A DNA stretch of 64,000 nucleotides from Pirellulales bacterium. GTDB taxonomy: Bacteria > Planctomycetota > Planctomycetia > Pirellulales > PNKZ01. Both the position numbers and the translations under genes were made by a program. This document shows, one piece after another, positions 1-64,000 of this stretch (position 1 is its first letter; each line of letters begins with the position of its first letter). The stretch lies in NCBI GenBank assembly GCA_036268995.1, contig DATATB010000137.1, forward strand, positions 55,164-119,163. Reading direction: 5' to 3'. The notes under the pieces were generated by a model. That model saw only the letters and a program-made list of their open reading frames with translations, was not told where the DNA came from and did not search any database.

Positions 1-162
1 GGAAGATTGAGCTACGATCGATTGAACAGAAGGACGCGAAGGACGCTAAGAAATACGACAGAAGTGATCAGCAGCCAATCGCCGAGCGCAGGCCCCCGCC
101 AACTTCCTTCGCGTTCTTCGCGGCCTTCTGTTCAATCTCCGTCCGCTAGCCGTGGCGAAGGG

Positions 163-2097
163 CTATTTCGTGTGGCGGAGCGTGTCGGGGGTTTTTGAAT
201 TAGGCACGCGCGAAATGCTTTGGCCGGGCGACCAGTCGCCGGCCTTCTTGCCTTTGTTGGGCGACTGCGTCGTGCCGGCCAGGAAGTTGTCGATTTGGGC
301 GTTGTCCTGCAGGTGGTTGAACTCCTTGTTCATCGCCAGCCGGACCTTCTTCTCCATCACGTCTTCGTGGATCAGGTCCCGAACTTCGTCAAATCGCACG
401 CCGATCGGCTTGGTGACCCCTTCGCTGAGCAGGATCACGTAGCGCTCGCCAACCTGGAGCACGCTCGACAGCTCGCCGGGCTGCAACGCAAAGGCTTCCT
501 TCTCCAGCAGCGGCTGGCCGCCGTGGGCCTGGATCGGCGGCACTTCACCGCGGAGCGTGCGGCTGCTGGCCTCGACCGAATACTCTTCGGCCAGGTCGCC
601 AAAGTAGTCGATCGTCGGCCGGTTGCGGGCCATCTCCCAGACTTCCTGCGCTTTGCGCTGCGAGCTGAACACAATCGCCCGCACCTTGGCGCGCGGACCG
701 TAGTTGGCCTCGAAACCTTTTTTCAAGTCTTCTTCGCTGACCTTCACCTGGTCGACGACCATCTTTTTCAGCGCCACGGTAGGCCACACGACGTCGTGCC
801 GGTAAATGGCCAGCGGCACCTTTTGCTTGTCGCAGATTTCTTTCAGCCAGGCGTCGATGTCGGGCGAGCCGTCCGCCTTGGTCTTGCCCATGCTGGCTGC
901 CGTGCGGGCGATTTCAGCGTCGAGGTCCGCGTCGGTGATTTCGATTTGCCGGGCCTTGCAGGCCAGCTCGATCACGCGGCGATTGATCATGCCGTCGAGC
1001 ACCTGCTTGCCGTTGCGCTCGATGCACTCCTCAGCCAGTTCCAGGATCGTGATGCGGCGATCGTTGATGATGGCCGCGATGCCGGGATATTGCTGGCGTT
1101 TTTGCGGATCGGCGTACACGTTTTCGACGTGCGACTCGTGCTGCAATTGTTCGAAGACTTCGCCGGCCACTAGCCGCAGCTTTTTGTCGCGGCAGGCGTC
1201 GACCAGCAGCTTATGCACCTCCTGCATCGGGACACTGCGGCCCGGCAGGTGCTTGTCGCACTTCAGAATCACGAACTGGTTGTCGACGGCCAGCACGTCC
1301 GAGATGTCGCCTTCGCGCATGGCAAAGGCGACTTGCTCGAGCTTCGGATTGCCCATGTGCCGGCGAATCGGCTGCACGAGACCCTTGGCGCTGGCGCTGT
1401 TCACGTCTTCGGAAAACTGCTTGGCCAGGTTGCCGAAATCGCTGGGGGTTTTTACGGCCAGGTCGTAGATCTTGCGGGCCTGCTCCAGCTTGCTGTGCAC
1501 GATGATGCGGACCTGCACCGTTGGGCCGAACTGCGTTTCGTAGGCGCGCTGGACATCTTCGTCGCTGATCTGAATGCGGGACTCGGCCAGCTTGCGCAGC
1601 GCGATCGACGGCCAGATAATGTCGCGCGAATACTGGATCGGGCTGACGTCCCGCTCATCCTCGAGCATTTTCAGCCAGCGGTCGCGCGACAGGTTGAAAC
1701 GCTCGGCCATGCGATCGATTTCGGCCCCCACTTCGTCATTGCTGACGGTGATGTTCTTTTGGCGGCAGGCCTCGACGATCAAGTTCTTGTTGATCATGGC
1801 CTCGAGGACGTCGGGCCCGTAATGGTCGAGCGATTCGCGCGCCAGGTCGTTGCGGCCGATCTGCTCGCCGTTGACGATGGCCACGACTTGCAGCTTGTGC
1901 TCTTCGTCCGGGCCGCGCGGAGGCTCGTTCTGGGCAGTCGACGGCAGCGCCTGATCGCGGGCTGCGGCCGGCGGCGGCTGCCAGTTGATGCGTACGACCA
2001 CGCACACGGCCAGGACCGTTAGTCCGAGCAAAATCATGCCGATGCGTTGTTTGCGGCGGCTCGTTGCCGGCGCTGCGACCGAATCCTTGGTCGTCAT
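163..2097 (-). CDS. Peptidyl-prolyl cis-trans isomerase, SurA/PpiC (parvulin) family, N-terminal membrane anchor/signal
   Basis: 644-aa ORF; N-terminal hydrophobic segment; duplicated SurA-N-like chaperone regions and parvulin-type PPIase-like segments; last gene of the minus-strand rpsB-frr block. Confidence 0.65.
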   Translation of the reverse strand: MTTKDSVAAPATSRRKQRIGMILLGLTVLAVCVVVRINWQPPPAAARDQALPSTAQNEPPRGPDEEHKLQVVAIVNGEQIGRNDLARESLDHYGPDVLEAMINKNLIVEACRQKNITVSNDEVGAEIDRMAERFNLSRDRWLKMLEDERDVSPIQYSRDIIWPSIALRKLAESRIQISDEDVQRAYETQFGPTVQVRIIVHSKLEQARKIYDLAVKTPSDFGNLAKQFSEDVNSASAKGLVQPIRRHMGNPKLEQVAFAMREGDISDVLAVDNQFVILKCDKHLPGRSVPMQEVHKLLVDACRDKKLRLVAGEVFEQLQHESHVENVYADPQKRQQYPGIAAIINDRRITILELAEECIERNGKQVLDGMINRRVIELACKARQIEITDADLDAEIARTAASMGKTKADGSPDIDAWLKEICDKQKVPLAIYRHDVVWPTVALKKMVVDQVKVSEEDLKKGFEANYGPRAKVRAIVFSSQRKAQEVWEMARNRPTIDYFGDLAEEYSVEASSRTLRGEVPPIQAHGGQPLLEKEAFALQPGELSSVLQVGERYVILLSEGVTKPIGVRFDEVRDLIHEDVMEKKVRLAMNKEFNHLQDNAQIDNFLAGTTQSPNKGKKAGDWSPGQSISRVPNSKTPDTLRHTK

Positions 2098-2220
2098 GGC
2101 GGTCTCTCCTTTTCCCGCTGTCGGCCGGCTCGGGATCGAACCGGCGCGTGGCGCATGCCTAGGAAGGCGGGGGAGTATAAGAAACGGCCAATCACAGGGT
2201 CAAGGCCAGCGGCCGGGCAG

Positions 2221-2991
2221 CTAGCGCTCGGCCACGACGCGTTGCATCACGCCGGGGACATTGCTGATCAGCCCGTCGATACCGGCCGCTAGCAGTCGGT
2301 GGGCTTCGGCCGGGTCGTCCACGGTCCAGGCCCAGGCTTTGAGCCCGCGCGCGTGAATCGCGGCGATCGCCGGCTCGTCGAGCATCGCGGCTTCCCAGCC
2401 GATCAGGCTGGCGCCCAACGCGCGGGCAGCGTCCAGAATCAGGTCGTTTGGCTGCTTATTGCCCAGGGCGCCCAGCAGCAGTTCGGGAGCCAACTCGTGG
2501 CACTCGCGCAAGAAATGCCAATCGAAGGCATGCACCGTGACGCGGGAGAGGGCGCCGAGCGATTGCAACAGCGCGACGCAACTGGCCGCATCGCCGCTCT
2601 TGCGCTCGATCATCAAACATGCCCGGGGGACAATGGCCGCCAGCACCTGCTCGAGGCTCGACAACCGCGTGCCGATGAATTGGGGGGCAAACCAACTGCC
2701 GGCGTCCAACCCTGACAACTGGGCGAAGGTTTTTGCGGCCAGCGGAATCTTTCGATCCGACCAGCGGCGGCAGGCATCGGTGGTGCGATCCAGAAATTCG
2801 TCGTGAAACACGACGGGCACGCCATCGGCCGAAGCCAGATAATCCAGCTCGACGAAGTCGACGCCCAAGGCCGCGGCCGACTCGAAGGCCGGCAGAGTAT
2901 TCTCCGGCGCCTGGCGGCTATCGCCCCGATGGGCAATCACCAGCACGCGCGAGGCGGCCACCAGTTCGCGGGCCGAGGCGGGGCGCGTCAA
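2221..2991 (-). CDS. Glycerophosphodiester phosphodiesterase (GDPD family)
   Basis: 256 aa; GDPD signature VIAHRGDS...PENTLPAFE...VELDY...DGVPVVFHDEFLDRTT; overlaps frr stop by 4 nt. Confidence 0.8.
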   Translation of the reverse strand: MTRPASARELVAASRVLVIAHRGDSRQAPENTLPAFESAAALGVDFVELDYLASADGVPVVFHDEFLDRTTDACRRWSDRKIPLAAKTFAQLSGLDAGSWFAPQFIGTRLSSLEQVLAAIVPRACLMIERKSGDAASCVALLQSLGALSRVTVHAFDWHFLRECHELAPELLLGALGNKQPNDLILDAARALGASLIGWEAAMLDEPAIAAIHARGLKAWAWTVDDPAEAHRLLAAGIDGLISNVPGVMQRVVAER

Positions 2992-3548
2992 TCTTCCATC
3001 ACCTCTTGTTCCTTGGCCTTGGCCATATCGTTGGCCCGGGTCTCGAACTTCTTGGTGAGTTCCTGGATCTCTTCCTTGACGCCGTCGCAGTCGTCTTCCG
3101 ACAGCGTCTTGTCCTTCTGTTCCTGGTCGGCCACCTTGTTGCCGTCGCGGCGGACATTGCGAACGGCTACCCGCGCCTCTTCGTTCAATTCCTTGATGCG
3201 GCCCACCAGCTTGCGGCGCGTCTCGGTGGATAGCGGGGGCACATTGAGCCGGATGACCCGGCCGTCGTTGATGGGCGTGAAGCCCAGGCCGCTGGCCTGG
3301 ATCGCCTTTTCGATGTCCTTGATCGTGCCCGGATCGAACGGCCGGACGACGATTTGCGTGGGCTCGGGCGCGCCGACGGAGGCCAACTGTTTGATCGGCG
3401 TGGGCGAGCCGTAGACTTCGACCCGTAGCGTGTCGACCAGGCCGGGATTGGCGCGGCCGGTGCGGATGCCGGACAAGGCGTGCTTGAGCACGTCGACGGC
3501 CTTTTCCATCCGTTCTTCTACGTCCATCAGGATTTCGTCAGCACTCAT
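2988..3548 (-). CDS. frr: Ribosome recycling factor
   Basis: 186 aa, full-length similarity to RRF (MSADEILMDVEERMEKAVDVLKHALSGIRTGRANPGLVD...). Confidence 0.95.
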   Translation of the reverse strand: MSADEILMDVEERMEKAVDVLKHALSGIRTGRANPGLVDTLRVEVYGSPTPIKQLASVGAPEPTQIVVRPFDPGTIKDIEKAIQASGLGFTPINDGRVIRLNVPPLSTETRRKLVGRIKELNEEARVAVRNVRRDGNKVADQEQKDKTLSEDDCDGVKEEIQELTKKFETRANDMAKAKEQEVMED

Positions 3549-3729
3549 CGCCCAGACCCTCTCGGGAATTCTCGTGAAAACAATTCTTTGAACAGAAGGG
3601 CGCGAAGACCGCGAAGAAAGCAGGAGAAGGAAGAAGAAAAGGTCGCAGCGTTCACTACCTTCGCGCTCTTTCCGATCTTCTGTTCCTATCCGTCATTCAT
3701 CATTCATCGATCAGCAATCATCACTTCCT

Positions 3730-4494
3730 TCACGTCAGCGTCGCCACGCCGCTGGTGACCCGGGTGCCGATCCGTTCGCCGGCTACGGCCCGCTCGATAT
3801 TGCCTTCCTTCTTGAAGTTGAAGACCAGAATGGGCATGTCGTGCTCCATGCACTGGGCGATGGCCGTGGGATCCATGACGCGCAGGTTCTGATCGCGAAT
3901 GGCCTGGTAGCTCAACTCGCTGTACAGCACGGCGTGCGGATTCTTTTCGGGATCGTCGCTATAGACGCCCTCGACGCGCGTGGCCTTGAGCAGGATGTCG
4001 GCCTCGAGTTCCAGCGCCCGCTGCGCGGCGGCCGTGTCGGTGGTGACAAACGGACTGCCGGTGCCGCAGGCCAGGATCACGATGCGGCCTTTTTCCAGGT
4101 GCCGGCGGGCCCGGCGGCGGATATAGGGCTCGGCCACGCCGTCCATGCGAATGGCGGTCGAAAGCCGCGTTTCGCAGCCCAGCGACTCCAGCGCGTCTTG
4201 CAAGGCCAGGCCGTTGATCACCGTGGCCAGCATGCCCATGTAATGGGCCGTGGCTTCTTGGACGCAACTGGCGGCCGCCGTGAACTGGGCCCCGCGCAGG
4301 ATATTGCCGCCGCCGATGACGATGGCGATCTGCACGCCGCGCTGCGCGGCGCGCCAAGTCTGGCGGGCGATGTGCAGCACGGCGTCCATGCTGATGCCGC
4401 GTTCGCCCGCGTGGCAGAAACTCTCGCCCGAAAGTTTTAAGACCACGCGCCGGAAGGCGGGAGGCGACCCATCGGCTATCGTTCGACTGCTCAT
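3730..4494 (-). CDS. pyrH: UMP kinase
   Basis: 254 aa; amino-acid kinase fold motifs VVLKLSGE...[11 protein letters not shown]; ATG confirmed at 4494; in conserved tsf-pyrH-frr order. Confidence 0.95.
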
Positions 4495-4538
4495 GACTGC
4501 CGTTTTCCCAGGATGCGTGATGTTGCTCTTAGGCGATA

Positions 4539-5363
4539 TTACTCTTTGCCCAACTGCCAGCGCACGAAGCGTTTCACCTGCATGCCGGCTTCCTTGGCGA
4601 CCTGGCCGACTGTCTTTTTGTCGTCTTTGACAAACGGCTGTTCGAGCAGCACCTTGTCGGCGAAAAAATTCTTGAGCCGGCCTTCGATCATCTTGGCGAT
4701 GATGTTTTCCGGCTTACCTTCCTGGCGGGCCGCGGCGCTGAGGATTTCGCGCTCCTTCTCGATGCTCTTGGGATCGAGATCTTCCTTGCTCACCGCCTCA
4801 GGATTCTTGGCGGCGATGTGCATGGCCACGTCCTTGGCCGCCTCGGCATTGCCGCCGCTGACTTCGACCAGCACGCCAATGTCGCCCGTGTGGTGCACGT
4901 AACCGGCCGAGGGCGCGTCGAAGCGCACAATGCGGCCGAGATCGAACACTTCCCGGATGCGGTTGAACATGTCGTCCTTCTGCTGGCCCAGCGTGCTGCC
5001 GGGCTTGCCGGGAGCTGGCTGCTGGAGCAGGTCCGCGGCCGTTTTCGCGCCCGGCCCGGTCGCCAACTGCTTGGCTACGTCCTTGGCGAACTGCGTGAAC
5101 TCGGGGCTGCTGGCCACCGGCGCGCTCTCGCATTTGACTTCGACCATGGCTCCGACCTTGTCGTCGGCATACACGGCGATGCGGCCGGCAGAAGTCTCAC
5201 GGCCCAGGCGAGTTTCCTGGGTCTTGATGCCTTGCTTGCGCAGCCAGTCGACGGCCTTGTCTTCGTCGCCGCCGGTTTCCTGCAGGGCCTTCTTGCACTC
5301 CATCATCGGCAAACCGGTCCGCTCGCGCAGCGTCTTGACCGCCGCGGCCGTGATCTCAGCCAT
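4539..5363 (-). CDS. tsf: Elongation factor Ts
   Basis: EF-Ts N-terminal UBA-like motif [27 protein letters not shown]; the listed ORF starts 198 nt further upstream (to 5564) but ATG at 5363 matches the conserved EF-Ts N-terminus. Confidence 0.9.
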
Positions 5364-5564
5364 GTTCGCTCCTCTTTGTCTTGATTGACTTGATTTATTA
5401 AATGTTGGGCTGCACTGTTTCGAGCAGGGCCGATGGCGCGCCGGCGCATGCCGGTCATCGGCCGGACCGTGGGCGGCCAGCGCGGCCCAGTTTTTTACGT
5501 GGTTGGACACTCGTAGCGGGCGACATTTCGTCATCCGCTTGACGGCCATCGTTGCCGCCGGCAT

Positions 5565-6329
5565 CTAGTCGGCGTCTTTGTCGTCGCCACCGGCGGAATA
5601 AGCGGCCGGTCCGGACTTGGGCCCGGCGTCCACCGAGTTGGCCTTGCCCTCGATCACCGCATCGGCCAGTTGCTGCAACACCAGCTCGATCGAGCGAATG
5701 CTGTCGTCGTTGCCGGGAATCGGCAGATCGACCAGATCCGGATCGCTGTCGGTATCGATCAAGGCCACGGTCGTCACGCCCAGCTTGCGGGCCTCGCTGA
5801 CCGCGTTCTTTTCCTTCTTGGGGTCGATGATCACCATGCACTCGGGCAGGCGGTTCATCGTGCGGATGCCGTTCAGATTGCGAAACATCTTGCGATATTC
5901 GCGATTCAGGGCCGACTGCATCTTCTTGCTGTAGGCCGAAATCTCGTCGGTCGTCCGCATCTGCTCGAGTTCTTCCAGACGCGTCAGCCGGCTGCGAATC
6001 GTGCGGAAGTTGGTGAGCGTGCCGCCCAGCCAGCGATCGCTGACATAGGGCTGCCCGCAGCGGGCTGCTTCGCGTTCGACCGTCTCGGCCGCCTGCCGCT
6101 TGCAGCCGACGAACAGCACCAGGCTGCCGCTGCTGGCCACTTGGGTGAGGTATTTTCGGGCGCGGATCAAGCCGCGGATCGTCTCGCGGACGTCGATGAT
6201 GTGGATCAGATTGCGGCGGCCGTAGATGTACGGACGCATTTTGGGATTCCACCGGCTGGCACGATGGCCAAAGTGGGCTCCCGCCTCGATGAGTTGCTTG
6301 ACAAGAACCGGGGGCACTAAGCGCTCCAA
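5565..6329 (-). CDS. rpsB: 30S ribosomal protein S2
   Basis: 254 aa; S2 signature [19 protein letters not shown]...; ORF begins at a TTG so the exact start is uncertain; heads the rpsB-tsf-pyrH-frr cluster. Confidence 0.93.
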
Positions 6330-6606
6330 TCGATAAGTGGCACGCCGGCAAGCGCTTGCGGCCTCAAATGTATTTGAGGCAAAAGGCCATGGCGCCGGCG
6401 TTCAAGGTGAAACTGCGGCCTAAAAATCGGGGCGACAGACATCGCCCTCCAGCCCTGGCCGTTGGGGCCGGAAAGTCCGCCATGATAGCGGGTTAGCGGC
6501 AGAGGGTCAATCGCTGGCGCGGTGGTGTACGCTGGCCAATTTGCCCGTGCCGTCTGGATGAAACTACAATGAGAGTTGATCGCAACGAACTCCAGTGAGA
6601 GCTCCC

Positions 6607-6849
6607 ATGACGACTGAGCAACTCCGCGCGGCGCATCGTGCGACCCCGTTTCGACCGTTTAAGATCCGAATGGCCGATGGGCGTGCGTTTCCGGTTCCGC
6701 ATCCGGATTTCTTGTCGATTTCGCCCGCCGGACGAACGGTCGTGATCTATCAGCCGGACGGCGCGGCCAGCATCGTTGATCTGCTGCTGATGACCGAGCT
6801 GGAATGGTCGCCGCCAGGGGAACCGGCAACTGCGGGCGACCAAGGCTGA
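6607..6849 (+). CDS. Small hypothetical protein, paralog A (~80 aa)
   Basis: ATG at 6607 (the listed ORF starts at a GTG at 6595); clear paralogy with the convergent ORF 6869..7096 (shared PF.PF+..M..G....V.HP.......DG spacing). Confidence 0.45.
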   Translation: MTTEQLRAAHRATPFRPFKIRMADGRAFPVPHPDFLSISPAGRTVVIYQPDGAASIVDLLLMTELEWSPPGEPATAGDQG

Positions 6850-6868
6850 GCCCTTGCTGTCGCTCGTG

Positions 6869-7096
6869 TTAAACCCGCGGGGCGAGCGGCTCGACTGCTG
6901 TGACGTGCAGTAACGAGCAGATTTTGAACTCGGCCGGCACGCCGTCCTCGACGTCGGTGCCCACGAGGATGTCGGATTTCGTCACGAAAGCCATCTCCGG
7001 ATGACGCACTTCGTACGATTGACCGCTGGACATCACCAGACGAAATGGCAAGAACGGCCGGGCAGTTAGAAGATCACGGAAAGTTTGAACCGTCAT
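6869..7096 (-). CDS. Small hypothetical protein, paralog B (75 aa)
   Basis: ATG at 7096 with AAGGGA SD-like sequence upstream; homologous to 6607..6849 across nearly full length. Confidence 0.45.
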   Translation of the reverse strand: MTVQTFRDLLTARPFLPFRLVMSSGQSYEVRHPEMAFVTKSDILVGTDVEDGVPAEFKICSLLHVTAVEPLAPRV

Positions 7097-7177
7097 TTAC
7101 GTGGTCCCTTGGGCGCAAGCCCCGCATCCATCGCCGCACCTAATCCTAATTATAACACAAGCGCGGCTTGGCCAGAA

Positions 7178-8632
7178 TCATTCAGCAGGAGCAGCGCTCT
7201 TGGCCGCCGCATTGCGTGCGGCGCGCTTAGCTTGCTTCTTGTTTGGTCCTTCCTTCTTCTTGCGCTCGGGCGAGGGCACGTTCTTGGTCGGCAGCCAGTG
7301 GGCCAACTCCGATTTCGTGGCCGCGTACTCGGGCTTTCGGGCCAGGTTGGTCCATTCCTGCGGGTCTTGCAGTTCGTCATACAGCTCTTCGCCGCCGTCG
7401 GCGTAGCGGATGTATCGCCATTTCTCGCTGCGAACCGCGTGGTTCTGATAGCCATGCGTGGTCAGCGCCGGCCTGTCCCAGGCGGCCTGCGGATCGGCCA
7501 ATAGCGGCTTGATGCTCACCCCTTCGACATGCGACGGAACGTCCAGGCCGCACAGTTCACAGAGCGTCGGATAGATGCTCATGAAGTCGACCGTGCGCGG
7601 GGAGACGGAGTTCGGCTTCGTCATGCCAGGCACGGTGAAAAACAGCGGGGCACGCGTCGCTTCTTCCCACAGCGCGAATTTGCGCCAGTGTTGCTTCTCG
7701 CCCAGGTGCCAGCCGTGATCGCCCCAGAAGACGATGATCGTGTTGTCCTTGTAGGGGCTCTTGTCGAAGCCGGCCATCAAGCGGCCGATCATGGCATCGC
7801 AAAAAGCGCCGGCCGCCAGGTATCCGCGCACCGCTTCCTTCCAGCGCCCCGACGCGAGCATCTTGGCGTGGTCCCCTTGCGGCGCCGCCATCTTCACGCC
7901 GGCCGGCGGCACGTCGTCCAGATCGGTTTCGAGCACCTTGGGCAGTTGGATGGATTCGAGCGGAAACATGTCGTAATACTTTCGCGGCACGTTCCAGGCC
8001 ATGTGCGGCTTGTGCAGCCCGCAGGCCAGGAACAGTGGCTTGTCGTGCGGCTTGTGGAGTTGCTCGATGCAATAGCTGACCGTTTGATAGTCGCCGAGTT
8101 CCTCGTCCTTGGCGTCGACCGGCGCGAAGCGAATGCCGCCGACGCCCTCGTTTTCGCCCTTGCCGGGCGGCTGGTCCTTATCGGCCTTCGGGCCGTATTC
8201 GTCCCACTGGCCGAACTGATCGCCGTCGCCGTGATAGATTTTTCCACAGCCGACGACGTGATAACCGTTCTGCTTGAAGTGCGTATTCAGCGGCACGACA
8301 TCGTTGGCGACCGTGCTGCGGCGATCGATGCCATTGCCATAAACCCCGCTGGTCGAGCTGCGCAGGCCGGTCATCAGCGCGCTGCGCGAGGGATTGCAAA
8401 CCGGCGAGGCGCAGTACGCATGGGCGAAATTCACGCCCCGAGCTGCCAACGCGTCGATGTTCGGCGTCCTGGCCTGCGGGTGGCCGCCCAGGCAGCCGAC
8501 CCAATCGTTCAAGTCATCGGCCGCGATGAACAGCACGTTCGGCCGGTCAGCGGCGGTGGCGAAGGACCATTGCAACAGCACGGCGAAAACGGCCAGGGCG
8601 GGCGGCAAAGCCCAAGATCGAGTGCGAAGCAT
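7178..8632 (-). CDS. Sulfatase (formylglycine-dependent, arylsulfatase/iduronate-sulfatase-like), secreted
   Basis: 484 aa; signal peptide; sulfatase motif CASPVCNPSRSALMTG (C-x-P-x-R) and LFIAADDL metal-binding N-terminus. Confidence 0.85.
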   Translation of the reverse strand: MLRTRSWALPPALAVFAVLLQWSFATAADRPNVLFIAADDLNDWVGCLGGHPQARTPNIDALAARGVNFAHAYCASPVCNPSRSALMTGLRSSTSGVYGNGIDRRSTVANDVVPLNTHFKQNGYHVVGCGKIYHGDGDQFGQWDEYGPKADKDQPPGKGENEGVGGIRFAPVDAKDEELGDYQTVSYCIEQLHKPHDKPLFLACGLHKPHMAWNVPRKYYDMFPLESIQLPKVLETDLDDVPPAGVKMAAPQGDHAKMLASGRWKEAVRGYLAAGAFCDAMIGRLMAGFDKSPYKDNTIIVFWGDHGWHLGEKQHWRKFALWEEATRAPLFFTVPGMTKPNSVSPRTVDFMSIYPTLCELCGLDVPSHVEGVSIKPLLADPQAAWDRPALTTHGYQNHAVRSEKWRYIRYADGGEELYDELQDPQEWTNLARKPEYAATKSELAHWLPTKNVPSPERKKKEGPNKKQAKRAARNAAAKSAAPAE

Positions 8633-8846
8633 GGAGGTGTACCTGGATTGTGGCGGGGCGACGCGACAAGAGATACGACGCGGACAGTGCCGTAATTATT
8701 TGCCGGCGTTGCGCATCTTTGAGTGCGCCGGAGCCCAGGTGTCGCTGGCGGCATCTACGAAGGACGGCGGTGGCAGCCGCATTTCGATCCGGCGACCGCC
8801 TGCGCGATGATGTGGAGGGCAGGGAAGTCTGCTGACCAACCGAAAG

Positions 8847-8917
8847 CTACCCGGCTAGGACTCGAACCTAGAATGGGAGAGCCAAAATCTCCAGTGTTAC
8901 CATTACACCACCGGGTA
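8847..8917 (-). tRNA. tRNA-Gln (anticodon TTG)
   Basis: Hand-folded cloverleaf of the reverse complement: acceptor TACCCGG/CCGGGTA, D-arm GTGT-AATGGTA-ACAC, anticodon stem GGAGA/TCTCC with loop TTTTGGC (anticodon TTG), T-arm CTAGG-TTCGAGT-CCTAG, discriminator G73, U1-A72; CCA not encoded. Confidence 0.7.
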
Positions 8918-9051
8918 GTGGTCGCCGGACCCTTTCGAGCCCGGCTGGCCGCCGTATCATACCGGCGGAATGGGGCAAAAGCCAAGAGCCGTGCACCCGG
9001 CGAGTGATGGGCGGGCGTGGCCCCGCGACCGGCGGTTGCGGCCTTATGGGG

Positions 9052-9753
9052 TCATGCGTCGGCTTCGGGCGGGTCGTCGGGCGCGGTGGCCGACTCGCGG
9101 TTGGCGACGGAGAAGGAGAGCTGCTCGAGCTCGATGGCCAGGTCGACGCCGATCTGGCTGACCTGGTCGCCTAGCGTGATGGTGACGGGTGCGAAGTTCA
9201 ACACGCCTTCGACTCCCGCCGCCGCCAGCCGCTCGGCCACGATTTGCGCCTGCGTGGCCGGAACGGCGAGCAAAGCCAGCCGAATCTTTTCCTGGCGGGC
9301 GATTTCCGGCAGTTGATCGAGATGGTAGACCGTGACGCCTTCGATGCGCGCACCGACTTTATCCGGGTCGGAGTCAAAGGCCGCCACCAGGCGAAACCCG
9401 CGCTGCTGAAAGCCGCGATAGCCGAGCAAGGCGCGCCCCAGGTTGCCGACGCCCACCAGGGCTACGGCCCATTGCTGGTCGGTGCCCATGATCCGTTTGA
9501 TTTCGGCGATCAACTCTTCGCAGCGGTAGCCGATGCCTGGGTAGCCGAAATGGCCAAAATAGGCCAGGTCCTTGCGCACCTGGGCGTCGGTAAAACCCAG
9601 CCGGGCGCCGAGTTGGCTCGAGCTGATGGTCGAATGGCCGTCGCGGACCAGGTGCTCCAGCTCGCGCAGGTAGAGGCTCAGCCGGGTAACCACGGCCTTG
9701 GGCACGGGCCCTTCGGAACCTGAAGCGCCTGGTTTGCCTTTGGGATCGCTCAT
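9052..9753 (-). CDS. rex: Redox-sensing transcriptional repressor Rex
   Basis: 233 aa; N-terminal winged-helix (TVTRLSLYLRELEHL) plus Rossmann NAD(H)-binding domain (VALVGVGNLGRALLGY). Confidence 0.85.
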   Translation of the reverse strand: MSDPKGKPGASGSEGPVPKAVVTRLSLYLRELEHLVRDGHSTISSSQLGARLGFTDAQVRKDLAYFGHFGYPGIGYRCEELIAEIKRIMGTDQQWAVALVGVGNLGRALLGYRGFQQRGFRLVAAFDSDPDKVGARIEGVTVYHLDQLPEIARQEKIRLALLAVPATQAQIVAERLAAAGVEGVLNFAPVTITLGDQVSQIGVDLAIELEQLSFSVANRESATAPDDPPEADA

Positions 9754-10377
9754 GGACCGATGTACCGAAAAATAACGTTCCAGTTCCTCATTTCCTCAGG
9801 CTCTCCTCCAGCGTCCAGAAGCGGCGAGGAGCTTGAAGACAGGGCTATTTTTCGGCGAGTCCTCGGGCATCGGCAGCGCATCCGGGGGGGCGGCCGCTGG
9901 TGTTTGGCGGGTGCGGTAACACTGTAAGGAAACCGCGGCAGCCGGACAAGTGGCCGGCGGCCGTGGGGCCTCCCGACCGTTGCCAACCCCGCTGGGCCTA
10001 CCGCGGCGAGGCGGTTGCCAGCGCGGCAAGGTCGGAAAGACCGTTGCCGGCCTGCTGCACGGTTACAGGCGGCACGACGTGCACAACGCACCCAAAGAAC
10101 CGTGAGTTCGCACGGAGTAGGTCCTGCGCAGGCCTCCGAGATAAAGCAGTCGTCGCAATGCTACCGATACTAGCAGCATTCGGCCGCTGTGACGGCAATT
10201 TGCGTGGTATGAAGGCGCGTCAATGGGTCACGCGTTAAGCGCAAATTACGCAACACAGCTAATGCACGCTGAATGTGCAGACCGAATAGCCCTATTAGCG
10301 CTCTAGGCTTCGCCAGCTCAAGAGTGCGAAACCAGGCCCCGTTCAATCTGATGAGTGTCCTTGGAGGAGGCAAGAAC

Positions 10378-12330
10378 ATGAGAGCTTTGTTGGGAGTGCC
10401 GATAATCGCTGTCGTGGTCGCAGCGTTCTCGGCCAACACGGCGGATGCCCGCTGGTGCGGAGCCGCCAATTACAAGTGTTGCGCCGCGTGCTGCGACACG
10501 ACTAGCTATGCCTGCTGCAAGCAGCAGTGCTGCACGGTCATGAAGACGTGCCGGCAGGTCGTGTACGAAAAGCAGAACTACACCTGCTATAAGACCTGCT
10601 ACGAGAAGGTATGTGAACAGAAGACGCTGAATTGCGTCAAGTACGTCCAGGAGGTGGCCTATCGGACGTGCGAGTACACCGTTTGCAAGCCGGTCTACGA
10701 GACCCGCTACCGCACGGTGAACTACACCACCTGCAAGCCGGTCTGGGAAACCAAGACCCGCACGACTTGCTACACCGTCTGCAAGCCGGTTTGGGAAACC
10801 AAGACCCGGCAGTATTGCTACACGGTCTGCAAGCCGGTCTACGAGACCAAGACGCGGACCTACTGCTACACGGTCTGCAAGCCGGTCTACGAGACCAAGA
10901 CGCAGCAGATTTGCTACACCGTCTGCAAGCCGGTTTGGGAAACCAAAACCCACACCACTTGCTACACGGTCTGCAAGCCGGTTTGGGAAACCAAGACCCG
11001 GACCTACTGCTACACGGTCTGCAAGCCAGTCTACGAGACCAAGACGCAAACCCACTGCTACACGGTTTGCAAGCCGGTCTACGAGACGAAGACGCAGCAG
11101 ATTTGCTACACCGTCTGCAAGCCGGTCTGGGAAACCAAGACCCACACCACTTGCTACACGGTCTGCAAGCCGGTCTACGAGACCCACGAGCGGGTCTGCT
11201 ACTACACGACCTGCAAGCCGGTCTACGAGACGAAGACGCAGCAGATTTGCTACACCGTGTGCAAACCGGTGTATGAGACCTGCCAGCGCCAGATTTGCTA
11301 CACGGTCTGCAAGCCGGTCCACTACACCAAGACGATCAACGTCTGCTGCGGCCACTGGGATACCCGCGTGAGCGAGTGCCCGGGCCGGATCGTCACCAAG
11401 TGCGTCCAGCAGCCCGGCTGCTGGGTGTGGGATCCGTGCTGCTGCCGTTGCGTGTACAAGTGCGGCCCGTGCTGCAAGGTGCAGGTGCAGTGCCCGCCGA
11501 TCAAGACTTGCTGCCGAGTTTGGGTGCCCGAGGTCCAGACGCGGACGCTGAATTGCGTGAAGTACGTGGCCGAGACGGTTGTGAAGAACTGCCCGTACAC
11601 CGTCTGCAAGATGGTGGCCGAGCAGCGTACGAAGACCTGCAACTACACGGTCTGCCACATGGTCAAGGAATGCCACGAGAAGCGGATTCCCTACACCGTG
11701 TGCAAGATGGTGCCGGAGCAGCGTACGAAGACCTGCACTTACCAGGTCTGTCACATGGTGCCCGAGCAACGTACGAAGACCTGCAGCTACACGGTCTGCA
11801 AGATGGTCGCTGAGCAGCGCACCAAGAGCTGCAACTACACGGTCTGCCACATGGTGCCCGAGCAGCGTACGAAGACCTGCACCTACCAGGTCTGCCACAT
11901 GGTGCCCGAGCAACGGACCAAGACTTGCAACTATACGGTCTGCAAGATGGTCGCCGAGCAGCGCACCAAGACCTGCAGCTACCAGGTTTGCCACATGGTG
12001 CCCGAGCAGCGTACGAAGACCTGCACTTACCAGGTCTGCCACATGGTGCCCGAGCAGCACACGAAGACCTGCAACTACCAGGTCTGCCACATGGTGCAAG
12101 AATGCCACTCGAAGCAGGTGCCCTACTGCGTCTGCCACATGGTGGCTGAGAAGCACACGAAGCAGGTTCCGTACTGCGTCTGCAAGCCGGTGCACTACAC
12201 CAAGACCATCCAGGTCATGCGTTGTGTGCCGAAGCAGGTCGCCTACACGGTCACCCGCTGCGTGCCGAAGGTGATTTGCACGCAAGTTCCGGTGCAGGTT
12301 TGCTGCCCGAATCCTTGCTGCTGCCAATAG
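10378..12330 (+). CDS. Secreted cysteine-rich YTV-repeat protein (planctomycete YTV-domain family)
   Basis: ATG at 10378 preceded by GGAGGAGG SD; signal peptide MRALLGVPIIAVVVAAFSANTADA; ~12 repeats of CYTVCKPV[YW]ETKT(16-aa period), a central Cys-cluster (CCGHW...CCCRC...CGPCC), then ~12 repeats of TKTC.Y[TQ]VC[HK]MV[PA]EQR; 10273 start in the ORF table is an upstream extension. Confidence 0.8.
   Translation: MRALLGVPIIAVVVAAFSANTADARWCGAANYKCCAACCDTTSYACCKQQCCTVMKTCRQVVYEKQNYTCYKTCYEKVCEQKTLNCVKYVQEVAYRTCEYTVCKPVYETRYRTVNYTTCKPVWETKTRTTCYTVCKPVWETKTRQYCYTVCKPVYETKTRTYCYTVCKPVYETKTQQICYTVCKPVWETKTHTTCYTVCKPVWETKTRTYCYTVCKPVYETKTQTHCYTVCKPVYETKTQQICYTVCKPVWETKTHTTCYTVCKPVYETHERVCYYTTCKPVYETKTQQICYTVCKPVYETCQRQICYTVCKPVHYTKTINVCCGHWDTRVSECPGRIVTKCVQQPGCWVWDPCCCRCVYKCGPCCKVQVQCPPIKTCCRVWVPEVQTRTLNCVKYVAETVVKNCPYTVCKMVAEQRTKTCNYTVCHMVKECHEKRIPYTVCKMVPEQRTKTCTYQVCHMVPEQRTKTCSYTVCKMVAEQRTKSCNYTVCHMVPEQRTKTCTYQVCHMVPEQRTKTCNYTVCKMVAEQRTKTCSYQVCHMVPEQRTKTCTYQVCHMVPEQHTKTCNYQVCHMVQECHSKQVPYCVCHMVAEKHTKQVPYCVCKPVHYTKTIQVMRCVPKQVAYTVTRCVPKVICTQVPVQVCCPNPCCCQ
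10672..11340 (+). repeat. Tandem 48-bp coding repeat array A (approx. 12-14 units; CYTVCKPVYETKT units)
   Basis: Direct DNA repeats e.g. tacacggtctgcaagccggtctacgagaccaagacgc recurring every 48 bp; coordinates approximate. Confidence 0.7.
11590..12215 (+). repeat. Tandem 48-bp coding repeat array B (approx. 12 units; TKTC.YTVCHMVPEQR units)
   Basis: Direct repeats e.g. ctgccacatggtgcccgagcagcgtacgaagacctgca every 48 bp; coordinates approximate. Confidence 0.7.
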
Positions 12331-12394
12331 TGTGTGGGGTGACTGATAGCGTTCGTCCTCTTCTGACGGTCAGAGGAGGGCCTGGTTAGCAATC

Positions 12395-12440
12395 GCGGCG
12401 GCCGGTTCCCCTAAAAAGGAGCCGGCCGCCGTTTTTTATT
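12395..12440 (+). terminator. Rho-independent terminator after YTV gene
   Basis: 10-bp GC stem cggcggccgg/ccggccgccg with 16-nt loop followed by TTTTTTATT. Confidence 0.7.
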
Positions 12441-12499
12441 GGGTCGGTGCGGCAGTCGCACGCAGCGCATCTAGCCGCCGGCTTCAGCCGGCGCGGGGG

Positions 12500-12937
12500 C
12501 TACCCGAGCACGTTCGAATCGCCCAGCTCGGTCGGCGGCACATTCCAGGCCGCGTCAAACGACCAGGCGCCCGGCCCGGTCGCCAGCAGCGTCACCATCG
12601 CGGCCAACAGTGCCAGGTGGGCCGCCCCTAGCGACAAGCCGAGTGAAAACATTGCCGGGCTGCTCTTACCGTCGGTCCAATGCCCCAGCGCCGTGCAAAT
12701 CGTCAGCAACGCCAGGCCAGTTCGCGTTCGCCACCCCAGGGCCACGGCCAGCCCACCGAGGAACGCTAGTGCGATCCAGCAGCCCAACACCATGCCGGGT
12801 TGCGGTGTGCCGGCGAGTGCCAATTCCGCACTGTGCTCGTGAAAATGACGGAACCGGGCGGCCGCCGAAGACAGGAATACCAGTCCCAAGCACGCCCGGC
12901 CTACAAGCTGCACCAGCGGCTGCCAATGACGGCTCAT
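12500..12937 (-). CDS. DoxX family membrane protein
   Basis: 145 aa, four hydrophobic helices, DoxX-like pattern (GRACLGLVFL..., GGLAVALGWRTR). Confidence 0.6.
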   Translation of the reverse strand: MSRHWQPLVQLVGRACLGLVFLSSAAARFRHFHEHSAELALAGTPQPGMVLGCWIALAFLGGLAVALGWRTRTGLALLTICTALGHWTDGKSSPAMFSLGLSLGAAHLALLAAMVTLLATGPGAWSFDAAWNVPPTELGDSNVLG

Positions 12938-13122
12938 GGAACATGCCGGGGTGGATTCTGACGATTAGGATAACAGCGCAGCTCGTTCGCGGTCGGGACG
13001 CTTGCGCCTCCCACTCGCCGTCGGCCGCTGTATCAGCCTCGCAAAAAATCGGCAGCGAATCAAATGCTTTCGCGGCATCAAGGCGGCCGTTACTGCCCGA
13101 ATTGAGCAGGAGATTGCGTGCT

Positions 13123-14013
13123 TCAGGCCTGTTGCGGCGGTACTCGGACCTCGATTCGGCCATTGCGAACTCGGGTCTCGAGTTGCGGCTGGGCGATCGT
13201 CGCCGGGCCGTCCAGTACCCGGCCGGTCTCCAGGCAGAAGCGTGAACCGTGCCAGGGACAACGCAGACTGTTCCCTTCCAATTCGCCTTCAGCCAGCGGA
13301 CCACCGGCGTGCGAACAAGCGTTGGCCAGGGCAAAGATCCGCCCCTCGCGACGCACCAGCACGATCGACGCGCCATCGGCCTCGACGCATTGCGGCCGAT
13401 CGGGCTTGAGGTCGGCCTCGTCCAGCACGTCGACAAAGCTCTTGGGCAATTCCTCGCGCTTGGAATGATCGACGCCCACCTTGTCCTCATAGACCATTCG
13501 CCCGCCAAACCAAGCGCCCGCCAGCACCGTGCCGAAGCCCAGCAGGCCCAACGCGTGAGCCGCCGGCCGATTGCCACGGCGCCGCATGACCAGCGACGCC
13601 AGCATCAAACTCGCCCCCGAACCGTTGATCGCGGCGTGTATGATGCCCACGCGCCGGACCGGATTGTCGACATGCTGCCAATCGTTGAGGCCCGTGATCG
13701 CTGCGGATGCGGAGCCGACGAGGCCAATGGCCAGGGCCGCGTCGGCACCCGGGGCCAGGTCCGTGCGATCGGTCGTCATTTCGATCACGTCCAGGACCGT
13801 CGAGACCGTAAAGGCGCCCACCGGAACGTCGGAAATCGCCGCATGCAGCGGATGACCCAGCCAGGTGCCGTGCAAAAAGTTCCGCACCTTTCGCAGCCAA
13901 CTCGCTTTCGGAATGGCCACGTTGGCCACCGCGGTCAAGGCCGAGTCGACCGGTTCGAGCCAACTCTGTTGCGCCAAAGTCTTTTCGAGTGTCGGGGTCG
14001 CCATGAGACGCAT
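13123..14013 (-). CDS. Rieske [2Fe-2S] domain protein fused to an N-terminal multi-pass membrane domain (DUF2231-like)
   Basis: 296 aa; C-terminal Rieske boxes CSHAGGPL and CPWHGSRF; N-terminal half hydrophobic. Confidence 0.75.
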   Translation of the reverse strand: MRLMATPTLEKTLAQQSWLEPVDSALTAVANVAIPKASWLRKVRNFLHGTWLGHPLHAAISDVPVGAFTVSTVLDVIEMTTDRTDLAPGADAALAIGLVGSASAAITGLNDWQHVDNPVRRVGIIHAAINGSGASLMLASLVMRRRGNRPAAHALGLLGFGTVLAGAWFGGRMVYEDKVGVDHSKREELPKSFVDVLDEADLKPDRPQCVEADGASIVLVRREGRIFALANACSHAGGPLAEGELEGNSLRCPWHGSRFCLETGRVLDGPATIAQPQLETRVRNGRIEVRVPPQQA

Positions 14014-14182
14014 CTCCTGTGAATGCCCTTGGTAAGCCGGAGGGACGGCGCTGGTACGCCGCTTTGGAGACCAACAAGCAAATGAAATGCCGAACTGCTT
14101 AAGGCGAGCCGGGAGCGTCAGCGACCGGAGTAATCAAAGAGCTCCGGCCGCTGACGCTCCCGGCTCGCCGTGGATCAGTCGA

Positions 14183-17100
14183 TCATTGCGCGCCCGGTTC
14201 TAAGGCCGCGCCGGGCGATTGCGATTCGACGTCGACTGGCGCTCCTAGCGCCGGGCCGATTAGGATGTCGGCAGTGGCGGCGCTGGGCAGATCGGCAGGG
14301 GCGTCGGCTAGAGACCAGGTTTCGAGCCAGCGGGACCAGGAGATCTCGTTCTTGCCAAACAGGATCTTTTGCTGCTGGAGCACCGGCCCAAAGGCGATGG
14401 ACCCCGGCTCGATGGCGTGCGGCACTAGCGGATCGGGATCGCGCAGTGAGTACACGACGCGCCGGGACGAGTCGCCGGCGGGCCAGAGCACCAGGCCCGC
14501 TTCGCAAAGATCGAAGTGCGTGTCGGCCCCGATTTGCGATTGAATTTGCTCGCGCACCAGATCGACGCCGCTCATCTTGTAGAGACCGGCCAAGGCCTGG
14601 CTTACGAGCTGCATGTCGCCTGGCTCTAGCGCCGCAAGCCAGCCCACGCGCTCAATGCCCGCCAGCAGCCAGCCGGAAAGGTCGCAGAATTCCAGCCACA
14701 GGCTCTCCTGCTCGGGAATCGAGCCCAAGATTTCGATGCGAATGCTGTGTACGCCCAGCCGCACCTGGCCCACCGCCAGTTGGCCGCCATGCCAGCGCGG
14801 GCTGAGCTCGATGAGCGTAATGAACTCGCGCTCGATGAGATGTTTCACCTCTAGCCGCACGCGTTCCAGGTGGTCGCGTTGCTTGCGGACGCGGGTCCAC
14901 TTGGCGGTGATCTGAGCCTTGCGGTCGGCCCGTCGCAGCTTGGCGAAGACCTTCGACAGCGTGCCGGAATGAAACCCCGGCCGCAGCAATCGAATCATCG
15001 TTTCGCCCTTGTAGCCGACCATCACGGGCTGCAAATTGCGCGGGCGATTGGCGCCGTACAGTCGCCAATTCTCTTTGAGTTCCCAGACCAGAAAGCCGAA
15101 CACGCCGGGTAGCCCAAAGACCGTGGCGAATGCGGCCACGGTGCCCACCAGCGGCCCCAGTTGGGCCGTCATGAACTCGCCCATCTTTTCGATCGTGGGC
15201 AGCAGGATCTTGTGGCTGACCGTGACGACGGGAAAGTGCTTGATCGGATTGATCTGCGGCTCAACGAGCAAATTGACGCACAGCCGCACCACGTAGCTGA
15301 TCATGGCCCAGAGCACGCCGAGCACGGCCTTCGAGATCACCGTGGGCCGGCTCTCGCCGCTACGAAAGCGCAGCCATTCGTCCACGCTGTAGAGAAATCG
15401 CTCGACCCCCTCGAGAAATTGATGAAAGCTATCGGCAATCCAGCGAAACAAATTGGCAAAAACCCGCATCCGCAAGTGGTGCCAGCCGCGCACGGCCCAA
15501 TCGGTCACGAGTTCGTCGACGTCGCGCCCCAGCCGGGAATTGAGCAGTAGGTTCATGCTGACGAAAATGATTGCGTCGGTGCGCAACGTGATATTGTGCC
15601 GGGCGACAAGCGACAGAACGGCAATGAGCAGCGCGCTGAGTATCAGCGGCTTGAGCCCGTAACGGTGGAGCAGCCGAAACGCAGCGCTTTCGACAAAACG
15701 CCGGATCCAAGGCAGCCGCAGTGCCATGGCCGGCAGGTCTACGACCAGCCAGCGGGCAACACGATACAGGTTCAGAATGCCGGCTCGGCATGCGTCGCGG
15801 AATGCCGGATGATAGAGCAGCCCCAGCGTGAATAGGCCCAGCAGCAGCACCGAGCCGGTCGTGCAGAGCTCGACTGGGTTGGTGCCCAGCCGCTTGGCGG
15901 CCAGATCGATCAGGTGCTCGAGGGCATAGAGCACGATGAACGGGACGCCGAAAGGCAGAATCGCATAGCGCGTCAGGAACCTTCCCACCGGCGTGCCGAA
16001 AGCCAGCGAGCTGAGCGATTGCGGCAGCCGCAGATAGATCTCGCCGCGGCGGTAGACGCCGGCCAGCGCATTGGCCAGCCGGCGATCGGCTTCGAGCAAC
16101 TGATCGCCTGACAACAGGCTGCTGAAGCCGGGAAAATCGCGCAGCTTGAGATTATTGCGGCTGATCGTGTCCCGCAGGTCGCCCATCGCCAGGTATCCGC
16201 GATTGGTGATCTGGTCGAGCAGCTCTTCGACGACTTTGCGCTGCGCCACGCGCTCGGGCAGATTGCGAGGCACCAGGCCCACTTCTTCCAAAGTTGCCAC
16301 CAGCCGCGGACGCAGCACCTCGGCCATGCGAGCCTGGGTTCGCTGTTCGGCCGTTTCCAGCAGCGAGGCCAATTGCCGCCTGGCCGACGGCGAAATGCGC
16401 ACGCTCTTCAAGCGCCGCTCGGCCGCGTGCAAGTGCTTAATCATCAGCACCTCGCGCTGGCAGGGCACCGGCCGCTTCAGCGGTCGGCGGCCCCAGCTTT
16501 TCAGCCAGCCCAGCAAGTCGAGCGCGTACACGCCCCGCTCGTAGTCGACGCACACCTTCTGCAAGTCATAGAGCAGCCGGGCTTCGGCGGTCCAAATACC
16601 GCGTATGGCCGGCGGCAATAAGGCCGACAGGGCGTCGGCCCAGGCGCTGGTCCTCGCGTCCGGCGGCATGCCCAGGGTCGCCTCGAGCCGCTGCGTCAGC
16701 CGCTCGATGTCGTGCCGGGCTTCGCTGCGCGCGCTGCGGGCCAGCTTCGGCCCGATCACCAGCGCGGCTTGCCAGCGGACCATGGCCGAGCGGACGTGAT
16801 TGCCGCGGCTCCGCGCCCGATCGCCGCGCTCCATCAGCCGGCAATGGCGGCGCTCGGATTGCTTTTGCGGATGCACCGATTCGTCACCGAGGCGGAATCC
16901 CTGCCAGGTTTCCTCGTCGGCCGCTTCGTCTTCGTCGGGCTCTTGCGCGCCGGGCAAACGGGTTTCGGCAAAGATCGCGGCCGCATCGAGGTCTTCGGCC
17001 AGCAGTTCATCGACGGCCCGGCCCTGCTCGAGCGACGGAAAATAATCCGGCAGCAAGCTGGGCGCGAACCAGCGCAGCTCGAGGTACACCGCGGCAAATT

Positions 17101-17680
17101 CCACGTACGCCGAAGTCTCGTCGACCGGGGGCAGCAGCAAATCTTCTCCGCGAAGCACGCTGCGCGCTTCGTGAAACGGGATGGTTCCCAGCCGCTCGAT
17201 TCGCCGCCGCACGGCCGCCGCGTCCAGGTGGCCGGCCGCCGCCCGATCGTCCAGTGCAGCATGCACGCGGGCGTGAAACAGCAGCCGCCAATACTTTTGC
17301 AGCGCGCGCGCCCGGACCATCGTCGCCAGCACTTCGACCTCGGGCCGGCCAATGAGGATCAGCCGGTCGGGCAGTCGAGCCTCGGGCGACAGGTTCAGCT
17401 CCGAGAGATCGACAATCTTCAACAGCCGGTCGCGGGCGACAACATACGTCTTGCGGTGCGGAACGCGCAGGCCGGGACCGGCCACCTGTCGGTCCTGCTT
17501 GATGACGCGGCGCAGGATCCGGCCGGGCACGAGCAAAGCCTGCGGGTCGACGCGGCGCATGGCCGCCTCGAGCTCGGCAAGACTCACGCCCCAGACGCCC
17601 TCGGACTCGTTCACGGGGGACCAATGATGAATGCGGAATGATGATCGATGAATGACGAAAACGGCGTGACCCGATGGCAC
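14183..17680 (-). CDS. Large hypothetical membrane protein (1165 aa)
   Basis: Long ORF with central cluster of TM helices, no recognisable catalytic motifs; ORF starts at a GTG so the true start is uncertain. Confidence 0.5.
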   Translation of the reverse strand: MPSGHAVFVIHRSSFRIHHWSPVNESEGVWGVSLAELEAAMRRVDPQALLVPGRILRRVIKQDRQVAGPGLRVPHRKTYVVARDRLLKIVDLSELNLSPEARLPDRLILIGRPEVEVLATMVRARALQKYWRLLFHARVHAALDDRAAAGHLDAAAVRRRIERLGTIPFHEARSVLRGEDLLLPPVDETSAYVEFAAVYLELRWFAPSLLPDYFPSLEQGRAVDELLAEDLDAAAIFAETRLPGAQEPDEDEAADEETWQGFRLGDESVHPQKQSERRHCRLMERGDRARSRGNHVRSAMVRWQAALVIGPKLARSARSEARHDIERLTQRLEATLGMPPDARTSAWADALSALLPPAIRGIWTAEARLLYDLQKVCVDYERGVYALDLLGWLKSWGRRPLKRPVPCQREVLMIKHLHAAERRLKSVRISPSARRQLASLLETAEQRTQARMAEVLRPRLVATLEEVGLVPRNLPERVAQRKVVEELLDQITNRGYLAMGDLRDTISRNNLKLRDFPGFSSLLSGDQLLEADRRLANALAGVYRRGEIYLRLPQSLSSLAFGTPVGRFLTRYAILPFGVPFIVLYALEHLIDLAAKRLGTNPVELCTTGSVLLLGLFTLGLLYHPAFRDACRAGILNLYRVARWLVVDLPAMALRLPWIRRFVESAAFRLLHRYGLKPLILSALLIAVLSLVARHNITLRTDAIIFVSMNLLLNSRLGRDVDELVTDWAVRGWHHLRMRVFANLFRWIADSFHQFLEGVERFLYSVDEWLRFRSGESRPTVISKAVLGVLWAMISYVVRLCVNLLVEPQINPIKHFPVVTVSHKILLPTIEKMGEFMTAQLGPLVGTVAAFATVFGLPGVFGFLVWELKENWRLYGANRPRNLQPVMVGYKGETMIRLLRPGFHSGTLSKVFAKLRRADRKAQITAKWTRVRKQRDHLERVRLEVKHLIEREFITLIELSPRWHGGQLAVGQVRLGVHSIRIEILGSIPEQESLWLEFCDLSGWLLAGIERVGWLAALEPGDMQLVSQALAGLYKMSGVDLVREQIQSQIGADTHFDLCEAGLVLWPAGDSSRRVVYSLRDPDPLVPHAIEPGSIAFGPVLQQQKILFGKNEISWSRWLETWSLADAPADLPSAATADILIGPALGAPVDVESQSPGAALEPGAQ

Positions 17681-17740
17681 TCTATTTTATGCCATTCGCC
17701 CATCTGCAAGACAGAGCGCTTTGCCGCGGCGCTTGGCCGT

Positions 17741-19966
17741 TTAGCGCACCCGGGTGGGCAGAATGACCATCGGCAGCCCGGACCATTGCAACCGCTGTTG
17801 CAGCGAATACGCCGTTTGATTGTGCAGAAGCCGCTGGAACCAGGTGTCCTTCTGAAAGACCAGCTTGCCGGCAAAGAAGATCACTTTGGGAAACTGCTTG
17901 GAAATAGTCAGGCACAAATGTTCCAACTCGTCGACGGCGTCGGTGCCGATGCCCAGGTACTTGGCTGCCGGCATGCCCAGCCGATTGGCCAGATCGACGT
18001 AGCGATCCAGGGAGTTTTCGGCGTTTTGCTGCAAGTCTTCGACGGCGCCCACACCCTTGAAATTACCCGAATCCACAACCGCCACGCTGAGGAAAATCAG
18101 GCTTTTGAAATGCCCAGGCGCAAAGCGGATGGCGTTGAGCAGCGTGTGGACGCCCAGCCCGTTGTAGCCGCCGACCAGGATCGCGGCGGCGGGCAAAGCC
18201 GGGTCGGGCGGCATGGTGACGGGGTTGCCATACGAGCTGAGCTGGGTCAGCGTTTCGTCCAGCCGCTTGAGCCGGGCCACCACGCCGATGTAATGCTGCT
18301 TGACCGAGAGGCACAATCCAATCAGGCAGCCGGTGACCAGCAGCGTGCGCCACGCCCCCTCGTCGAACTTTTCGTAGATCGTCACGGCCAGGATCGACAC
18401 GCACAGCAGGGCCCCGCCGGCAAACAGCGCAAAACGGCGACGCCAGATCGGGTTGCTGTCGCGCACCGCCCACCAGTGGCGGCACATGCCGAGCATCGAG
18501 AGCGAAAACGTCAGAAACACGTTGATCGAGTACATCGTCACCAGCATCACGATGTCGCCGCCGGTATAGAGCAGCGCGGCCAGCGCGGCCAGGCCCATCA
18601 GCATGATGCCGTTGTGCGTGGCCAGCCGCTCGGAGAGGTTGGCAAACCAGTGCGGCATCCACGAGTCCTGGGCCATATTGGCCAGCACGCGCGGTCCGTC
18701 GATAAAGCCGGCCTGCGCGGCCACGATCAGCAGCGCGCCTTCGGCGAAGATCGTAATCAGCGTGAAGGCCTCGCCCGCCCAGTTGTTCATGCCCAGGCTG
18801 CCCATGAACTGCTCGGTGAGCACCAGGTTCATGGTTTTGCCTTCGCCGGCCTTGAAGATGTGCTGGATATCCAACAGCAAATAGGCCAGCATCAAGCCGC
18901 CCGCCGTCAGCGACAGCGACACGGCCATGTAGACCATGGTTTTTTTGGCGGTCAGCACGCGCGGCTCGCGCATGACGGGCATGCTGTTGCTCACCGCTTC
19001 GATTCCGGTATACGTTCCGGCACCCATCGAGTAGGCGTGCAAAAGCAAGGCCAGCATGGCCCACAAGCCGAAGTTCGGGTTATCGACGCTGGTGCGGACT
19101 TCGTGGCCCACGTGTTCGGCCACGGCAAAGGCGTCGGGAAGGTGCATCCCCAGCACGCCGACGATAATGAGTGCGTGCGTGATCAGAAAGATGATGAAAA
19201 TCGGCAGCAACACGATGACCGATTCTTTGACCCCGCGCAGATTAAGCAGGATCAGCACGACGATCGCCGCGACGTCGAAATAGATCTTCCATGGCAAAAG
19301 TGCCGCAGGTAGCAGGCCGAATAGCGCATCGCCGGCCGCGGCCACCGAGACGGTGATCGTCAGCACATAGTCGACCAGCAGCGCGCAGCCCGACACGACG
19401 CCGACGCGCGGGCCCAGCAATTTGCTGGCCACCAGGTAGCCGCCGCCGCCGCTGGGAAATTCTTCGATAATATGGCTATAGCAGGCCGAGATGACGATGA
19501 CCGTAAAGATCGTGGCCATCGACAGGAACACGGCCAGAAAGGCGTGCTTGCCGAGATTGTCGAAGGCCTCGGGCGGGCCGTAGCAACTGGACGACAAGCC
19601 GTCGGCTCCCAGACCGACCCAGGCCAGGAAGGCTACGAGCGTGACATGCCGAAAGATCGACTGATCGGCAATATCGCGGGGCTTGCCGATGATCAGGGTC
19701 TTGAGCTTGGCCTGAATGGCGGGCAATTTGTCGTCGTCCGCCGACTGACCGGGAGCCAGGTCGCCCAATGGTAAGTCGGGCACAGCGCCATTATCGGCCG
19801 GGGCACCATTGTCCGCCGGAGCGCCACTGTCCGCCGGAGCCCCGTTGTCGGCTGGCGCGCCTTCGGCCTTCGAGGGGGTACGCTCGGGAGCCGGCGCGCC
19901 CTTAGAATCACTTGCCCCCTGGCCCGCCGTGCCATCGCCCGTTTGCGTCGGTTTACCTGAACTCAT
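17741..19966 (-). CDS. APC-superfamily amino acid permease with C-terminal cytoplasmic domain; low-complexity GAPADN repeats at N-terminus
   Basis: 741 aa; ~12 TM helices with APC-like glycine-rich segments (FPSGGGGYL), N-terminal (GAPADN)x4. Confidence 0.65.
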   Translation of the reverse strand: MSSGKPTQTGDGTAGQGASDSKGAPAPERTPSKAEGAPADNGAPADSGAPADNGAPADNGAVPDLPLGDLAPGQSADDDKLPAIQAKLKTLIIGKPRDIADQSIFRHVTLVAFLAWVGLGADGLSSSCYGPPEAFDNLGKHAFLAVFLSMATIFTVIVISACYSHIIEEFPSGGGGYLVASKLLGPRVGVVSGCALLVDYVLTITVSVAAAGDALFGLLPAALLPWKIYFDVAAIVVLILLNLRGVKESVIVLLPIFIIFLITHALIIVGVLGMHLPDAFAVAEHVGHEVRTSVDNPNFGLWAMLALLLHAYSMGAGTYTGIEAVSNSMPVMREPRVLTAKKTMVYMAVSLSLTAGGLMLAYLLLDIQHIFKAGEGKTMNLVLTEQFMGSLGMNNWAGEAFTLITIFAEGALLIVAAQAGFIDGPRVLANMAQDSWMPHWFANLSERLATHNGIMLMGLAALAALLYTGGDIVMLVTMYSINVFLTFSLSMLGMCRHWWAVRDSNPIWRRRFALFAGGALLCVSILAVTIYEKFDEGAWRTLLVTGCLIGLCLSVKQHYIGVVARLKRLDETLTQLSSYGNPVTMPPDPALPAAAILVGGYNGLGVHTLLNAIRFAPGHFKSLIFLSVAVVDSGNFKGVGAVEDLQQNAENSLDRYVDLANRLGMPAAKYLGIGTDAVDELEHLCLTISKQFPKVIFFAGKLVFQKDTWFQRLLHNQTAYSLQQRLQWSGLPMVILPTRVR

Positions 19967-20171
19967 GTGCTTGCGCTATTCAAAAGTCCAGCGCGTGCTC
20001 CCTGGACTCATTCGCGGGGGGCCGGTGTTGCTAAGCTTGGCGGGATCGTTTCGGGCTTACGATCCCGAGCATTGCCAAGGCAGATTGTAGCTCGCCGGGC
20101 GGGATTTTCGATAGGGGGAGGCCCCCGTTGGAGGCAGGCGCGAGCCAGGCAGCGCTCCCGCGTGCCGTCTG

Positions 20172-20204
20172 ATCCGGGCCGGGCGCACTGCGCCCGGCCC
20201 GGAT
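20172..20204 (-). terminator. Perfect 15-bp GC-rich hairpin downstream of amt (putative terminator lacking U-tract)
   Basis: atccgggccgggcgc-act-gcgcccggcccggat, perfect palindrome 55 nt 3' of amt stop. Confidence 0.4.
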
Positions 20205-20258
20205 TGAAAGACGGCTGGCGGCGTCCCTGCCGCCTGCGTTGACGATCCGACGATCCGC

Positions 20259-21947
20259 TCACGCATCGGCCGCGTGGCCGGTGAGCGCGAAGTCGGGATA
20301 TCCGTGGGCCCCCATTTCCGGGCCGTCGAGACCGGCAATTTCCACTTCCGCCGAAACGCGCAGTGGCGTAATGAGGTTACTGAACTTGAACCAGGCAAAG
20401 GCCATCGCAAAGCCGAAGAGGGCCACGACTGCCGCATCCAATAGCTGGGCATAAAGCTGCGTGGCATCCCCGAAGAGAATGCCGCGCACGCCGTCGCTGC
20501 CATATTTGGTAACCATGTCCTCGCGGACGATCCCATTGAGGCCGGCGCCATACTTGCCATTGGCGAAGATGCCTACCGCGATGAGCCCCCACAAGCCATT
20601 GACGCCGTGAACCGAAATTGCGCCGACCGGATCGTCGACGCCGATGCGGTCCCAGAAAAAGACGCTGACTACTACGAACACGCCGGCCAGCGCGCCGATC
20701 AGTGCCGCCGCCCAGCTATCCACGAAGGCGCACGGTGCGGTAATGGCCACCAGCCCGGCTAGCATGCCGTTGCAGAGCATCGAGGGATCGGGCTTCATTC
20801 CTTGAACCATCAAAAACACCATCGTGGAGATGGCGCCCGTGATGCTGGCCAGCATCGTGTTGACGACGACTGTGGAGATCCGCAGATCCGTGCCGGCCAA
20901 GGTCGACCCGGGATTGAACCCGAACCAGCCGAAGGCCAGGATGAACGTGCCCACCACGACCATCGGGATATTGTGCCCAGGCATGGCCTGCGGTTTTCCA
21001 TTGATGTATTTGCCGATGCGTGGGCCGATCACAATTCCACCGGCCAGTGCGATGACACCGCCCATGGCATGGACCACGCCCGAGCCGGCAAAATCGATCG
21101 CTCCGTGCCCCAGGCCCCAGTTCTTGCCGGCCTGTGCCAGCCAGCCGCCGCCCCAGACCCAGTTGGCGAAGATGCAATACGGCAGGGCCACCCAGATTGC
21201 GTAAAGGCAAAAGTTCTTCCAACTCCACCGCTCGGCCATCGTCCCGGTGGGAATCGTGGCAGTGGTATCCATGAAGACCATCATGAAGAAGAACAACGCC
21301 ATGACGCTCACGTCGTCGATGCCAGCGAGGAAGAAGCCCTTGGTGCCGAGGATGCCATAGGCGCCGTCGCCCAGCGAGATACCCGAATTGAGCACCGAGA
21401 GGCCCGGCCCCAGCGGCGAGTACCAGCCTCCGGGCACCGGCCCATTGAACCAGTTGCCCCAGCCCAAGGCGAAGCCGTAAGCCCAGAAGGCGATACAGCC
21501 CAAGGGGTAGACCATGAAGTTCATGGCCATGGTATGGGCCGAGTTCTTGGCGCGGCATAGCCCGGCCTCGACCATCGCGAAGCCGGCCTGCATGAACATC
21601 ACCAGGAACCCGGCGATCACCGTCCACATCATATTGATCGAGAACAGGTTGTGAACGATCCGATCGTAGAGGTTCGCGGGCGTCAGCTTGCTGGGATCAC
21701 CATCGCCCGCAGGCGGCGGACCCTCTGTGTACGAAGGCGTGGTCCAGACGCCGGCATTGCCGCCGGCGGGATCAGGCCACTTTTTCGGATCCGCGCCTGA
21801 GTAGTAATCCGGTATCGGCGACGCAGCGGTTTCAGCCGGCGACGACGGCGGGGTTTCTACGCCTTTTTCTTGGGCCCATGAAACATGGGCTGGACCGAAC
21901 AACAGACCGAACAAGACCAGCGTGCGAAACAGGGTTGGCAGCCTCAT
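20259..21947 (-). CDS. amt: Ammonium transporter (Amt family) with N-terminal signal peptide/extension
   Basis: 562 aa; Amt signatures (DFAGSGVVHAMGG, GFNPGS, twin His region); ATG at 21947. Confidence 0.9.
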   Translation of the reverse strand: MRLPTLFRTLVLFGLLFGPAHVSWAQEKGVETPPSSPAETAASPIPDYYSGADPKKWPDPAGGNAGVWTTPSYTEGPPPAGDGDPSKLTPANLYDRIVHNLFSINMMWTVIAGFLVMFMQAGFAMVEAGLCRAKNSAHTMAMNFMVYPLGCIAFWAYGFALGWGNWFNGPVPGGWYSPLGPGLSVLNSGISLGDGAYGILGTKGFFLAGIDDVSVMALFFFMMVFMDTTATIPTGTMAERWSWKNFCLYAIWVALPYCIFANWVWGGGWLAQAGKNWGLGHGAIDFAGSGVVHAMGGVIALAGGIVIGPRIGKYINGKPQAMPGHNIPMVVVGTFILAFGWFGFNPGSTLAGTDLRISTVVVNTMLASITGAISTMVFLMVQGMKPDPSMLCNGMLAGLVAITAPCAFVDSWAAALIGALAGVFVVVSVFFWDRIGVDDPVGAISVHGVNGLWGLIAVGIFANGKYGAGLNGIVREDMVTKYGSDGVRGILFGDATQLYAQLLDAAVVALFGFAMAFAWFKFSNLITPLRVSAEVEIAGLDGPEMGAHGYPDFALTGHAADA

Positions 21948-22577
21948 CAGTTGGACTCTCTATAAGGGGTGTGTGCGCGGAAGCCGACAGGCAGCGATCT
22001 GGCCATGAGCGCTGCCGTAGGCTTCAAAAAAATTGACCAAACCGGGCGTACGAGCCTGTCTGTCACCGACATGCACTCGCGGAGAGAACATCTGGGAGGC
22101 GGCCGTGTGGCAAAGCTGGGTGGGCATCGCCTAACCGCCAGAGTTCTCGCGCCGTATTCGGCTGGCACGACGCGCACGTGCGATGCGAATCGCTGTCTCA
22201 TTTCCGGAAGTTGCCACCGGATCCGAGGGCCAACCAGCACTTGGTTTTTCGCGATAGCAGCCCTTGTGCCAAGCTTGCCGCTTTAGGGGGAGCCGGTGAC
22301 TGCCATTGGGTGGTGCCGATCGCCGTAACACTTTGGTTTCATGGCACATAGCGATCGCTGAGTCTTGTAAGCCTGTACCAGCAAAAAAGTCGATTTTGCC
22401 GAGCGGCGCGAAAGGTGGCGAAGCGGCCGTCGCGCCTTTAAGCATGGCCCGCAAGATTTTTAAGCACCGGCAACACATCGCCACGGCGGGCTCTAGACGT
22501 GGAGCCCAAAGGGCATATAACACGCAGAACCAGGCGCGGGCTGGCTAAGGCGGCCACAACATTCTGAGAACCGCACC

Positions 22578-24017
22578 ATGCGTTATCTCGTGTTCTTTGC
22601 GGTACTGGCCGGCGGCTGCACCTGGACGACGCTTGCCTCCGCCGAGGGGCCGGCACCGCTCGATTCGGCGGCCGAAGAGCTGCGCCTGGGCACCCAATTG
22701 CCGGCCCTCAGCGTCTTGCCGTTTGCCGGCATGTTGGCCGCCATTGCGCTGCTGCCGCTGGCGGCCGGGCATTGGTGGGAGAAAAACCGCAACAAGTTTC
22801 TCGTCTCGCTCGTGCTGGGACTTCCCGTCGCGGCGTATCTGATCGTGGGCTGGCAGCAGGAAGGCCTGCACGAACTGGCGCATACCGCGCGCGAATATCT
22901 TTCGTTCATCATTCTGTTGGCGGCGCTGTTCGTCGCCAGCGGCGGCATTCACGTTCGCGGATCGCTAGCCGGCACGCCGGCGGTCAACACGTTCATGCTC
23001 GGTTGCGGCGCCGTGCTGGCCAACTTCGTCGGCACGACCGGCGCCTCGATGCTGCTCGTGCGGCCGATGCTCAAAGCGAATCACGCGCGACGACAACAGG
23101 CCCACGTGTTCGTGTTTTTTATCTTCATCGTCTCCAACTGCGGCGGCGTGCTCACGCCGTTGGGCGATCCGCCGCTGTTTCTTGGCTTTCTCAATGGCGT
23201 TCCCTTCGGCTGGACGCTGCGGCTCTGGCCGCAGTGGTTGCTGGTCAACGCCTCGCTGCTGGTGATCTTCAACGTCTGGGACCGGGTGCTGTTGGCTCGC
23301 GAAGAGCGGCAGCGGCCGGCCTCGCACCTGGAACAAGCGATTCACGAGCACGAGCCGCTGCGGATCGAAGGCCTGCACAATCTGCTGCTGCTGGCCGGCA
23401 TCGTGGTCGTGATCTATTCGGCCGGCACGGGGCTGGGCAATGCCGGCCAGGCGTGGCCGTTTGGCGTGCAGGAAGTGCTGATGCTCGCGCTGGCTGCCGC
23501 GTCGTGGTTCACCACGTCGGCCGCTCTGCACCAGAGCAATCGGTTCAGCTTCGGGCCGATCGTGGAAGTCGCCGTGCTGTTCGCCGGCATCTTCGTCACG
23601 ATGACTCCCGCGCTGTTGATCCTGAACGTGCGCGGCGCGGCACTGGGCATTCGCGAGCCGTGGCAATTTTTTTGGGCCTCCGGCGGCCTCTCCAGCTTTC
23701 TCGACAATGCGCCGACCTATCTGGCGTTTGCCGCCACGGCGTGCGGTATTCACGATGTGCCGCTGTATGGCCGATACCTCGCCACGCTGCTGGCCTCGCC
23801 AGATGCCGCCGGCGCGGCCGCAACCTTGGCGGCCATTTCCTGCGGCGCGGTGTTTATGGGCGCCAACAGTTACATCGGCAACGGACCGAACTTTATGGTC
23901 AAAGCCATCGCCGAAGAACATGGCGTCCGCATGCCCGGCTTTTTCGGATACATACTCTATTCCGGCGCGATCCTGCTGCCGCTGTTCGCGTTGGTCACGT
24001 TCGTTTTCTTTCGATAG
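22578..24017 (+). CDS. Putative Na+/H+ antiporter NhaD / ArsB-type permease (ion transporter superfamily)
   Basis: 479 aa polytopic membrane protein, two-repeat architecture typical of ArsB/NhaD/CitMHS permeases. Confidence 0.55.
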   Translation: MRYLVFFAVLAGGCTWTTLASAEGPAPLDSAAEELRLGTQLPALSVLPFAGMLAAIALLPLAAGHWWEKNRNKFLVSLVLGLPVAAYLIVGWQQEGLHELAHTAREYLSFIILLAALFVASGGIHVRGSLAGTPAVNTFMLGCGAVLANFVGTTGASMLLVRPMLKANHARRQQAHVFVFFIFIVSNCGGVLTPLGDPPLFLGFLNGVPFGWTLRLWPQWLLVNASLLVIFNVWDRVLLAREERQRPASHLEQAIHEHEPLRIEGLHNLLLLAGIVVVIYSAGTGLGNAGQAWPFGVQEVLMLALAAASWFTTSAALHQSNRFSFGPIVEVAVLFAGIFVTMTPALLILNVRGAALGIREPWQFFWASGGLSSFLDNAPTYLAFAATACGIHDVPLYGRYLATLLASPDAAGAAATLAAISCGAVFMGANSYIGNGPNFMVKAIAEEHGVRMPGFFGYILYSGAILLPLFALVTFVFFR

Positions 24018-24043
24018 CGGACGGCCCTCGAAGCAGTGCCCGC

Positions 24044-25174
24044 ATGACCGCCGAACCTGCCGCCTCCAGCACCGGGCCTGTGGCCGACGAACCGCTGTCG
24101 GGCACGTTGCACGTACACGTGGCGCTGGACTGGGGCGACGAAGTGGATCTGGCGCAGGCCCGGCAATTGGTGCCCGGCGAGTGGCTGACCCTGGCGCGAC
24201 GCTCGCGCACGCCGTCGTCGATCACCTATCGACCGACCCCGCTGCGCTGCCAACTGGCGCCCGTGGCGTTGGAATTGCCCGAACTGGGCGTGGTCGAAGC
24301 GAGCGCGGACGCCACGGTGTTCGACTTTGCCGCGGTGAGCCTGGCCTTGCACTTGCCGTTTCGGCTCAGACCGTCGGAGATTTCAAGACTGGCCGGCGAG
24401 CTGTCCGCGCCGGAATCCATTGTCGCCGCCGCGGTCAAGGCGGCCGGTCCGCTCAACCAACGGCTCTTGCCGGCCATCGAGCAGCCGAATTGGAGCGAGC
24501 TGAGCGAAGAATATTTTGTTTTTCACTTCGACCCCGATCAACCCGGCGTGCAGCCATCGCGGCTGCTGGGCGAGCAATCGGCCTGGGCGGCCGGCCTGGT
24601 GCGGTTGGAAGATCAGCCGCTGAGCACCGACGAAGTGGCCGAGGCCTTGCGGCTGCGCATCAGCTACACGCCGCAAGATGTATTTGTGCCCGAATGGTCG
24701 GCCGCCCTGTTGGTTGACCGCGACTGCGACGAGACCTTGCAGACGATCGCGTTTGCGAATTTGCAGTTGCTCGAGTTCCGGCACATCGACAACCGGCTCG
24801 ACGACCGGCTGGCGCGCGCCTATCGCTTTATTCGGCCGCTGTCCAACCGCTGGCTCCCCTTCTGGCGGCGCCCCGGCCGGCAGCTTCGCGAGCTGGGCGA
24901 GCTGCGCATGGAAGTACACGACGTGTACGAGCGCACGGGCAACGTGCTGAAGCTCGTGGGCGACCCGTACCTGGCGCGCGTCTACCATTTGTTGACGACG
25001 CGATTTCATCTGCAAGAGTGGCGGCAGAATATCCAGGAGGCGCTCGAGGTGGCGGAAAACGCCTACCAGGTCATCTCCGATCAAAGCGCCGTCACGCGCA
25101 CCGAAACACTGGAGTGGATCGTAATCATGTTGATTGCGTTCGAAGTCGCGATGGCGCTGGTGCGGCCGAAATAA
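24044..25174 (+). CDS. Hypothetical protein with C-terminal transmembrane helix
   Basis: ATG at 24044, in frame with the 3' part of listed ORF 22772..25174; C-terminal TM (LEWIVIMLIAFEVAMALV); 376 aa. Confidence 0.5.
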   Translation: MTAEPAASSTGPVADEPLSGTLHVHVALDWGDEVDLAQARQLVPGEWLTLARRSRTPSSITYRPTPLRCQLAPVALELPELGVVEASADATVFDFAAVSLALHLPFRLRPSEISRLAGELSAPESIVAAAVKAAGPLNQRLLPAIEQPNWSELSEEYFVFHFDPDQPGVQPSRLLGEQSAWAAGLVRLEDQPLSTDEVAEALRLRISYTPQDVFVPEWSAALLVDRDCDETLQTIAFANLQLLEFRHIDNRLDDRLARAYRFIRPLSNRWLPFWRRPGRQLRELGELRMEVHDVYERTGNVLKLVGDPYLARVYHLLTTRFHLQEWRQNIQEALEVAENAYQVISDQSAVTRTETLEWIVIMLIAFEVAMALVRPK

Positions 25175-25416
25175 AATTGGCGAAAGCTCGCATTTTCAGC
25201 GCGCGCTGGTGCCGAATGTTCGCGTTGCGCCAGATGCGATGGTGTCTGAAAGGTTTGTGAAAATCTTCACGCCGGCCGTGCCACGCCTTTTCCTCCTGGA
25301 TTAAACCGGGGCGGGCGCCTATCCTTTCTTCGGCGGCCGGACCGTGCGCACTGCTTGTCGAGCACCGGCCGCCGACGTTTCGCACGCCACCCGCCCGCAG
25401 TCACACAGCGCTCGCC

Positions 25417-25998
25417 ATGCCGCGTCTCCGCATTATTGCCGCCGACGATGATCCCGATATTCGCAGCTATTACAACCAAATGCTCGCGCATTTGGGCCAC
25501 GAGGCCGTGGCCATCGTGTCCACCGGCACCCAACTCGTCGAGCAGTGCCGGCACCTGGATCCCGACCTGATCATCACCGACATCAAGATGCCCGACATGG
25601 AGGGGATCGAGGCGGCCCATAAGGTTTATCACGACAAGCCGCGCCCGATTATCCTGGTGTCCGGCGTGTACGATCCGAAGGCTTTCGAGCGGGCCATGGC
25701 CGATCAGATTGTCGGCTACCTGATTAAGCCGATCACGCGCGATGCCTTGCGCGAGCAGATCGAATTGGTGATGCAGCGCTACGGCGAATTTACCATCGTC
25801 CGCGAGCAATCCACGCAATTTCGCCAGGCCTTGCGGGACCGCAAGATCGTGGAGCGGGCCAAATCGCTGCTGATGCGTTCCAACCAATTATGCGAAGCCG
25901 ACGCCTTTCAGCGCTTGCAGGATCTGGCCCGGCAGAGTAATCAAAAGATCGCCACTGCCGCCCAAATGCTCGTCGCGGCCGCCGACGCCAGCCGTTGA
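25417..25998 (+). CDS. Response regulator with ANTAR RNA-binding antiterminator domain (AmiR/NasT-like)
   Basis: 193 aa; receiver domain (IIAADDDPD...DLIITDIKMPDMEG) followed by ANTAR helix (IVERAKSLLMRSNQLCEADAFQRLQDLARQSNQKI). Confidence 0.8.
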   Translation: MPRLRIIAADDDPDIRSYYNQMLAHLGHEAVAIVSTGTQLVEQCRHLDPDLIITDIKMPDMEGIEAAHKVYHDKPRPIILVSGVYDPKAFERAMADQIVGYLIKPITRDALREQIELVMQRYGEFTIVREQSTQFRQALRDRKIVERAKSLLMRSNQLCEADAFQRLQDLARQSNQKIATAAQMLVAAADASR

Positions 25999-26048
25999 TT
26001 CGCGCTTGGGGCCGGCTGGCCTCAAACTTCGAATTCAATAGGACGCCG

Positions 26049-27359
26049 ATGAACATCGCTCGACGCCACGGGTTCTGGCACCTGGGTTGGTTTGTGCTGC
26101 TGGCCGCGGCCGGCTCTCATACGCTGCTGGCCGACGACTGGCCGCAGTGGCGCGGGCCGCGCGGCGACAGCACTAGCCAGGAACAAAATCTGCCGCTGGT
26201 CTGGAACGATGATCGCGGCATTGCCTGGAAGGTCGAATTGCCCGGCTGGGGCAACAGCACACCGGCCATTTGGCGCGGCGATTTGTTCGTCACCACGCAG
26301 GACGAAGATCGGCTGCTGCTCCTGCGCCTGGCAAAGAAAACCGGCAAAGTGCTGTGGACCCAGCAGGTGGGCACGGCCGTCACGCCGCGCGAGGCCGAAA
26401 AACGCAGCGTGCAAAAGTTCCATCAGTTGCACAACAACGCCAGTCCCTCGCCCACGACCGACGGCCAGGTCGTGATCGCGCACTTTGGCAATGGCGACCT
26501 GGCAGCCTACGATTTTTCGGGCAAGCAGTTGTGGCGCCATAATCTGCAAGAGACGTTCGGCCCTTACAGCATCTGGTGGGGTCACGCCAACAGCCCGGTA
26601 CTGTTCGGCAATCTCGTGATCTGCGTCTGCATGCAGGACTCGCTGGCCGACAAGGCGGAAAAACCGGCGGACAGCTATCTCGTGGCTTTCGACAAGCAAT
26701 CCGGCAAGCAGGTCTGGAAGACCTTGCGCATGACCGGCGCCGAAGCCGAGCAGGGCGACAGTTACACCACACCGATCGTACACGCCGCATCTACGCCGCC
26801 GGAATTGCTCGTGATGGGCGGCAACCAACTCGATGCGTACGACCCGGCCACCGGCAAGCAGCTTTGGTTCTTGAAGGGCATTGTCGGCGGACGCACCATC
26901 ACCGGTCCGGCTCTGGGCCCCGAACTGGCCTATGTCACCGAGGGCATGCGTGGCGAACTGCTGGCCGTCAAGCTGGGCGGAACCGGCGAGCTGACTCCAC
27001 GCTCGATCGCCTGGCGCTACGATTCGAACACGCCCGACACCTGCTGCCCGGTGATCTCCGAGAACTTACTCTTCACAATCAGCGACAACGGCATCGCCAT
27101 GTGCTTCGACGCCCGCACGGGCCGCGCGTATTGGAAGCAGCGGATGGCCGGCAACTACAAAGCCTCGCCGATCGCGGCCGACGGCCGGGTTTATTTTCTG
27201 AATATGCGCGGGCTGTGTACCGTCGTTTCGGCCAGCGACCGTTTTGATAAGCTGGCCACGAACCAGCTCGACGACCAGACCCTTGCCTCGCCCGCCATCT
27301 CCGACGGCCGCATCTATCTGCGTGGCGAGAAGCATCTGTATTGCATCGAGAAGCGGTAG
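26049..27359 (+). CDS. Secreted PQQ-like beta-propeller repeat protein (BamB/PQQ-repeat family)
   Basis: Signal peptide starting at MNIARRHGFWHLGWFVLLAAAGS; repeated W..G....S.P-type propeller blades (DWPQWRG, LWT, QLWRHNL, QVWK, QLWF, AYWKQ); the ORF table start 25995 overlaps the upstream gene. Confidence 0.7.
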   Translation: MNIARRHGFWHLGWFVLLAAAGSHTLLADDWPQWRGPRGDSTSQEQNLPLVWNDDRGIAWKVELPGWGNSTPAIWRGDLFVTTQDEDRLLLLRLAKKTGKVLWTQQVGTAVTPREAEKRSVQKFHQLHNNASPSPTTDGQVVIAHFGNGDLAAYDFSGKQLWRHNLQETFGPYSIWWGHANSPVLFGNLVICVCMQDSLADKAEKPADSYLVAFDKQSGKQVWKTLRMTGAEAEQGDSYTTPIVHAASTPPELLVMGGNQLDAYDPATGKQLWFLKGIVGGRTITGPALGPELAYVTEGMRGELLAVKLGGTGELTPRSIAWRYDSNTPDTCCPVISENLLFTISDNGIAMCFDARTGRAYWKQRMAGNYKASPIAADGRVYFLNMRGLCTVVSASDRFDKLATNQLDDQTLASPAISDGRIYLRGEKHLYCIEKR

Positions 27360-27630
27360 CGCGGGCCGCGGCGAATTGCACATGTTCACCGGCCGTGGGC
27401 GCATCACCGTAGCCGTCTCGCTCCGCGAGACGAGCCCGCGCAACTCGGCTCGACGCTGGGATGGTCGGTGGTGATGTCCTTCATCCCGGCGGAGCGGGAT
27501 GTCTACCCGATATTGCCCGCCCAAATACCCATACAGTGGGTTGCTTTTAAACAGAATTTATAGCAATCGGCCAGCGGCCCAATTATCGTGTTAGATTGAC
27601 GTTATAGGGCTGACCATACACGACACCGAG

Positions 27631-27984
27631 ATGAACAACATGGCGAGAGCAAAATCCACGACCAGTAAGTCTGCCGCAGTCCGTGATGCACTGGCCGCAA
27701 CCCCCGACAAATCCGCTGCCGAGATTGCCAAGGAAATCGGCGTGACGCCGGGGCTGGTTTACAACATCAAGGCGAAGCTGAAGCATAAAGGTGGCAAGGC
27801 CGCGAAGAAGCCAGGACGCAAAACAAGACGCAAACCGGGCCGGAAGGCCGGTTCGAAGTCGGCGGCGCCGGTATCGGCCCACGCGGCCCTGGACAACGCC
27901 TTCGAGTTTGTCATGAAAGTCGGCGGCCTGCTGCACGCCGAACAATTGATCGACAAGCTCAAGAGCATCAAAGAGCGGCTCTAG
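27631..27984 (+). CDS. Small basic HTH-like protein (Lys/Arg-rich tail), hypothetical
   Basis: 117 aa; putative HTH SAAEIAKEIGVTPGLVYNI; KKPGRKTRRKPGRKAGSK basic tract. Confidence 0.45.
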   Translation: MNNMARAKSTTSKSAAVRDALAATPDKSAAEIAKEIGVTPGLVYNIKAKLKHKGGKAAKKPGRKTRRKPGRKAGSKSAAPVSAHAALDNAFEFVMKVGGLLHAEQLIDKLKSIKERL

Positions 27985-27987
27985 AGG

Positions 27988-28052
27988 CGGTCAGTTGTCA
28001 GTGGTCAGTTGCCTGCAACGGGCCACGGACAACTGACAACGGACCACTGACC
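27988..28052. terminator. Long imperfect inverted repeat built from heptamer units (tcagttg/tcagtgg); putative bidirectional terminator between convergent genes
   Basis: ggtcagttgtcagtggtcagttg ... caactgacaacggaccactgacc between stop of 27631..27984(+) and stop of 28054..29901(-). Confidence 0.35.
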
Positions 28053-28053
28053 A

Positions 28054-29901
28054 TCATTCGGGCTGGCTTCGAACCGTGGCCAGGATCAGTTTCTCGCGCG
28101 CCTGCAATAGCCGGCCTTGCCGCGCGATCGCGAAGCGGTAAATGCCGGCGACCGCGCCCAGCTCCGCCATGGCCAGCAGCATGCAAAGGGGATAGCCGCT
28201 GCCAAAGCCCAATTGCTGCGCGATCAGCTTGATTCCCATCGGCAACAGCAGCGGCGCCATCGTCAGCGGAAAAACCACCATCACGAATCCGAGTTGCAGC
28301 AGCACGGCCACGGCGCTGGGCTTGGCTCCGCGCAGCGCGCCGGCCGGTATCCGCACCGGCGCGAGGATCGACATCCAGTTGGCCAGCAGGCAAAACAGCA
28401 AGTACATTGAGACGTACTGCGGCACGAGCGCCAACAGGTAGTCGAGGCCCATCGGCGCAGCGAACTGCAAAATCGCCGCCGCCACCAGTCCGATGCCGAG
28501 CACGACGGGCGCCGGTGCCAGGTTCTTTCCAAATAGTATGTCTTGCCGACGGACTCCGGACAGCACAAATGCCTGGAAGCCGCCGCGGTCGAGCCCGAAC
28601 TGATTGCCGGCCAGTTGGAGCATGCCCATCAGGATGACGGCCATGATTCCGAACGCCAGTAGCGGCGAAGCGGCGTCGAAACTGCGCGCGGCACCGCCGA
28701 AGGCAACGCCCATGATGACCAGCATCATGACCCAGCTGAGCAGCATGATCCGGACTTCCGGCGCGCGGGCAAAGGACCGGAAGGTGGCCAGCGCCACGGC
28801 CGAAGTTGGTTCCGAAAGCCACGGAAGCCGCTTTTCGAGCAGATGCGACGTCGCCGGGGCCGCCACGCGCGGCACGGCTGCGGCCGTTCGCTTGCGCCCG
28901 GCGGTGAAGTCGCCCGTGTAGATTCGCAGCGTGGTGCGGTAGGAGCGCCAGAGGCTGAGCGTGCCGATCGCGGCCATGCCCAGCATTGCCAACAGCGGCG
29001 GCAGCAGCCGCCCTTCGGCCGCGGCCGATGCGCCCAGCGGCAGCCAGCCCGGCGGCAGCAGCAGATTGGCCAGCCGCGTGTTGCCGGCCCACCACTCGGA
29101 CCGCTGCTGGTCGACCTCCGCGATTCTGGCTTCCCGCTCGTGCTGGGCTGCTTCCCACTGCCGGATGTACTCTGGGTAGGCCATCTTGTGCTGCTCGAGC
29201 AATTTGTCGAGTTCGCCGCGGCGATCGACCAGTCGCATGATCTGCTCGTCCGGACCGTGATGCGAGAGCATGTTGAACAGGTTCGGCAATTGCGCTAGCA
29301 GCACGAACGTAATGGTTATCAAGGCTATGATCGTGCGCCGCCGGCGCTGGTTGACCATCACCGACGCCAGCCAACCTTGAAGCTGATGCGTGACCGCCGT
29401 GACCATCAATAGAAACGCCACCACGAGTGGCACCAGCAGCAGCATGGTGGGTCCGCGCGCCACGGCCAGCCCCAGGCTCAAGCCAAGCGCCGAGGGCACG
29501 AACACGAGCAACGTCAGGTTCAGCAGCGAGCTGAGATAATTGATGACAAACGCGCTGCTGAGCGAGACGGGCAAATGCAGAAACTTGTCGAGCGAGAGCG
29601 CCTCGGAACGTTGCAGCTCGGCCAGCAGGCCGGCGGTCCAGATAAACAAAAAGACCACGACCGCGCCGTCCCACGTATACATGAGGACCAGCGGAGAAGC
29701 CTCCTCCGGTATCAGCATCCCGGCCAAGAAGAGCCCGACGAACAAGCCCAGGGCCGTCAGAGCCGCCAGCACGCCCAGCACCGTTTGCAGCACTTTGCTG
29801 GTGAGCCCGCCGCGCTGGAGATGATTGACGCGCAGCCGCCAGCGCAACCAGAAGAAGGCCCGAAAATGCGCCCAATTCACGGAGCACTCTCCTCGAGCCA
29901 C
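28054..29901 (-). CDS. ABC transporter permease (ABC-2 type, multi-pass)
   Basis: 615-aa polytopic membrane protein translationally coupled downstream of an ABC ATPase. Confidence 0.6.
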   Translation of the reverse strand: MARGECSVNWAHFRAFFWLRWRLRVNHLQRGGLTSKVLQTVLGVLAALTALGLFVGLFLAGMLIPEEASPLVLMYTWDGAVVVFLFIWTAGLLAELQRSEALSLDKFLHLPVSLSSAFVINYLSSLLNLTLLVFVPSALGLSLGLAVARGPTMLLLVPLVVAFLLMVTAVTHQLQGWLASVMVNQRRRRTIIALITITFVLLAQLPNLFNMLSHHGPDEQIMRLVDRRGELDKLLEQHKMAYPEYIRQWEAAQHEREARIAEVDQQRSEWWAGNTRLANLLLPPGWLPLGASAAAEGRLLPPLLAMLGMAAIGTLSLWRSYRTTLRIYTGDFTAGRKRTAAAVPRVAAPATSHLLEKRLPWLSEPTSAVALATFRSFARAPEVRIMLLSWVMMLVIMGVAFGGAARSFDAASPLLAFGIMAVILMGMLQLAGNQFGLDRGGFQAFVLSGVRRQDILFGKNLAPAPVVLGIGLVAAAILQFAAPMGLDYLLALVPQYVSMYLLFCLLANWMSILAPVRIPAGALRGAKPSAVAVLLQLGFVMVVFPLTMAPLLLPMGIKLIAQQLGFGSGYPLCMLLAMAELGAVAGIYRFAIARQGRLLQAREKLILATVRSQPE

Positions 29902-30644
29902 GGTAGCTTGTGGACGGCTTCGACGTCGGCCCCGACTTTGGCCAGGAAGCGATCTTCAAGCGAGCCCGCCTGGCGGATTTCCTCCAGCGCCACCTGCTCG
30001 ACCAGGCGTCCCTTGACGATCATGCCGACGTGCGAACAGAGTTTTTCCACGATCTCCAGGATGTGCGTCGTGAGGAACACGGTCGACCCGCGGGCCACGT
30101 AGTTCTTGAGCAGGTCGCGGATCACGCGCGAGGTCACGGCATCGACGCCTTCGAACGGCTCGTCGAGGAACAGCAAGTCGGGGTTCGGCAGCAGGGCGGC
30201 GGCCAGGGCCAGCTTCTTCTTCATGCCGTGCGAGTAATCGAGCGTGAGCTTCTTTTCTTCGTCCCCGAGATCCAGCAGCGGCAGCAGGTCGCCGATGCGG
30301 CTGCGGATCGTGTCCAGCGGCATGCAGTGCATGCGGCCGATGAAGGTCAGATACTCGCGGGCCGTGAGATAATCGAACAGGGCCAGATCCTCGGGAATCA
30401 CGCCCATGTGGCGTTTGGCTTCGAGCGACTGGTCCGGATCGAGCATGTTGTGCCCGAGCACCAGGATCTCGCCGCGCGAGGGGGCGAGCAGGCCGGTGAG
30501 CATTTTAATGGTTGTCGACTTGCCCGCCCCGTTGGGTCCCAGAAAGCCGTAAAATGTGCCGCGCTCCACGCGCAATTCCAGATGGTCGACCGCGCGAAAA
30601 TCGTCAAAATTGCGCGTCAGGCCGTGCGTTTCGATTGCCAGGCT
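29877..30644 (-). CDS. ABC transporter ATP-binding protein
   Basis: Walker A GPNGAGKST, signature YSHGMKKKL, Walker B LLFLDEP; ATG start at MSLAIETHG (30644); the listed 30686 start is a TTG. Confidence 0.85.
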   Translation of the reverse strand, partial: SLAIETHGLTRNFDDFRAVDHLELRVERGTFYGFLGPNGAGKSTTIKMLTGLLAPSRGEILVLGHNMLDPDQSLEAKRHMGVIPEDLALFDYLTAREYLTFIGRMHCMPLDTIRSRIGDLLPLLDLGDEEKKLTLDYSHGMKKKLALAAALLPNPDLLFLDEPFEGVDAVTSRVIRDLLKNYVARGSTVFLTTHILEIVEKLCSHVGMIVKGRLVEQVALEEIRQAGSLEDRFLAKVGADVEAVHKLPWLEESAP

Positions 30645-30925
30645 CATGAGGATCGCTCGATGAAAAACAGGCCAACGGCCCAGCAAGGAAGTGGATTTCA
30701 GTGGCTTTCATACACGATTGGCCGGTGCCTCGCAAATCGGGCGAGCCAAGGGACTGTGCGCGCGATTCTCGCATGGGCGGACAGCAAAATCCACGCGAAC
30801 TTTATTTCGTCACGACGCCTCTAATAAGCAAGGTTGATCGCTGCCTGGCCGGCGGCGCACCAGGCCCTGGTTATCCGGTTGGCTGAGTGCGTTCCGCGTA
30901 CGGGTTATGACGAGGGCGGCATCAA

Positions 30926-30999
30926 ACGTGGTTAGCTCAGTTGGAATGAGCACCAGACCCTGAATCTGGATGTCGCAGGTTCGACTCCTGCACCACCCG
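30926..30999 (+). tRNA. tRNA-like gene, Gln(CTG)-like, with aberrant acceptor end (possible pseudo-tRNA)
   Basis: D-arm GCTC-AGTTGGAAT-GAGC, anticodon stem CCAGA/TCTGG with loop CCCTGAA (anticodon CTG, C at position 33), T-arm GCAGG-TTCGACT-CCTGC, G73; acceptor pairs only 5 of 7 (A1:C72 and C2:C71 mismatched). Confidence 0.45.
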
Positions 31000-31447
31000 C
31001 GGCTGAACACCGCTCCTGGCGTGAAAACGCCCCATGAAGCCCGAGGGGGGCGGAGGGTCGAGTTGGTCGGCTGTCTGTCGCAGTGCAATGGTCCGAACCA
31101 GGTCGCTTGGGTCGAGCCGCTCCGGCGCGCTCGGGCGAGGCGGACCGCGGCGAGGGCCGAAGTGCCGCGACGACAGCAACATGCGAGAGTGCCTTGAGGT
31201 ACGCGGATACCGATTTTGTTCGTCACCGATAAGGGACTGCCGAAGCCGGCAGATACGATCGCAGCCAATGTGCTGCGACCCGCTGCCTGGTCGAGGCCGT
31301 GACGACCGGCGACGATGGAAGCTCAACCGTACCCCGCACGCGAGCGTGTGACTGGCGATCGCTCCGCCGCCCAAAGGCGTCTGAACCATCAACATCATTT
31401 TTCGAAGATCGTGCCGAGAAAGCGGCCGCGGAATAAGGAGGCAGACC

Positions 31448-32554
31448 ATGAGCCTGTTGAAGCAGATCAAGATTCGCAGCTACGAGCTGGGCCTCGACTT
31501 CCGTGAGGGCGAGTTCCGCCGGCTGTTGACCGAAGGCCGCTACTGGTTGTTCGACCCGATGGGCAAGGTCCAGGTAAGCGTCGTTTCGCAGCGCGATCCG
31601 TGGCTGGTACACGAGAAGCTCGATGTGATCGTGAAGTCGGGCGTGCTTAAGGACCGCGCCGTCGTGCTGGATCTGAAGGACTATCAGCGGGCGCTCGTCT
31701 GGATCGACGGCCGGTTCAGCCACATCCTGCCGCCGGGCCTGTACGCCTATTGGACCGGCCTGCGCGACGTGACGGTCGAGCTGGTCGATGCGCGCAAGGT
31801 GCGCTTCGAGCACAAGGACCTGCCGGTTATCACGCGCTCGCCGCTGGCCGAGCGCGTGCTGGAGGTGTGTTCAATCGAGCAGGGCCACCAGGGCGTGCTG
31901 CTGGTGGACGCTCAACTGGTCGAAACGCTCTTGCCAGGCCGCTACGCGTTCTGGAAGAACATCGCCCAGGTAAAGATCGTCCCGGTGGATGTGCGCGAGT
32001 CGATGATCGACGTCAGCGGTCAGGAAATCATGACCGCCGACAAGGTCACGCTGCGCATGAACGCCGTCGTCACGTACCGGGTGACGGACGTTCGCGCGGC
32101 GGTCAGCAATGTCGAGGACGTGCGGCAGACGTTGTACCGCGAGGCCCAGTTGGCTTTGCGGGCCATCATCGGCACGCGCGACCTGGACGCCTTCCTGGCT
32201 GGCAAGGATGCCGTGGCCAGCGAGGCCGAAGCGCAGATCCGGCGGCATGCGGGCGAAATTGGTCTGGAGATCGTTTCGGTGGGAGTGCGCGACATCATCC
32301 TGCCGGGCGAGATGAAGGACCTGATGAACAAGGTCACGGAGGCCAAGAAGGCCGCCGAGGCCAACCTGATCGTCCGCCGCGAAGAAACGGCCGCCATGCG
32401 CAGCCAGGCCAACACGGCCAAGCTGCTGGCGGAGAACCCGACGCTCATGCGCCTGCGCGAGCTGGAGGTTCTGGAAAAAGTCGCGTCAGCCTCTAAGCTC
32501 AGCGTTGTGCTGGGCGAAAAGGGTTTGGCCGATCGGGTGATTAACCTGCTCTGA
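31448..32554 (+). CDS. SPFH/band-7 (stomatin/prohibitin-like) domain protein
   Basis: 368 aa; SPFH core (ADKVTLRMNAVVTYRV...) and C-terminal coiled coil; GGAGG SD upstream of ATG. Confidence 0.8.
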   Translation: MSLLKQIKIRSYELGLDFREGEFRRLLTEGRYWLFDPMGKVQVSVVSQRDPWLVHEKLDVIVKSGVLKDRAVVLDLKDYQRALVWIDGRFSHILPPGLYAYWTGLRDVTVELVDARKVRFEHKDLPVITRSPLAERVLEVCSIEQGHQGVLLVDAQLVETLLPGRYAFWKNIAQVKIVPVDVRESMIDVSGQEIMTADKVTLRMNAVVTYRVTDVRAAVSNVEDVRQTLYREAQLALRAIIGTRDLDAFLAGKDAVASEAEAQIRRHAGEIGLEIVSVGVRDIILPGEMKDLMNKVTEAKKAAEANLIVRREETAAMRSQANTAKLLAENPTLMRLRELEVLEKVASASKLSVVLGEKGLADRVINLL

Positions 32555-32563
32555 CAAGCGGCA

Positions 32564-32605
32564 GCCTGGAAGCCGGGAACCATCCCGGCTTCCAGGCATT
32601 TTCAT
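32564..32605 (+). terminator. Rho-independent terminator after SPFH gene
   Basis: Perfect 15-bp stem gcctggaagccggga/tcccggcttccaggc, loop ACCA, followed by ATTTTCAT. Confidence 0.7.
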
Positions 32606-32759
32606 AGGCTCTTTCGAATCCCTCGCCAATCGTTCTGCGTACTCGAGTTCGCAGAATGCAGCGACCGGACTGCGCGGGCCAGTTCTCGCGACCGATTTTC
32701 CGGCAACCGTTACCCAGCCAGCCGGGTTTTTCCATGCGCCGGCGGTTAGGATTAGTGGG

Positions 32760-33164
32760 ATGAACGACCCGTGGAATCCGTTACCGGACGAAATACGCGA
32801 ATGGGCATATACGGATGGCGCTCTTGAGCCGTGCCAGGACTGGGACTTGGCGCTGTCACGGGGCGGCTATGAGAAGCCGCTTTTAGAGTGTGCTGCGGAC
32901 GCGCGTTGCCCTAATCGTGCATACTTTCTGAGTGTTCTGTATTTGGTCGTCGGCGACGCTTTAAGAACTGACTTTCGGGCGATGGCGCGTCCGATCGTGG
33001 AAGCGTTCATTCAGCGCGGCGACGAGTATCGGCACCCGGACATTCGGCTCTGGCAGCAAAGGTCGCGACACCTCATGAAGCATCCAGAGAAATTCGACTA
33101 TAGGCTCTGGTGCGCCGGAGGGCTTGCGCGCACGCCAGCAGCGGAATCCTTCCGACTAGACTGA
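32760..33164 (+). CDS. Hypothetical protein (134 aa)
   Basis: ORF only; no recognisable motifs. Confidence 0.35.
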   Translation: MNDPWNPLPDEIREWAYTDGALEPCQDWDLALSRGGYEKPLLECAADARCPNRAYFLSVLYLVVGDALRTDFRAMARPIVEAFIQRGDEYRHPDIRLWQQRSRHLMKHPEKFDYRLWCAGGLARTPAAESFRLD

Positions 33165-33189
33165 CTTACGACCGATTTCTCATCGCAAC

Positions 33190-34074
33190 TCAGCTTCTTT
33201 CGGCGATCCAGTGGTGCAGTTGGTCGCGGAGGAGGCGGAGTTCGGAGAAGAGCTGCCTGGTGTCGGGATTTCCGTGCTCGAGACACCAGGGGCCGCGGAA
33301 GCCGGCGTCCCAGCCGATGGTAAAGCAGCGCTTCAAGTCGTAGGCCTGGTGCTCGCCGCCGGGTGCCATTTTGAACGCTTTGAAGTCGCAGGTTACCGCG
33401 CGCGGAAAGCTCTTGGCCAGGCCGGCATAGCGAACCTCGTTGCTTTGCCAATTGCCCGTGTCGGGGCTGGCGGCGATGTCGCCGCCGATCGCGTCCAGCA
33501 GTTTGGTCACTGCTTCCGGGTCGGATTGCATCCAGCCGAAATTTTCAACCAGCAGTTTGATCCCGCGCGGCCGGGCATAGTCCATCAGCCGGTGATATCC
33601 AGCGACGATCAGCTTGAGATCACCCTGAGTTCTGCCCGGCAGCGGACGCACCCAGCGCATGCCCAAGCGTGCCGCCGCATGAATCGAGCGTTCGTATTCA
33701 GCCAGCGAGCGCTCGCGGAGCGCTTCGTCGCGGCTGCCCATTTCGAGGCCAGGCTGATTCAGCTTCAAATTCGTGAGGGTGCAACCCGCGTGCTCGGCGG
33801 CCAAGCGTATGCCGTCGAGGTATTCCGGTTCGAATGAAGCCAGTGAAGGCGTATAGACGTCGACCACGCGCATGTCGAGTTCGTCGCGAATGATCTTGAG
33901 CAACTCCGGCAACTGGAACCGGGCCGGATTTTCGCGCAGTTGCGGCGAAAAAGAGCCGGTCGTGATGCCGACTTGCCGCTCGAGCGGAGTCGCGGCGCTG
34001 GCCCTTGAAATTGCCGGCCGCGCGACCAATCCCACTGCGCCAATTGCCAGCAATTCGCGACGCGTGATCGGCAT
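33190..34074 (-). CDS. Sugar phosphate isomerase/epimerase (xylose-isomerase-like TIM barrel), Tat-secreted
   Basis: 294 aa; twin-arginine signal MPITRRELLAIGAVGLVA; TIM-barrel family pattern. Confidence 0.65.
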   Translation of the reverse strand: MPITRRELLAIGAVGLVARPAISRASAATPLERQVGITTGSFSPQLRENPARFQLPELLKIIRDELDMRVVDVYTPSLASFEPEYLDGIRLAAEHAGCTLTNLKLNQPGLEMGSRDEALRERSLAEYERSIHAAARLGMRWVRPLPGRTQGDLKLIVAGYHRLMDYARPRGIKLLVENFGWMQSDPEAVTKLLDAIGGDIAASPDTGNWQSNEVRYAGLAKSFPRAVTCDFKAFKMAPGGEHQAYDLKRCFTIGWDAGFRGPWCLEHGNPDTRQLFSELRLLRDQLHHWIAERS

Positions 34075-34105
34075 GTTCCTCCTGCTCCAGAAAAAACCGT
34101 GGGCT

Positions 34106-37100
34106 TTAGCGCCAATCGCCGGAAAGGATAAAGGCGGCCCAATAGTAGGGCGGCAGATGCTGCCCGGCGTCGATCGGCTGGTCTTCGTCGTTGGCCAGCC
34201 CGCGCGTGGATTTGCCGTGGGGCCGGCCGCCTTCGCGCAGCATCCAGAGCTGCGCTTCGCGCAAGGCCTCGACCTTGCTCATCCGCTTCTGCCACAGGTT
34301 GTCGTAGAAGCGCGACATGAGCACTTGCGTGGCTTCGTCGGGCACTTTCCACAGGCCGGCGATCACGGTTTTGGCGCCGGCCGACTGGAATGCCCGTTGC
34401 AGGCCCAGCAGTCCTTCGCCGCCGCCGGTGGCGCCCAGCCCGGTTTCGCAGGCCGAAAGCGTGGCCAGCTCGACGCCGCCGAGATCCATTTCGGCCACTT
34501 CCAGGGCCGTGAGGATGCCGTCCTCGCGGCCTTCTTCGACCGGCCGGTTGGCGCCGGCCAACACCAGCCCGGACAAAAGGCCGGGATGAAAGCCCGACAC
34601 ATCTTGCCGCGACGATCCATTGCCGGCTGCCGACGGCACCTCGGGCGGCGCGAAGAATCCGTGCGTCGAAAAATGCAGATACCGATGCTTTTCGGCCGCT
34701 TGCCGAATCGCGCTTTCCGTCGCCCGGTCGCCCGACAATTCGGTGACGGCCGAATCGCCGAAGCGCTTGGCGACCGACCCTTTGATGGCGGCGATCTCCG
34801 CGCGCGTGCCCGGCAGCGACGACCATTGGACCGATTGCGAGCCGCGGGCGGCGCTGCGGTTGGTTGCCAGCAGATTACTCATGCCCGGCGTGGCCCCAAA
34901 ATCCACGTCACCGACCAGCAAGACGCCAGATGGCCCGGCCGTCGACTCGTTTGCCGGCGCGCTGGCCACGAGTTCGGGCAGAAGCCGGGCGATGGGCACG
35001 ACGGCCACGGCATATCGATCGATCAGGCAGACGTCGGGCGCTGCGATTCGCAATGCGGGCCAAGGCAGCGGAGCCGTCTGGCTGTTGGGCGAAATCAGCA
35101 GCAGTTTGGCTCCCGCGACGTGTTTTTCCAGCGGTTGCCAGACGAGCCGCTGCAACTGGTCGGCGGGATCCTCGCCCGCCGTTTTGCGCCCGTAGCCGCG
35201 TCGCCAGGCGGCGATGGCGTTTTCGATCGGCCCCGCCGGCCCCAACTCGACGCGCTCCACCGGTCCCTCGCGACGAACCACGAAGGCGATCAGGGCAACA
35301 GGGCTGACCTTCGCCTTGACTTCGTCGGGCCGGAGCACACGAGCGTAGGCCAGCAGATCGATGAGCGCGGCATCGGCTGGCAGCGCGGCACGAATCTCGT
35401 CCTCGCTGCGGCGCTGCTGCGATTGTTGCCGGCGAAAATCCACGCTGACCGCGGCCAGTTGCTTCTGGATTTGTTCGACGCGCTGGCTTAGCTCGTCCAA
35501 GCGAAACTGCAGCTCTCGATTTTTCAGATTGCCGGCGCGGTACAGCGCGGCCAGTTGGCCGGTTGCGGCTTCGAGCTCGCCTTCCAGCCGGGCGACTTCC
35601 TTGTTGCCGCTGGCTTTGAGCTGGCGATGCAGCCGATGGAGTTGCTGTTGACCCGCCGAGATCATGCCCTTCCAGTTGAGGACTTCGCCGTAAGCTTCAT
35701 CGGCCGGCAGTTTGGCCACGCCGCAGAGATCGATGTAATGGTTAAGTACGGGCCAGAGCGTGGTCCTCGACGCGAGTTGCTGCCGCTCGGATTGAAACGT
35801 CTCGTTGCGAGCCAGCAGTTCCCGGGCCAGGTGTACGGCCTCGCGGGCCAGCGGCGCCGCGCGGGCGGGATCGTTCATCAGCAAGTAAACCGTGGCCAGT
35901 TCGCTCAGGTTGTTGACATAATCGGGATGATGCTCTCCGAGCGTCTGCTTGCGGATTTCGAGGGCTTCGCGCAGCAGCGGCTCGGCCTTGGCGTAGTCGC
36001 CCGTATGCGTATAGGGCAGGGCCAGATTCGCCAATGCCAGAGCGGTTTGTGGTTCTTTTCCGCCAGTGATCCGCCGTTGGATCTCGAGCGCTTGAGCAAA
36101 CAATGGCACGGCCTCTGCATCATCGCCCCGCTCCACGTAAAGCCATGCCAGGTTGTTCAGCGACATCCCATACTGGCGGTGCTTTTCTCCCAGCGACTGT
36201 TTGCAAATCGCCAAGGCTTGCTGGTACAGCGGCTCGGCCAGATCGTATTGCCGCGTACGAACGTAATACGTGGCCAAATAATCGATCGCGCGGGCGTAGC
36301 GGGGATCCTCTTTGCCCACCTCGTCACTGTAACTGTAGATGTCGATCGCTTCGCGCACCAGCAGTTCGGCTTTGACATGATCGTTCAGCGTGAACATGTA
36401 GAATTCGGCTAGTTGCAACAAACCCTGAGCATAGCCAGGGCTGCGCGCCCCTTCCAATTTTTTGCGAATCGCTATGGCCTGGCGAAACATCGATTCGGCC
36501 TGCTCGTACCGGCCCGTCGCAATGTAGACATACGCCAGGTTGCCCAGAACGATGGGCACCTGTCTGTTTTCGTCCTTGTCGAATTTTCGCGCCGCTGCCA
36601 GAGCCATGTCGTAGTTCGACTCGGCTTCCTGGTACTTGCCCTGCGACTCGTCGAGACTCGCCAGGTTCTGCAAGGCGATGACGTAATCGGGATGCAGTTC
36701 ACCTTTGGTCTTGCGGATCAACTCGGGCAGCGCGGCGTAGAGCGGCTCGGCCTTGGCATAGTCGCCCAATGCCCGGTACAGGCCGGCGACTTGGGATTCT
36801 GAATCAACCGTGAGCCAATGCTCGTCGCCCAGCAGTTTGCGGCGAATGGCCCAGGCCTGCTCGGCGGGCGCCAGGGCTTCGCGAGGTTTGCGGGCCACGA
36901 GCTTATCGGCCTTCTCGACAAGTTTCACGGCCTCGGCCAATTGCCGGCGCTGGTCGGTCGTCATTTTTTTCAAGGCGTCAAGCAGAACGACATCGAGGCG
37001 GAGATTCGTGACCAGCCAATGGTCCGGCCCCTTCAGGCTGGAAAAGATTTCGATGCTTTCCGTAACTGCCTTACTGGCTGCCGCGAAATCGTCGCGCTGC

Positions 37101-38554
37101 CGGGCTTGATGCGCGACCGCGCTGCACAGCCAGGCCACCTGCCGTCCGCAAACCCGGAAGATCTCGCTTTTTTCTCCCATGCCCTGCCGGAAGATCTCCA
37201 GCGCCGGGCGCTCGAATTCGAGGGCTTTGACATAATCCCTATCCTGTTCCTCGTTGGGTAAATAGATTTCGCTCATCGCATGGAAGGTCATTGCCAGGTT
37301 CGAATCATCCGGCGCCAGATTCTGCTTTTGAATCTCCAGGACCCGGTGCAGCAGGGCCAGGGCCTCAACTTTTTTGTCGCGCTCGCTGCACGTTTCGGCC
37401 AGTTCGCGCAGGCAATAACTCGTAGCCAGGTGCTTCGGACCTACCGTGGGTTCTTTTTCATAGATCGCCAGCGCCTGCCGCAAGAGCGGCTCGGCTTGGC
37501 CGTATTCGCCCAGTTGGTTATGGATATGGGCCAGTTCCATGAGCGCACGCGCAAATCCCTTGTGGTGTTCTCCCTGCCTCTGGCGGGAGATTTCCAGCAT
37601 CTCACGGTGCAGAGCCTCGGCGCGCCGATAGTCGTTTGTATTGATGAACGTCTCGGCCAAATTTGTCAGACTCAACGCGTAGGTCTCGGACAGTTTTCCC
37701 AGCGTCCGTCCGTGAATATCGGCGGCCTGCCGAAACTGTGCCTCCGCTTCGGCATAGCGATCCGTGTAGAGATACACCAGGCCGAGCCGATTGTGGGTCG
37801 TCGCCACATCCGGATGATCCTCGCCTAGCAGGAGGTGGAGCCCCTTGAGCGCCTCGCGATCCAATTGTTCAGCGCGCTTGTAATCGCGTTGCTCCCGGTA
37901 CAGCCAGCCCAGGAAGCTGACGCTGTTGAGGTACTCCTGGTTCGCCGGGCCGAACAATTGCTTGTAGATTTCGACAGACCGGGCGGCCGAGGGAATCTCG
38001 TCCTTGAATTTCCCGGCATCACTCAGCTCGTCCCCTTCGGCGGACAGTCGCGTGGCCTCGCGCAGCAGCTTGAGCTGCTTGTCACCCAGCCTGTTAATCT
38101 GCTCGACCAGGTCCAACCGGCGCCGCGCATCGCCGAGCGTCCAGAAGTCGCCGGGCCGGACGCGAGCCTGAATCGTGCGGGCTTCTTCAATCCAGCCGCG
38201 GGCTGCCTTGAAATCGCCATTGATGGCGCAAAACATTGCCAAAGATCGCATCGACCAGAACGTGTGGAAGTCGCTCTCGCCCAGCACTTCGCGCTCGATG
38301 GCCAAAGCCTGCTCGAACGGGGCGATCGCTTCGACTAGCTTGCCCGCCGCGCGGGCTTTTTGCGCAGCCGTTTTCAATCGGTCCCGCTCCAGCAGCCGAT
38401 CTTGCTGCTGCGGCGTCAGCGGTTTGACCTCCGGCGGCGCCTGCGAACGAACTTCACCGGCCAGGACCAGCGGCGTCAGCAACAACAAGAGCAACCGGCA
38501 AGACCGGCGATAGTCTGCCCGGCGATTGCCACCGATTCGCTTGTAAAGAGTCAT
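34106..38554 (-). CDS. Giant secreted tetratricopeptide-repeat protein with C-terminal CHAT (caspase-like) peptidase domain
   Basis: 1482 aa; signal peptide; >15 TPR units (LGxxY..A..LY..AL.I); CHAT domain from ~residue 1070 with His (HFSTHGFF) and Cys (ATLSACETGLG) dyad. Confidence 0.8.
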   Translation of the reverse strand: MTLYKRIGGNRRADYRRSCRLLLLLLTPLVLAGEVRSQAPPEVKPLTPQQQDRLLERDRLKTAAQKARAAGKLVEAIAPFEQALAIEREVLGESDFHTFWSMRSLAMFCAINGDFKAARGWIEEARTIQARVRPGDFWTLGDARRRLDLVEQINRLGDKQLKLLREATRLSAEGDELSDAGKFKDEIPSAARSVEIYKQLFGPANQEYLNSVSFLGWLYREQRDYKRAEQLDREALKGLHLLLGEDHPDVATTHNRLGLVYLYTDRYAEAEAQFRQAADIHGRTLGKLSETYALSLTNLAETFINTNDYRRAEALHREMLEISRQRQGEHHKGFARALMELAHIHNQLGEYGQAEPLLRQALAIYEKEPTVGPKHLATSYCLRELAETCSERDKKVEALALLHRVLEIQKQNLAPDDSNLAMTFHAMSEIYLPNEEQDRDYVKALEFERPALEIFRQGMGEKSEIFRVCGRQVAWLCSAVAHQARQRDDFAAASKAVTESIEIFSSLKGPDHWLVTNLRLDVVLLDALKKMTTDQRRQLAEAVKLVEKADKLVARKPREALAPAEQAWAIRRKLLGDEHWLTVDSESQVAGLYRALGDYAKAEPLYAALPELIRKTKGELHPDYVIALQNLASLDESQGKYQEAESNYDMALAAARKFDKDENRQVPIVLGNLAYVYIATGRYEQAESMFRQAIAIRKKLEGARSPGYAQGLLQLAEFYMFTLNDHVKAELLVREAIDIYSYSDEVGKEDPRYARAIDYLATYYVRTRQYDLAEPLYQQALAICKQSLGEKHRQYGMSLNNLAWLYVERGDDAEAVPLFAQALEIQRRITGGKEPQTALALANLALPYTHTGDYAKAEPLLREALEIRKQTLGEHHPDYVNNLSELATVYLLMNDPARAAPLAREAVHLARELLARNETFQSERQQLASRTTLWPVLNHYIDLCGVAKLPADEAYGEVLNWKGMISAGQQQLHRLHRQLKASGNKEVARLEGELEAATGQLAALYRAGNLKNRELQFRLDELSQRVEQIQKQLAAVSVDFRRQQSQQRRSEDEIRAALPADAALIDLLAYARVLRPDEVKAKVSPVALIAFVVRREGPVERVELGPAGPIENAIAAWRRGYGRKTAGEDPADQLQRLVWQPLEKHVAGAKLLLISPNSQTAPLPWPALRIAAPDVCLIDRYAVAVVPIARLLPELVASAPANESTAGPSGVLLVGDVDFGATPGMSNLLATNRSAARGSQSVQWSSLPGTRAEIAAIKGSVAKRFGDSAVTELSGDRATESAIRQAAEKHRYLHFSTHGFFAPPEVPSAAGNGSSRQDVSGFHPGLLSGLVLAGANRPVEEGREDGILTALEVAEMDLGGVELATLSACETGLGATGGGEGLLGLQRAFQSAGAKTVIAGLWKVPDEATQVLMSRFYDNLWQKRMSKVEALREAQLWMLREGGRPHGKSTRGLANDEDQPIDAGQHLPPYYWAAFILSGDWR

Positions 38555-38777
38555 GGCGAGCTTTTCCCATCTGCGGGACGAGTTTTAACTTTTATGATAT
38601 CCCAAGCCTGCGCGCTCGGCAGCATCCCCGCCGCCACGGCCCCGGCTCGATTGTTTCAGATTCCCGCCCCATGCGGATCGCCCCTGTAGATCCACTAAAC
38701 TAAGCATTCAGCAGAGGTTGTGTTACGAGGAACCTGTTTTTGCTTAGCTTGAGAACGAACCATGAGATTCAAGCCGC

Positions 38778-39515
38778 TTGATTGCTCTGCTAATGCTGGC
38801 TTTTTGCGCCCCGGTAGGAACGAATGCAGGCGAGTGGGGGCATCTTACGGGCCGCTTTGTTTATGGCGGTACGCCGCCTACCCTTGCGCCGTTGCCCACC
38901 GCCGGGCTGGATCGAAGGACGTGCGGCGACGCGGTGCCGAACGAATCACTCGTGATCGACCCAAAGGCGCGGGGCTTGGCCAATATCGTGATTTATTTAC
39001 GTACTGAGGGCATGCCGGTTCATTCGTCGTATGGCCCGGCCGCTAATGGCACCGTAGTCTTGACGCATCGGAGCTGCCGCCTGGTCCCGCATATCACGCT
39101 GCTGCGCACGACACAGACCTTGAGAACGACCAACAACGATCCCATACCGCACAACACCAACATGTCTCCGCCATTGGAATACAGCATCTGTCCAATCCTA
39201 CCGCCGGCGGATTCGCTAAGGCGGTTCCAGAAGCGCCAGGCCGCGCCGTTCGAGGTGATGTGCAATATCCATCCCTGGGAAAAGGGCTACGTTCTCGTCC
39301 GCGATAATCCCTACATGGCAATCACCGCCACGGATGGCACATTTTGGATCAAAAACCTGCCCGTGGGGACGCTGGAATTCCAGTTCTGGCACGAACGCAC
39401 CGGCCACCTGGTCGCCAAGCCGAATTGGACAAAAGGCCGGCTCACCCAAGCCATTGCCGGCGGCAAAACCGTCGATCTGGGAATCATCCAGCTCGCGCCT
39501 TTGCTCTTCGATTAG
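38778..39515 (+). CDS. Hypothetical secreted protein (245 aa)
   Basis: N-terminal signal peptide MIALLMLAFCAPVGTNA; no recognised domain. Confidence 0.45.
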   Translation: MIALLMLAFCAPVGTNAGEWGHLTGRFVYGGTPPTLAPLPTAGLDRRTCGDAVPNESLVIDPKARGLANIVIYLRTEGMPVHSSYGPAANGTVVLTHRSCRLVPHITLLRTTQTLRTTNNDPIPHNTNMSPPLEYSICPILPPADSLRRFQKRQAAPFEVMCNIHPWEKGYVLVRDNPYMAITATDGTFWIKNLPVGTLEFQFWHERTGHLVAKPNWTKGRLTQAIAGGKTVDLGIIQLAPLLFD

Positions 39516-39828
39516 AGTGCCGCTTATTCAATTGCGAAGCGATTCTGCGGCAGTTATGATGGGGCCTTCCTCACGTCGATTCGCCCGTACAAAACTGTTT
39601 TAAGGGTCGACCGTAAAACAACTTCCTGCAACCCTTGTCCCCCCGCGGGAGAGGGTAGAGTGAGGGGCCGGGAAAAGGGAAGTTGTCTCACGGTCGGTCC
39701 TAACCCACCTTCTCATCGGGCGAGGTCGCGTATCGCTTTGCTCTGTAACGGCGATACGAGAATTTGACCAATCCGCGGCCGAAAGCACGCCGCTGCTGTC
39801 TTCCCAGTGCTACCCACGAGAAAAACGG

Positions 39829-41202
39829 ATGTTATTCCGCGCGGATCGATCGTCGCCAAGCAAACTGTTTCTCGCGTTCGGGCTATGCGCCGCCCTGTTA
39901 CTCTGCCGGCCGATGCCGACGCTCGCTCAGCGCGGCTTTGGCGGCGGCGGTTCGGTGGGCGGCGTGCTGATCGATGCCGAAGGGCTGCTGAAGAATCCCA
40001 CGGTGGCCGAAGTCCAAACGCTGGAACAGTTGCGGCGCGAGTCGTTCGAGCCCATCCCCAACGACTTGAAACGCGCGGCCGAGTTGCGCAAGGTTTCGCT
40101 GCGGCGGTTGGAAGCCGAGTTGGCGGCGCGCCAAAAGTCCGGCGAGCCGCTGGACGACGCCATGCGCTACCTGGCCGGTTTGCAGCGCATCCGCTTTGTG
40201 TTCGTCTATCCCGAGCACAACGACATTGTCGTGGCCGGTTATGCCGAGCCTTGGAAAATCGATGCGCAGGGCAACACGGTCGGCGCTTCGACAGGCCGGC
40301 CGGTCATGCTGTTGGACGACCTGATCGTGGCGCTGCGCACGGGTCGTCCCGGCACCGGCACGATTAGTTGCTCGATCGATCCGACGTCCGAAGGCCTGGC
40401 CCGGCTGCAGCAATACGCGGCCACGATGGGGGCCATCACCGATCCGCAGCGCGAAGCGCAGACCATCGAGCAACTGCTCGGGCCGCAAACCATTTCGGTC
40501 AGCGGCGTGGCGGCCACGAGTCATTTTGCCCGCGTGATGGTCGCGGCCGATTACCGCATGAAGCGGCTGGGCATGAAGCTCGATCCCTCGCCCATCCCGG
40601 GGCTGCCCAGCTACGTGGACATGATTCGCCCCAGCACCCGCGGCATGCAGAGCATGACGCCGCGCTGGTGGATGGTGCCCAATTACGAGCCGCTGCTGAC
40701 CGACGACAAGGGCCTGGCCTGGGAAATCCGCCGGGCCAGCGTCAAGGCGCTCACCCAAGACACGTTGTTTGGCAAGGAAGGTTCGAAGACCCAAACGCGC
40801 ACGGTGAACCCCATGGCCCAACTGTGGGCCAACAACTTTACGAACAAATACGACGACCTGTCCGTCAAGGACACGGTCTTCGGCCAATTGCGAAACTGCA
40901 TGGACCTGGCCGTGCTCGCCGCGCTCATCGTGAAGCAGGATCTGGGCGGACTGGCCGGCTACCAACTGCCGCTGTGGCTGGACGACGTGAATCTGCCGGT
41001 CGCCGAAATGAACGCTCCGCGCACCACCAGCACCCAAGTCAGCTATGCCCGTCGGGCAAATAGTTGGATTGTGACTGCCTCCGGCGGGGTGGAGTTGTCG
41101 GTGGAATCCGTCGTCAGCCGCACCCAGCACAGCGACCAGGTCGAGCGGGTGCGCGAGCAGGCGAAACCCGCCGGCGACGCCGAGCCCTGGTGGTGGGACT
41201 AG
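39829..41202 (+). CDS. Hypothetical secreted protein (457 aa), planctomycete-type
   Basis: Signal peptide (LFLAFGLCAALLLCRPMPTLA), Gly-rich linker, no catalytic motifs recognised. Confidence 0.5.
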   Translation: MLFRADRSSPSKLFLAFGLCAALLLCRPMPTLAQRGFGGGGSVGGVLIDAEGLLKNPTVAEVQTLEQLRRESFEPIPNDLKRAAELRKVSLRRLEAELAARQKSGEPLDDAMRYLAGLQRIRFVFVYPEHNDIVVAGYAEPWKIDAQGNTVGASTGRPVMLLDDLIVALRTGRPGTGTISCSIDPTSEGLARLQQYAATMGAITDPQREAQTIEQLLGPQTISVSGVAATSHFARVMVAADYRMKRLGMKLDPSPIPGLPSYVDMIRPSTRGMQSMTPRWWMVPNYEPLLTDDKGLAWEIRRASVKALTQDTLFGKEGSKTQTRTVNPMAQLWANNFTNKYDDLSVKDTVFGQLRNCMDLAVLAALIVKQDLGGLAGYQLPLWLDDVNLPVAEMNAPRTTSTQVSYARRANSWIVTASGGVELSVESVVSRTQHSDQVERVREQAKPAGDAEPWWWD

Positions 41203-41381
41203 CAGCGCTTCAGCGGTTGGTAGCGCCCGACGGCAACGGGCGGTTGGCGCAAAGCTTGACTTGTGTGCCGCGACCAATAAAGATCGAACAAGGTGCGATC
41301 TTTCGCTTGCCGGGGACTTTAGGGGCATGCCCAGCGATGGGCAAAATCCCGGGCTTCGCGGTCGCCGCTGCTGGAGAACGC

Positions 41382-42395
41382 ATGGACTCACGGCTGACCA
41401 CGCGCGTGCTCGAGTCGCCGGCAGACGAAGCCCAGTGGCGAGAGCCTTCCGCGGCCTCACTCCAGAATTCCTCCGGGCAACTCTCTTATTTTCTGGTCGC
41501 GTTGACCACGGTGGTCGTACCGATCCTCGGGCTGTTTGCCGCCGGAATCTCCTTCTGGCACCAAGGCATCAGCGCGGTCGATCTCTCGCTGGCGATCGTC
41601 ATGTATCTCGTGACCGTGCTCGGCGTCGAGCTGGGGTTTCATCGCTATCTCACACACCGATCGCTGAAAACCACGCCCGCGCTGCGTGCCCTGATGACCG
41701 TCTGTGGCTGCATGGCAGCGCATGGGCCGCCGATCTGGTGGGTAGCCATTCATCGCCGTCATCACAACTACAGCGACCACGACGGCGACCCTCATTCTCC
41801 CAACCTGCATGGCGAGACGCTGTGGCAGCAGCTCAAGGGCGGCTGGCACTCGCATGTGGCCTGGATGTTTCGCCCACGATACACGGCAGCCCACGCGGCC
41901 CACTTCGCCAAAGACCTGCTGGGCGATCGCACGCTCGTCGCGATCGATCGCTGGTACGCGTTCTGGGTCGTACTGGGCCTCGCCATTCCCGCTGGCCTGG
42001 GCGGATGGATCGGCGGAACCTGGGCGGCAGCCTGGACTGCCTTGCTCTGGGGCGGTCTGATGCGCATGTTTGTCGGGCAGCACGCGCTGTGGTGGGGCAT
42101 TGTCACCGTGTGCCATCGCTACGGCACCCGACCTTTCCAGAGCAACGACGATAGCAAGAACAACGTGCTGATCGCCGTGCTGTTTCTGGGCGACGGTTGG
42201 CACAACAACCATCATGCGTTTCCCAGTTCAGCACGCGTCGGATTGCGCTGGTGGGAGGCGGACTTCACCTGGTGGGTGATCCGCGGCCTGGAGCGCTGCG
42301 GCCTGGTGTGGGATGTGAAAGTTCCCTCGAGCAAGGCCATCGGCGAGAAGCTCGTCGGCGTTACACCACTGTCAGGTGTAAATACGCAAATGTAA
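41382..42395 (+). CDS. Acyl-CoA/acyl-lipid desaturase (membrane, Delta9-type family), paralog 1
   Basis: His boxes HRYLTH, HRRHHNYSDHDGDPHSP, HNNHHAF; ATG at 41382 with GGAG SD (alternative ATG at 41337); 3' end overlaps convergent KASIII gene by 35 nt. Confidence 0.85.
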   Translation: MDSRLTTRVLESPADEAQWREPSAASLQNSSGQLSYFLVALTTVVVPILGLFAAGISFWHQGISAVDLSLAIVMYLVTVLGVELGFHRYLTHRSLKTTPALRALMTVCGCMAAHGPPIWWVAIHRRHHNYSDHDGDPHSPNLHGETLWQQLKGGWHSHVAWMFRPRYTAAHAAHFAKDLLGDRTLVAIDRWYAFWVVLGLAIPAGLGGWIGGTWAAAWTALLWGGLMRMFVGQHALWWGIVTVCHRYGTRPFQSNDDSKNNVLIAVLFLGDGWHNNHHAFPSSARVGLRWWEADFTWWVIRGLERCGLVWDVKVPSSKAIGEKLVGVTPLSGVNTQM

Positions 42396-43497
42396 ACCGG
42401 GCGCTTTCCGGCACGACGCACATGATGCGTTGCCCGCGCTCGAGCCGGCCGGAAGTCAGCAATTCTTCGAGCATGATGAAGATCGAAGCCGCGCCGGTAT
42501 TCCCTTTGCGAGACAGGTTGGTAAACCACCGCTCGTCGGGAATGGCAAAGTCGCAGGCGGCCAGCATCTCCGCAATCGGCCGGCGAAACACTTCGCTCGA
42601 CAAATGCGGCAGCAGCCAATCCACCTGGTCCGCGTGCATGGCCCGGCGCTCGCGGATTTCGAGAAGCGATCGGCGGAATGCGACGGGGACGATGTTTTTC
42701 TCGAGCAGCCGGGTGTCCTGCGACAAGTTGAGATAGCCCTGCTCCAGCAATTCGGTGAGCTGCGTTTCGGCGCGCCAGCCGCGGAGCGAACCGTCGGTTT
42801 GCTTCACGGCTCCCGAATACATGCACGTTTCCAGTTCACCGGCAAAGGAAAGAATATCCAACCAATCGATCCTCAGGCTGGGGCCGCCGCTGCGCGGCTG
42901 ATCGGCCAGCAGCATGGCTCCCGCTCCGTCGGAAAGCATCCAGCGCAGGAACTCGTGCTCGAAGGCCAGAAACGGGTTCTCATCGACACGCGCCTCGATT
43001 TGCGACTGGAAGTGGCTGGCCCGCAGCGCGGTCGAAGCCAGCTCCGAACCCGTCACCACCGCTCGAGTCGTCGCGCCGTTGAGGATGCTGAGATAGGCAT
43101 ACTTCAAGGCCGTCATGCCCGAACAACAAACGCCGGCCGTGGAAACGATCTCGCATGGCGGCCAGCGCAGCAGCCCCTGCACCATGGCCGCATGATTGGG
43201 AATCCACTGATCCGGCGAGGAGGTACCGCAGCTCAGCAGTTGCACGGGCGCCGTGTTCGGATCGGCGGCCATCGCCTGCCGGATGGCTGCGACCGTCAGC
43301 TCGGCGTTGGTGTGCGTTTGCTCGCCGGTGTGCCGATCGATGGCGTAGTGACGCGACTGGATGCCGTTGCGCATCAGGACCACGTCTTTTAGCCGCGAAG
43401 GCCTGCCGCCGACCACGCCCAACACCGACTCGATTTCGTCGTTGCCGACGGGCGCGTTGGGCAGGCAGCATCCCAGCCCGGTGATGTATGCGGGCAT
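42361..43497 (-). CDS. FabH-like beta-ketoacyl-ACP synthase III family condensing enzyme
   Basis: 378 aa; thiolase-fold with Cys (AGVCCSGMTA), His and Asn (RKGNTGAASIFIMLEE) triad regions; ATG immediately follows PKS stop (TAGATG). Confidence 0.8.
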   Translation of the reverse strand: MPAYITGLGCCLPNAPVGNDEIESVLGVVGGRPSRLKDVVLMRNGIQSRHYAIDRHTGEQTHTNAELTVAAIRQAMAADPNTAPVQLLSCGTSSPDQWIPNHAAMVQGLLRWPPCEIVSTAGVCCSGMTALKYAYLSILNGATTRAVVTGSELASTALRASHFQSQIEARVDENPFLAFEHEFLRWMLSDGAGAMLLADQPRSGGPSLRIDWLDILSFAGELETCMYSGAVKQTDGSLRGWRAETQLTELLEQGYLNLSQDTRLLEKNIVPVAFRRSLLEIRERRAMHADQVDWLLPHLSSEVFRRPIAEMLAACDFAIPDERWFTNLSRKGNTGAASIFIMLEELLTSGRLERGQRIMCVVPESARFTFAYLHLTVV

Positions 43498-46653
<3,156 letters not shown>

Positions 46654-46657
46654 GTGC

Positions 46658-49600
46658 TTATCCACCGGCCCCTTGTGTTTGCGCGCCGCCCCCCGCGCGG
46701 CGCAGCGTCGCCAATTCACCGGCCAGCAGCCCGGCAATTTCGTCGTCGGTCATCCTTTCCAGGTCGGAATCGGCGGCCTCGTCCGGACCAGTCGAACCGC
46801 GCGCGTCGCCATTGGCAGAATGCTCGGCGGTTCGCTGCGTGAGATGCTCGGCGAGCGCTTCGAGCGTCGGGTAATCGAATAGCAGGGTCGTGGGCAGGGG
46901 AGCGGCAATCGCCACCTCCAGCGCATTACGCATTTCCACGGCCATCAGCGAGTCGAGTCCCAGCTCGCGCAGCGGTTGTCGCGGATCGATCGCACGCGGG
47001 TCGGCTAGCCCCAACGCGTGGGCAGCCATTTCGCTCAAATGTGTGATCGCGACCGCGCCGCGTTGGGATTGCGGCGCGGCTTCCATTCGCTGCCGAAGAT
47101 CACCGGCCGCGCGCTGGGCAAGGCTCGCCGTGCGGGGCGTCGAGGCAACGGCGGCCAACAGCGGCGCGGCCGCGTGGGGCAATCGCTCGAGAAACTTTGG
47201 CCAGTCCACCGGCAAGACCGCGACCTGCGGCTCCTGCTGACCGAGCAGACGTTCCAGCGCTTGCAAGCCAGCCTCCGGTGCGATCGGCTGCAAGCCGGCC
47301 AGGTTCCGGCTGGCGTGGGCCGCGGCCATGCCCACTTCGCTCCAGGGCCCCCAATTGATGCTCAGGCCCGGCAGCCCTTGCCGTTGGCGCTCGTGGATGA
47401 GGGCATCTTGAAACGCGTTGGCGGCGCTATAGTTGATCTGGCCAGGCGATCCGATGAGCGCCGCAATCGATGAAAAGCAGACGAAGAAATCCAGCGGCAA
47501 CGCACGCGTGGCGGCATGCAGGTTCCAGGTTCCCGCCACCTTCGGGCGCAACACGTGCTCGAAGCGTTGCGACGACTGCTGCGCGATCGTGGCGTCGTCC
47601 AGAACGCCCGCGGCGTGCATCACCCCGGCCAGCGGCGGGAGCTTCGAGAGCGTGCCGCGAAACACGCGATCGACGTCGCCCGGCTCAGCCACGTCGGCCT
47701 GGACGGTGACGACTTGGGCGCCGGCCTTTCGCAGGCGGAGAAGCAATTCAGTAGTGGCGGGCGTCGGCGGGCTTCGTCCCAGCAGGACGAGGTGGCGGGC
47801 CCCGCGCTCGATCATCCACTCCGCGAGCTTCAACCCCAGCCCTCCCAATCCGCCCGTGACGAGGTAACTAGCGTCGTCGCGGAACAGCGGCTCGGCTCTG
47901 ACCGCGACGGGCTGTGTCAGCACAACCTTGCCGATATGGCGTGCCTGAGCCATCCAACGGAACGCGCTGGGTGCCTGCTGGATCGAAAACGCCTGGCAAG
48001 GCAACGGAGACAGCGAGCCGGCATCGAATTCGGCCATCAGCATGGCGAGTGTGGCGTGAATCAACTCGGGCTGCCGGTGGCTAAGCTCGACCAGGTCGAG
48101 CACGAAATACTCCACGCCGGGATTCAGGGCTTTGGCTTGCGCCGCGTTCCAGATGCCGGTTTTGCCGATCTCGATAAATCGGCCGCCGAGCCGCAGCAGC
48201 TCCAAGCTGCGTGGAATGAACTCGCCGGCCAGCGAATTAAGGACGATGTCCAGGCCTTGGCCGTGGGCGCGCCGAACATCATTGGCAAAGTCGAGCGTCC
48301 GCGAATTCATCACGTGCGGAACGCGGCAAGCCGAAAGTAGCTCGCGCTTCAGGACGCTGCCGGCCGTGGCGAACACGACGGCCGCCGCTCGCTGAGCGAG
48401 CTGCACCGCGGCTAGACCGACTCCACCGGTGGCCGCATGGATCAGCACACGATCTCCAGCGGCCATGCGTCCATGCTGGTTTAGCGCCAGCCAGGCCGTG
48501 AGAAAGGCAATCGGAGCCGCCGCCGCTTCCGCGAACGTGAGACTTCGGGGCTTCGTAGCGACGAACAAGGCGGGCACGGTCACGAAGGTGGCGAAGCTGC
48601 CTTGGGCAATGGCCACCACCTCAGTGCCGGGCTGCAAGCCTTCGACGCCGCTTCCCACGCTGACGACGACACCGCTGCACTCGCCGCCCAGGGGCCCAGC
48701 ATCGCCCGGGTACATGCCCAGGGCATTGAGCACGTCGCGAAAATTAAGCCCTGTGGCTCGCACTTCGATTTCGACTTCGCCCGGTCCGGGAGGCCGCCGC
48801 TCGACGGGTCGCAACACGAGATGATCAAGCACACCTCGCCCAGCCGTGTCGAGCTGGCACGCCGCGGCCGCGGGAAGCTCGAGCCGCCTCGACGTTTCCG
48901 CCGGCTCGTCTGCCAAACGAACCAGTCGAGCGGCATACCGCTGACCGGCGCGATAAGCCAGTTGGTTCTCGGCCCCGCCGGCGTCCATCTCGGCGAGCAG
49001 CGCCGCCGCGAGTTCGTCGGGCGTGCCGGCAGGATCGAGGTCAAGATGCCGGCAATTCAGTTTCGGAGCCTCGAGCGCAAGGGTTCGCGCCATGCCGGCC
49101 AGCGGCGCTTGCCCGAGCGATTGCGGCACAGCCTGTGGTCCCACAGCGGCAACTCCGCCGGTCACCAGCCAGAGATTCGGCACGTCGGCGGTTGCTCGCT
49201 CCAGGGATTGCACCAGATGCAGCAAGCCGGCGCACGAAGCTTGGACCGATGCGGACAATTCCGAGCCAGCTTGTGCGAAAATCGATTCACGATCGGGGCT
49301 CGCCAGGTAGACGACATTTCGCGGGTGCGAGCCAGCCTGATCGACGTCTTTCAGCACGCGTTGCCAATTTTGCGCATTCGCGAAGATGCACGTTTCGTGG
49401 CGAGCGGCGATTTGTTCACACAGCGTGGCGGCCCAGGGACTGCCATCGGAAATGATGATGCGCGGTCCGATTTGGCGTTTGGCCGGGCCGGCTGGCGCAG
49501 GAGGCTGCGGTTGCCACTGGACTTTGTATAGCCACTGCGCGATTGGGTCGCTGGGCGCGGCTTGGGCAGCGAGTCCTGCCGTCCGGATCAAGTTCAGCCC

Positions 49601-52600
49601 GACAATCTCGGCTACTAAATTCTCGTCGCCATCGAAGATCCGCAGGTCCACGGTTCGCGTGTCCTGGTTGCCCGCGACGGTCGGGCGAACCGCCGCATGG
49701 CTGACAAGCGTCCCGTCTGGCTGGCGGAAAACAGTGGCACGATCGATGCTGTGCGGCAGCCAGGCCTGCTGGTCATTGGTCAGTCCACCCTCGGCAGACA
49801 GGGCGGCCGCCGCGACGTGCAAGCACGCATCGAGAATGGCGGGATGAAAACGATAGCGGTCGCCGTGATTCGTATCCGGCGGCAGAAGTTCGATTGAGCC
49901 TACCGCCTCGGCACTGCCACACCACAAGCGTGTTACGCGACGAAAGGCGGGGCCATAGTCCAGGCCCCGCGCTTGGAGCGCTGCGTATTGGCTGGCGACG
50001 TCGATTTCGTCGCGGCAGCGAGCCGCCTCGGCCGAGCAGCTTGCCGGTTCCGCACGCTGCGTGGAAGTTCCGCCGCGAACCAAATGGCCCTGGCAATGCT
50101 GATGCCAAGACTCGGTGCCGGCATTTTGCTCCAAGCTGGCAATCCGAAACGCGCCATCCGGAAGCACGACGAGCTGGACGACTGCCGGCTGCGAGTCGCG
50201 TAGTTTCATCGGTTCCAGAAATACGACGCGCTCGACAGCGTGTTCGCCGGGCCCGAAATGCGCGTCGGCCGCCGCGCGAGCCATTTCCAACCAGGCCGTG
50301 CCCGGCACAATCGGTGTGCCAAAGATGACGTGCTCCCACAGCCAAGGAGTTTCCGCTCGAGTAAAACGGGATTCGAACAAGGGCAAGGCGGACCGCGCTC
50401 GAGTTCCCAGCAATGGATGGAGAGCGGGACCAGCCGCCGGAAGTTCGATGGCAGCGCTCGCCCCGTCTCGACGTTCCGCGGGCTCGACCCAGTAGCGCTG
50501 GCGTTGAAATGGATAGGCCGGCAGCTTGAGGCGCCGTGACGTGGGGCCGGGAAAAACGTTGGCCCAGCGGACGTTCACGCCGCGGGTGTACAAAGCGCCC
50601 AGGCTTTCGGTCATCTGCTGTTCGACATCGCGCCCTTGCCGCAAAGAGGGCAGCCAGACAAGCGAGTCGCCTGCCACCGACCGCCGACCTAATCCCAACA
50701 AAGTTGTCCCCGGCCCGATCTCTAAAAAAGTTTCGCAGCCCAACTCCGCGAGGCTGCGCATGCCCGCGGCGAACTGCACGCTCTCGCGTGTATGCCGGCA
50801 AAGGTACGACGCGTCGAGCGTCTCGCCACGATCCAACGGCTGGCCCGTGATGTTTGCAATCAGGGTCACGCGCGGCGGCGAGAACCTGATGCGCTGCACT
50901 GTCTGCGCGTACTCATCCAGCATCGCGTCCACCAGCGGAGAGTGAAACGCATGCGAAACGTTCAAGCGTTGAGTCGCGATTCCCTGCGAGGCGAAGGTTG
51001 ACAGCACCTCTTCAAAATGCGGATTAGCACCGGAAATGACGACGTTTTCGGGACCATTCAAAGCCGCGATCGACAGGCTGTTCGCAAAGGGCGCTAACAC
51101 CGCCGCGACACGCGCTGCATCAGTAAAGACCGCGGCCATGCCCCCGGTTCGCGGTAATTGCGACATCAGCCGCCCTCGCAGCGCCACCAGCGCGAGCCCA
51201 TCTTCCAGGCTCAACATGCCGGCCCGGCAAGCCGCCACGTATTCACCCAGACTGTGACCGAGTAGGGCCACGGGCTGAACGCCCCACGACTCCCACAATT
51301 CGGCCAGCGCGTACTCTAGCGCAAAAAGCGCGGGCTGGGCATACGCGGTATCGTCCAGCGGCGACGTGTCGCCCGCCTCGGGATACAGCACCGAAAGGAG
51401 TGGCTGGGCCAGTTGCGGATTAAGGATTTCGGACGACCGCTCGAGCGACTTTCGAAAGACCGGCTCGCAATCGTATAAGCGGCGGCCCATGCCGACGTAC
51501 TGTGCTCCTTGGCCAGTAAACAGCATAGCAATTTTCGGCCGACGATTGGACGCCGCCCTGCCGGACGCCACCCGCGAGTTGGGCTTGCCCGCGGCAAATG
51601 CCTCGAGCGCTTCGCAAGCGCCCGCCGCATCACCGGCCGTGATGCTAAGGCGATAGTCATGATGGCTGCGATGATGTGCCGCCCCTCGACAGATGGCGGG
51701 CCAACTGCCCGGAGCCTCCGCAATCTGCCGGCCATACGCCATCGCTAGCTCTTTGAGCGCCGCGGGATGGCGAGCCGCGATCGGCAGCAACTGCCAGGCA
51801 CGCGGCTCCTCGGGCAGCGAAGGTTTCTGCGACTCGGCAACGGGCGGGCCCTCGAGCACCAGATGCGCATTGGTGCCGCCGAAACCAAACGAGCTCACGC
51901 CCGCCAACATTGGCGTTGAGCCCTTGGGCCAAGGCTCGAGGGCCGTCTGCACCTTGAGTGGCAACCGATCAAATGCGATATGCGGATTCGGCGTCTTGAA
52001 ATGCAGCTGCGGCAACATCCATCCATGACGCATGGAGAGGGCCACTTTGATAACGCTGGCAACTCCGGCCGCGGCTTCCAGGTGGCCGATATTCGTCTTC
52101 AGCGAACCGATGGAGCAGCGGTTTCCGGCGGGCCGGCCCGTGGCCAGGACTGTTCCCAGGGCGTGGGCCTCGATCGGATCGCCCAAAAAGGTGCCGGTGC
52201 CGTGGGCTTCGACATACTGCACCTGCCCCGGCGACACGCCCGCGTTGGCATATGCGGTTCGCAATACGGCTTCCTGGGCGCGACCGCTGGGCGCGGTGAG
52301 CCCATTGCTGCGACCGTCCTGGTTGACCGCTTCGCCACGGATCAGGGCATAGATATCGTCGCCGTCGGCCTGCGCTTGGGACAGCAGCTTGAGCACCAGT
52401 AGCCCCGCCCCTTCGCCGCGGACATATCCGTTGGCGGCCGCATCGAACGTGTGGCACCGCCCGTCGGGCGACATGGCCGAGAGCTTGCTGAAGCCGATCG
52501 TTGTGGCGGGCTCGAGCATCAGGCTCACGCCGCCGGAGAGCGCGACCGTCGACGCGCCGCTCCGCAAGCTCGCGCAGGCCAGTTGAATGGCCACGAGCGA

Positions 52601-53122
52601 CGATGAGCAGGCCGTATCGACCGACATGCTCGGCCCGCGAAAGTCGAACGCATAGGAAATGCGATTCGACATGATGCACGGAAAGTAGCCCGTGTTCGTG
52701 TATCCGTCGATCAGGTTCGGATCCTTGATTTGCGCGAAGCTATATTCGAGCACTCCGAACCCGATAAACACGCCGGTCGCCGTGCTGGCCAGTGATTGGG
52801 GCACGATGCCCGCGTCTTCCAGCGCCTCCCAACTGAGTTCCAGCAGCAGTCTCTGCTGCGGATCCATGCGCAGCACTTCGCGCGGCGCGATACTGAAGAA
52901 CGCGGCGTCGAAACCATCGACCGGACCCAGGAAGCCGCCCCAGCGGGTCAGCATTTTGCCTGGGGCCTTTGGATCGGCATCGAAATACTGGTCGTGATTC
53001 CAGCGCTCGGCCGGAATTTCGCGAACCATGTCGGTGCCGTCGCGAAGCAGTCGCCAAAATTCAGTTGGATTGTCGGCGCCGGGAAAGCGGCAACTCATCC
53101 CGACAATCGCGATGGGTTCCAT
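46658..53122 (-). CDS. Type I polyketide synthase, fully reducing module KS-AT-DH-ER-KR-ACP (malonyl-specific AT)
   Basis: KS (DTACSSSLVA/HGTGT/NIGHLEAAAG), AT (GHSLGE...HAFHSP), DH (HPLLGTRA...P), ER (LIHAATGGVGLAAVQLA), KR (YLVTGGLGGLGL...YSAANAF), ACP (LGLDSLMAVEM); true start is ATG at 53122 (MEPIAIVGMS), not the 53653 ORF start. Confidence 0.9.
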   Translation of the reverse strand: MEPIAIVGMSCRFPGADNPTEFWRLLRDGTDMVREIPAERWNHDQYFDADPKAPGKMLTRWGGFLGPVDGFDAAFFSIAPREVLRMDPQQRLLLELSWEALEDAGIVPQSLASTATGVFIGFGVLEYSFAQIKDPNLIDGYTNTGYFPCIMSNRISYAFDFRGPSMSVDTACSSSLVAIQLACASLRSGASTVALSGGVSLMLEPATTIGFSKLSAMSPDGRCHTFDAAANGYVRGEGAGLLVLKLLSQAQADGDDIYALIRGEAVNQDGRSNGLTAPSGRAQEAVLRTAYANAGVSPGQVQYVEAHGTGTFLGDPIEAHALGTVLATGRPAGNRCSIGSLKTNIGHLEAAAGVASVIKVALSMRHGWMLPQLHFKTPNPHIAFDRLPLKVQTALEPWPKGSTPMLAGVSSFGFGGTNAHLVLEGPPVAESQKPSLPEEPRAWQLLPIAARHPAALKELAMAYGRQIAEAPGSWPAICRGAAHHRSHHDYRLSITAGDAAGACEALEAFAAGKPNSRVASGRAASNRRPKIAMLFTGQGAQYVGMGRRLYDCEPVFRKSLERSSEILNPQLAQPLLSVLYPEAGDTSPLDDTAYAQPALFALEYALAELWESWGVQPVALLGHSLGEYVAACRAGMLSLEDGLALVALRGRLMSQLPRTGGMAAVFTDAARVAAVLAPFANSLSIAALNGPENVVISGANPHFEEVLSTFASQGIATQRLNVSHAFHSPLVDAMLDEYAQTVQRIRFSPPRVTLIANITGQPLDRGETLDASYLCRHTRESVQFAAGMRSLAELGCETFLEIGPGTTLLGLGRRSVAGDSLVWLPSLRQGRDVEQQMTESLGALYTRGVNVRWANVFPGPTSRRLKLPAYPFQRQRYWVEPAERRDGASAAIELPAAGPALHPLLGTRARSALPLFESRFTRAETPWLWEHVIFGTPIVPGTAWLEMARAAADAHFGPGEHAVERVVFLEPMKLRDSQPAVVQLVVLPDGAFRIASLEQNAGTESWHQHCQGHLVRGGTSTQRAEPASCSAEAARCRDEIDVASQYAALQARGLDYGPAFRRVTRLWCGSAEAVGSIELLPPDTNHGDRYRFHPAILDACLHVAAAALSAEGGLTNDQQAWLPHSIDRATVFRQPDGTLVSHAAVRPTVAGNQDTRTVDLRIFDGDENLVAEIVGLNLIRTAGLAAQAAPSDPIAQWLYKVQWQPQPPAPAGPAKRQIGPRIIISDGSPWAATLCEQIAARHETCIFANAQNWQRVLKDVDQAGSHPRNVVYLASPDRESIFAQAGSELSASVQASCAGLLHLVQSLERATADVPNLWLVTGGVAAVGPQAVPQSLGQAPLAGMARTLALEAPKLNCRHLDLDPAGTPDELAAALLAEMDAGGAENQLAYRAGQRYAARLVRLADEPAETSRRLELPAAAACQLDTAGRGVLDHLVLRPVERRPPGPGEVEIEVRATGLNFRDVLNALGMYPGDAGPLGGECSGVVVSVGSGVEGLQPGTEVVAIAQGSFATFVTVPALFVATKPRSLTFAEAAAAPIAFLTAWLALNQHGRMAAGDRVLIHAATGGVGLAAVQLAQRAAAVVFATAGSVLKRELLSACRVPHVMNSRTLDFANDVRRAHGQGLDIVLNSLAGEFIPRSLELLRLGGRFIEIGKTGIWNAAQAKALNPGVEYFVLDLVELSHRQPELIHATLAMLMAEFDAGSLSPLPCQAFSIQQAPSAFRWMAQARHIGKVVLTQPVAVRAEPLFRDDASYLVTGGLGGLGLKLAEWMIERGARHLVLLGRSPPTPATTELLLRLRKAGAQVVTVQADVAEPGDVDRVFRGTLSKLPPLAGVMHAAGVLDDATIAQQSSQRFEHVLRPKVAGTWNLHAATRALPLDFFVCFSSIAALIGSPGQINYSAANAFQDALIHERQRQGLPGLSINWGPWSEVGMAAAHASRNLAGLQPIAPEAGLQALERLLGQQEPQVAVLPVDWPKFLERLPHAAAPLLAAVASTPRTASLAQRAAGDLRQRMEAAPQSQRGAVAITHLSEMAAHALGLADPRAIDPRQPLRELGLDSLMAVEMRNALEVAIAAPLPTTLLFDYPTLEALAEHLTQRTAEHSANGDARGSTGPDEAADSDLERMTDDEIAGLLAGELATLRRAGGGAQTQGAGG

Positions 53123-53123
53123 C

Positions 53124-53519
53124 TCAACCCTCGTCTGATACTTCCGCGTCGCTACCGAGTCCTGCACCTGGATCTGTTTGCTCGCCCAGGGCAAGAAAGC
53201 GGGCGAGATCCGCAATCGTTGGATAATCCCAGGCCAGCGTGGGCGAAAGACGCCGGCCCAGCAAGCGCTCCAGTTCGCCCGACAGCTTGATGGCCGCGAG
53301 ACTGTCCAAGCCATAGCTCGCAAACGGCGTGTGGATATCGATGTCGGCCTCGGGCGTGCCAAGCACCGCTGCCAGGCGGGCCGCGAGCCAATCCTCCAGC
53401 GTTTCGGCGCAGAGCGGCTTATCCGCCGGCCACGCAGGTGGCTTTCTCTGCGGCAGCAACCGTAACAAGCTGCGCAGGATCGAACCCGATTCGATATCTT
53501 GCGATCGATCGATAGACAC
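53124..53519 (-). CDS. Discrete acyl carrier protein (PP-binding)
   Basis: 131 aa in a different frame from the PKS; phosphopantetheine site FASYGLDSLAAIKL; ends TGA, 1 nt before the PKS ATG; start codon GTG (uncertain). Confidence 0.7.
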   Translation of the reverse strand: MSIDRSQDIESGSILRSLLRLLPQRKPPAWPADKPLCAETLEDWLAARLAAVLGTPEADIDIHTPFASYGLDSLAAIKLSGELERLLGRRLSPTLAWDYPTIADLARFLALGEQTDPGAGLGSDAEVSDEG

Positions 53520-53859
53520 GGTCGACGGTCTCCCAATGAAGCCGCCGAAGAGGGACCGGCTTCGTCACTTCTCAGGTTGCCGCGGCGCGCGGTCAAACCC
53601 GACGTGAACGATGCGATCGCGTCCGGCCCGGACGGGTCCTCGCTCAGCACCACTCACGGCCACTGCGCAGGAGTCCGGTCCATCGCCAGCGGTGGCGAAC
53701 CGGAAGTTCGTCGAAAGTGCCCCAATTCAGCTGAAATCAAACCAACACCTTGGCTGAGATCGTAACATATTGTCTCTTGCTTCGCTAAAGTAATCAACTA
53801 GGCTGTTGAATGTTCCATGGCATGAGTCTTATTGGGCAGTTCACTAGACTTTGCCGACG
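53520..53859. promoter_or_regulatory. Divergent intergenic region between ACP-PKS operon (-) and FAAL-desaturase operon (+); presumed bidirectional promoter
   Basis: 340-nt noncoding gap flanked by divergently oriented first genes of two translationally coupled operons. Confidence 0.4.
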
Positions 53860-55644
53860 ATGACGTCCAATCCCATCCAGCCGGACATCGCCGCTGCCGA
53901 CCCCTCATGGCAGACGTTGGCGGAATTGATTGCCGATCGGGTCCAGCAAGCTCCCGACTTGGAGCTGTATTCGTTTCTGATCGACGGTGAGCGTCAGCGA
54001 GTTTTGCTCTCCTGCGCGGCGTTGGCGCGCCGTGTCAATTCGGTCGCCGCCTGGTTGCTCGCTTCTACGCGACCAGGAGATCGAGTCCTCATTCAAACGC
54101 CGCCCGGGCTCGACTTCGTGGTCGCCTTCTTGGGGTGCGTCGGCTGCGGGCGCATTGCCGTACCGGTTTTTCCGCCCCAAATGCAGCGTAAGCAGCGTGG
54201 GACGGATCGGTGGCAATCCATTTTTGATTCTGCCGAGCCTGCCGCGGCCCTCACAACGCAGCCGGCCGCCAATCCTGCACATGAGCTGGCCGTGCCGTAT
54301 CTCGAGGTTGATCGGCACGCGAGTCCGGACGCTCCCGATGCGTTGCTCGGGTGTGATGTTCGGCCCGACATGCCGGCCATGATTCAATACACGTCGGGTT
54401 CGACCACCGCGCCGCGCGGAGTGGTGCTGACGCATCGAAATCTGCTACACAATTTGGCTCACATTTGCCGACGTTTCGGTCACACGTCTGCCAGTCGAGG
54501 CGTGATTTGGCTTCCCCCCTATCACGACATGGGTTTGATTGGCGGCATCCTGCAGCCGATTTATGCGGGCTTTCCGGTGTTGCTGATGTCGCCATTGCAT
54601 TTTCTTCAGCAGCCCGTGCGCTGGCTGCGCGCGATTTCGGAGTTCGGCGGCACGACGAGCGGCGGTCCCAATTTCGCCTACGAAATGTGTGCCCAGCAGA
54701 TCACACCGGAAGATTGCGCGGGACTCGATCTCAGCCGCTGGGAAGTGGCATTTGTCGGCGCCGAGCCGGTGGCCGCCAAGACCCTCGATCGTTTCGCAGC
54801 GGCGTTCGAACCCTACGGTTTTCGCCGCCAGGCTTTTTACCCCTGCTATGGTCTGGCGGAAGGCACGCTATTGGTGTCCGGAGCGAACAAGCTCCGAGGT
54901 ATCGCTATCCAAAATGTTTCCGCGGACGAGCTGGAATCGAATCGATTCAAGCCGTTGTCGCCGGGCGATGCCGCCGGTCGGCAACTCGTCGGCTGCGGCC
55001 ATTCGCTGGACGACCAGCAAATCCTCGTGGTCGATCCAGACACGTTGCGGCCAGTGAAGAACGATCAAATTGGCGAGATTTGGGTTCGCGGACCGAGCGT
55101 CGCGTCCGGTTATTGGAATTCGCCCCAGGCTACTCAGGCAACGTTCGGCGCGATACTCGCCGCCACGGGCGAAGGGCCGTTCCTGCGGACGGGCGACCTG
55201 GGATATCTGTGCGAGGGGCAACTATTCATCACCGGCAGGCTCAAGGATTTGATCATCCTGGCCGGTCGGAATCATTACCCGCAGGATATCGAACAGACCG
55301 TGCAGCAATGCCATTCGGCCATCCGGCGCGATGGCTGTGCGGCATTTGGCATCGAAATGGACGGCGAGGAGCAACTGGTCGTGGTGGCCGAAGTGCGGCG
55401 TCGCGCCGACCTGCGTCAAGGCGCTACCGACGATTGGAGGTTGGACAGCGAGGCCGAGGGCATTGAGCAATCGCCCGAGATCGTCGCAGCGATTCGTTCG
55501 GCGGTCTTTCAGCAGCACGGAGCCCGGGTCGCATCGGTCCAATTGGTGTCGGCGGCAAGCATCTTGAAGACCCCGAGCGGGAAGAAGCGACGGCAAGCGT
55601 GCCGTGCAAAATATTTGGCCGAGTGCGCGAAACAAGTCGTGTAG
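53860..55644 (+). CDS. Fatty acyl-AMP ligase (FAAL, FadD32-like adenylation enzyme)
   Basis: AMP-binding motifs YTSGSTTAPRGVVLTH, core TGDLG; FAAL-type insertion; ATG at 53860 (the listed ORF starts at a TTG at 53851). Confidence 0.85.
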   Translation: MTSNPIQPDIAAADPSWQTLAELIADRVQQAPDLELYSFLIDGERQRVLLSCAALARRVNSVAAWLLASTRPGDRVLIQTPPGLDFVVAFLGCVGCGRIAVPVFPPQMQRKQRGTDRWQSIFDSAEPAAALTTQPAANPAHELAVPYLEVDRHASPDAPDALLGCDVRPDMPAMIQYTSGSTTAPRGVVLTHRNLLHNLAHICRRFGHTSASRGVIWLPPYHDMGLIGGILQPIYAGFPVLLMSPLHFLQQPVRWLRAISEFGGTTSGGPNFAYEMCAQQITPEDCAGLDLSRWEVAFVGAEPVAAKTLDRFAAAFEPYGFRRQAFYPCYGLAEGTLLVSGANKLRGIAIQNVSADELESNRFKPLSPGDAAGRQLVGCGHSLDDQQILVVDPDTLRPVKNDQIGEIWVRGPSVASGYWNSPQATQATFGAILAATGEGPFLRTGDLGYLCEGQLFITGRLKDLIILAGRNHYPQDIEQTVQQCHSAIRRDGCAAFGIEMDGEEQLVVVAEVRRRADLRQGATDDWRLDSEAEGIEQSPEIVAAIRSAVFQQHGARVASVQLVSAASILKTPSGKKRRQACRAKYLAECAKQVV

Positions 55645-55646
55645 CA

Positions 55647-56606
55647 ATGTTGATATCTGAAACGAATTCGCCTCCACTCGTGGCCCAAGCCCGTGGCTCG
55701 GCGCGGCGGCTGCAACAGTGGCTGACACTCGTCATGGTGATCGCGCCGGTGTTAGGCGTAGTTCTGGCGATCATCATGCTGTGGGGTCGCGGTGTCGATG
55801 GACTCGACGTCATGCTGTTGGTCGGGATGTACGTCGCGACCGTGTTGGGCGTGGAGGTGGGACTTCATCGGCATTTTTCGCATCGCGCCTTTCAGACGTT
55901 TCCTTGGATGCGAGCTGGATTGGGCGTCTTCGGATCGATGGCGGCGCAGGGGCCCGTGCTGTTTTGGGCTTCGGTTCATCGGCGACATCATGCCTATAGC
56001 GATCGGGAAGGCGATCCCCATTCACCGCGCGCGCAGGGCGCGGGCTGGCGCGGACGCCTGCGCGGACTGTGGCACGGTCATCTCGGTTGGTTATTTCAAT
56101 TTGAGGTGACCGACCTGGCTGCTTACGCGCCGGATCTGCTGCGCGATCGATTGGTGTTTAACCTGAGCTACCTCTATCCGATTTGGGTGCTGTTGGGTTT
56201 GTTATTGCCGGCCGTGCTGGGAGGCGTGATCTCTGGGAGTTGGGTCGGAGCCGCGACTGGCTGCCTGTGGGGCGGGCTGGTCCGCGTGTTTCTGGTGCAC
56301 CACGCGACGTGGAGCGTCAATTCGCTGTGTCACACGTTTGGCAGCCGGCCATTCCGCACGCGCGACCAGAGCACCAACAATCCTTGGCTGATGCTGAGCT
56401 CGCTCGGCGGCTCGTGGCACAACAATCATCATGCATTTCCACACGCGGCGCTGAATTCGTTGAGGTGGTGGCAATTGGACCCGTCGGGATGGCTGATTCA
56501 GCTCCTGCGAGCCGTGGGCCTGGTTTGGGACGTGCGCGTGGCTGATTGGCGCCCAAGCGGTTTCCAGGCGGCGCAGTCTTTGGCTAAGGGCGATCAGATG
56601 GGTTAA
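55647..56606 (+). CDS. Acyl-CoA/acyl-lipid desaturase, paralog 2
   Basis: His boxes HRHFSH, HRRHHAYSDREGDPHSP, HNNHHAF; ATG 2 nt after FAAL stop. Confidence 0.85.
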   Translation: MLISETNSPPLVAQARGSARRLQQWLTLVMVIAPVLGVVLAIIMLWGRGVDGLDVMLLVGMYVATVLGVEVGLHRHFSHRAFQTFPWMRAGLGVFGSMAAQGPVLFWASVHRRHHAYSDREGDPHSPRAQGAGWRGRLRGLWHGHLGWLFQFEVTDLAAYAPDLLRDRLVFNLSYLYPIWVLLGLLLPAVLGGVISGSWVGAATGCLWGGLVRVFLVHHATWSVNSLCHTFGSRPFRTRDQSTNNPWLMLSSLGGSWHNNHHAFPHAALNSLRWWQLDPSGWLIQLLRAVGLVWDVRVADWRPSGFQAAQSLAKGDQMG

Positions 56607-56628
56607 GTTCAACGGGGTAAGCAGGACG

Positions 56629-57606
56629 ATGGGGCAGCAAAGTCACAATCCGATTCCCGGCGTCGCGCGCGCCAGGCCAATTGCCCGGCGCTGGCAGCAG
56701 TCGATTGCGCTGGCCGTGGTCGCGCTGCCCATCATCGGGGTCGTCGCGGCCGTGGCACTCTGGTGGCGAGTCGGGATTGGTGCCTTGGAATTGGGCGCGC
56801 TGGCAGGCATGTTTTTCGTTTGCATGCTGGGCGTGACGGTCGGCTTTCATCGCCACTTTGCCCACAATTCTTTCAAGACGAGCCGTGCCGGCCGGGCGCT
56901 GCTGATCGTTCTGGGATCGATGGCAGCGCAGGGTCCAGTATTGTTTTGGGTGGTCACGCATCGACGGCACCACGCCTTCAGCGATCAGGAAGGCGACCCT
57001 CACTCGCCCAACTTGCACGGCGGCGATTGGACCGGCCTGCTCGTGGGACTGTGGCATTCGCACATCGGCTGGATGTTTTCGGACGAACTTACCGATTGGG
57101 TGCACTTCGGTCGCGATCTGCTGCAAGATCGAATGATTTTTCGCCTGCATCGCCTGTACGCGCTGTGGGTCATGCTGGGCCTGGTCCTGCCGGCGGCCGT
57201 TTGCGGCCTGATCGGTGGCACCTGGCTGGCGGCCTTGCAAGGCCTTCTGTGGGGCGGCCTGGTCCGCATGTTCATGGTGAACCAGGCAAGCTGGTGCGTG
57301 GGCTCGGTTTGCCACGTCTTCGGAACACGTCCGTTCCAGACGCGCGATCGCAGCGCCAACAACTACCTCGTAGCGCTGCTGACGTTTGGCGAGGGATTGC
57401 AGAATAACCATCACGCGTTTCCCAGTTCGCACGCCCATGCCGTCTGGTGGTGGGAGCCCGACCTCAGCGCCTGGGTGATTCGCATGCTTGAATTCTGCGG
57501 ACTCGTGTGGGACGTGAAGCGGCCGACGGCGCGGGCCGTCAGCGAGTTGCGCGCGGTTCCGTCGGTTGCTTCAGAGCTAGAGTTGAACCGGGGCGCTAAT
57601 GGCTGA
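56629..57606 (+). CDS. Acyl-CoA/acyl-lipid desaturase, paralog 3
   Basis: His boxes HRHFAH, HRRHHAFSDQEGDPHSP, HNNHHAF; highly similar to paralog 1. Confidence 0.85.
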   Translation: MGQQSHNPIPGVARARPIARRWQQSIALAVVALPIIGVVAAVALWWRVGIGALELGALAGMFFVCMLGVTVGFHRHFAHNSFKTSRAGRALLIVLGSMAAQGPVLFWVVTHRRHHAFSDQEGDPHSPNLHGGDWTGLLVGLWHSHIGWMFSDELTDWVHFGRDLLQDRMIFRLHRLYALWVMLGLVLPAAVCGLIGGTWLAALQGLLWGGLVRMFMVNQASWCVGSVCHVFGTRPFQTRDRSANNYLVALLTFGEGLQNNHHAFPSSHAHAVWWWEPDLSAWVIRMLEFCGLVWDVKRPTARAVSELRAVPSVASELELNRGANG

Positions 57607-58453
57607 ACCTCATACCAATCCGACCGCTGCACCACGCAAGCGAGCTCTCGTCACCGGGGCCAGCACCGGCATCGGCGCGGCTTTTGCCCAACAACTTGCC
57701 GGCTTGGGATACGACCTGATACTTGTTGCCAGGACCAAAAGCCTGCTGGACGAGCTCGCGCGGAAGTTGCACGATCGCCATGGATCGGAAGTCACGGTGG
57801 TCGCGGCCGATTTGAGCACTAAGGAAGGCCAGTCAACCGTCGTTCGCCTCGTCGCGAGCGACCCGGGCTTGTCCATGTTGGTGAATGCAGCAGGCAGCGC
57901 CAACTGGGGTAATCACGCGGACCTGGAAGTTGCCGGCGAAGTCGCCTTGATTGAGTTGAACGTCGTGGCCTTGGTGCGGCTGACCAAGGCGGCGTTGCCA
58001 GCCATGTTGGCTCGCGGCCAAGGCGCGATCATCAACGTGGCCTCGCTGTCGTCGTTCGCGCCCATACCTTCGATCGCTACTTATTGCGGAACAAAATCCT
58101 TCGTGGCGAATTTTACCGAGTCGTTGTACGAAGAGCTTCGCGGAACCGGGGTCTACGTGCAGGCTCTTTGCCCGGGCTTCACGCGCACCAATATCTTTGC
58201 CCGGGCCGGAGCCAATGAGCGGCGCGTGCCCAAGATTCTGTGGCAAACACCGGAAGCGGTCGTTCGTTGTTCGTTGAAAGCCCTGCGACGCCGACAAGCG
58301 CGGTGCGTCCCAGGACTGCGGAATTACGTGTGCATGCTTTGGGTGCTCTGGATGCCGCGCTGGATGTCGCGGCATATCGCGAGCAACCTGCTAGGCCGCT
58401 TTGAGAAACTGGAGCCGCGCCCGCCCGAGCGTGCGGCGCCCGTCACCACGTGA
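57599..58453 (+). CDS. SDR-family oxidoreductase (classical short-chain dehydrogenase/reductase)
   Basis: TGASTGIGAAFA Rossmann motif, catalytic YxxxK region (YCGTK); overlaps desaturase stop by 8 nt. Confidence 0.8.
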   Translation: MAEPHTNPTAAPRKRALVTGASTGIGAAFAQQLAGLGYDLILVARTKSLLDELARKLHDRHGSEVTVVAADLSTKEGQSTVVRLVASDPGLSMLVNAAGSANWGNHADLEVAGEVALIELNVVALVRLTKAALPAMLARGQGAIINVASLSSFAPIPSIATYCGTKSFVANFTESLYEELRGTGVYVQALCPGFTRTNIFARAGANERRVPKILWQTPEAVVRCSLKALRRRQARCVPGLRNYVCMLWVLWMPRWMSRHIASNLLGRFEKLEPRPPERAAPVTT

Positions 58454-58475
58454 CTAGACAGGACCTGATACTCGC

Positions 58476-59042
58476 ATGACGACCGAAGCTATTTCTTCCG
58501 TGATGCCGACTCCATCGGACGTGGCGGCCAGGCGCGGCCTGGCGCGTATTCCGCTCGTCGTGCGGATGCTGTTCTATGGCATGTTCTTTCTGGCCGTGGT
58601 TTTGTTGGGCATTGCCGGGCTGAATTATCAAATTGACCGTATCTGGCCAGCATGCCACATCGAGGTTGGCGCCTGGCGGTGGGTGGGAGCGGCGCTGTTC
58701 GCGGCTTCGTTGAGCGTTTACGTCTGCACGGCCGTGTTGCTCAGCCGGCTAGGTGAAGGGGCGTTTGCCGAATTCGACCCACCGAGCCGCTTTGTGCGTG
58801 TGGGGCCGTACCGTTGGGTGCGAAATCCCATTTCGCTCTGCGTGCTGGCGATGATTCTCGGCGAAGCGCTGGCCCTTTCCAGCACCGGGATCTTCCTGAT
58901 GCTTTTCGTGTCGATGGTCATCGCCCATCTGCAAGCGACCCACCTCGAGGAGCCGCTGCTGCTGCGGCGCTTCGGCCAGTCCTACGCCGACTATCGAACC
59001 GAGGTGCCGCGTTGGATTCCACGCAGACCAAAGCTCTCATGA
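58476..59042 (+). CDS. ICMT/PEMT-family membrane methyltransferase
   Basis: 188 aa, 4-5 TM helices; C-terminal motif VRVGPYRWVRNPISL ... E typical of isoprenylcysteine carboxyl / phospholipid methyltransferase family. Confidence 0.55.
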   Translation: MTTEAISSVMPTPSDVAARRGLARIPLVVRMLFYGMFFLAVVLLGIAGLNYQIDRIWPACHIEVGAWRWVGAALFAASLSVYVCTAVLLSRLGEGAFAEFDPPSRFVRVGPYRWVRNPISLCVLAMILGEALALSSTGIFLMLFVSMVIAHLQATHLEEPLLLRRFGQSYADYRTEVPRWIPRRPKLS

Positions 59043-60304
59043 CGCGCGAGCGGGCCTCTCCACCTTTGAACGTGCTGCTCTTCGGGCTGGGCAGCCGCGG
59101 CGACGTGCATCCGTTTTTTGCCTTAGGACAGGCCCTGCAAGCGCGCGGCCATCACATCACCTTCCTGACCTTGGGCTACTTCTCGGAGCAGGCACGGCGG
59201 CTGGGTTTCGAGGTCGTCGAAGTCGGCAGTGCCGACGATTATTTGAAGTGGGCGCTGCACCCAGACTTGTGGCATCCGCGCCGCGGCTTTCGGGTGATGG
59301 CGGAAATCACACGGCTAATCAGCGCCACGATTTATCGAGAAATCGAGGCGCGTTACGAGCCGCGGCGCACGCTCATCGTCGGGACATGTTCGATATTCGC
59401 CGCCCGGGTCGCCCAGGAAAAGTTGGGTGTCCCCTTGGTCACCGCAGTCTTGCAACCTGCCCTGTTCTTCAGCACGCACGAGTCACCCACCTTGCAGCCC
59501 TTTATGGCGGGCATTAATCGTTATCCGCGCTGGGTGAGGCGACTGGCGATGGGCGCGGCCGGCTTAACGATGGATCGGGCCTTGGGCCCAGCGGTCAACG
59601 AATTTCGAGCCAGCGTCGGACTGCCGCCGGTTCGAAATCTTTGTGATTGGTGGTTTTCTCCCCAAGCCGTCGTGCCGCTTTTTCCCGAGTGGTTCGCCGC
59701 ACCGCAGCCGGACTGGCCTGCCAATCTGCGGATGGCGAGCTTTCCGTTCTACGACGGATCGAATTTCGCGGCGCCGTCAGAAGAGTTGGCGGAGTTCATC
59801 GCGTCGGGCGATCCGCCACTGGTTTTCACGCCGGGTTCGGGAGCGCGCAATGCCAGGCAGTTCTTCACTGCCAGCGTCGAAGCTTGCCGCCTGCTCAAGC
59901 GGCGCGGGATTCTACTCACGCCGTTTGAGGATCAAATTCCGCCATTGTACGACGAGGTGCGGCACGAGCCATTCGTGAACCTCGAGTGGCTGCTGCCACG
60001 CTCGGCCGCGATGATTCACCACGGCGGCATCGGCACGGCGGCCGACGCGCTGCGAGCCGGCCGGCCGCAGTTGCTCATGCCCATGGCTTTCGACCAGCCT
60101 GACAACGCGGCCCGCTTGCGACGTCTGGGCGTCGGACGCTCGCTGGCGCCGCGTCACTTCACCGGCCCAAGGGTCGCCCGAGTCTTGTCCGCCTTGCTCG
60201 AATCGGCGGAGGTGGCGAGCCGCTGCCGCGACTATGCCAACCGGTTGCAAGGCGCCATGGATCTGCGTGTGGGCTGCGAACTCATCGAGTCATTGGGAGG
60301 TTGA
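59039..60304 (+). CDS. Glycosyltransferase family 1 (UDP-glycosyltransferase/MGT-like GT-B)
   Basis: 421 aa; N-terminal LLFGLGSRGDVHPFFALGQAL and C-terminal UGT signature IHHGGIGTAADALRAGRPQLLMPMAFDQPDNA; ATGA overlap with upstream gene. Confidence 0.8.
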   Translation: MTRERASPPLNVLLFGLGSRGDVHPFFALGQALQARGHHITFLTLGYFSEQARRLGFEVVEVGSADDYLKWALHPDLWHPRRGFRVMAEITRLISATIYREIEARYEPRRTLIVGTCSIFAARVAQEKLGVPLVTAVLQPALFFSTHESPTLQPFMAGINRYPRWVRRLAMGAAGLTMDRALGPAVNEFRASVGLPPVRNLCDWWFSPQAVVPLFPEWFAAPQPDWPANLRMASFPFYDGSNFAAPSEELAEFIASGDPPLVFTPGSGARNARQFFTASVEACRLLKRRGILLTPFEDQIPPLYDEVRHEPFVNLEWLLPRSAAMIHHGGIGTAADALRAGRPQLLMPMAFDQPDNAARLRRLGVGRSLAPRHFTGPRVARVLSALLESAEVASRCRDYANRLQGAMDLRVGCELIESLGG

Positions 60305-61652
60305 ACACCGAACGGGCGACTTCATTTTCTTGCTCGGCAGGCTTGGGCGGCGGCATTTCGCAATTACAGTCGAGCGCCAGGCAGCCTTGGGCCTGGTGCA
60401 ATTTCACCACGGCGATGCGCCAGTCGACCGCACGGCGAGTCAGCTCGTGTTCGGCTTGAATCACGGCGAGTTGCGCTGCGGCGTGATCGAAGGCCGTGGC
60501 GGCGCCGATCGCTTGCTTCGCTTCCGAGCGGCTTAAATCGCGCTGGCGGGATTCCAAAGCGTGCTTGGCCGCGGCGACATCGCGCACGCGCATTTGCACG
60601 TCCAGCACCTGGCCGTGGATCTCGTCGATCACCGATTGCTGCGCTGCCCAGAGCATTTGCGCCAGTTGCTGCCGGCGGACCGCGATTTCGCGGTCCTCGA
60701 GCTCGTGGTGCCGAATGTGCCGGACGGCGATCGCGGATCCCAGCGCACTATCCTGTTGTCCCAATGCGGCCCGGGCCACCGGAAGTGTATCGCGATCGAG
60801 CGCCCCCAGGATCAGTCGCAGACTCTGCAACTCTGTGCGCTGTGCCAAAGCCAGCGCCGTTGCGCCTTCGACGTCCGGCGATTGCGGGATCGGACGCAAA
60901 TCGGCCTGCGGCCAGATGGGTCTAGGATCGGCGGCATCGATGGCCAATAAGTTTCGCAATTGAATATTTAAGCGCGCGACGGTGGTCAGGGCTTCGGCCC
61001 GCTGGTTCAAGACGACGATTTCGCGATCCTGGAGCGCATCAATATCCCCCGGCGATTGCCCGGTGAGCCGCTTGATGCGCTCGTGATCGGCAATCATGTT
61101 CCGCACTTCGATCAGGGTACGATCCGTGGCGTCGCACGCCGCCTCGGCCGCCGCCAGCTCGTAAAAAGCCGTCAGCGCCTGGCTGGCCGCTTCGTTACTC
61201 CGCGAGGCAGCCCGCAATGCCAGGAGTTGCCGCTGGACGGCGGCCAGGTGTTGCTTGCCGGCGCAGTGGCCAGACGTGAGCTGCACGGTCAGGCCGCGCT
61301 CCATTTGCAGGAGGGACGCGGCCTTGGCATAGCCCGCGGCACGGCAGCGGCACTCGTCGGGCGACACCTGCATGTAATGATCCGGACGGCCGCCGGATGC
61401 CAGGTTTCGATCAACTTCCCGCCAGGAGCCGACCTGCGAAACGTCCGCGTGGATCTGGCCTCGCGGTGCCAAACCTTCTGCGGCAACGACGCCTGTCGTG
61501 GCGGTGCTCGACCGCGTCCAGCAGCGATGCGTTGCGGCGCGGTCCGACGCGCAGCCCAAAACCAGGGCCGCGTGCAAGACCAGGAGCATTCGTTTCGACC
61601 GTTGTCGCCGCATGCGAGTCGTTTCCAGGGCATCGCGGGAAAAAGCGCGCAA
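60282..61652 (-). CDS. Outer membrane efflux protein (TolC/OprM-family OMF), probable lipoprotein
   Basis: Lipobox LVLGCAS after MRRQRSKRMLLVLHAA (likely start ~61613); coiled-coil two-repeat architecture, C-terminal ...LHQAQGCLA resembling OMF ends. Confidence 0.5.
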   Translation of the reverse strand: MRAFSRDALETTRMRRQRSKRMLLVLHAALVLGCASDRAATHRCWTRSSTATTGVVAAEGLAPRGQIHADVSQVGSWREVDRNLASGGRPDHYMQVSPDECRCRAAGYAKAASLLQMERGLTVQLTSGHCAGKQHLAAVQRQLLALRAASRSNEAASQALTAFYELAAAEAACDATDRTLIEVRNMIADHERIKRLTGQSPGDIDALQDREIVVLNQRAEALTTVARLNIQLRNLLAIDAADPRPIWPQADLRPIPQSPDVEGATALALAQRTELQSLRLILGALDRDTLPVARAALGQQDSALGSAIAVRHIRHHELEDREIAVRRQQLAQMLWAAQQSVIDEIHGQVLDVQMRVRDVAAAKHALESRQRDLSRSEAKQAIGAATAFDHAAAQLAVIQAEHELTRRAVDWRIAVVKLHQAQGCLALDCNCEMPPPKPAEQENEVARSVFNLPMTR

Positions 61653-61786
61653 GCTCCCCCCGCCTGTCTAGTTATCGAGAATCTGTTATTCTGAAAACGA
61701 CTCGGCAATCGGATGCTCCTGGGCCTCGGATTTCGTAGGCTTTAACGGTTGTAGCGCTGGGCTTAGTCATTTTCTCGGGGCAGCGT

Positions 61787-62542
61787 ATGGAAGCGGATCG
61801 ACCAGCCACTGCGCAGGCGGGCGAGAAGACCGGGCTCGGCGACCGCGTGTTCGTATTGCGCGACGTGCGGAAGGTTTATCGTCGAGAGGACGTCGAGGTT
61901 TGGGCCCTGCGAGGCGTCGACCTGGATGTGCTGCCGGGCGAGTTTCTGGTCTTGCTGGGGCCGTCGGGCAGCGGCAAATCGACCCTCCTGAACATGCTGG
62001 GAGGCCTTGACCGGCCCACCAGCGGGCAGGTGCTGCATCTCGACCGGGATTTGACGACCCTCGACGACGCGGCACTCACGCGGTTCCGCCGTGACCACGT
62101 CGGCTTCGTGTTCCAGTTTTACAATCTCATTCCCAGCCTCACCGCCACGGAAAACGTGGCCCTGATCACCGAGATTGCCCATGCGCCCATCGCCCCGCGC
62201 GATGCGCTCGAGCTGGTCGGCATGTTGGACCGCGCCGATCACTTTCCTTCGCAGTTGTCGGGCGGCGAGCAGCAGCGCGTGGCCATTGCCCGAGCCGTGG
62301 CCAAACGTCCCGACGTGCTCCTGTGTGACGAGCCGACCGGCGCTCTGGATGTAGAGTCCGGCATTCGCGTGTTGGAAGTCATGGCCGACGTGAACCGGCG
62401 ATTGGGCACCACCACCGTCATGATCACGCACAACGCGGTTATCGGTGGCATGGCCGATCGGGTGATCCATTTTTCCAACGGCCACGTCGTTGACATCGAG
62501 GTCAACTCTCAGCGCATCGAGGCGCGACAACTCTCCTGGTAA
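61787..62542 (+). CDS. ABC transporter ATP-binding protein, MacB/LolD type
   Basis: Walker [10 protein letters not shown], signature [14 protein letters not shown], Walker [12 protein letters not shown]. Confidence 0.85.
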
Positions 62543-64000
62543 TGGTTTGCATGCGAGCGCTCGATCGGATACTCGTGCGAGACGTGCTCCGCATGCAGGG
62601 GCAGTTGCTGGCCGTTTCGGCCGTGCTGGCCTGCGGTGTCGCGACGCTCGTCCTGTCGCTCAGCTTAATGTCGAGCCTCGATCGCACCCAGGCTGACTAC
62701 TATCGGCAGTACCGCTTTGCCCAGCTCTTTGCGCGGCTGCGGCGCGCCCCGCTGGACCTGGGGGACAGCCTCGCCAAAGTTCCAGGCGTGGCGCAGGTGC
62801 AGTTGCGCATTGTGATGGACGTCCCGCTTGATCTGCCCGGGGACACGGCGCCGTCCGTGGGACGCCTCATCGCACTGGCGCCCGAAACCGACACGCATCT
62901 GAATGAGCTGGTGTTGCGTCAGGGTCGCCTGCCATCGGCCGATGCAACGGGCGAGGTGCTGGTCAGCGAGGCATTCGCCGCAGCTCAAAACTTGCAAATC
63001 GGCGATTCCATCCACGCGATTGCCAACGGCCGGCGGATGAAGCTGGCCATCGTTGGCGTCGTTCTTTCGCCTGAATACATTTTTCAAATGCGCGAGGGCG
63101 CCGGAGTTCCCGACGACAAGCACTTCGGTGTGATCTGGATGAACTATGGCGAGCTGGCGGCGGCCTTCGATCTGCAAGGCGCCTTCAATGATCTGGCCGT
63201 GATGCTGCAACCCGGCGCGTCCGCCGCCGACGTGATCGACGAGATCGACCGGCTGACGGCTGCCTACGGAGGCACCGGCGCGTACGATCGGCAGTCGCAG
63301 CTCTCCAATCGCCATACGACCGACGCGATTTTGCAGCTCCGCAGCGTGGCGATCGTGCCGCCGATCATTTTTCTCGCCGTTTCGGCGTTCCTGGTTCATA
63401 TGGTCCTTTCGCGCTTGATCGGCACGCAGCGCGAGCAGATCGCGGCGTTAAAGGCCTTCGGCTACACGGGCCGCGAGATCGGCGGACATTATCTGCGGCT
63501 CGTGCTCATCATCGTCCTGGTTGGGACGACGGCAGGCGCCGTCATTGGGCAATGCCTCGCGGGCGTCGCGGCAACCAATTACGAGAAGGTGTATCGGTTT
63601 CCCTCGTTGGTGATTCACTTTGAGCCGAGGATCGTGCTTACGGCGCTGCTCGTGACCGCGTGCGCGTGCATTGCCGGCGCCTTCGACGCGGTGCGCAGAG
63701 TCGTACGGTTGCCGCCGGCCGAAGCCATGCGGCCCGAAGCACCGGCCAGTTTTCGGCCGACGCTCGTCGAGTCGCTGGGGCTGGCACACTGGTTCTCACA
63801 GCCCATGCGCATGATTCTCCGCCAATTGAAGCGGCATCCGTTCAAGGCATTGCTGGCTTGCCTCGGCATCGCGCTGGGAACGGCGGTCATGATCCTGGGC
63901 AGCTTCATCCAGGACGCCATCGACTACGTCGTCCAATACGAGTTCTATCAGACGCGCCGTCAAAACGTGACCTTGAACTTCGTCGACGTCCGGCCGCCGC
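62542..64000 (+). CDS. ABC transporter permease, FtsX/MacB-type (partial, runs off window end)
   Basis: Read directly in frame from ATG 62542/62551: N-terminal TM, large periplasmic domain, FtsX-like TM bundle (...LIGTQREQIAALKAFGYT...); no stop before 64000. Confidence 0.7.
   Translation, partial: MVCMRALDRILVRDVLRMQGQLLAVSAVLACGVATLVLSLSLMSSLDRTQADYYRQYRFAQLFARLRRAPLDLGDSLAKVPGVAQVQLRIVMDVPLDLPGDTAPSVGRLIALAPETDTHLNELVLRQGRLPSADATGEVLVSEAFAAAQNLQIGDSIHAIANGRRMKLAIVGVVLSPEYIFQMREGAGVPDDKHFGVIWMNYGELAAAFDLQGAFNDLAVMLQPGASAADVIDEIDRLTAAYGGTGAYDRQSQLSNRHTTDAILQLRSVAIVPPIIFLAVSAFLVHMVLSRLIGTQREQIAALKAFGYTGREIGGHYLRLVLIIVLVGTTAGAVIGQCLAGVAATNYEKVYRFPSLVIHFEPRIVLTALLVTACACIAGAFDAVRRVVRLPPAEAMRPEAPASFRPTLVESLGLAHWFSQPMRMILRQLKRHPFKALLACLGIALGTAVMILGSFIQDAIDYVVQYEFYQTRRQNVTLNFVDVRPP

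What the first reader, a model, noticed from the sequence alone, without database searches (positions are those of the whole stretch)
41337..60304. Compact FAAL-ACP-type I PKS-KASIII-desaturase-GT lipid biosynthetic locus (hglE-like) with unknown product
Two divergent, tightly coupled operons. Minus operon: discrete ACP (53124-53519) -> KS-AT-DH-ER-KR-ACP (46658-53122) -> KS-DH-ACP (43498-46653) -> FabH-like KASIII (42361-43497). Stop/start spacings are 1, 4 and 0 nt. Plus operon: FAAL (53860-55644) -> desaturase -> desaturase -> SDR -> ICMT-family methyltransferase -> GT1 glycosyltransferase. A third desaturase (41382-42395) converges on KASIII. This combination predicts a FAAL-primed, PKS-elongated, desaturated and glycosylated very-long-chain lipid. 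It is analogous to heterocyst-glycolipid (HglE), PUFA or mycoketide logic. No planctomycete pathway with exactly this architecture is known to me. Planctomycetes are reported to make unusual very-long-chain (hydroxy) fatty acids and polyunsaturated hydrocarbons, whose genetics are largely unresolved. An OMF plus MacB-type ABC exporter immediately downstream could export the product.
Basis: partly seen in the sequence, partly recalled or inferred. Interest (0 to 1): 0.8.

Follow-up and report, generated by a model that had tools for sequence, protein, structure and literature searches.

The report
PKS-fed DarB lipid gene cluster
This is a conserved planctomycete gene cluster that most likely builds and exports a sugar-decorated ring-headed lipid (a dialkyl-cyclohexanedione or resorcinol with an unsaturated tail), a new variant of a known pathway type whose product nobody has seen, and not a heterocyst-glycolipid-like very-long-chain lipid.

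Summary
The genes, coordinates and domain calls are confirmed. The whole locus, exporter included, recurs in the same order in a second, divergent planctomycete contig (31-71% protein identity).

Three parts of the interpretation change:
- The "FabH-like KASIII" is a StlD/DarB-family head-to-head ketosynthase. It scores above the NCBIfam cut-off, aligns full-length to the StlD crystal-structure sequence, and keeps 64 of 65 family-conserved positions.
- The large PKS is Mas/Pks2-like, not HglE/PUFA-like.
- FAAL, ACP and the desaturases form a JamABC/polyyne-type starter cassette. Des1 and Des2 are reciprocal best matches of the first two desaturases of a canonical seven-gene polyyne cassette, and Des2 shares its QNNHH box.

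In all seven related loci, a PKS module without a ketoreductase sits directly upstream of DarB. That module should deliver a 3-oxoacyl-ACP, the known DarB donor.

The most likely product is an O-methylated, glycosylated 2,5-dialkyl-cyclohexanedione or -resorcinol lipid with an unsaturated, possibly acetylenic, tail. A MacB-type ABC/MFP/TolC system would export it.

No DarA aromatase lies within about 72 kb. This is a new variant of a known kind, an orphan "resorcinol"-type cluster.

The parts
41382..42395 (+). Des3, a membrane desaturase of the JamB-like paralogue group. It converges on darB, and the two 3' ends overlap by 35 nt.
   Evidence: Pfam FA_desaturase E 6e-22. His boxes are HRYLTH, HRRHH and HNNHH. 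An orthologue sits in the same convergent position in L088, at 67% identity.
42361..43497 (-). StlD/DarB-family head-to-head beta-ketosynthase. It is the predicted off-loading and ring-forming enzyme.
   Evidence: NCBIfam NF005293 scores 523.6 bits against a cut-off of 450. The full-length match to StlD (PDB 5GK0) has E 1e-122 and conserves the Cys124, His and Asn motifs. It keeps 64 of 65 family-conserved positions. It lies in a clade of PKS-coupled DarBs with 96/100 NJ bootstrap support.
43498..46653 (-). PKS2, the terminal module KS-DH-ACP. It has no AT and no KR, and is predicted to produce a 3-oxoacyl-ACP.
   Evidence: Pfam domains. The KS motifs (Cys, His, His), the DH motifs (HxxxGxxxxP, YGP, DxxxQ) and the ACP DSL motif are intact. 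Orthologues lack a KR in every related locus. Their DH is lost or inactivated in some.
46658..53122 (-). PKS1, a fully reducing module KS-AT-DH-ER-KR-ACP with Mas/Pks2-like architecture. It has a malonyl-type AT.
   Evidence: Pfam domains. Motifs: GHSLG and HAFH in the AT, LDD and YxxxN in the KR, HAATGGVG in the ER. It is colinear with the NCBIfam Pks2 model over positions 1-2083 of 2086.
53124..53519 (-). Discrete loading ACP (JamC/CayD-like), 1 nt upstream of PKS1.
   Evidence: PP-binding E 1e-18, with a GLDSL motif. It is 49% identical to the ACP of a canonical polyyne cassette.
53520..53859 (.). Divergent intergenic region, 340 bp long, between the ACP-PKS-DarB operon and the FAAL-tailoring operon. 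It is the presumed promoter region.
   Evidence: Read directly from the sequence. The same divergent layout occurs in L093. Promoter function was not tested.
53860..55644 (+). Fatty acyl-AMP ligase (JamA/CayA-like).
   Evidence: AMP-binding and DIP2-like C-terminal domains. The top NCBIfam hits are FAAL families. The best PDB matches are FAALs: 7R7G at E 6e-144, then a Legionella FAAL, FadD32, FadD23 and FadD28. In L093 it is fused to Des1 in one 906-aa protein.
55647..56606 (+). Des1, a JamB/CayB-type acyl-ACP desaturase.
   Evidence: FA_desaturase. It is the reciprocal best match (55%) of the first desaturase of the Streptomyces goshikiensis seven-gene polyyne cassette. Its third box is HNNHH.
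56629..57606 (+). Des2, a CayC-type acyl-ACP desaturase with QNNHH as its third box.
   Evidence: FA_desaturase. It is the reciprocal best match (49%, 315 bits) of the second polyyne-cassette desaturase, which also carries QNNHH.
57599..58453 (+). Short-chain dehydrogenase/reductase. It is a candidate ring-ketone reductase, a substitute aromatase or a trans-acting KR.
   Evidence: adh_short E 7e-43. The best NCBIfam match is mycolate reductase, at 228 bits and below its cut-off. The L093 orthologue is 49% identical. Its role is inferred.
58476..59042 (+). Membrane methyltransferase of the PEMT/ICMT family.
   Evidence: PEMT E 3e-10. There is a weak match to isoprenylcysteine O-methyltransferase. 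The L093 orthologue is 57% identical. As a precedent, SrsB of the alkylresorcinol operon is annotated as an ICMT (PMC6669644).
59039..60304 (+). GT1-family glycosyltransferase, related to the MGT, EryCIII and RhlB types.
   Evidence: EryCIII-like_C, Glyco_transf_28 and UDPGT domains. The L093 orthologue is 49% identical and in the same position.
60282..61613 (-). Divergent TolC-family outer-membrane factor, probably a lipoprotein. The start codon could be at 61613 or 61589.
   Evidence: It has an LVLGC lipobox. A family profile hits TolC structures at E 2.5e-5, and 37 of 50 relatives hit Pfam OEP. The gene is conserved in L093 at 31% identity. NCBI names a 65%-identical relative 'TolC family protein'.
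61787..62542 (+). ABC exporter ATPase of the LolD/DevA/MacB type.
   Evidence: ABC_tran E 1e-34. NCBIfam scores are 195 bits for LolD and 191 bits for DevA, both below their cut-offs. The L093 orthologue is 62% identical.
62551..64000 (+). MacB-type permease (MacB_PCD plus FtsX), cut off by the window end. A membrane-fusion protein follows it on the source contig.
   Evidence: Pfam domains. L175 is 100% identical to the window and shows a 773-aa permease followed by a 396-aa YknX_C membrane-fusion protein. L093 has the same order.

Best explanation
This is a biosynthetic gene cluster of a Pirellulales planctomycete for a head-to-head-condensed, decorated lipid.

Inferred pathway:
1. The FAAL adenylates a fatty acid and loads it on the discrete ACP.
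2. The three JamB/CayB/CayC-type membrane desaturases unsaturate the ACP-bound chain. They may introduce triple bonds.
3. PKS1 (KS-AT-DH-ER-KR-ACP, malonyl-specific) extends the chain with full reduction. It may act more than once.
4. PKS2 (KS-DH-ACP) adds one more malonyl unit, probably supplied by the PKS1 AT. Because PKS2 has no KR, the chain stops as a 3-oxoacyl-ACP.
5. The StlD/DarB ketosynthase joins this 3-oxoacyl thioester to a 2-enoyl thioester by Michael addition plus Claisen condensation. The enoyl partner could come from fatty-acid synthesis or from the same assembly line. The reaction releases a 2,5-dialkyl-4-carboxy-cyclohexane-1,3-dione.
6. The ring is either kept as a cyclohexanedione or aromatised to a dialkylresorcinol.
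7. The SDR, the ICMT-type methyltransferase and the GT1 glycosyltransferase modify it.
8. A MacB-type ABC transporter, a membrane-fusion protein and a TolC-like factor export it to the outer membrane or the medium.

Shown here: gene and domain content, motif integrity, family memberships, conserved synteny, and the absence of DarA, a thioesterase, a rubredoxin and a terminal KR.

Inferred: substrate flow, the source of the enoyl partner, alkyne formation, the ring oxidation state, and the sites of methylation and glycosylation.
For: DarB identity:
- NF005293 scores 523.6 bits, above the 450 cut-off.
- The match to StlD (PDB 5GK0) is full length at E 1e-122, with the Cys, His and Asn motifs conserved.
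- 64 of the 65 positions that are at least 95% conserved in 78 other DarB homologues are retained.

Position and coupling:
- darB follows PKS2 with 0-nt spacing.
- Related loci L001, L003, L088, L089, L090 and L177 all have a PKS module directly upstream of darB, and no KR segment is detected in it.
- 3-oxoacyl and 2-enoyl thioesters are the established DarB/BrtD substrates (PMC6836626).
- In the metagenome loci scanned, DarB homologues up to about 55% identical to the window protein mostly have a DarA-like gene immediately upstream and no PKS. Those 60% identical or more are PKS-coupled. The PKS-coupled set forms a clade with 96/100 support.

Starter cassette:
- Des1 and Des2 are reciprocal best matches of the two desaturases that follow the FAAL in a canonical FAAL-Des-Des-ACP-Des-hydrolase-rubredoxin polyyne cassette. 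Des2 shares the QNNHH box.
- CayB and CayC are JamB-related and act on ACP-bound chains (PMC9828172).
- FAAL and Des1 are fused in L093.
- The ACP gene lies 1 nt upstream of PKS1.

The locus as a unit:
- All 14 genes are syntenic in L088/L093 at 31-71% identity.
- The exporter is completed by a membrane-fusion protein just beyond the window.

Precedents:
- The bartoloside and putative microcarbonin clusters combine DarB with glycosyltransferases or desaturases and DevBCA-type exporters.
- An ICMT-type methyltransferase (SrsB) acts on alkylresorcinols.
Against: - No DarA aromatase lies within about 41 kb upstream or 29 kb downstream of darB. The ring state is therefore unknown. A 2019 review cautions that DarA-less DarB homologues may not make carboxy-cyclohexanediones.
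- The source of the 2-enoyl partner is not encoded in an obvious way. The PKS2 DH has intact motifs but no cognate KR, and it is mutated (His to Tyr) or deleted in orthologous loci.
- The polyyne cassette's third, delta-12-like desaturase, its thioesterase and its rubredoxin are absent. Triple-bond formation is therefore not assured.
- No product, transcript or enzymatic data exist. Everything is inferred from sequence.
Confidence: 0.6

Rival explanations
1. The DarA-less, PKS-coupled DarB homologue does not make a cyclohexanedione. Instead it joins the 3-oxoacyl-ACP to a second acyl thioester by Claisen condensation alone. That would give an alpha-pyrone, as in PpyS/CorB/MxnB chemistry, or another non-carbocyclic head group, which is then methylated and glycosylated.
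For: - No DarA is present in the window or in five of the six other PKS-coupled loci.
- The review in PMC6836626 notes that DarA-less DarB homologues may have different products.
- PMC10088813 treats 'dialkylresorcinol/pyrone-forming enzymes' together.
- A KR-less terminal module is equally suited to pyrone formation.
Against: - Known pyrone-forming ketosynthases (CorB, MxnB) fall in clades distinct from DarB (PMC5506619).
- The window enzyme keeps 64 of 65 DarB-family conserved positions, and only one conservative clade-specific change was found (Tyr to Phe at position 340).
- Its clade includes a DarA-adjacent DarB (L006), and one PKS-coupled locus (L001) has DarA 2.4 kb away.
Confidence: 0.15
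2. A FAAL-primed, PKS-elongated, desaturated very-long-chain fatty acyl chain is glycosylated as a linear lipid, in the manner of HglE, PUFA synthases or mycoketide. The KASIII acts as an ordinary initiating or elongating FabH.
For: - FAAL, ACP, a fully reducing PKS module, desaturases, a glycosyltransferase and an exporter are all present.
- PKS1 has the Mas-like architecture used for long-chain lipids in mycobacteria.
Against: - The 'KASIII' matches FabH models only weakly (91 bits against a cut-off of 249) but passes the StlD/DarB model.
- The PfaA match is partial and below its cut-off, and there is no CLF, tandem ACP or PfaD.
- No thioesterase or reductase is present to release a linear chain.
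- The terminal module lacks a KR in all related loci, which suits a 3-oxo donor rather than a saturated lipid.
Confidence: 0.07
3. Two independent pathways happen to lie next to each other. One is an alkyne or polyyne fatty-acid cassette (FAAL, ACP, desaturases). The other is a separate PKS-DarB pathway.
For: - FAAL-Des-Des-ACP cassettes occur on their own elsewhere (L091 and L092).
- The GT family also occurs outside such clusters (L094).
Against: - There is no thioesterase or rubredoxin to finish a free polyyne acid.
- The ACP is translationally coupled to PKS1, with 1-nt spacing.
- FAAL, desaturases, ACP, PKS and DarB co-occur in different gene orders in L001, L088/L093 and L090.
Confidence: 0.05

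Closest known systems
Bartoloside (brt) cluster of Synechocystis salina
   Same: A DarB homologue (BrtD) condenses a 3-oxoacyl-ACP with a 2-enoyl-ACP. Glycosyltransferases decorate the ring, and a DevBCA-like glycolipid exporter is encoded alongside (PMC6836626).
   Different: - brt has the DarA aromatase BrtC and a CylC halogenase.
- It has no FAAL, no dedicated ACP, no PKS and no desaturases. Both chains come from primary fatty-acid synthesis.
- Here a dedicated FAAL-ACP-PKS line feeds DarB, and DarA is absent.
Putative microcarbonin A cluster of Microcystis (DarAB, two desaturases, DevBCA, an oxygenase)
   Same: DarB is combined with desaturases thought to install triple bonds in an alkyl chain, plus an ABC-type exporter.
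   Different: - The microcarbonin assignment is itself unproven.
- That cluster has DarA and no FAAL, ACP, PKS or glycosyltransferase.
Canonical darABC / stlCD systems (Pseudomonas DAR, Photorhabdus stilbene, flexirubin DAR moiety)
   Same: The ketosynthase family is the same. The window protein aligns full-length to the StlD structure sequence at E 1e-122 with the Cys, His and Asn motifs conserved.
   Different: - In the canonical systems DarA/StlC lies immediately next to DarB, as in most of the more distant DarB homologue loci scanned here.
- Their substrates come from fatty-acid metabolism.
- Here a KR-less PKS module takes the place of the DarA gene directly upstream of darB.
JamABC alkyne cassette and the bacterial seven-gene polyyne cassette (cay, pgn, ccn)
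   Same: - FAAL, a dedicated ACP and JamB-related membrane desaturases act on an ACP-bound chain.
- In jamaicamide biosynthesis the chain is passed to a PKS.
- Des1 and Des2 are reciprocal best matches of the CayB and CayC positions.
   Different: - There is no delta-12-like third desaturase, thioesterase or rubredoxin here.
- The third desaturase is a paralogue of the JamB-like type.
- The chain is not released as a free acid.
Cylindrocyclophane pathway (CylA FAAL, CylB ACP, type I PKS, resorcinol-forming terminator)
   Same: The logic is the same: a FAAL and ACP prime a type I PKS whose product is off-loaded by a stand-alone ring-forming condensing enzyme rather than a thioesterase (PMC5707447, listed; pathway details from my own knowledge).
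   Different: The terminator there is a type III PKS (CylI), which makes a monoalkylresorcinol from malonyl-CoA units. Here a DarB fuses two acyl chains.

Membership tests
StlD/DarB family beta-ketosynthase | Full-length match to the curated family model above its cut-off. | tested here: met
   NF005293 scores 523.6 bits against a cut-off of 450, covering residues 3-378. The narrower DarB 'exception' model scores 455 against a cut-off of 550 and is not met.
StlD/DarB family beta-ketosynthase | Cys-His-Asn catalytic residues and the family-conserved core, as seen in the StlD structure. | tested here: met
   The alignment to 5GK0 has E 1e-122, with Cys124, LPHLSSE and KGNTGAAS conserved. 64 of 65 positions that are at least 95% conserved in 78 homologues are retained.
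StlD/DarB family beta-ketosynthase | Catalyses Michael plus Claisen condensation of a 3-oxoacyl and a 2-enoyl thioester to a carboxy-cyclohexanedione. | not testable with these tools
   This needs an enzyme assay. It is inferred from family membership and from the KR-less upstream module.
Canonical darAB(C) dialkylresorcinol cassette | A DarA aromatase gene adjacent to darB. | tested here: not met
   tblastn with three DarA-like proteins finds nothing in the 64-kb window (E above 0.2) or in the 8.5 kb beyond it. Most canonical loci have DarA about 950 nt upstream. The reference proteins were identified as DarA-like by position and from the literature. No curated model exists for them.
JamABC-type alkyne cassette | Co-located FAAL, dedicated ACP and JamB-related membrane desaturase. 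| tested here: met
   All three are present. The desaturases are 49-55% identical to CayB/CayC-position enzymes, against about 38% to the more distant acyl-CoA desaturase hits such as those of Ralstonia. No direct comparison with JamB itself was possible.
Seven-gene bacterial polyyne cassette | A triad that includes a delta-12-like desaturase (CayE/PgnH), plus a thioesterase and a rubredoxin. | tested here: not met
   Nothing in the window resembles the third Streptomyces desaturase. No rubredoxin motif was found, and none of the locus genes scanned with Pfam is an alpha/beta hydrolase or a rubredoxin.
HglE / PUFA-synthase-type PKS | A PfaA-like multidomain protein with tandem ACPs, a KS-CLF pair, FabA-like DH domains and a PfaD-type ER. 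| tested here: not met
   The PfaA model scores 468 bits over part of the protein, against a cut-off of 1010. There is a single ACP per module, PS-DH-type DH domains and an MDR-type ER.
Mas-like (Pks2/Mas) fully reducing type I PKS | KS-AT-DH-ER-KR-ACP colinear with mycobacterial Mas-family synthases. | tested here: inconclusive
   PKS1 is colinear with the Pks2 model over positions 1-2083 of 2086, but scores 1177 bits against a cut-off of 2400. The AT motif HAFH predicts malonyl, not methylmalonyl. The architecture is shared, but PKS1 is not an equivalog.
MacAB-TolC / DevBCA-type tripartite exporter | An ABC ATPase, a MacB_PCD/FtsX permease, a membrane-fusion protein and a TolC-family outer-membrane factor. 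| tested here: met
   The membrane-fusion protein lies on the identical contig just beyond the window. The outer-membrane factor is supported by profile searches. The substrate is not testable.

The most novel reading that the evidence does not exclude
The locus makes a previously unseen class of planctomycete envelope lipid. The lipid would be a glycosylated, O-methylated 2,5-dialkyl-cyclohexanedione, not aromatised because DarA is absent, whose tail or tails carry conjugated ene-yne or diyne units installed on the ACP by a JamB-like desaturase trio. Both condensation partners could come from the same assembly line: 3-oxoacyl-ACP from the KR-less module, and 2-enoyl-ACP from the DH-containing module or from PKS1. 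In that case a modular PKS would be terminated by self-condensation of two of its own intermediates.
Probability: 0.25. Interest if true: 0.7.

Novelty: new variant of a known kind. Interest (0 to 1): 0.5.

Why it matters
DarB-type 'resorcinol' clusters are routinely counted by antiSMASH in planctomycete genomes. No product or role has been assigned to them in the papers I could search. This locus shows a defined, conserved sub-type in which a dedicated FAAL-ACP-desaturase-PKS line replaces primary metabolism as the supplier of DarB.

It gives a concrete, testable structural prediction: a two-chain, ring-headed glycolipid with an unusual unsaturated tail, exported by its own tripartite pump. 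It also gives a clean rule for finding relatives, namely a KR-less PKS module directly upstream of darB. If confirmed, it would add a PKS termination mode and a new lipid or natural-product class for a phylum whose chemistry is largely unknown. It would also help resolve what DarA-less DarB enzymes make.

Tried and rejected
- **Genome-contig scan with the PKS1 KS.** It returned 80 loci at 54-66% identity. Many are FAAL-ACP-KS loading cassettes from Acidobacteriota, Binatia, mycobacteria and cyanobacteria, and none has DarB.
- **Curated models for DarA.** Pfam and NCBIfam have none, and NCBI names these proteins 'hypothetical'. DarA-like references were therefore defined by their position next to darB and from the literature.
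- **Single-sequence AlphaFold2 of the putative outer-membrane factor.** The model was too poor to use (pLDDT 47.5). No fold search was run, and profile searches settled the question instead.
- **The StlD structure paper.** It is not held, so residue roles beyond the Cys-His-Asn triad were not checked.
- **Rubredoxin motif and hydrolase search in 38-64 kb.** Nothing was found.
- **Considered and rejected.** OleA-type hydrocarbon formation is rejected because the enzyme is not thiolase/OleA-like but aligns full-length to StlD at E 1e-122. Tetronate-type FabH chemistry is rejected because there are no glyceryl-ACP genes. A genomic-island origin is rejected because G+C is flat at 0.59-0.66 across the window and housekeeping genes lie nearby.

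Full report

Pfam confirms the minus-strand operon:
- PKS1 at 46658-53122(-) is KS-AT-DH-ER-KR-ACP.
- PKS2 at 43498-46653(-) is KS-DH-ACP.
- A discrete ACP lies at 53124-53519(-).
- A 378-aa thiolase-fold protein lies at 42361-43497(-).

On the plus strand there are an AMP-binding enzyme, two FA_desaturases, an SDR, a PEMT-family methyltransferase and a GT1 glycosyltransferase. A third desaturase at 41382-42395(+) converges on the 378-aa gene.

Reading the junctions confirms spacings of 1, 4 and 0 nt in the minus operon, and near-zero spacing or overlaps in the plus operon.

Motif inspection shows active-looking domains throughout:
- Both KS domains carry the Cys, His and His motifs.
- The AT has GHSLG and HAFH, which predicts malonyl.
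- Both DH domains have HxxxGxxxxP, YGP and DxxxH/Q.
- The ER has HAATGGVG.
- The KR is B-type, with LDD and YxxxN.
- All three carrier domains have the DSL motif.

**The key reassignment.** NCBIfam places the 'KASIII' in the StlD/DarB family (NF005293, 523.6 bits against a cut-off of 450). FabH models reach only 67-92 bits.

Against the PDB, the protein aligns over its whole length to the stilbene ketosynthase StlD (5GK0, E 1e-122). The Cys, His and Asn motifs are conserved.

I compared it with 78 other DarB homologues, including StlD. It retains 64 of the 65 positions that are at least 95% conserved.

DarB, BrtD and StlD do not elongate chains. They fuse a 3-oxoacyl thioester with a 2-enoyl thioester by Michael and Claisen reactions, giving a carboxy-cyclohexanedione. 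DarA then aromatises it to a dialkylresorcinol (PMC6836626 and PMC10088813).

**Source.** The DarB sequence is identical to HEX3657988.1 from a Pirellulales MAG. A JGI contig, L175, is 100% identical to the window over 12.2 kb and extends it by 8.5 kb. The rest of the window carries housekeeping genes (rpsB, tsf, pyrH, frr), a YTV-repeat protein and DUF1598, which fits a planctomycete chromosome. G+C is flat across the window.

**Conservation.** I looked at the neighbourhoods of DarB homologues 60-67% identical to the window protein. All have a PKS module directly upstream of darB, and tblastn with the window's domain segments finds no KR segment in that module.

| Locus | Gene order |
|---|---|
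| L001 | Des, KS-AT-DH-KR-ACP, KS-DH-ACP, DarB, then FAAL-Des-Des nearby |
| L003, L089 | ACP, PKS1, KS-DH-ACP, DarB |
| L088 | ACP, PKS1, KS-ACP, DarB, convergent Des3 orthologue |
| L090 | FAAL, three desaturases, ACP, KS-AT-DH-ACP, DarB |
| L177 | KS-DH-ACP, DarB |

L093 is the other half of the L088 contig. It carries the remaining genes in the window's order and orientation: a FAAL-Des1 fusion, Des2, SDR, PEMT-type methyltransferase, GT, a convergent unknown gene, ABC ATPase, MacB permease and a membrane-fusion protein. All 14 window genes have orthologues there at 31-71% identity.

The locus is a unit.

**A distinct sub-type.** A metagenome scan with DarB returned 80 loci.
- Homologues up to about 55% identical mostly have a roughly 305-aa gene with no Pfam match immediately upstream, about 950 nt away. 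I take this to be DarA. None of these loci has a KS, a FAAL or a JamB-like desaturase.
- Homologues 60% identical or more are the PKS-coupled ones. L178, at 59%, is again canonical.

In an NJ tree, the PKS-coupled DarBs plus one DarA-adjacent planctomycete DarB (L006) form a clade with 96/100 bootstrap support. This clade is nested among canonical DarBs, and StlD lies elsewhere in the tree.

DarA-like proteins are undetectable in the window, in its 8.5-kb extension, and in L003, L088/L093, L089 and L090. Only L001 has one, 2.4 kb from darB.

**The PKS.** PKS1 is colinear over its whole length with the mycobacterial Mas-like Pks2 model (1177 bits). It matches PfaA only partially (468 bits). The HglE/PUFA analogy therefore fails.

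PKS2 has neither an AT nor a KR. Its DH has intact motifs in the window. In orthologues the catalytic His is Tyr in L003, the DH is deleted in L088, and it is degenerate in L001. The conserved output of the terminal module is therefore most simply a 3-oxoacyl-ACP. That is exactly the DarB donor substrate. This is an inference.

**The desaturases.** A tblastn of Des1 against plasmids gave its best hit (54.5% identity) in a Streptomyces goshikiensis plasmid locus. That locus has the canonical polyyne cassette: FAAL, Des, Des, ACP, Des, alpha/beta hydrolase, rubredoxin, P450.

Pairwise BLAST shows reciprocal best matches:
- Des1 with the first Streptomyces desaturase (55%).
- Des2 with the second (49%).

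Des2, its L090 orthologue and the second Streptomyces enzyme share the unusual QNNHH third box.

[quoted passage not shown] It also states that the polyyne ACPs resemble mycobacterial PKS ACP domains (PMC9828172). Consistently, the best NCBIfam hit of the window ACP is the N-terminal ACP of Pks13.

The cassette's third, delta-12-like desaturase, its thioesterase and its rubredoxin are absent here. The window's third desaturase is a paralogue of the JamB-like type. The FAAL-Des1 fusion in L093 ties activation and desaturation together.

Alkyne formation is plausible but not shown.

**Tailoring and export.**
- The SDR's best model is mycolate reductase, below its cut-off. Its role is open: reduction of a ring ketone, surrogate aromatisation, or trans-KR activity.
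- The methyltransferase belongs to the PEMT/ICMT family. SrsB of the alkylresorcinol srsABC operon is annotated as an ICMT and acts on alkylresorcinols (PMC6669644).
- The GT is GT1. Relatives of this GT also occur outside such clusters (L094).
- The convergent 443-aa lipoprotein has no direct Pfam hit. It has 559 relatives. A profile of 50 of them hits TolC structures at matching positions (E 2.5e-5), and 37 of the 50 hit Pfam OEP.
- With the ABC ATPase, the MacB permease and the membrane-fusion protein just beyond the window, this is a complete tripartite exporter. It parallels the DevBCA-type exporters of the bartoloside and putative microcarbonin clusters.

**Mechanism proposed.**
1. The FAAL loads a fatty acid on the ACP.
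2. The desaturases modify it.
3. PKS1 extends it with full reduction.
4. PKS2 makes the 3-oxoacyl-ACP.
5. DarB condenses that with a 2-enoyl thioester and releases a dialkyl carboxy-cyclohexanedione.
6. The SDR, methyltransferase and GT decorate it.
7. The pump exports it.

Unresolved points:
- the source of the enoyl partner (fatty-acid synthesis, an ER-skipped PKS1 intermediate, or DH2 acting after a trans-KR);
- the ring oxidation state without DarA;
- whether triple bonds are made;
- the chain lengths.

**Comparison and novelty.** The closest systems are the bartoloside and putative microcarbonin clusters, canonical darABC/stlCD, JamABC and the polyyne cassettes, and the cylindrocyclophane logic.

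The 2019 review already noted orphan cyanobacterial DarB clusters with type I PKSs, and DarA-less DarBs. antiSMASH 'resorcinol' clusters are tallied in planctomycete genome papers without analysis. The 2024 study of planctomycete alkylresorcinols concerns type III PKSs and does not mention DarB.

I found no paper describing this FAAL-ACP-JamB-like-desaturase-PKS-DarB-GT architecture or a product for it.

I rate it a new variant of a known kind. It is of moderate interest, and it has a specific, testable product prediction.

Noticed in passing
L093:4848-7568: In the orthologous cluster, FAAL and Des1 are fused into a single 906-aa protein (AMP-binding, DIP2-like C-terminal domain and FA_desaturase). 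A soluble adenylating enzyme fused to a membrane desaturase argues for direct channelling of the acyl chain.
   Followed up: partly
window 43498-46653, compared with L003:6867-10004 and L088:7731-10004: The DH domain of the KR-less terminal module looks intact in the window. Its catalytic His is replaced by Tyr in L003, and the whole domain is deleted in L088. Either the domain is decaying or it has a lineage-specific role.
   Followed up: partly
L005:1-21152 (Mastigocladus laminosus): Here a canonical DarA-DarB pair sits inside a PUFA/heterocyst-glycolipid-like PKS cluster. That cluster has PfaD, a KS-only protein, a delta-12-like desaturase, an ACP, two PapA-like condensation enzymes and a glycosyltransferase.
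   Followed up: no
L001:12406-18079 and L178:4513-9940: In one lineage, DarA-DarB travels with ABC1-family kinase-like genes and with DUF6200 and DUF6312 proteins. L001 combines this neighbourhood with the PKS-coupled arrangement.
   Followed up: no
window 10273-12330 (+): A 685-aa protein is made of 17 YTV repeats (PF07639, E 9e-183). Its codon composition is unusual, with first-position G+C of 0.44 against about 0.65 in neighbouring genes.
   Followed up: no
window 34106-38554 (-): A 1482-aa protein carries TPR repeats and a C-terminal CHAT domain, a caspase-like protease. It lies about 3 kb upstream of the cluster and is not conserved next to the cluster in L088.
   Followed up: no
window 14183-17680 (-): A 1165-aa ORF has gene-like codon bias (GC3 0.80) and no Pfam match at E 1e-5.
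   Followed up: no
L008-L087 (genome-contig scan): Collinear FAAL, discrete ACP and type I PKS loading cassettes, with KS domains 54-66% identical to PKS1, are widespread. They occur in Pyrinomonadaceae and other Acidobacteriota, Binatia, mycobacteria and cyanobacteria. None has DarB within 10 kb.
   Followed up: partly
L091:10106-17683 (Streptomyces goshikiensis plasmid): A canonical seven-gene polyyne cassette plus a P450 sits on a linear plasmid of about 510 kb. Next to it are pabB, two AMP-binding enzymes and FAD-dependent oxidoreductases, which suggests a hybrid polyyne product.
   Followed up: no
window 42361-42395: The convergent des3 and darB genes overlap by 35 nt at their 3' ends. 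No terminator can lie between them, and antisense interference is possible.
   Followed up: no
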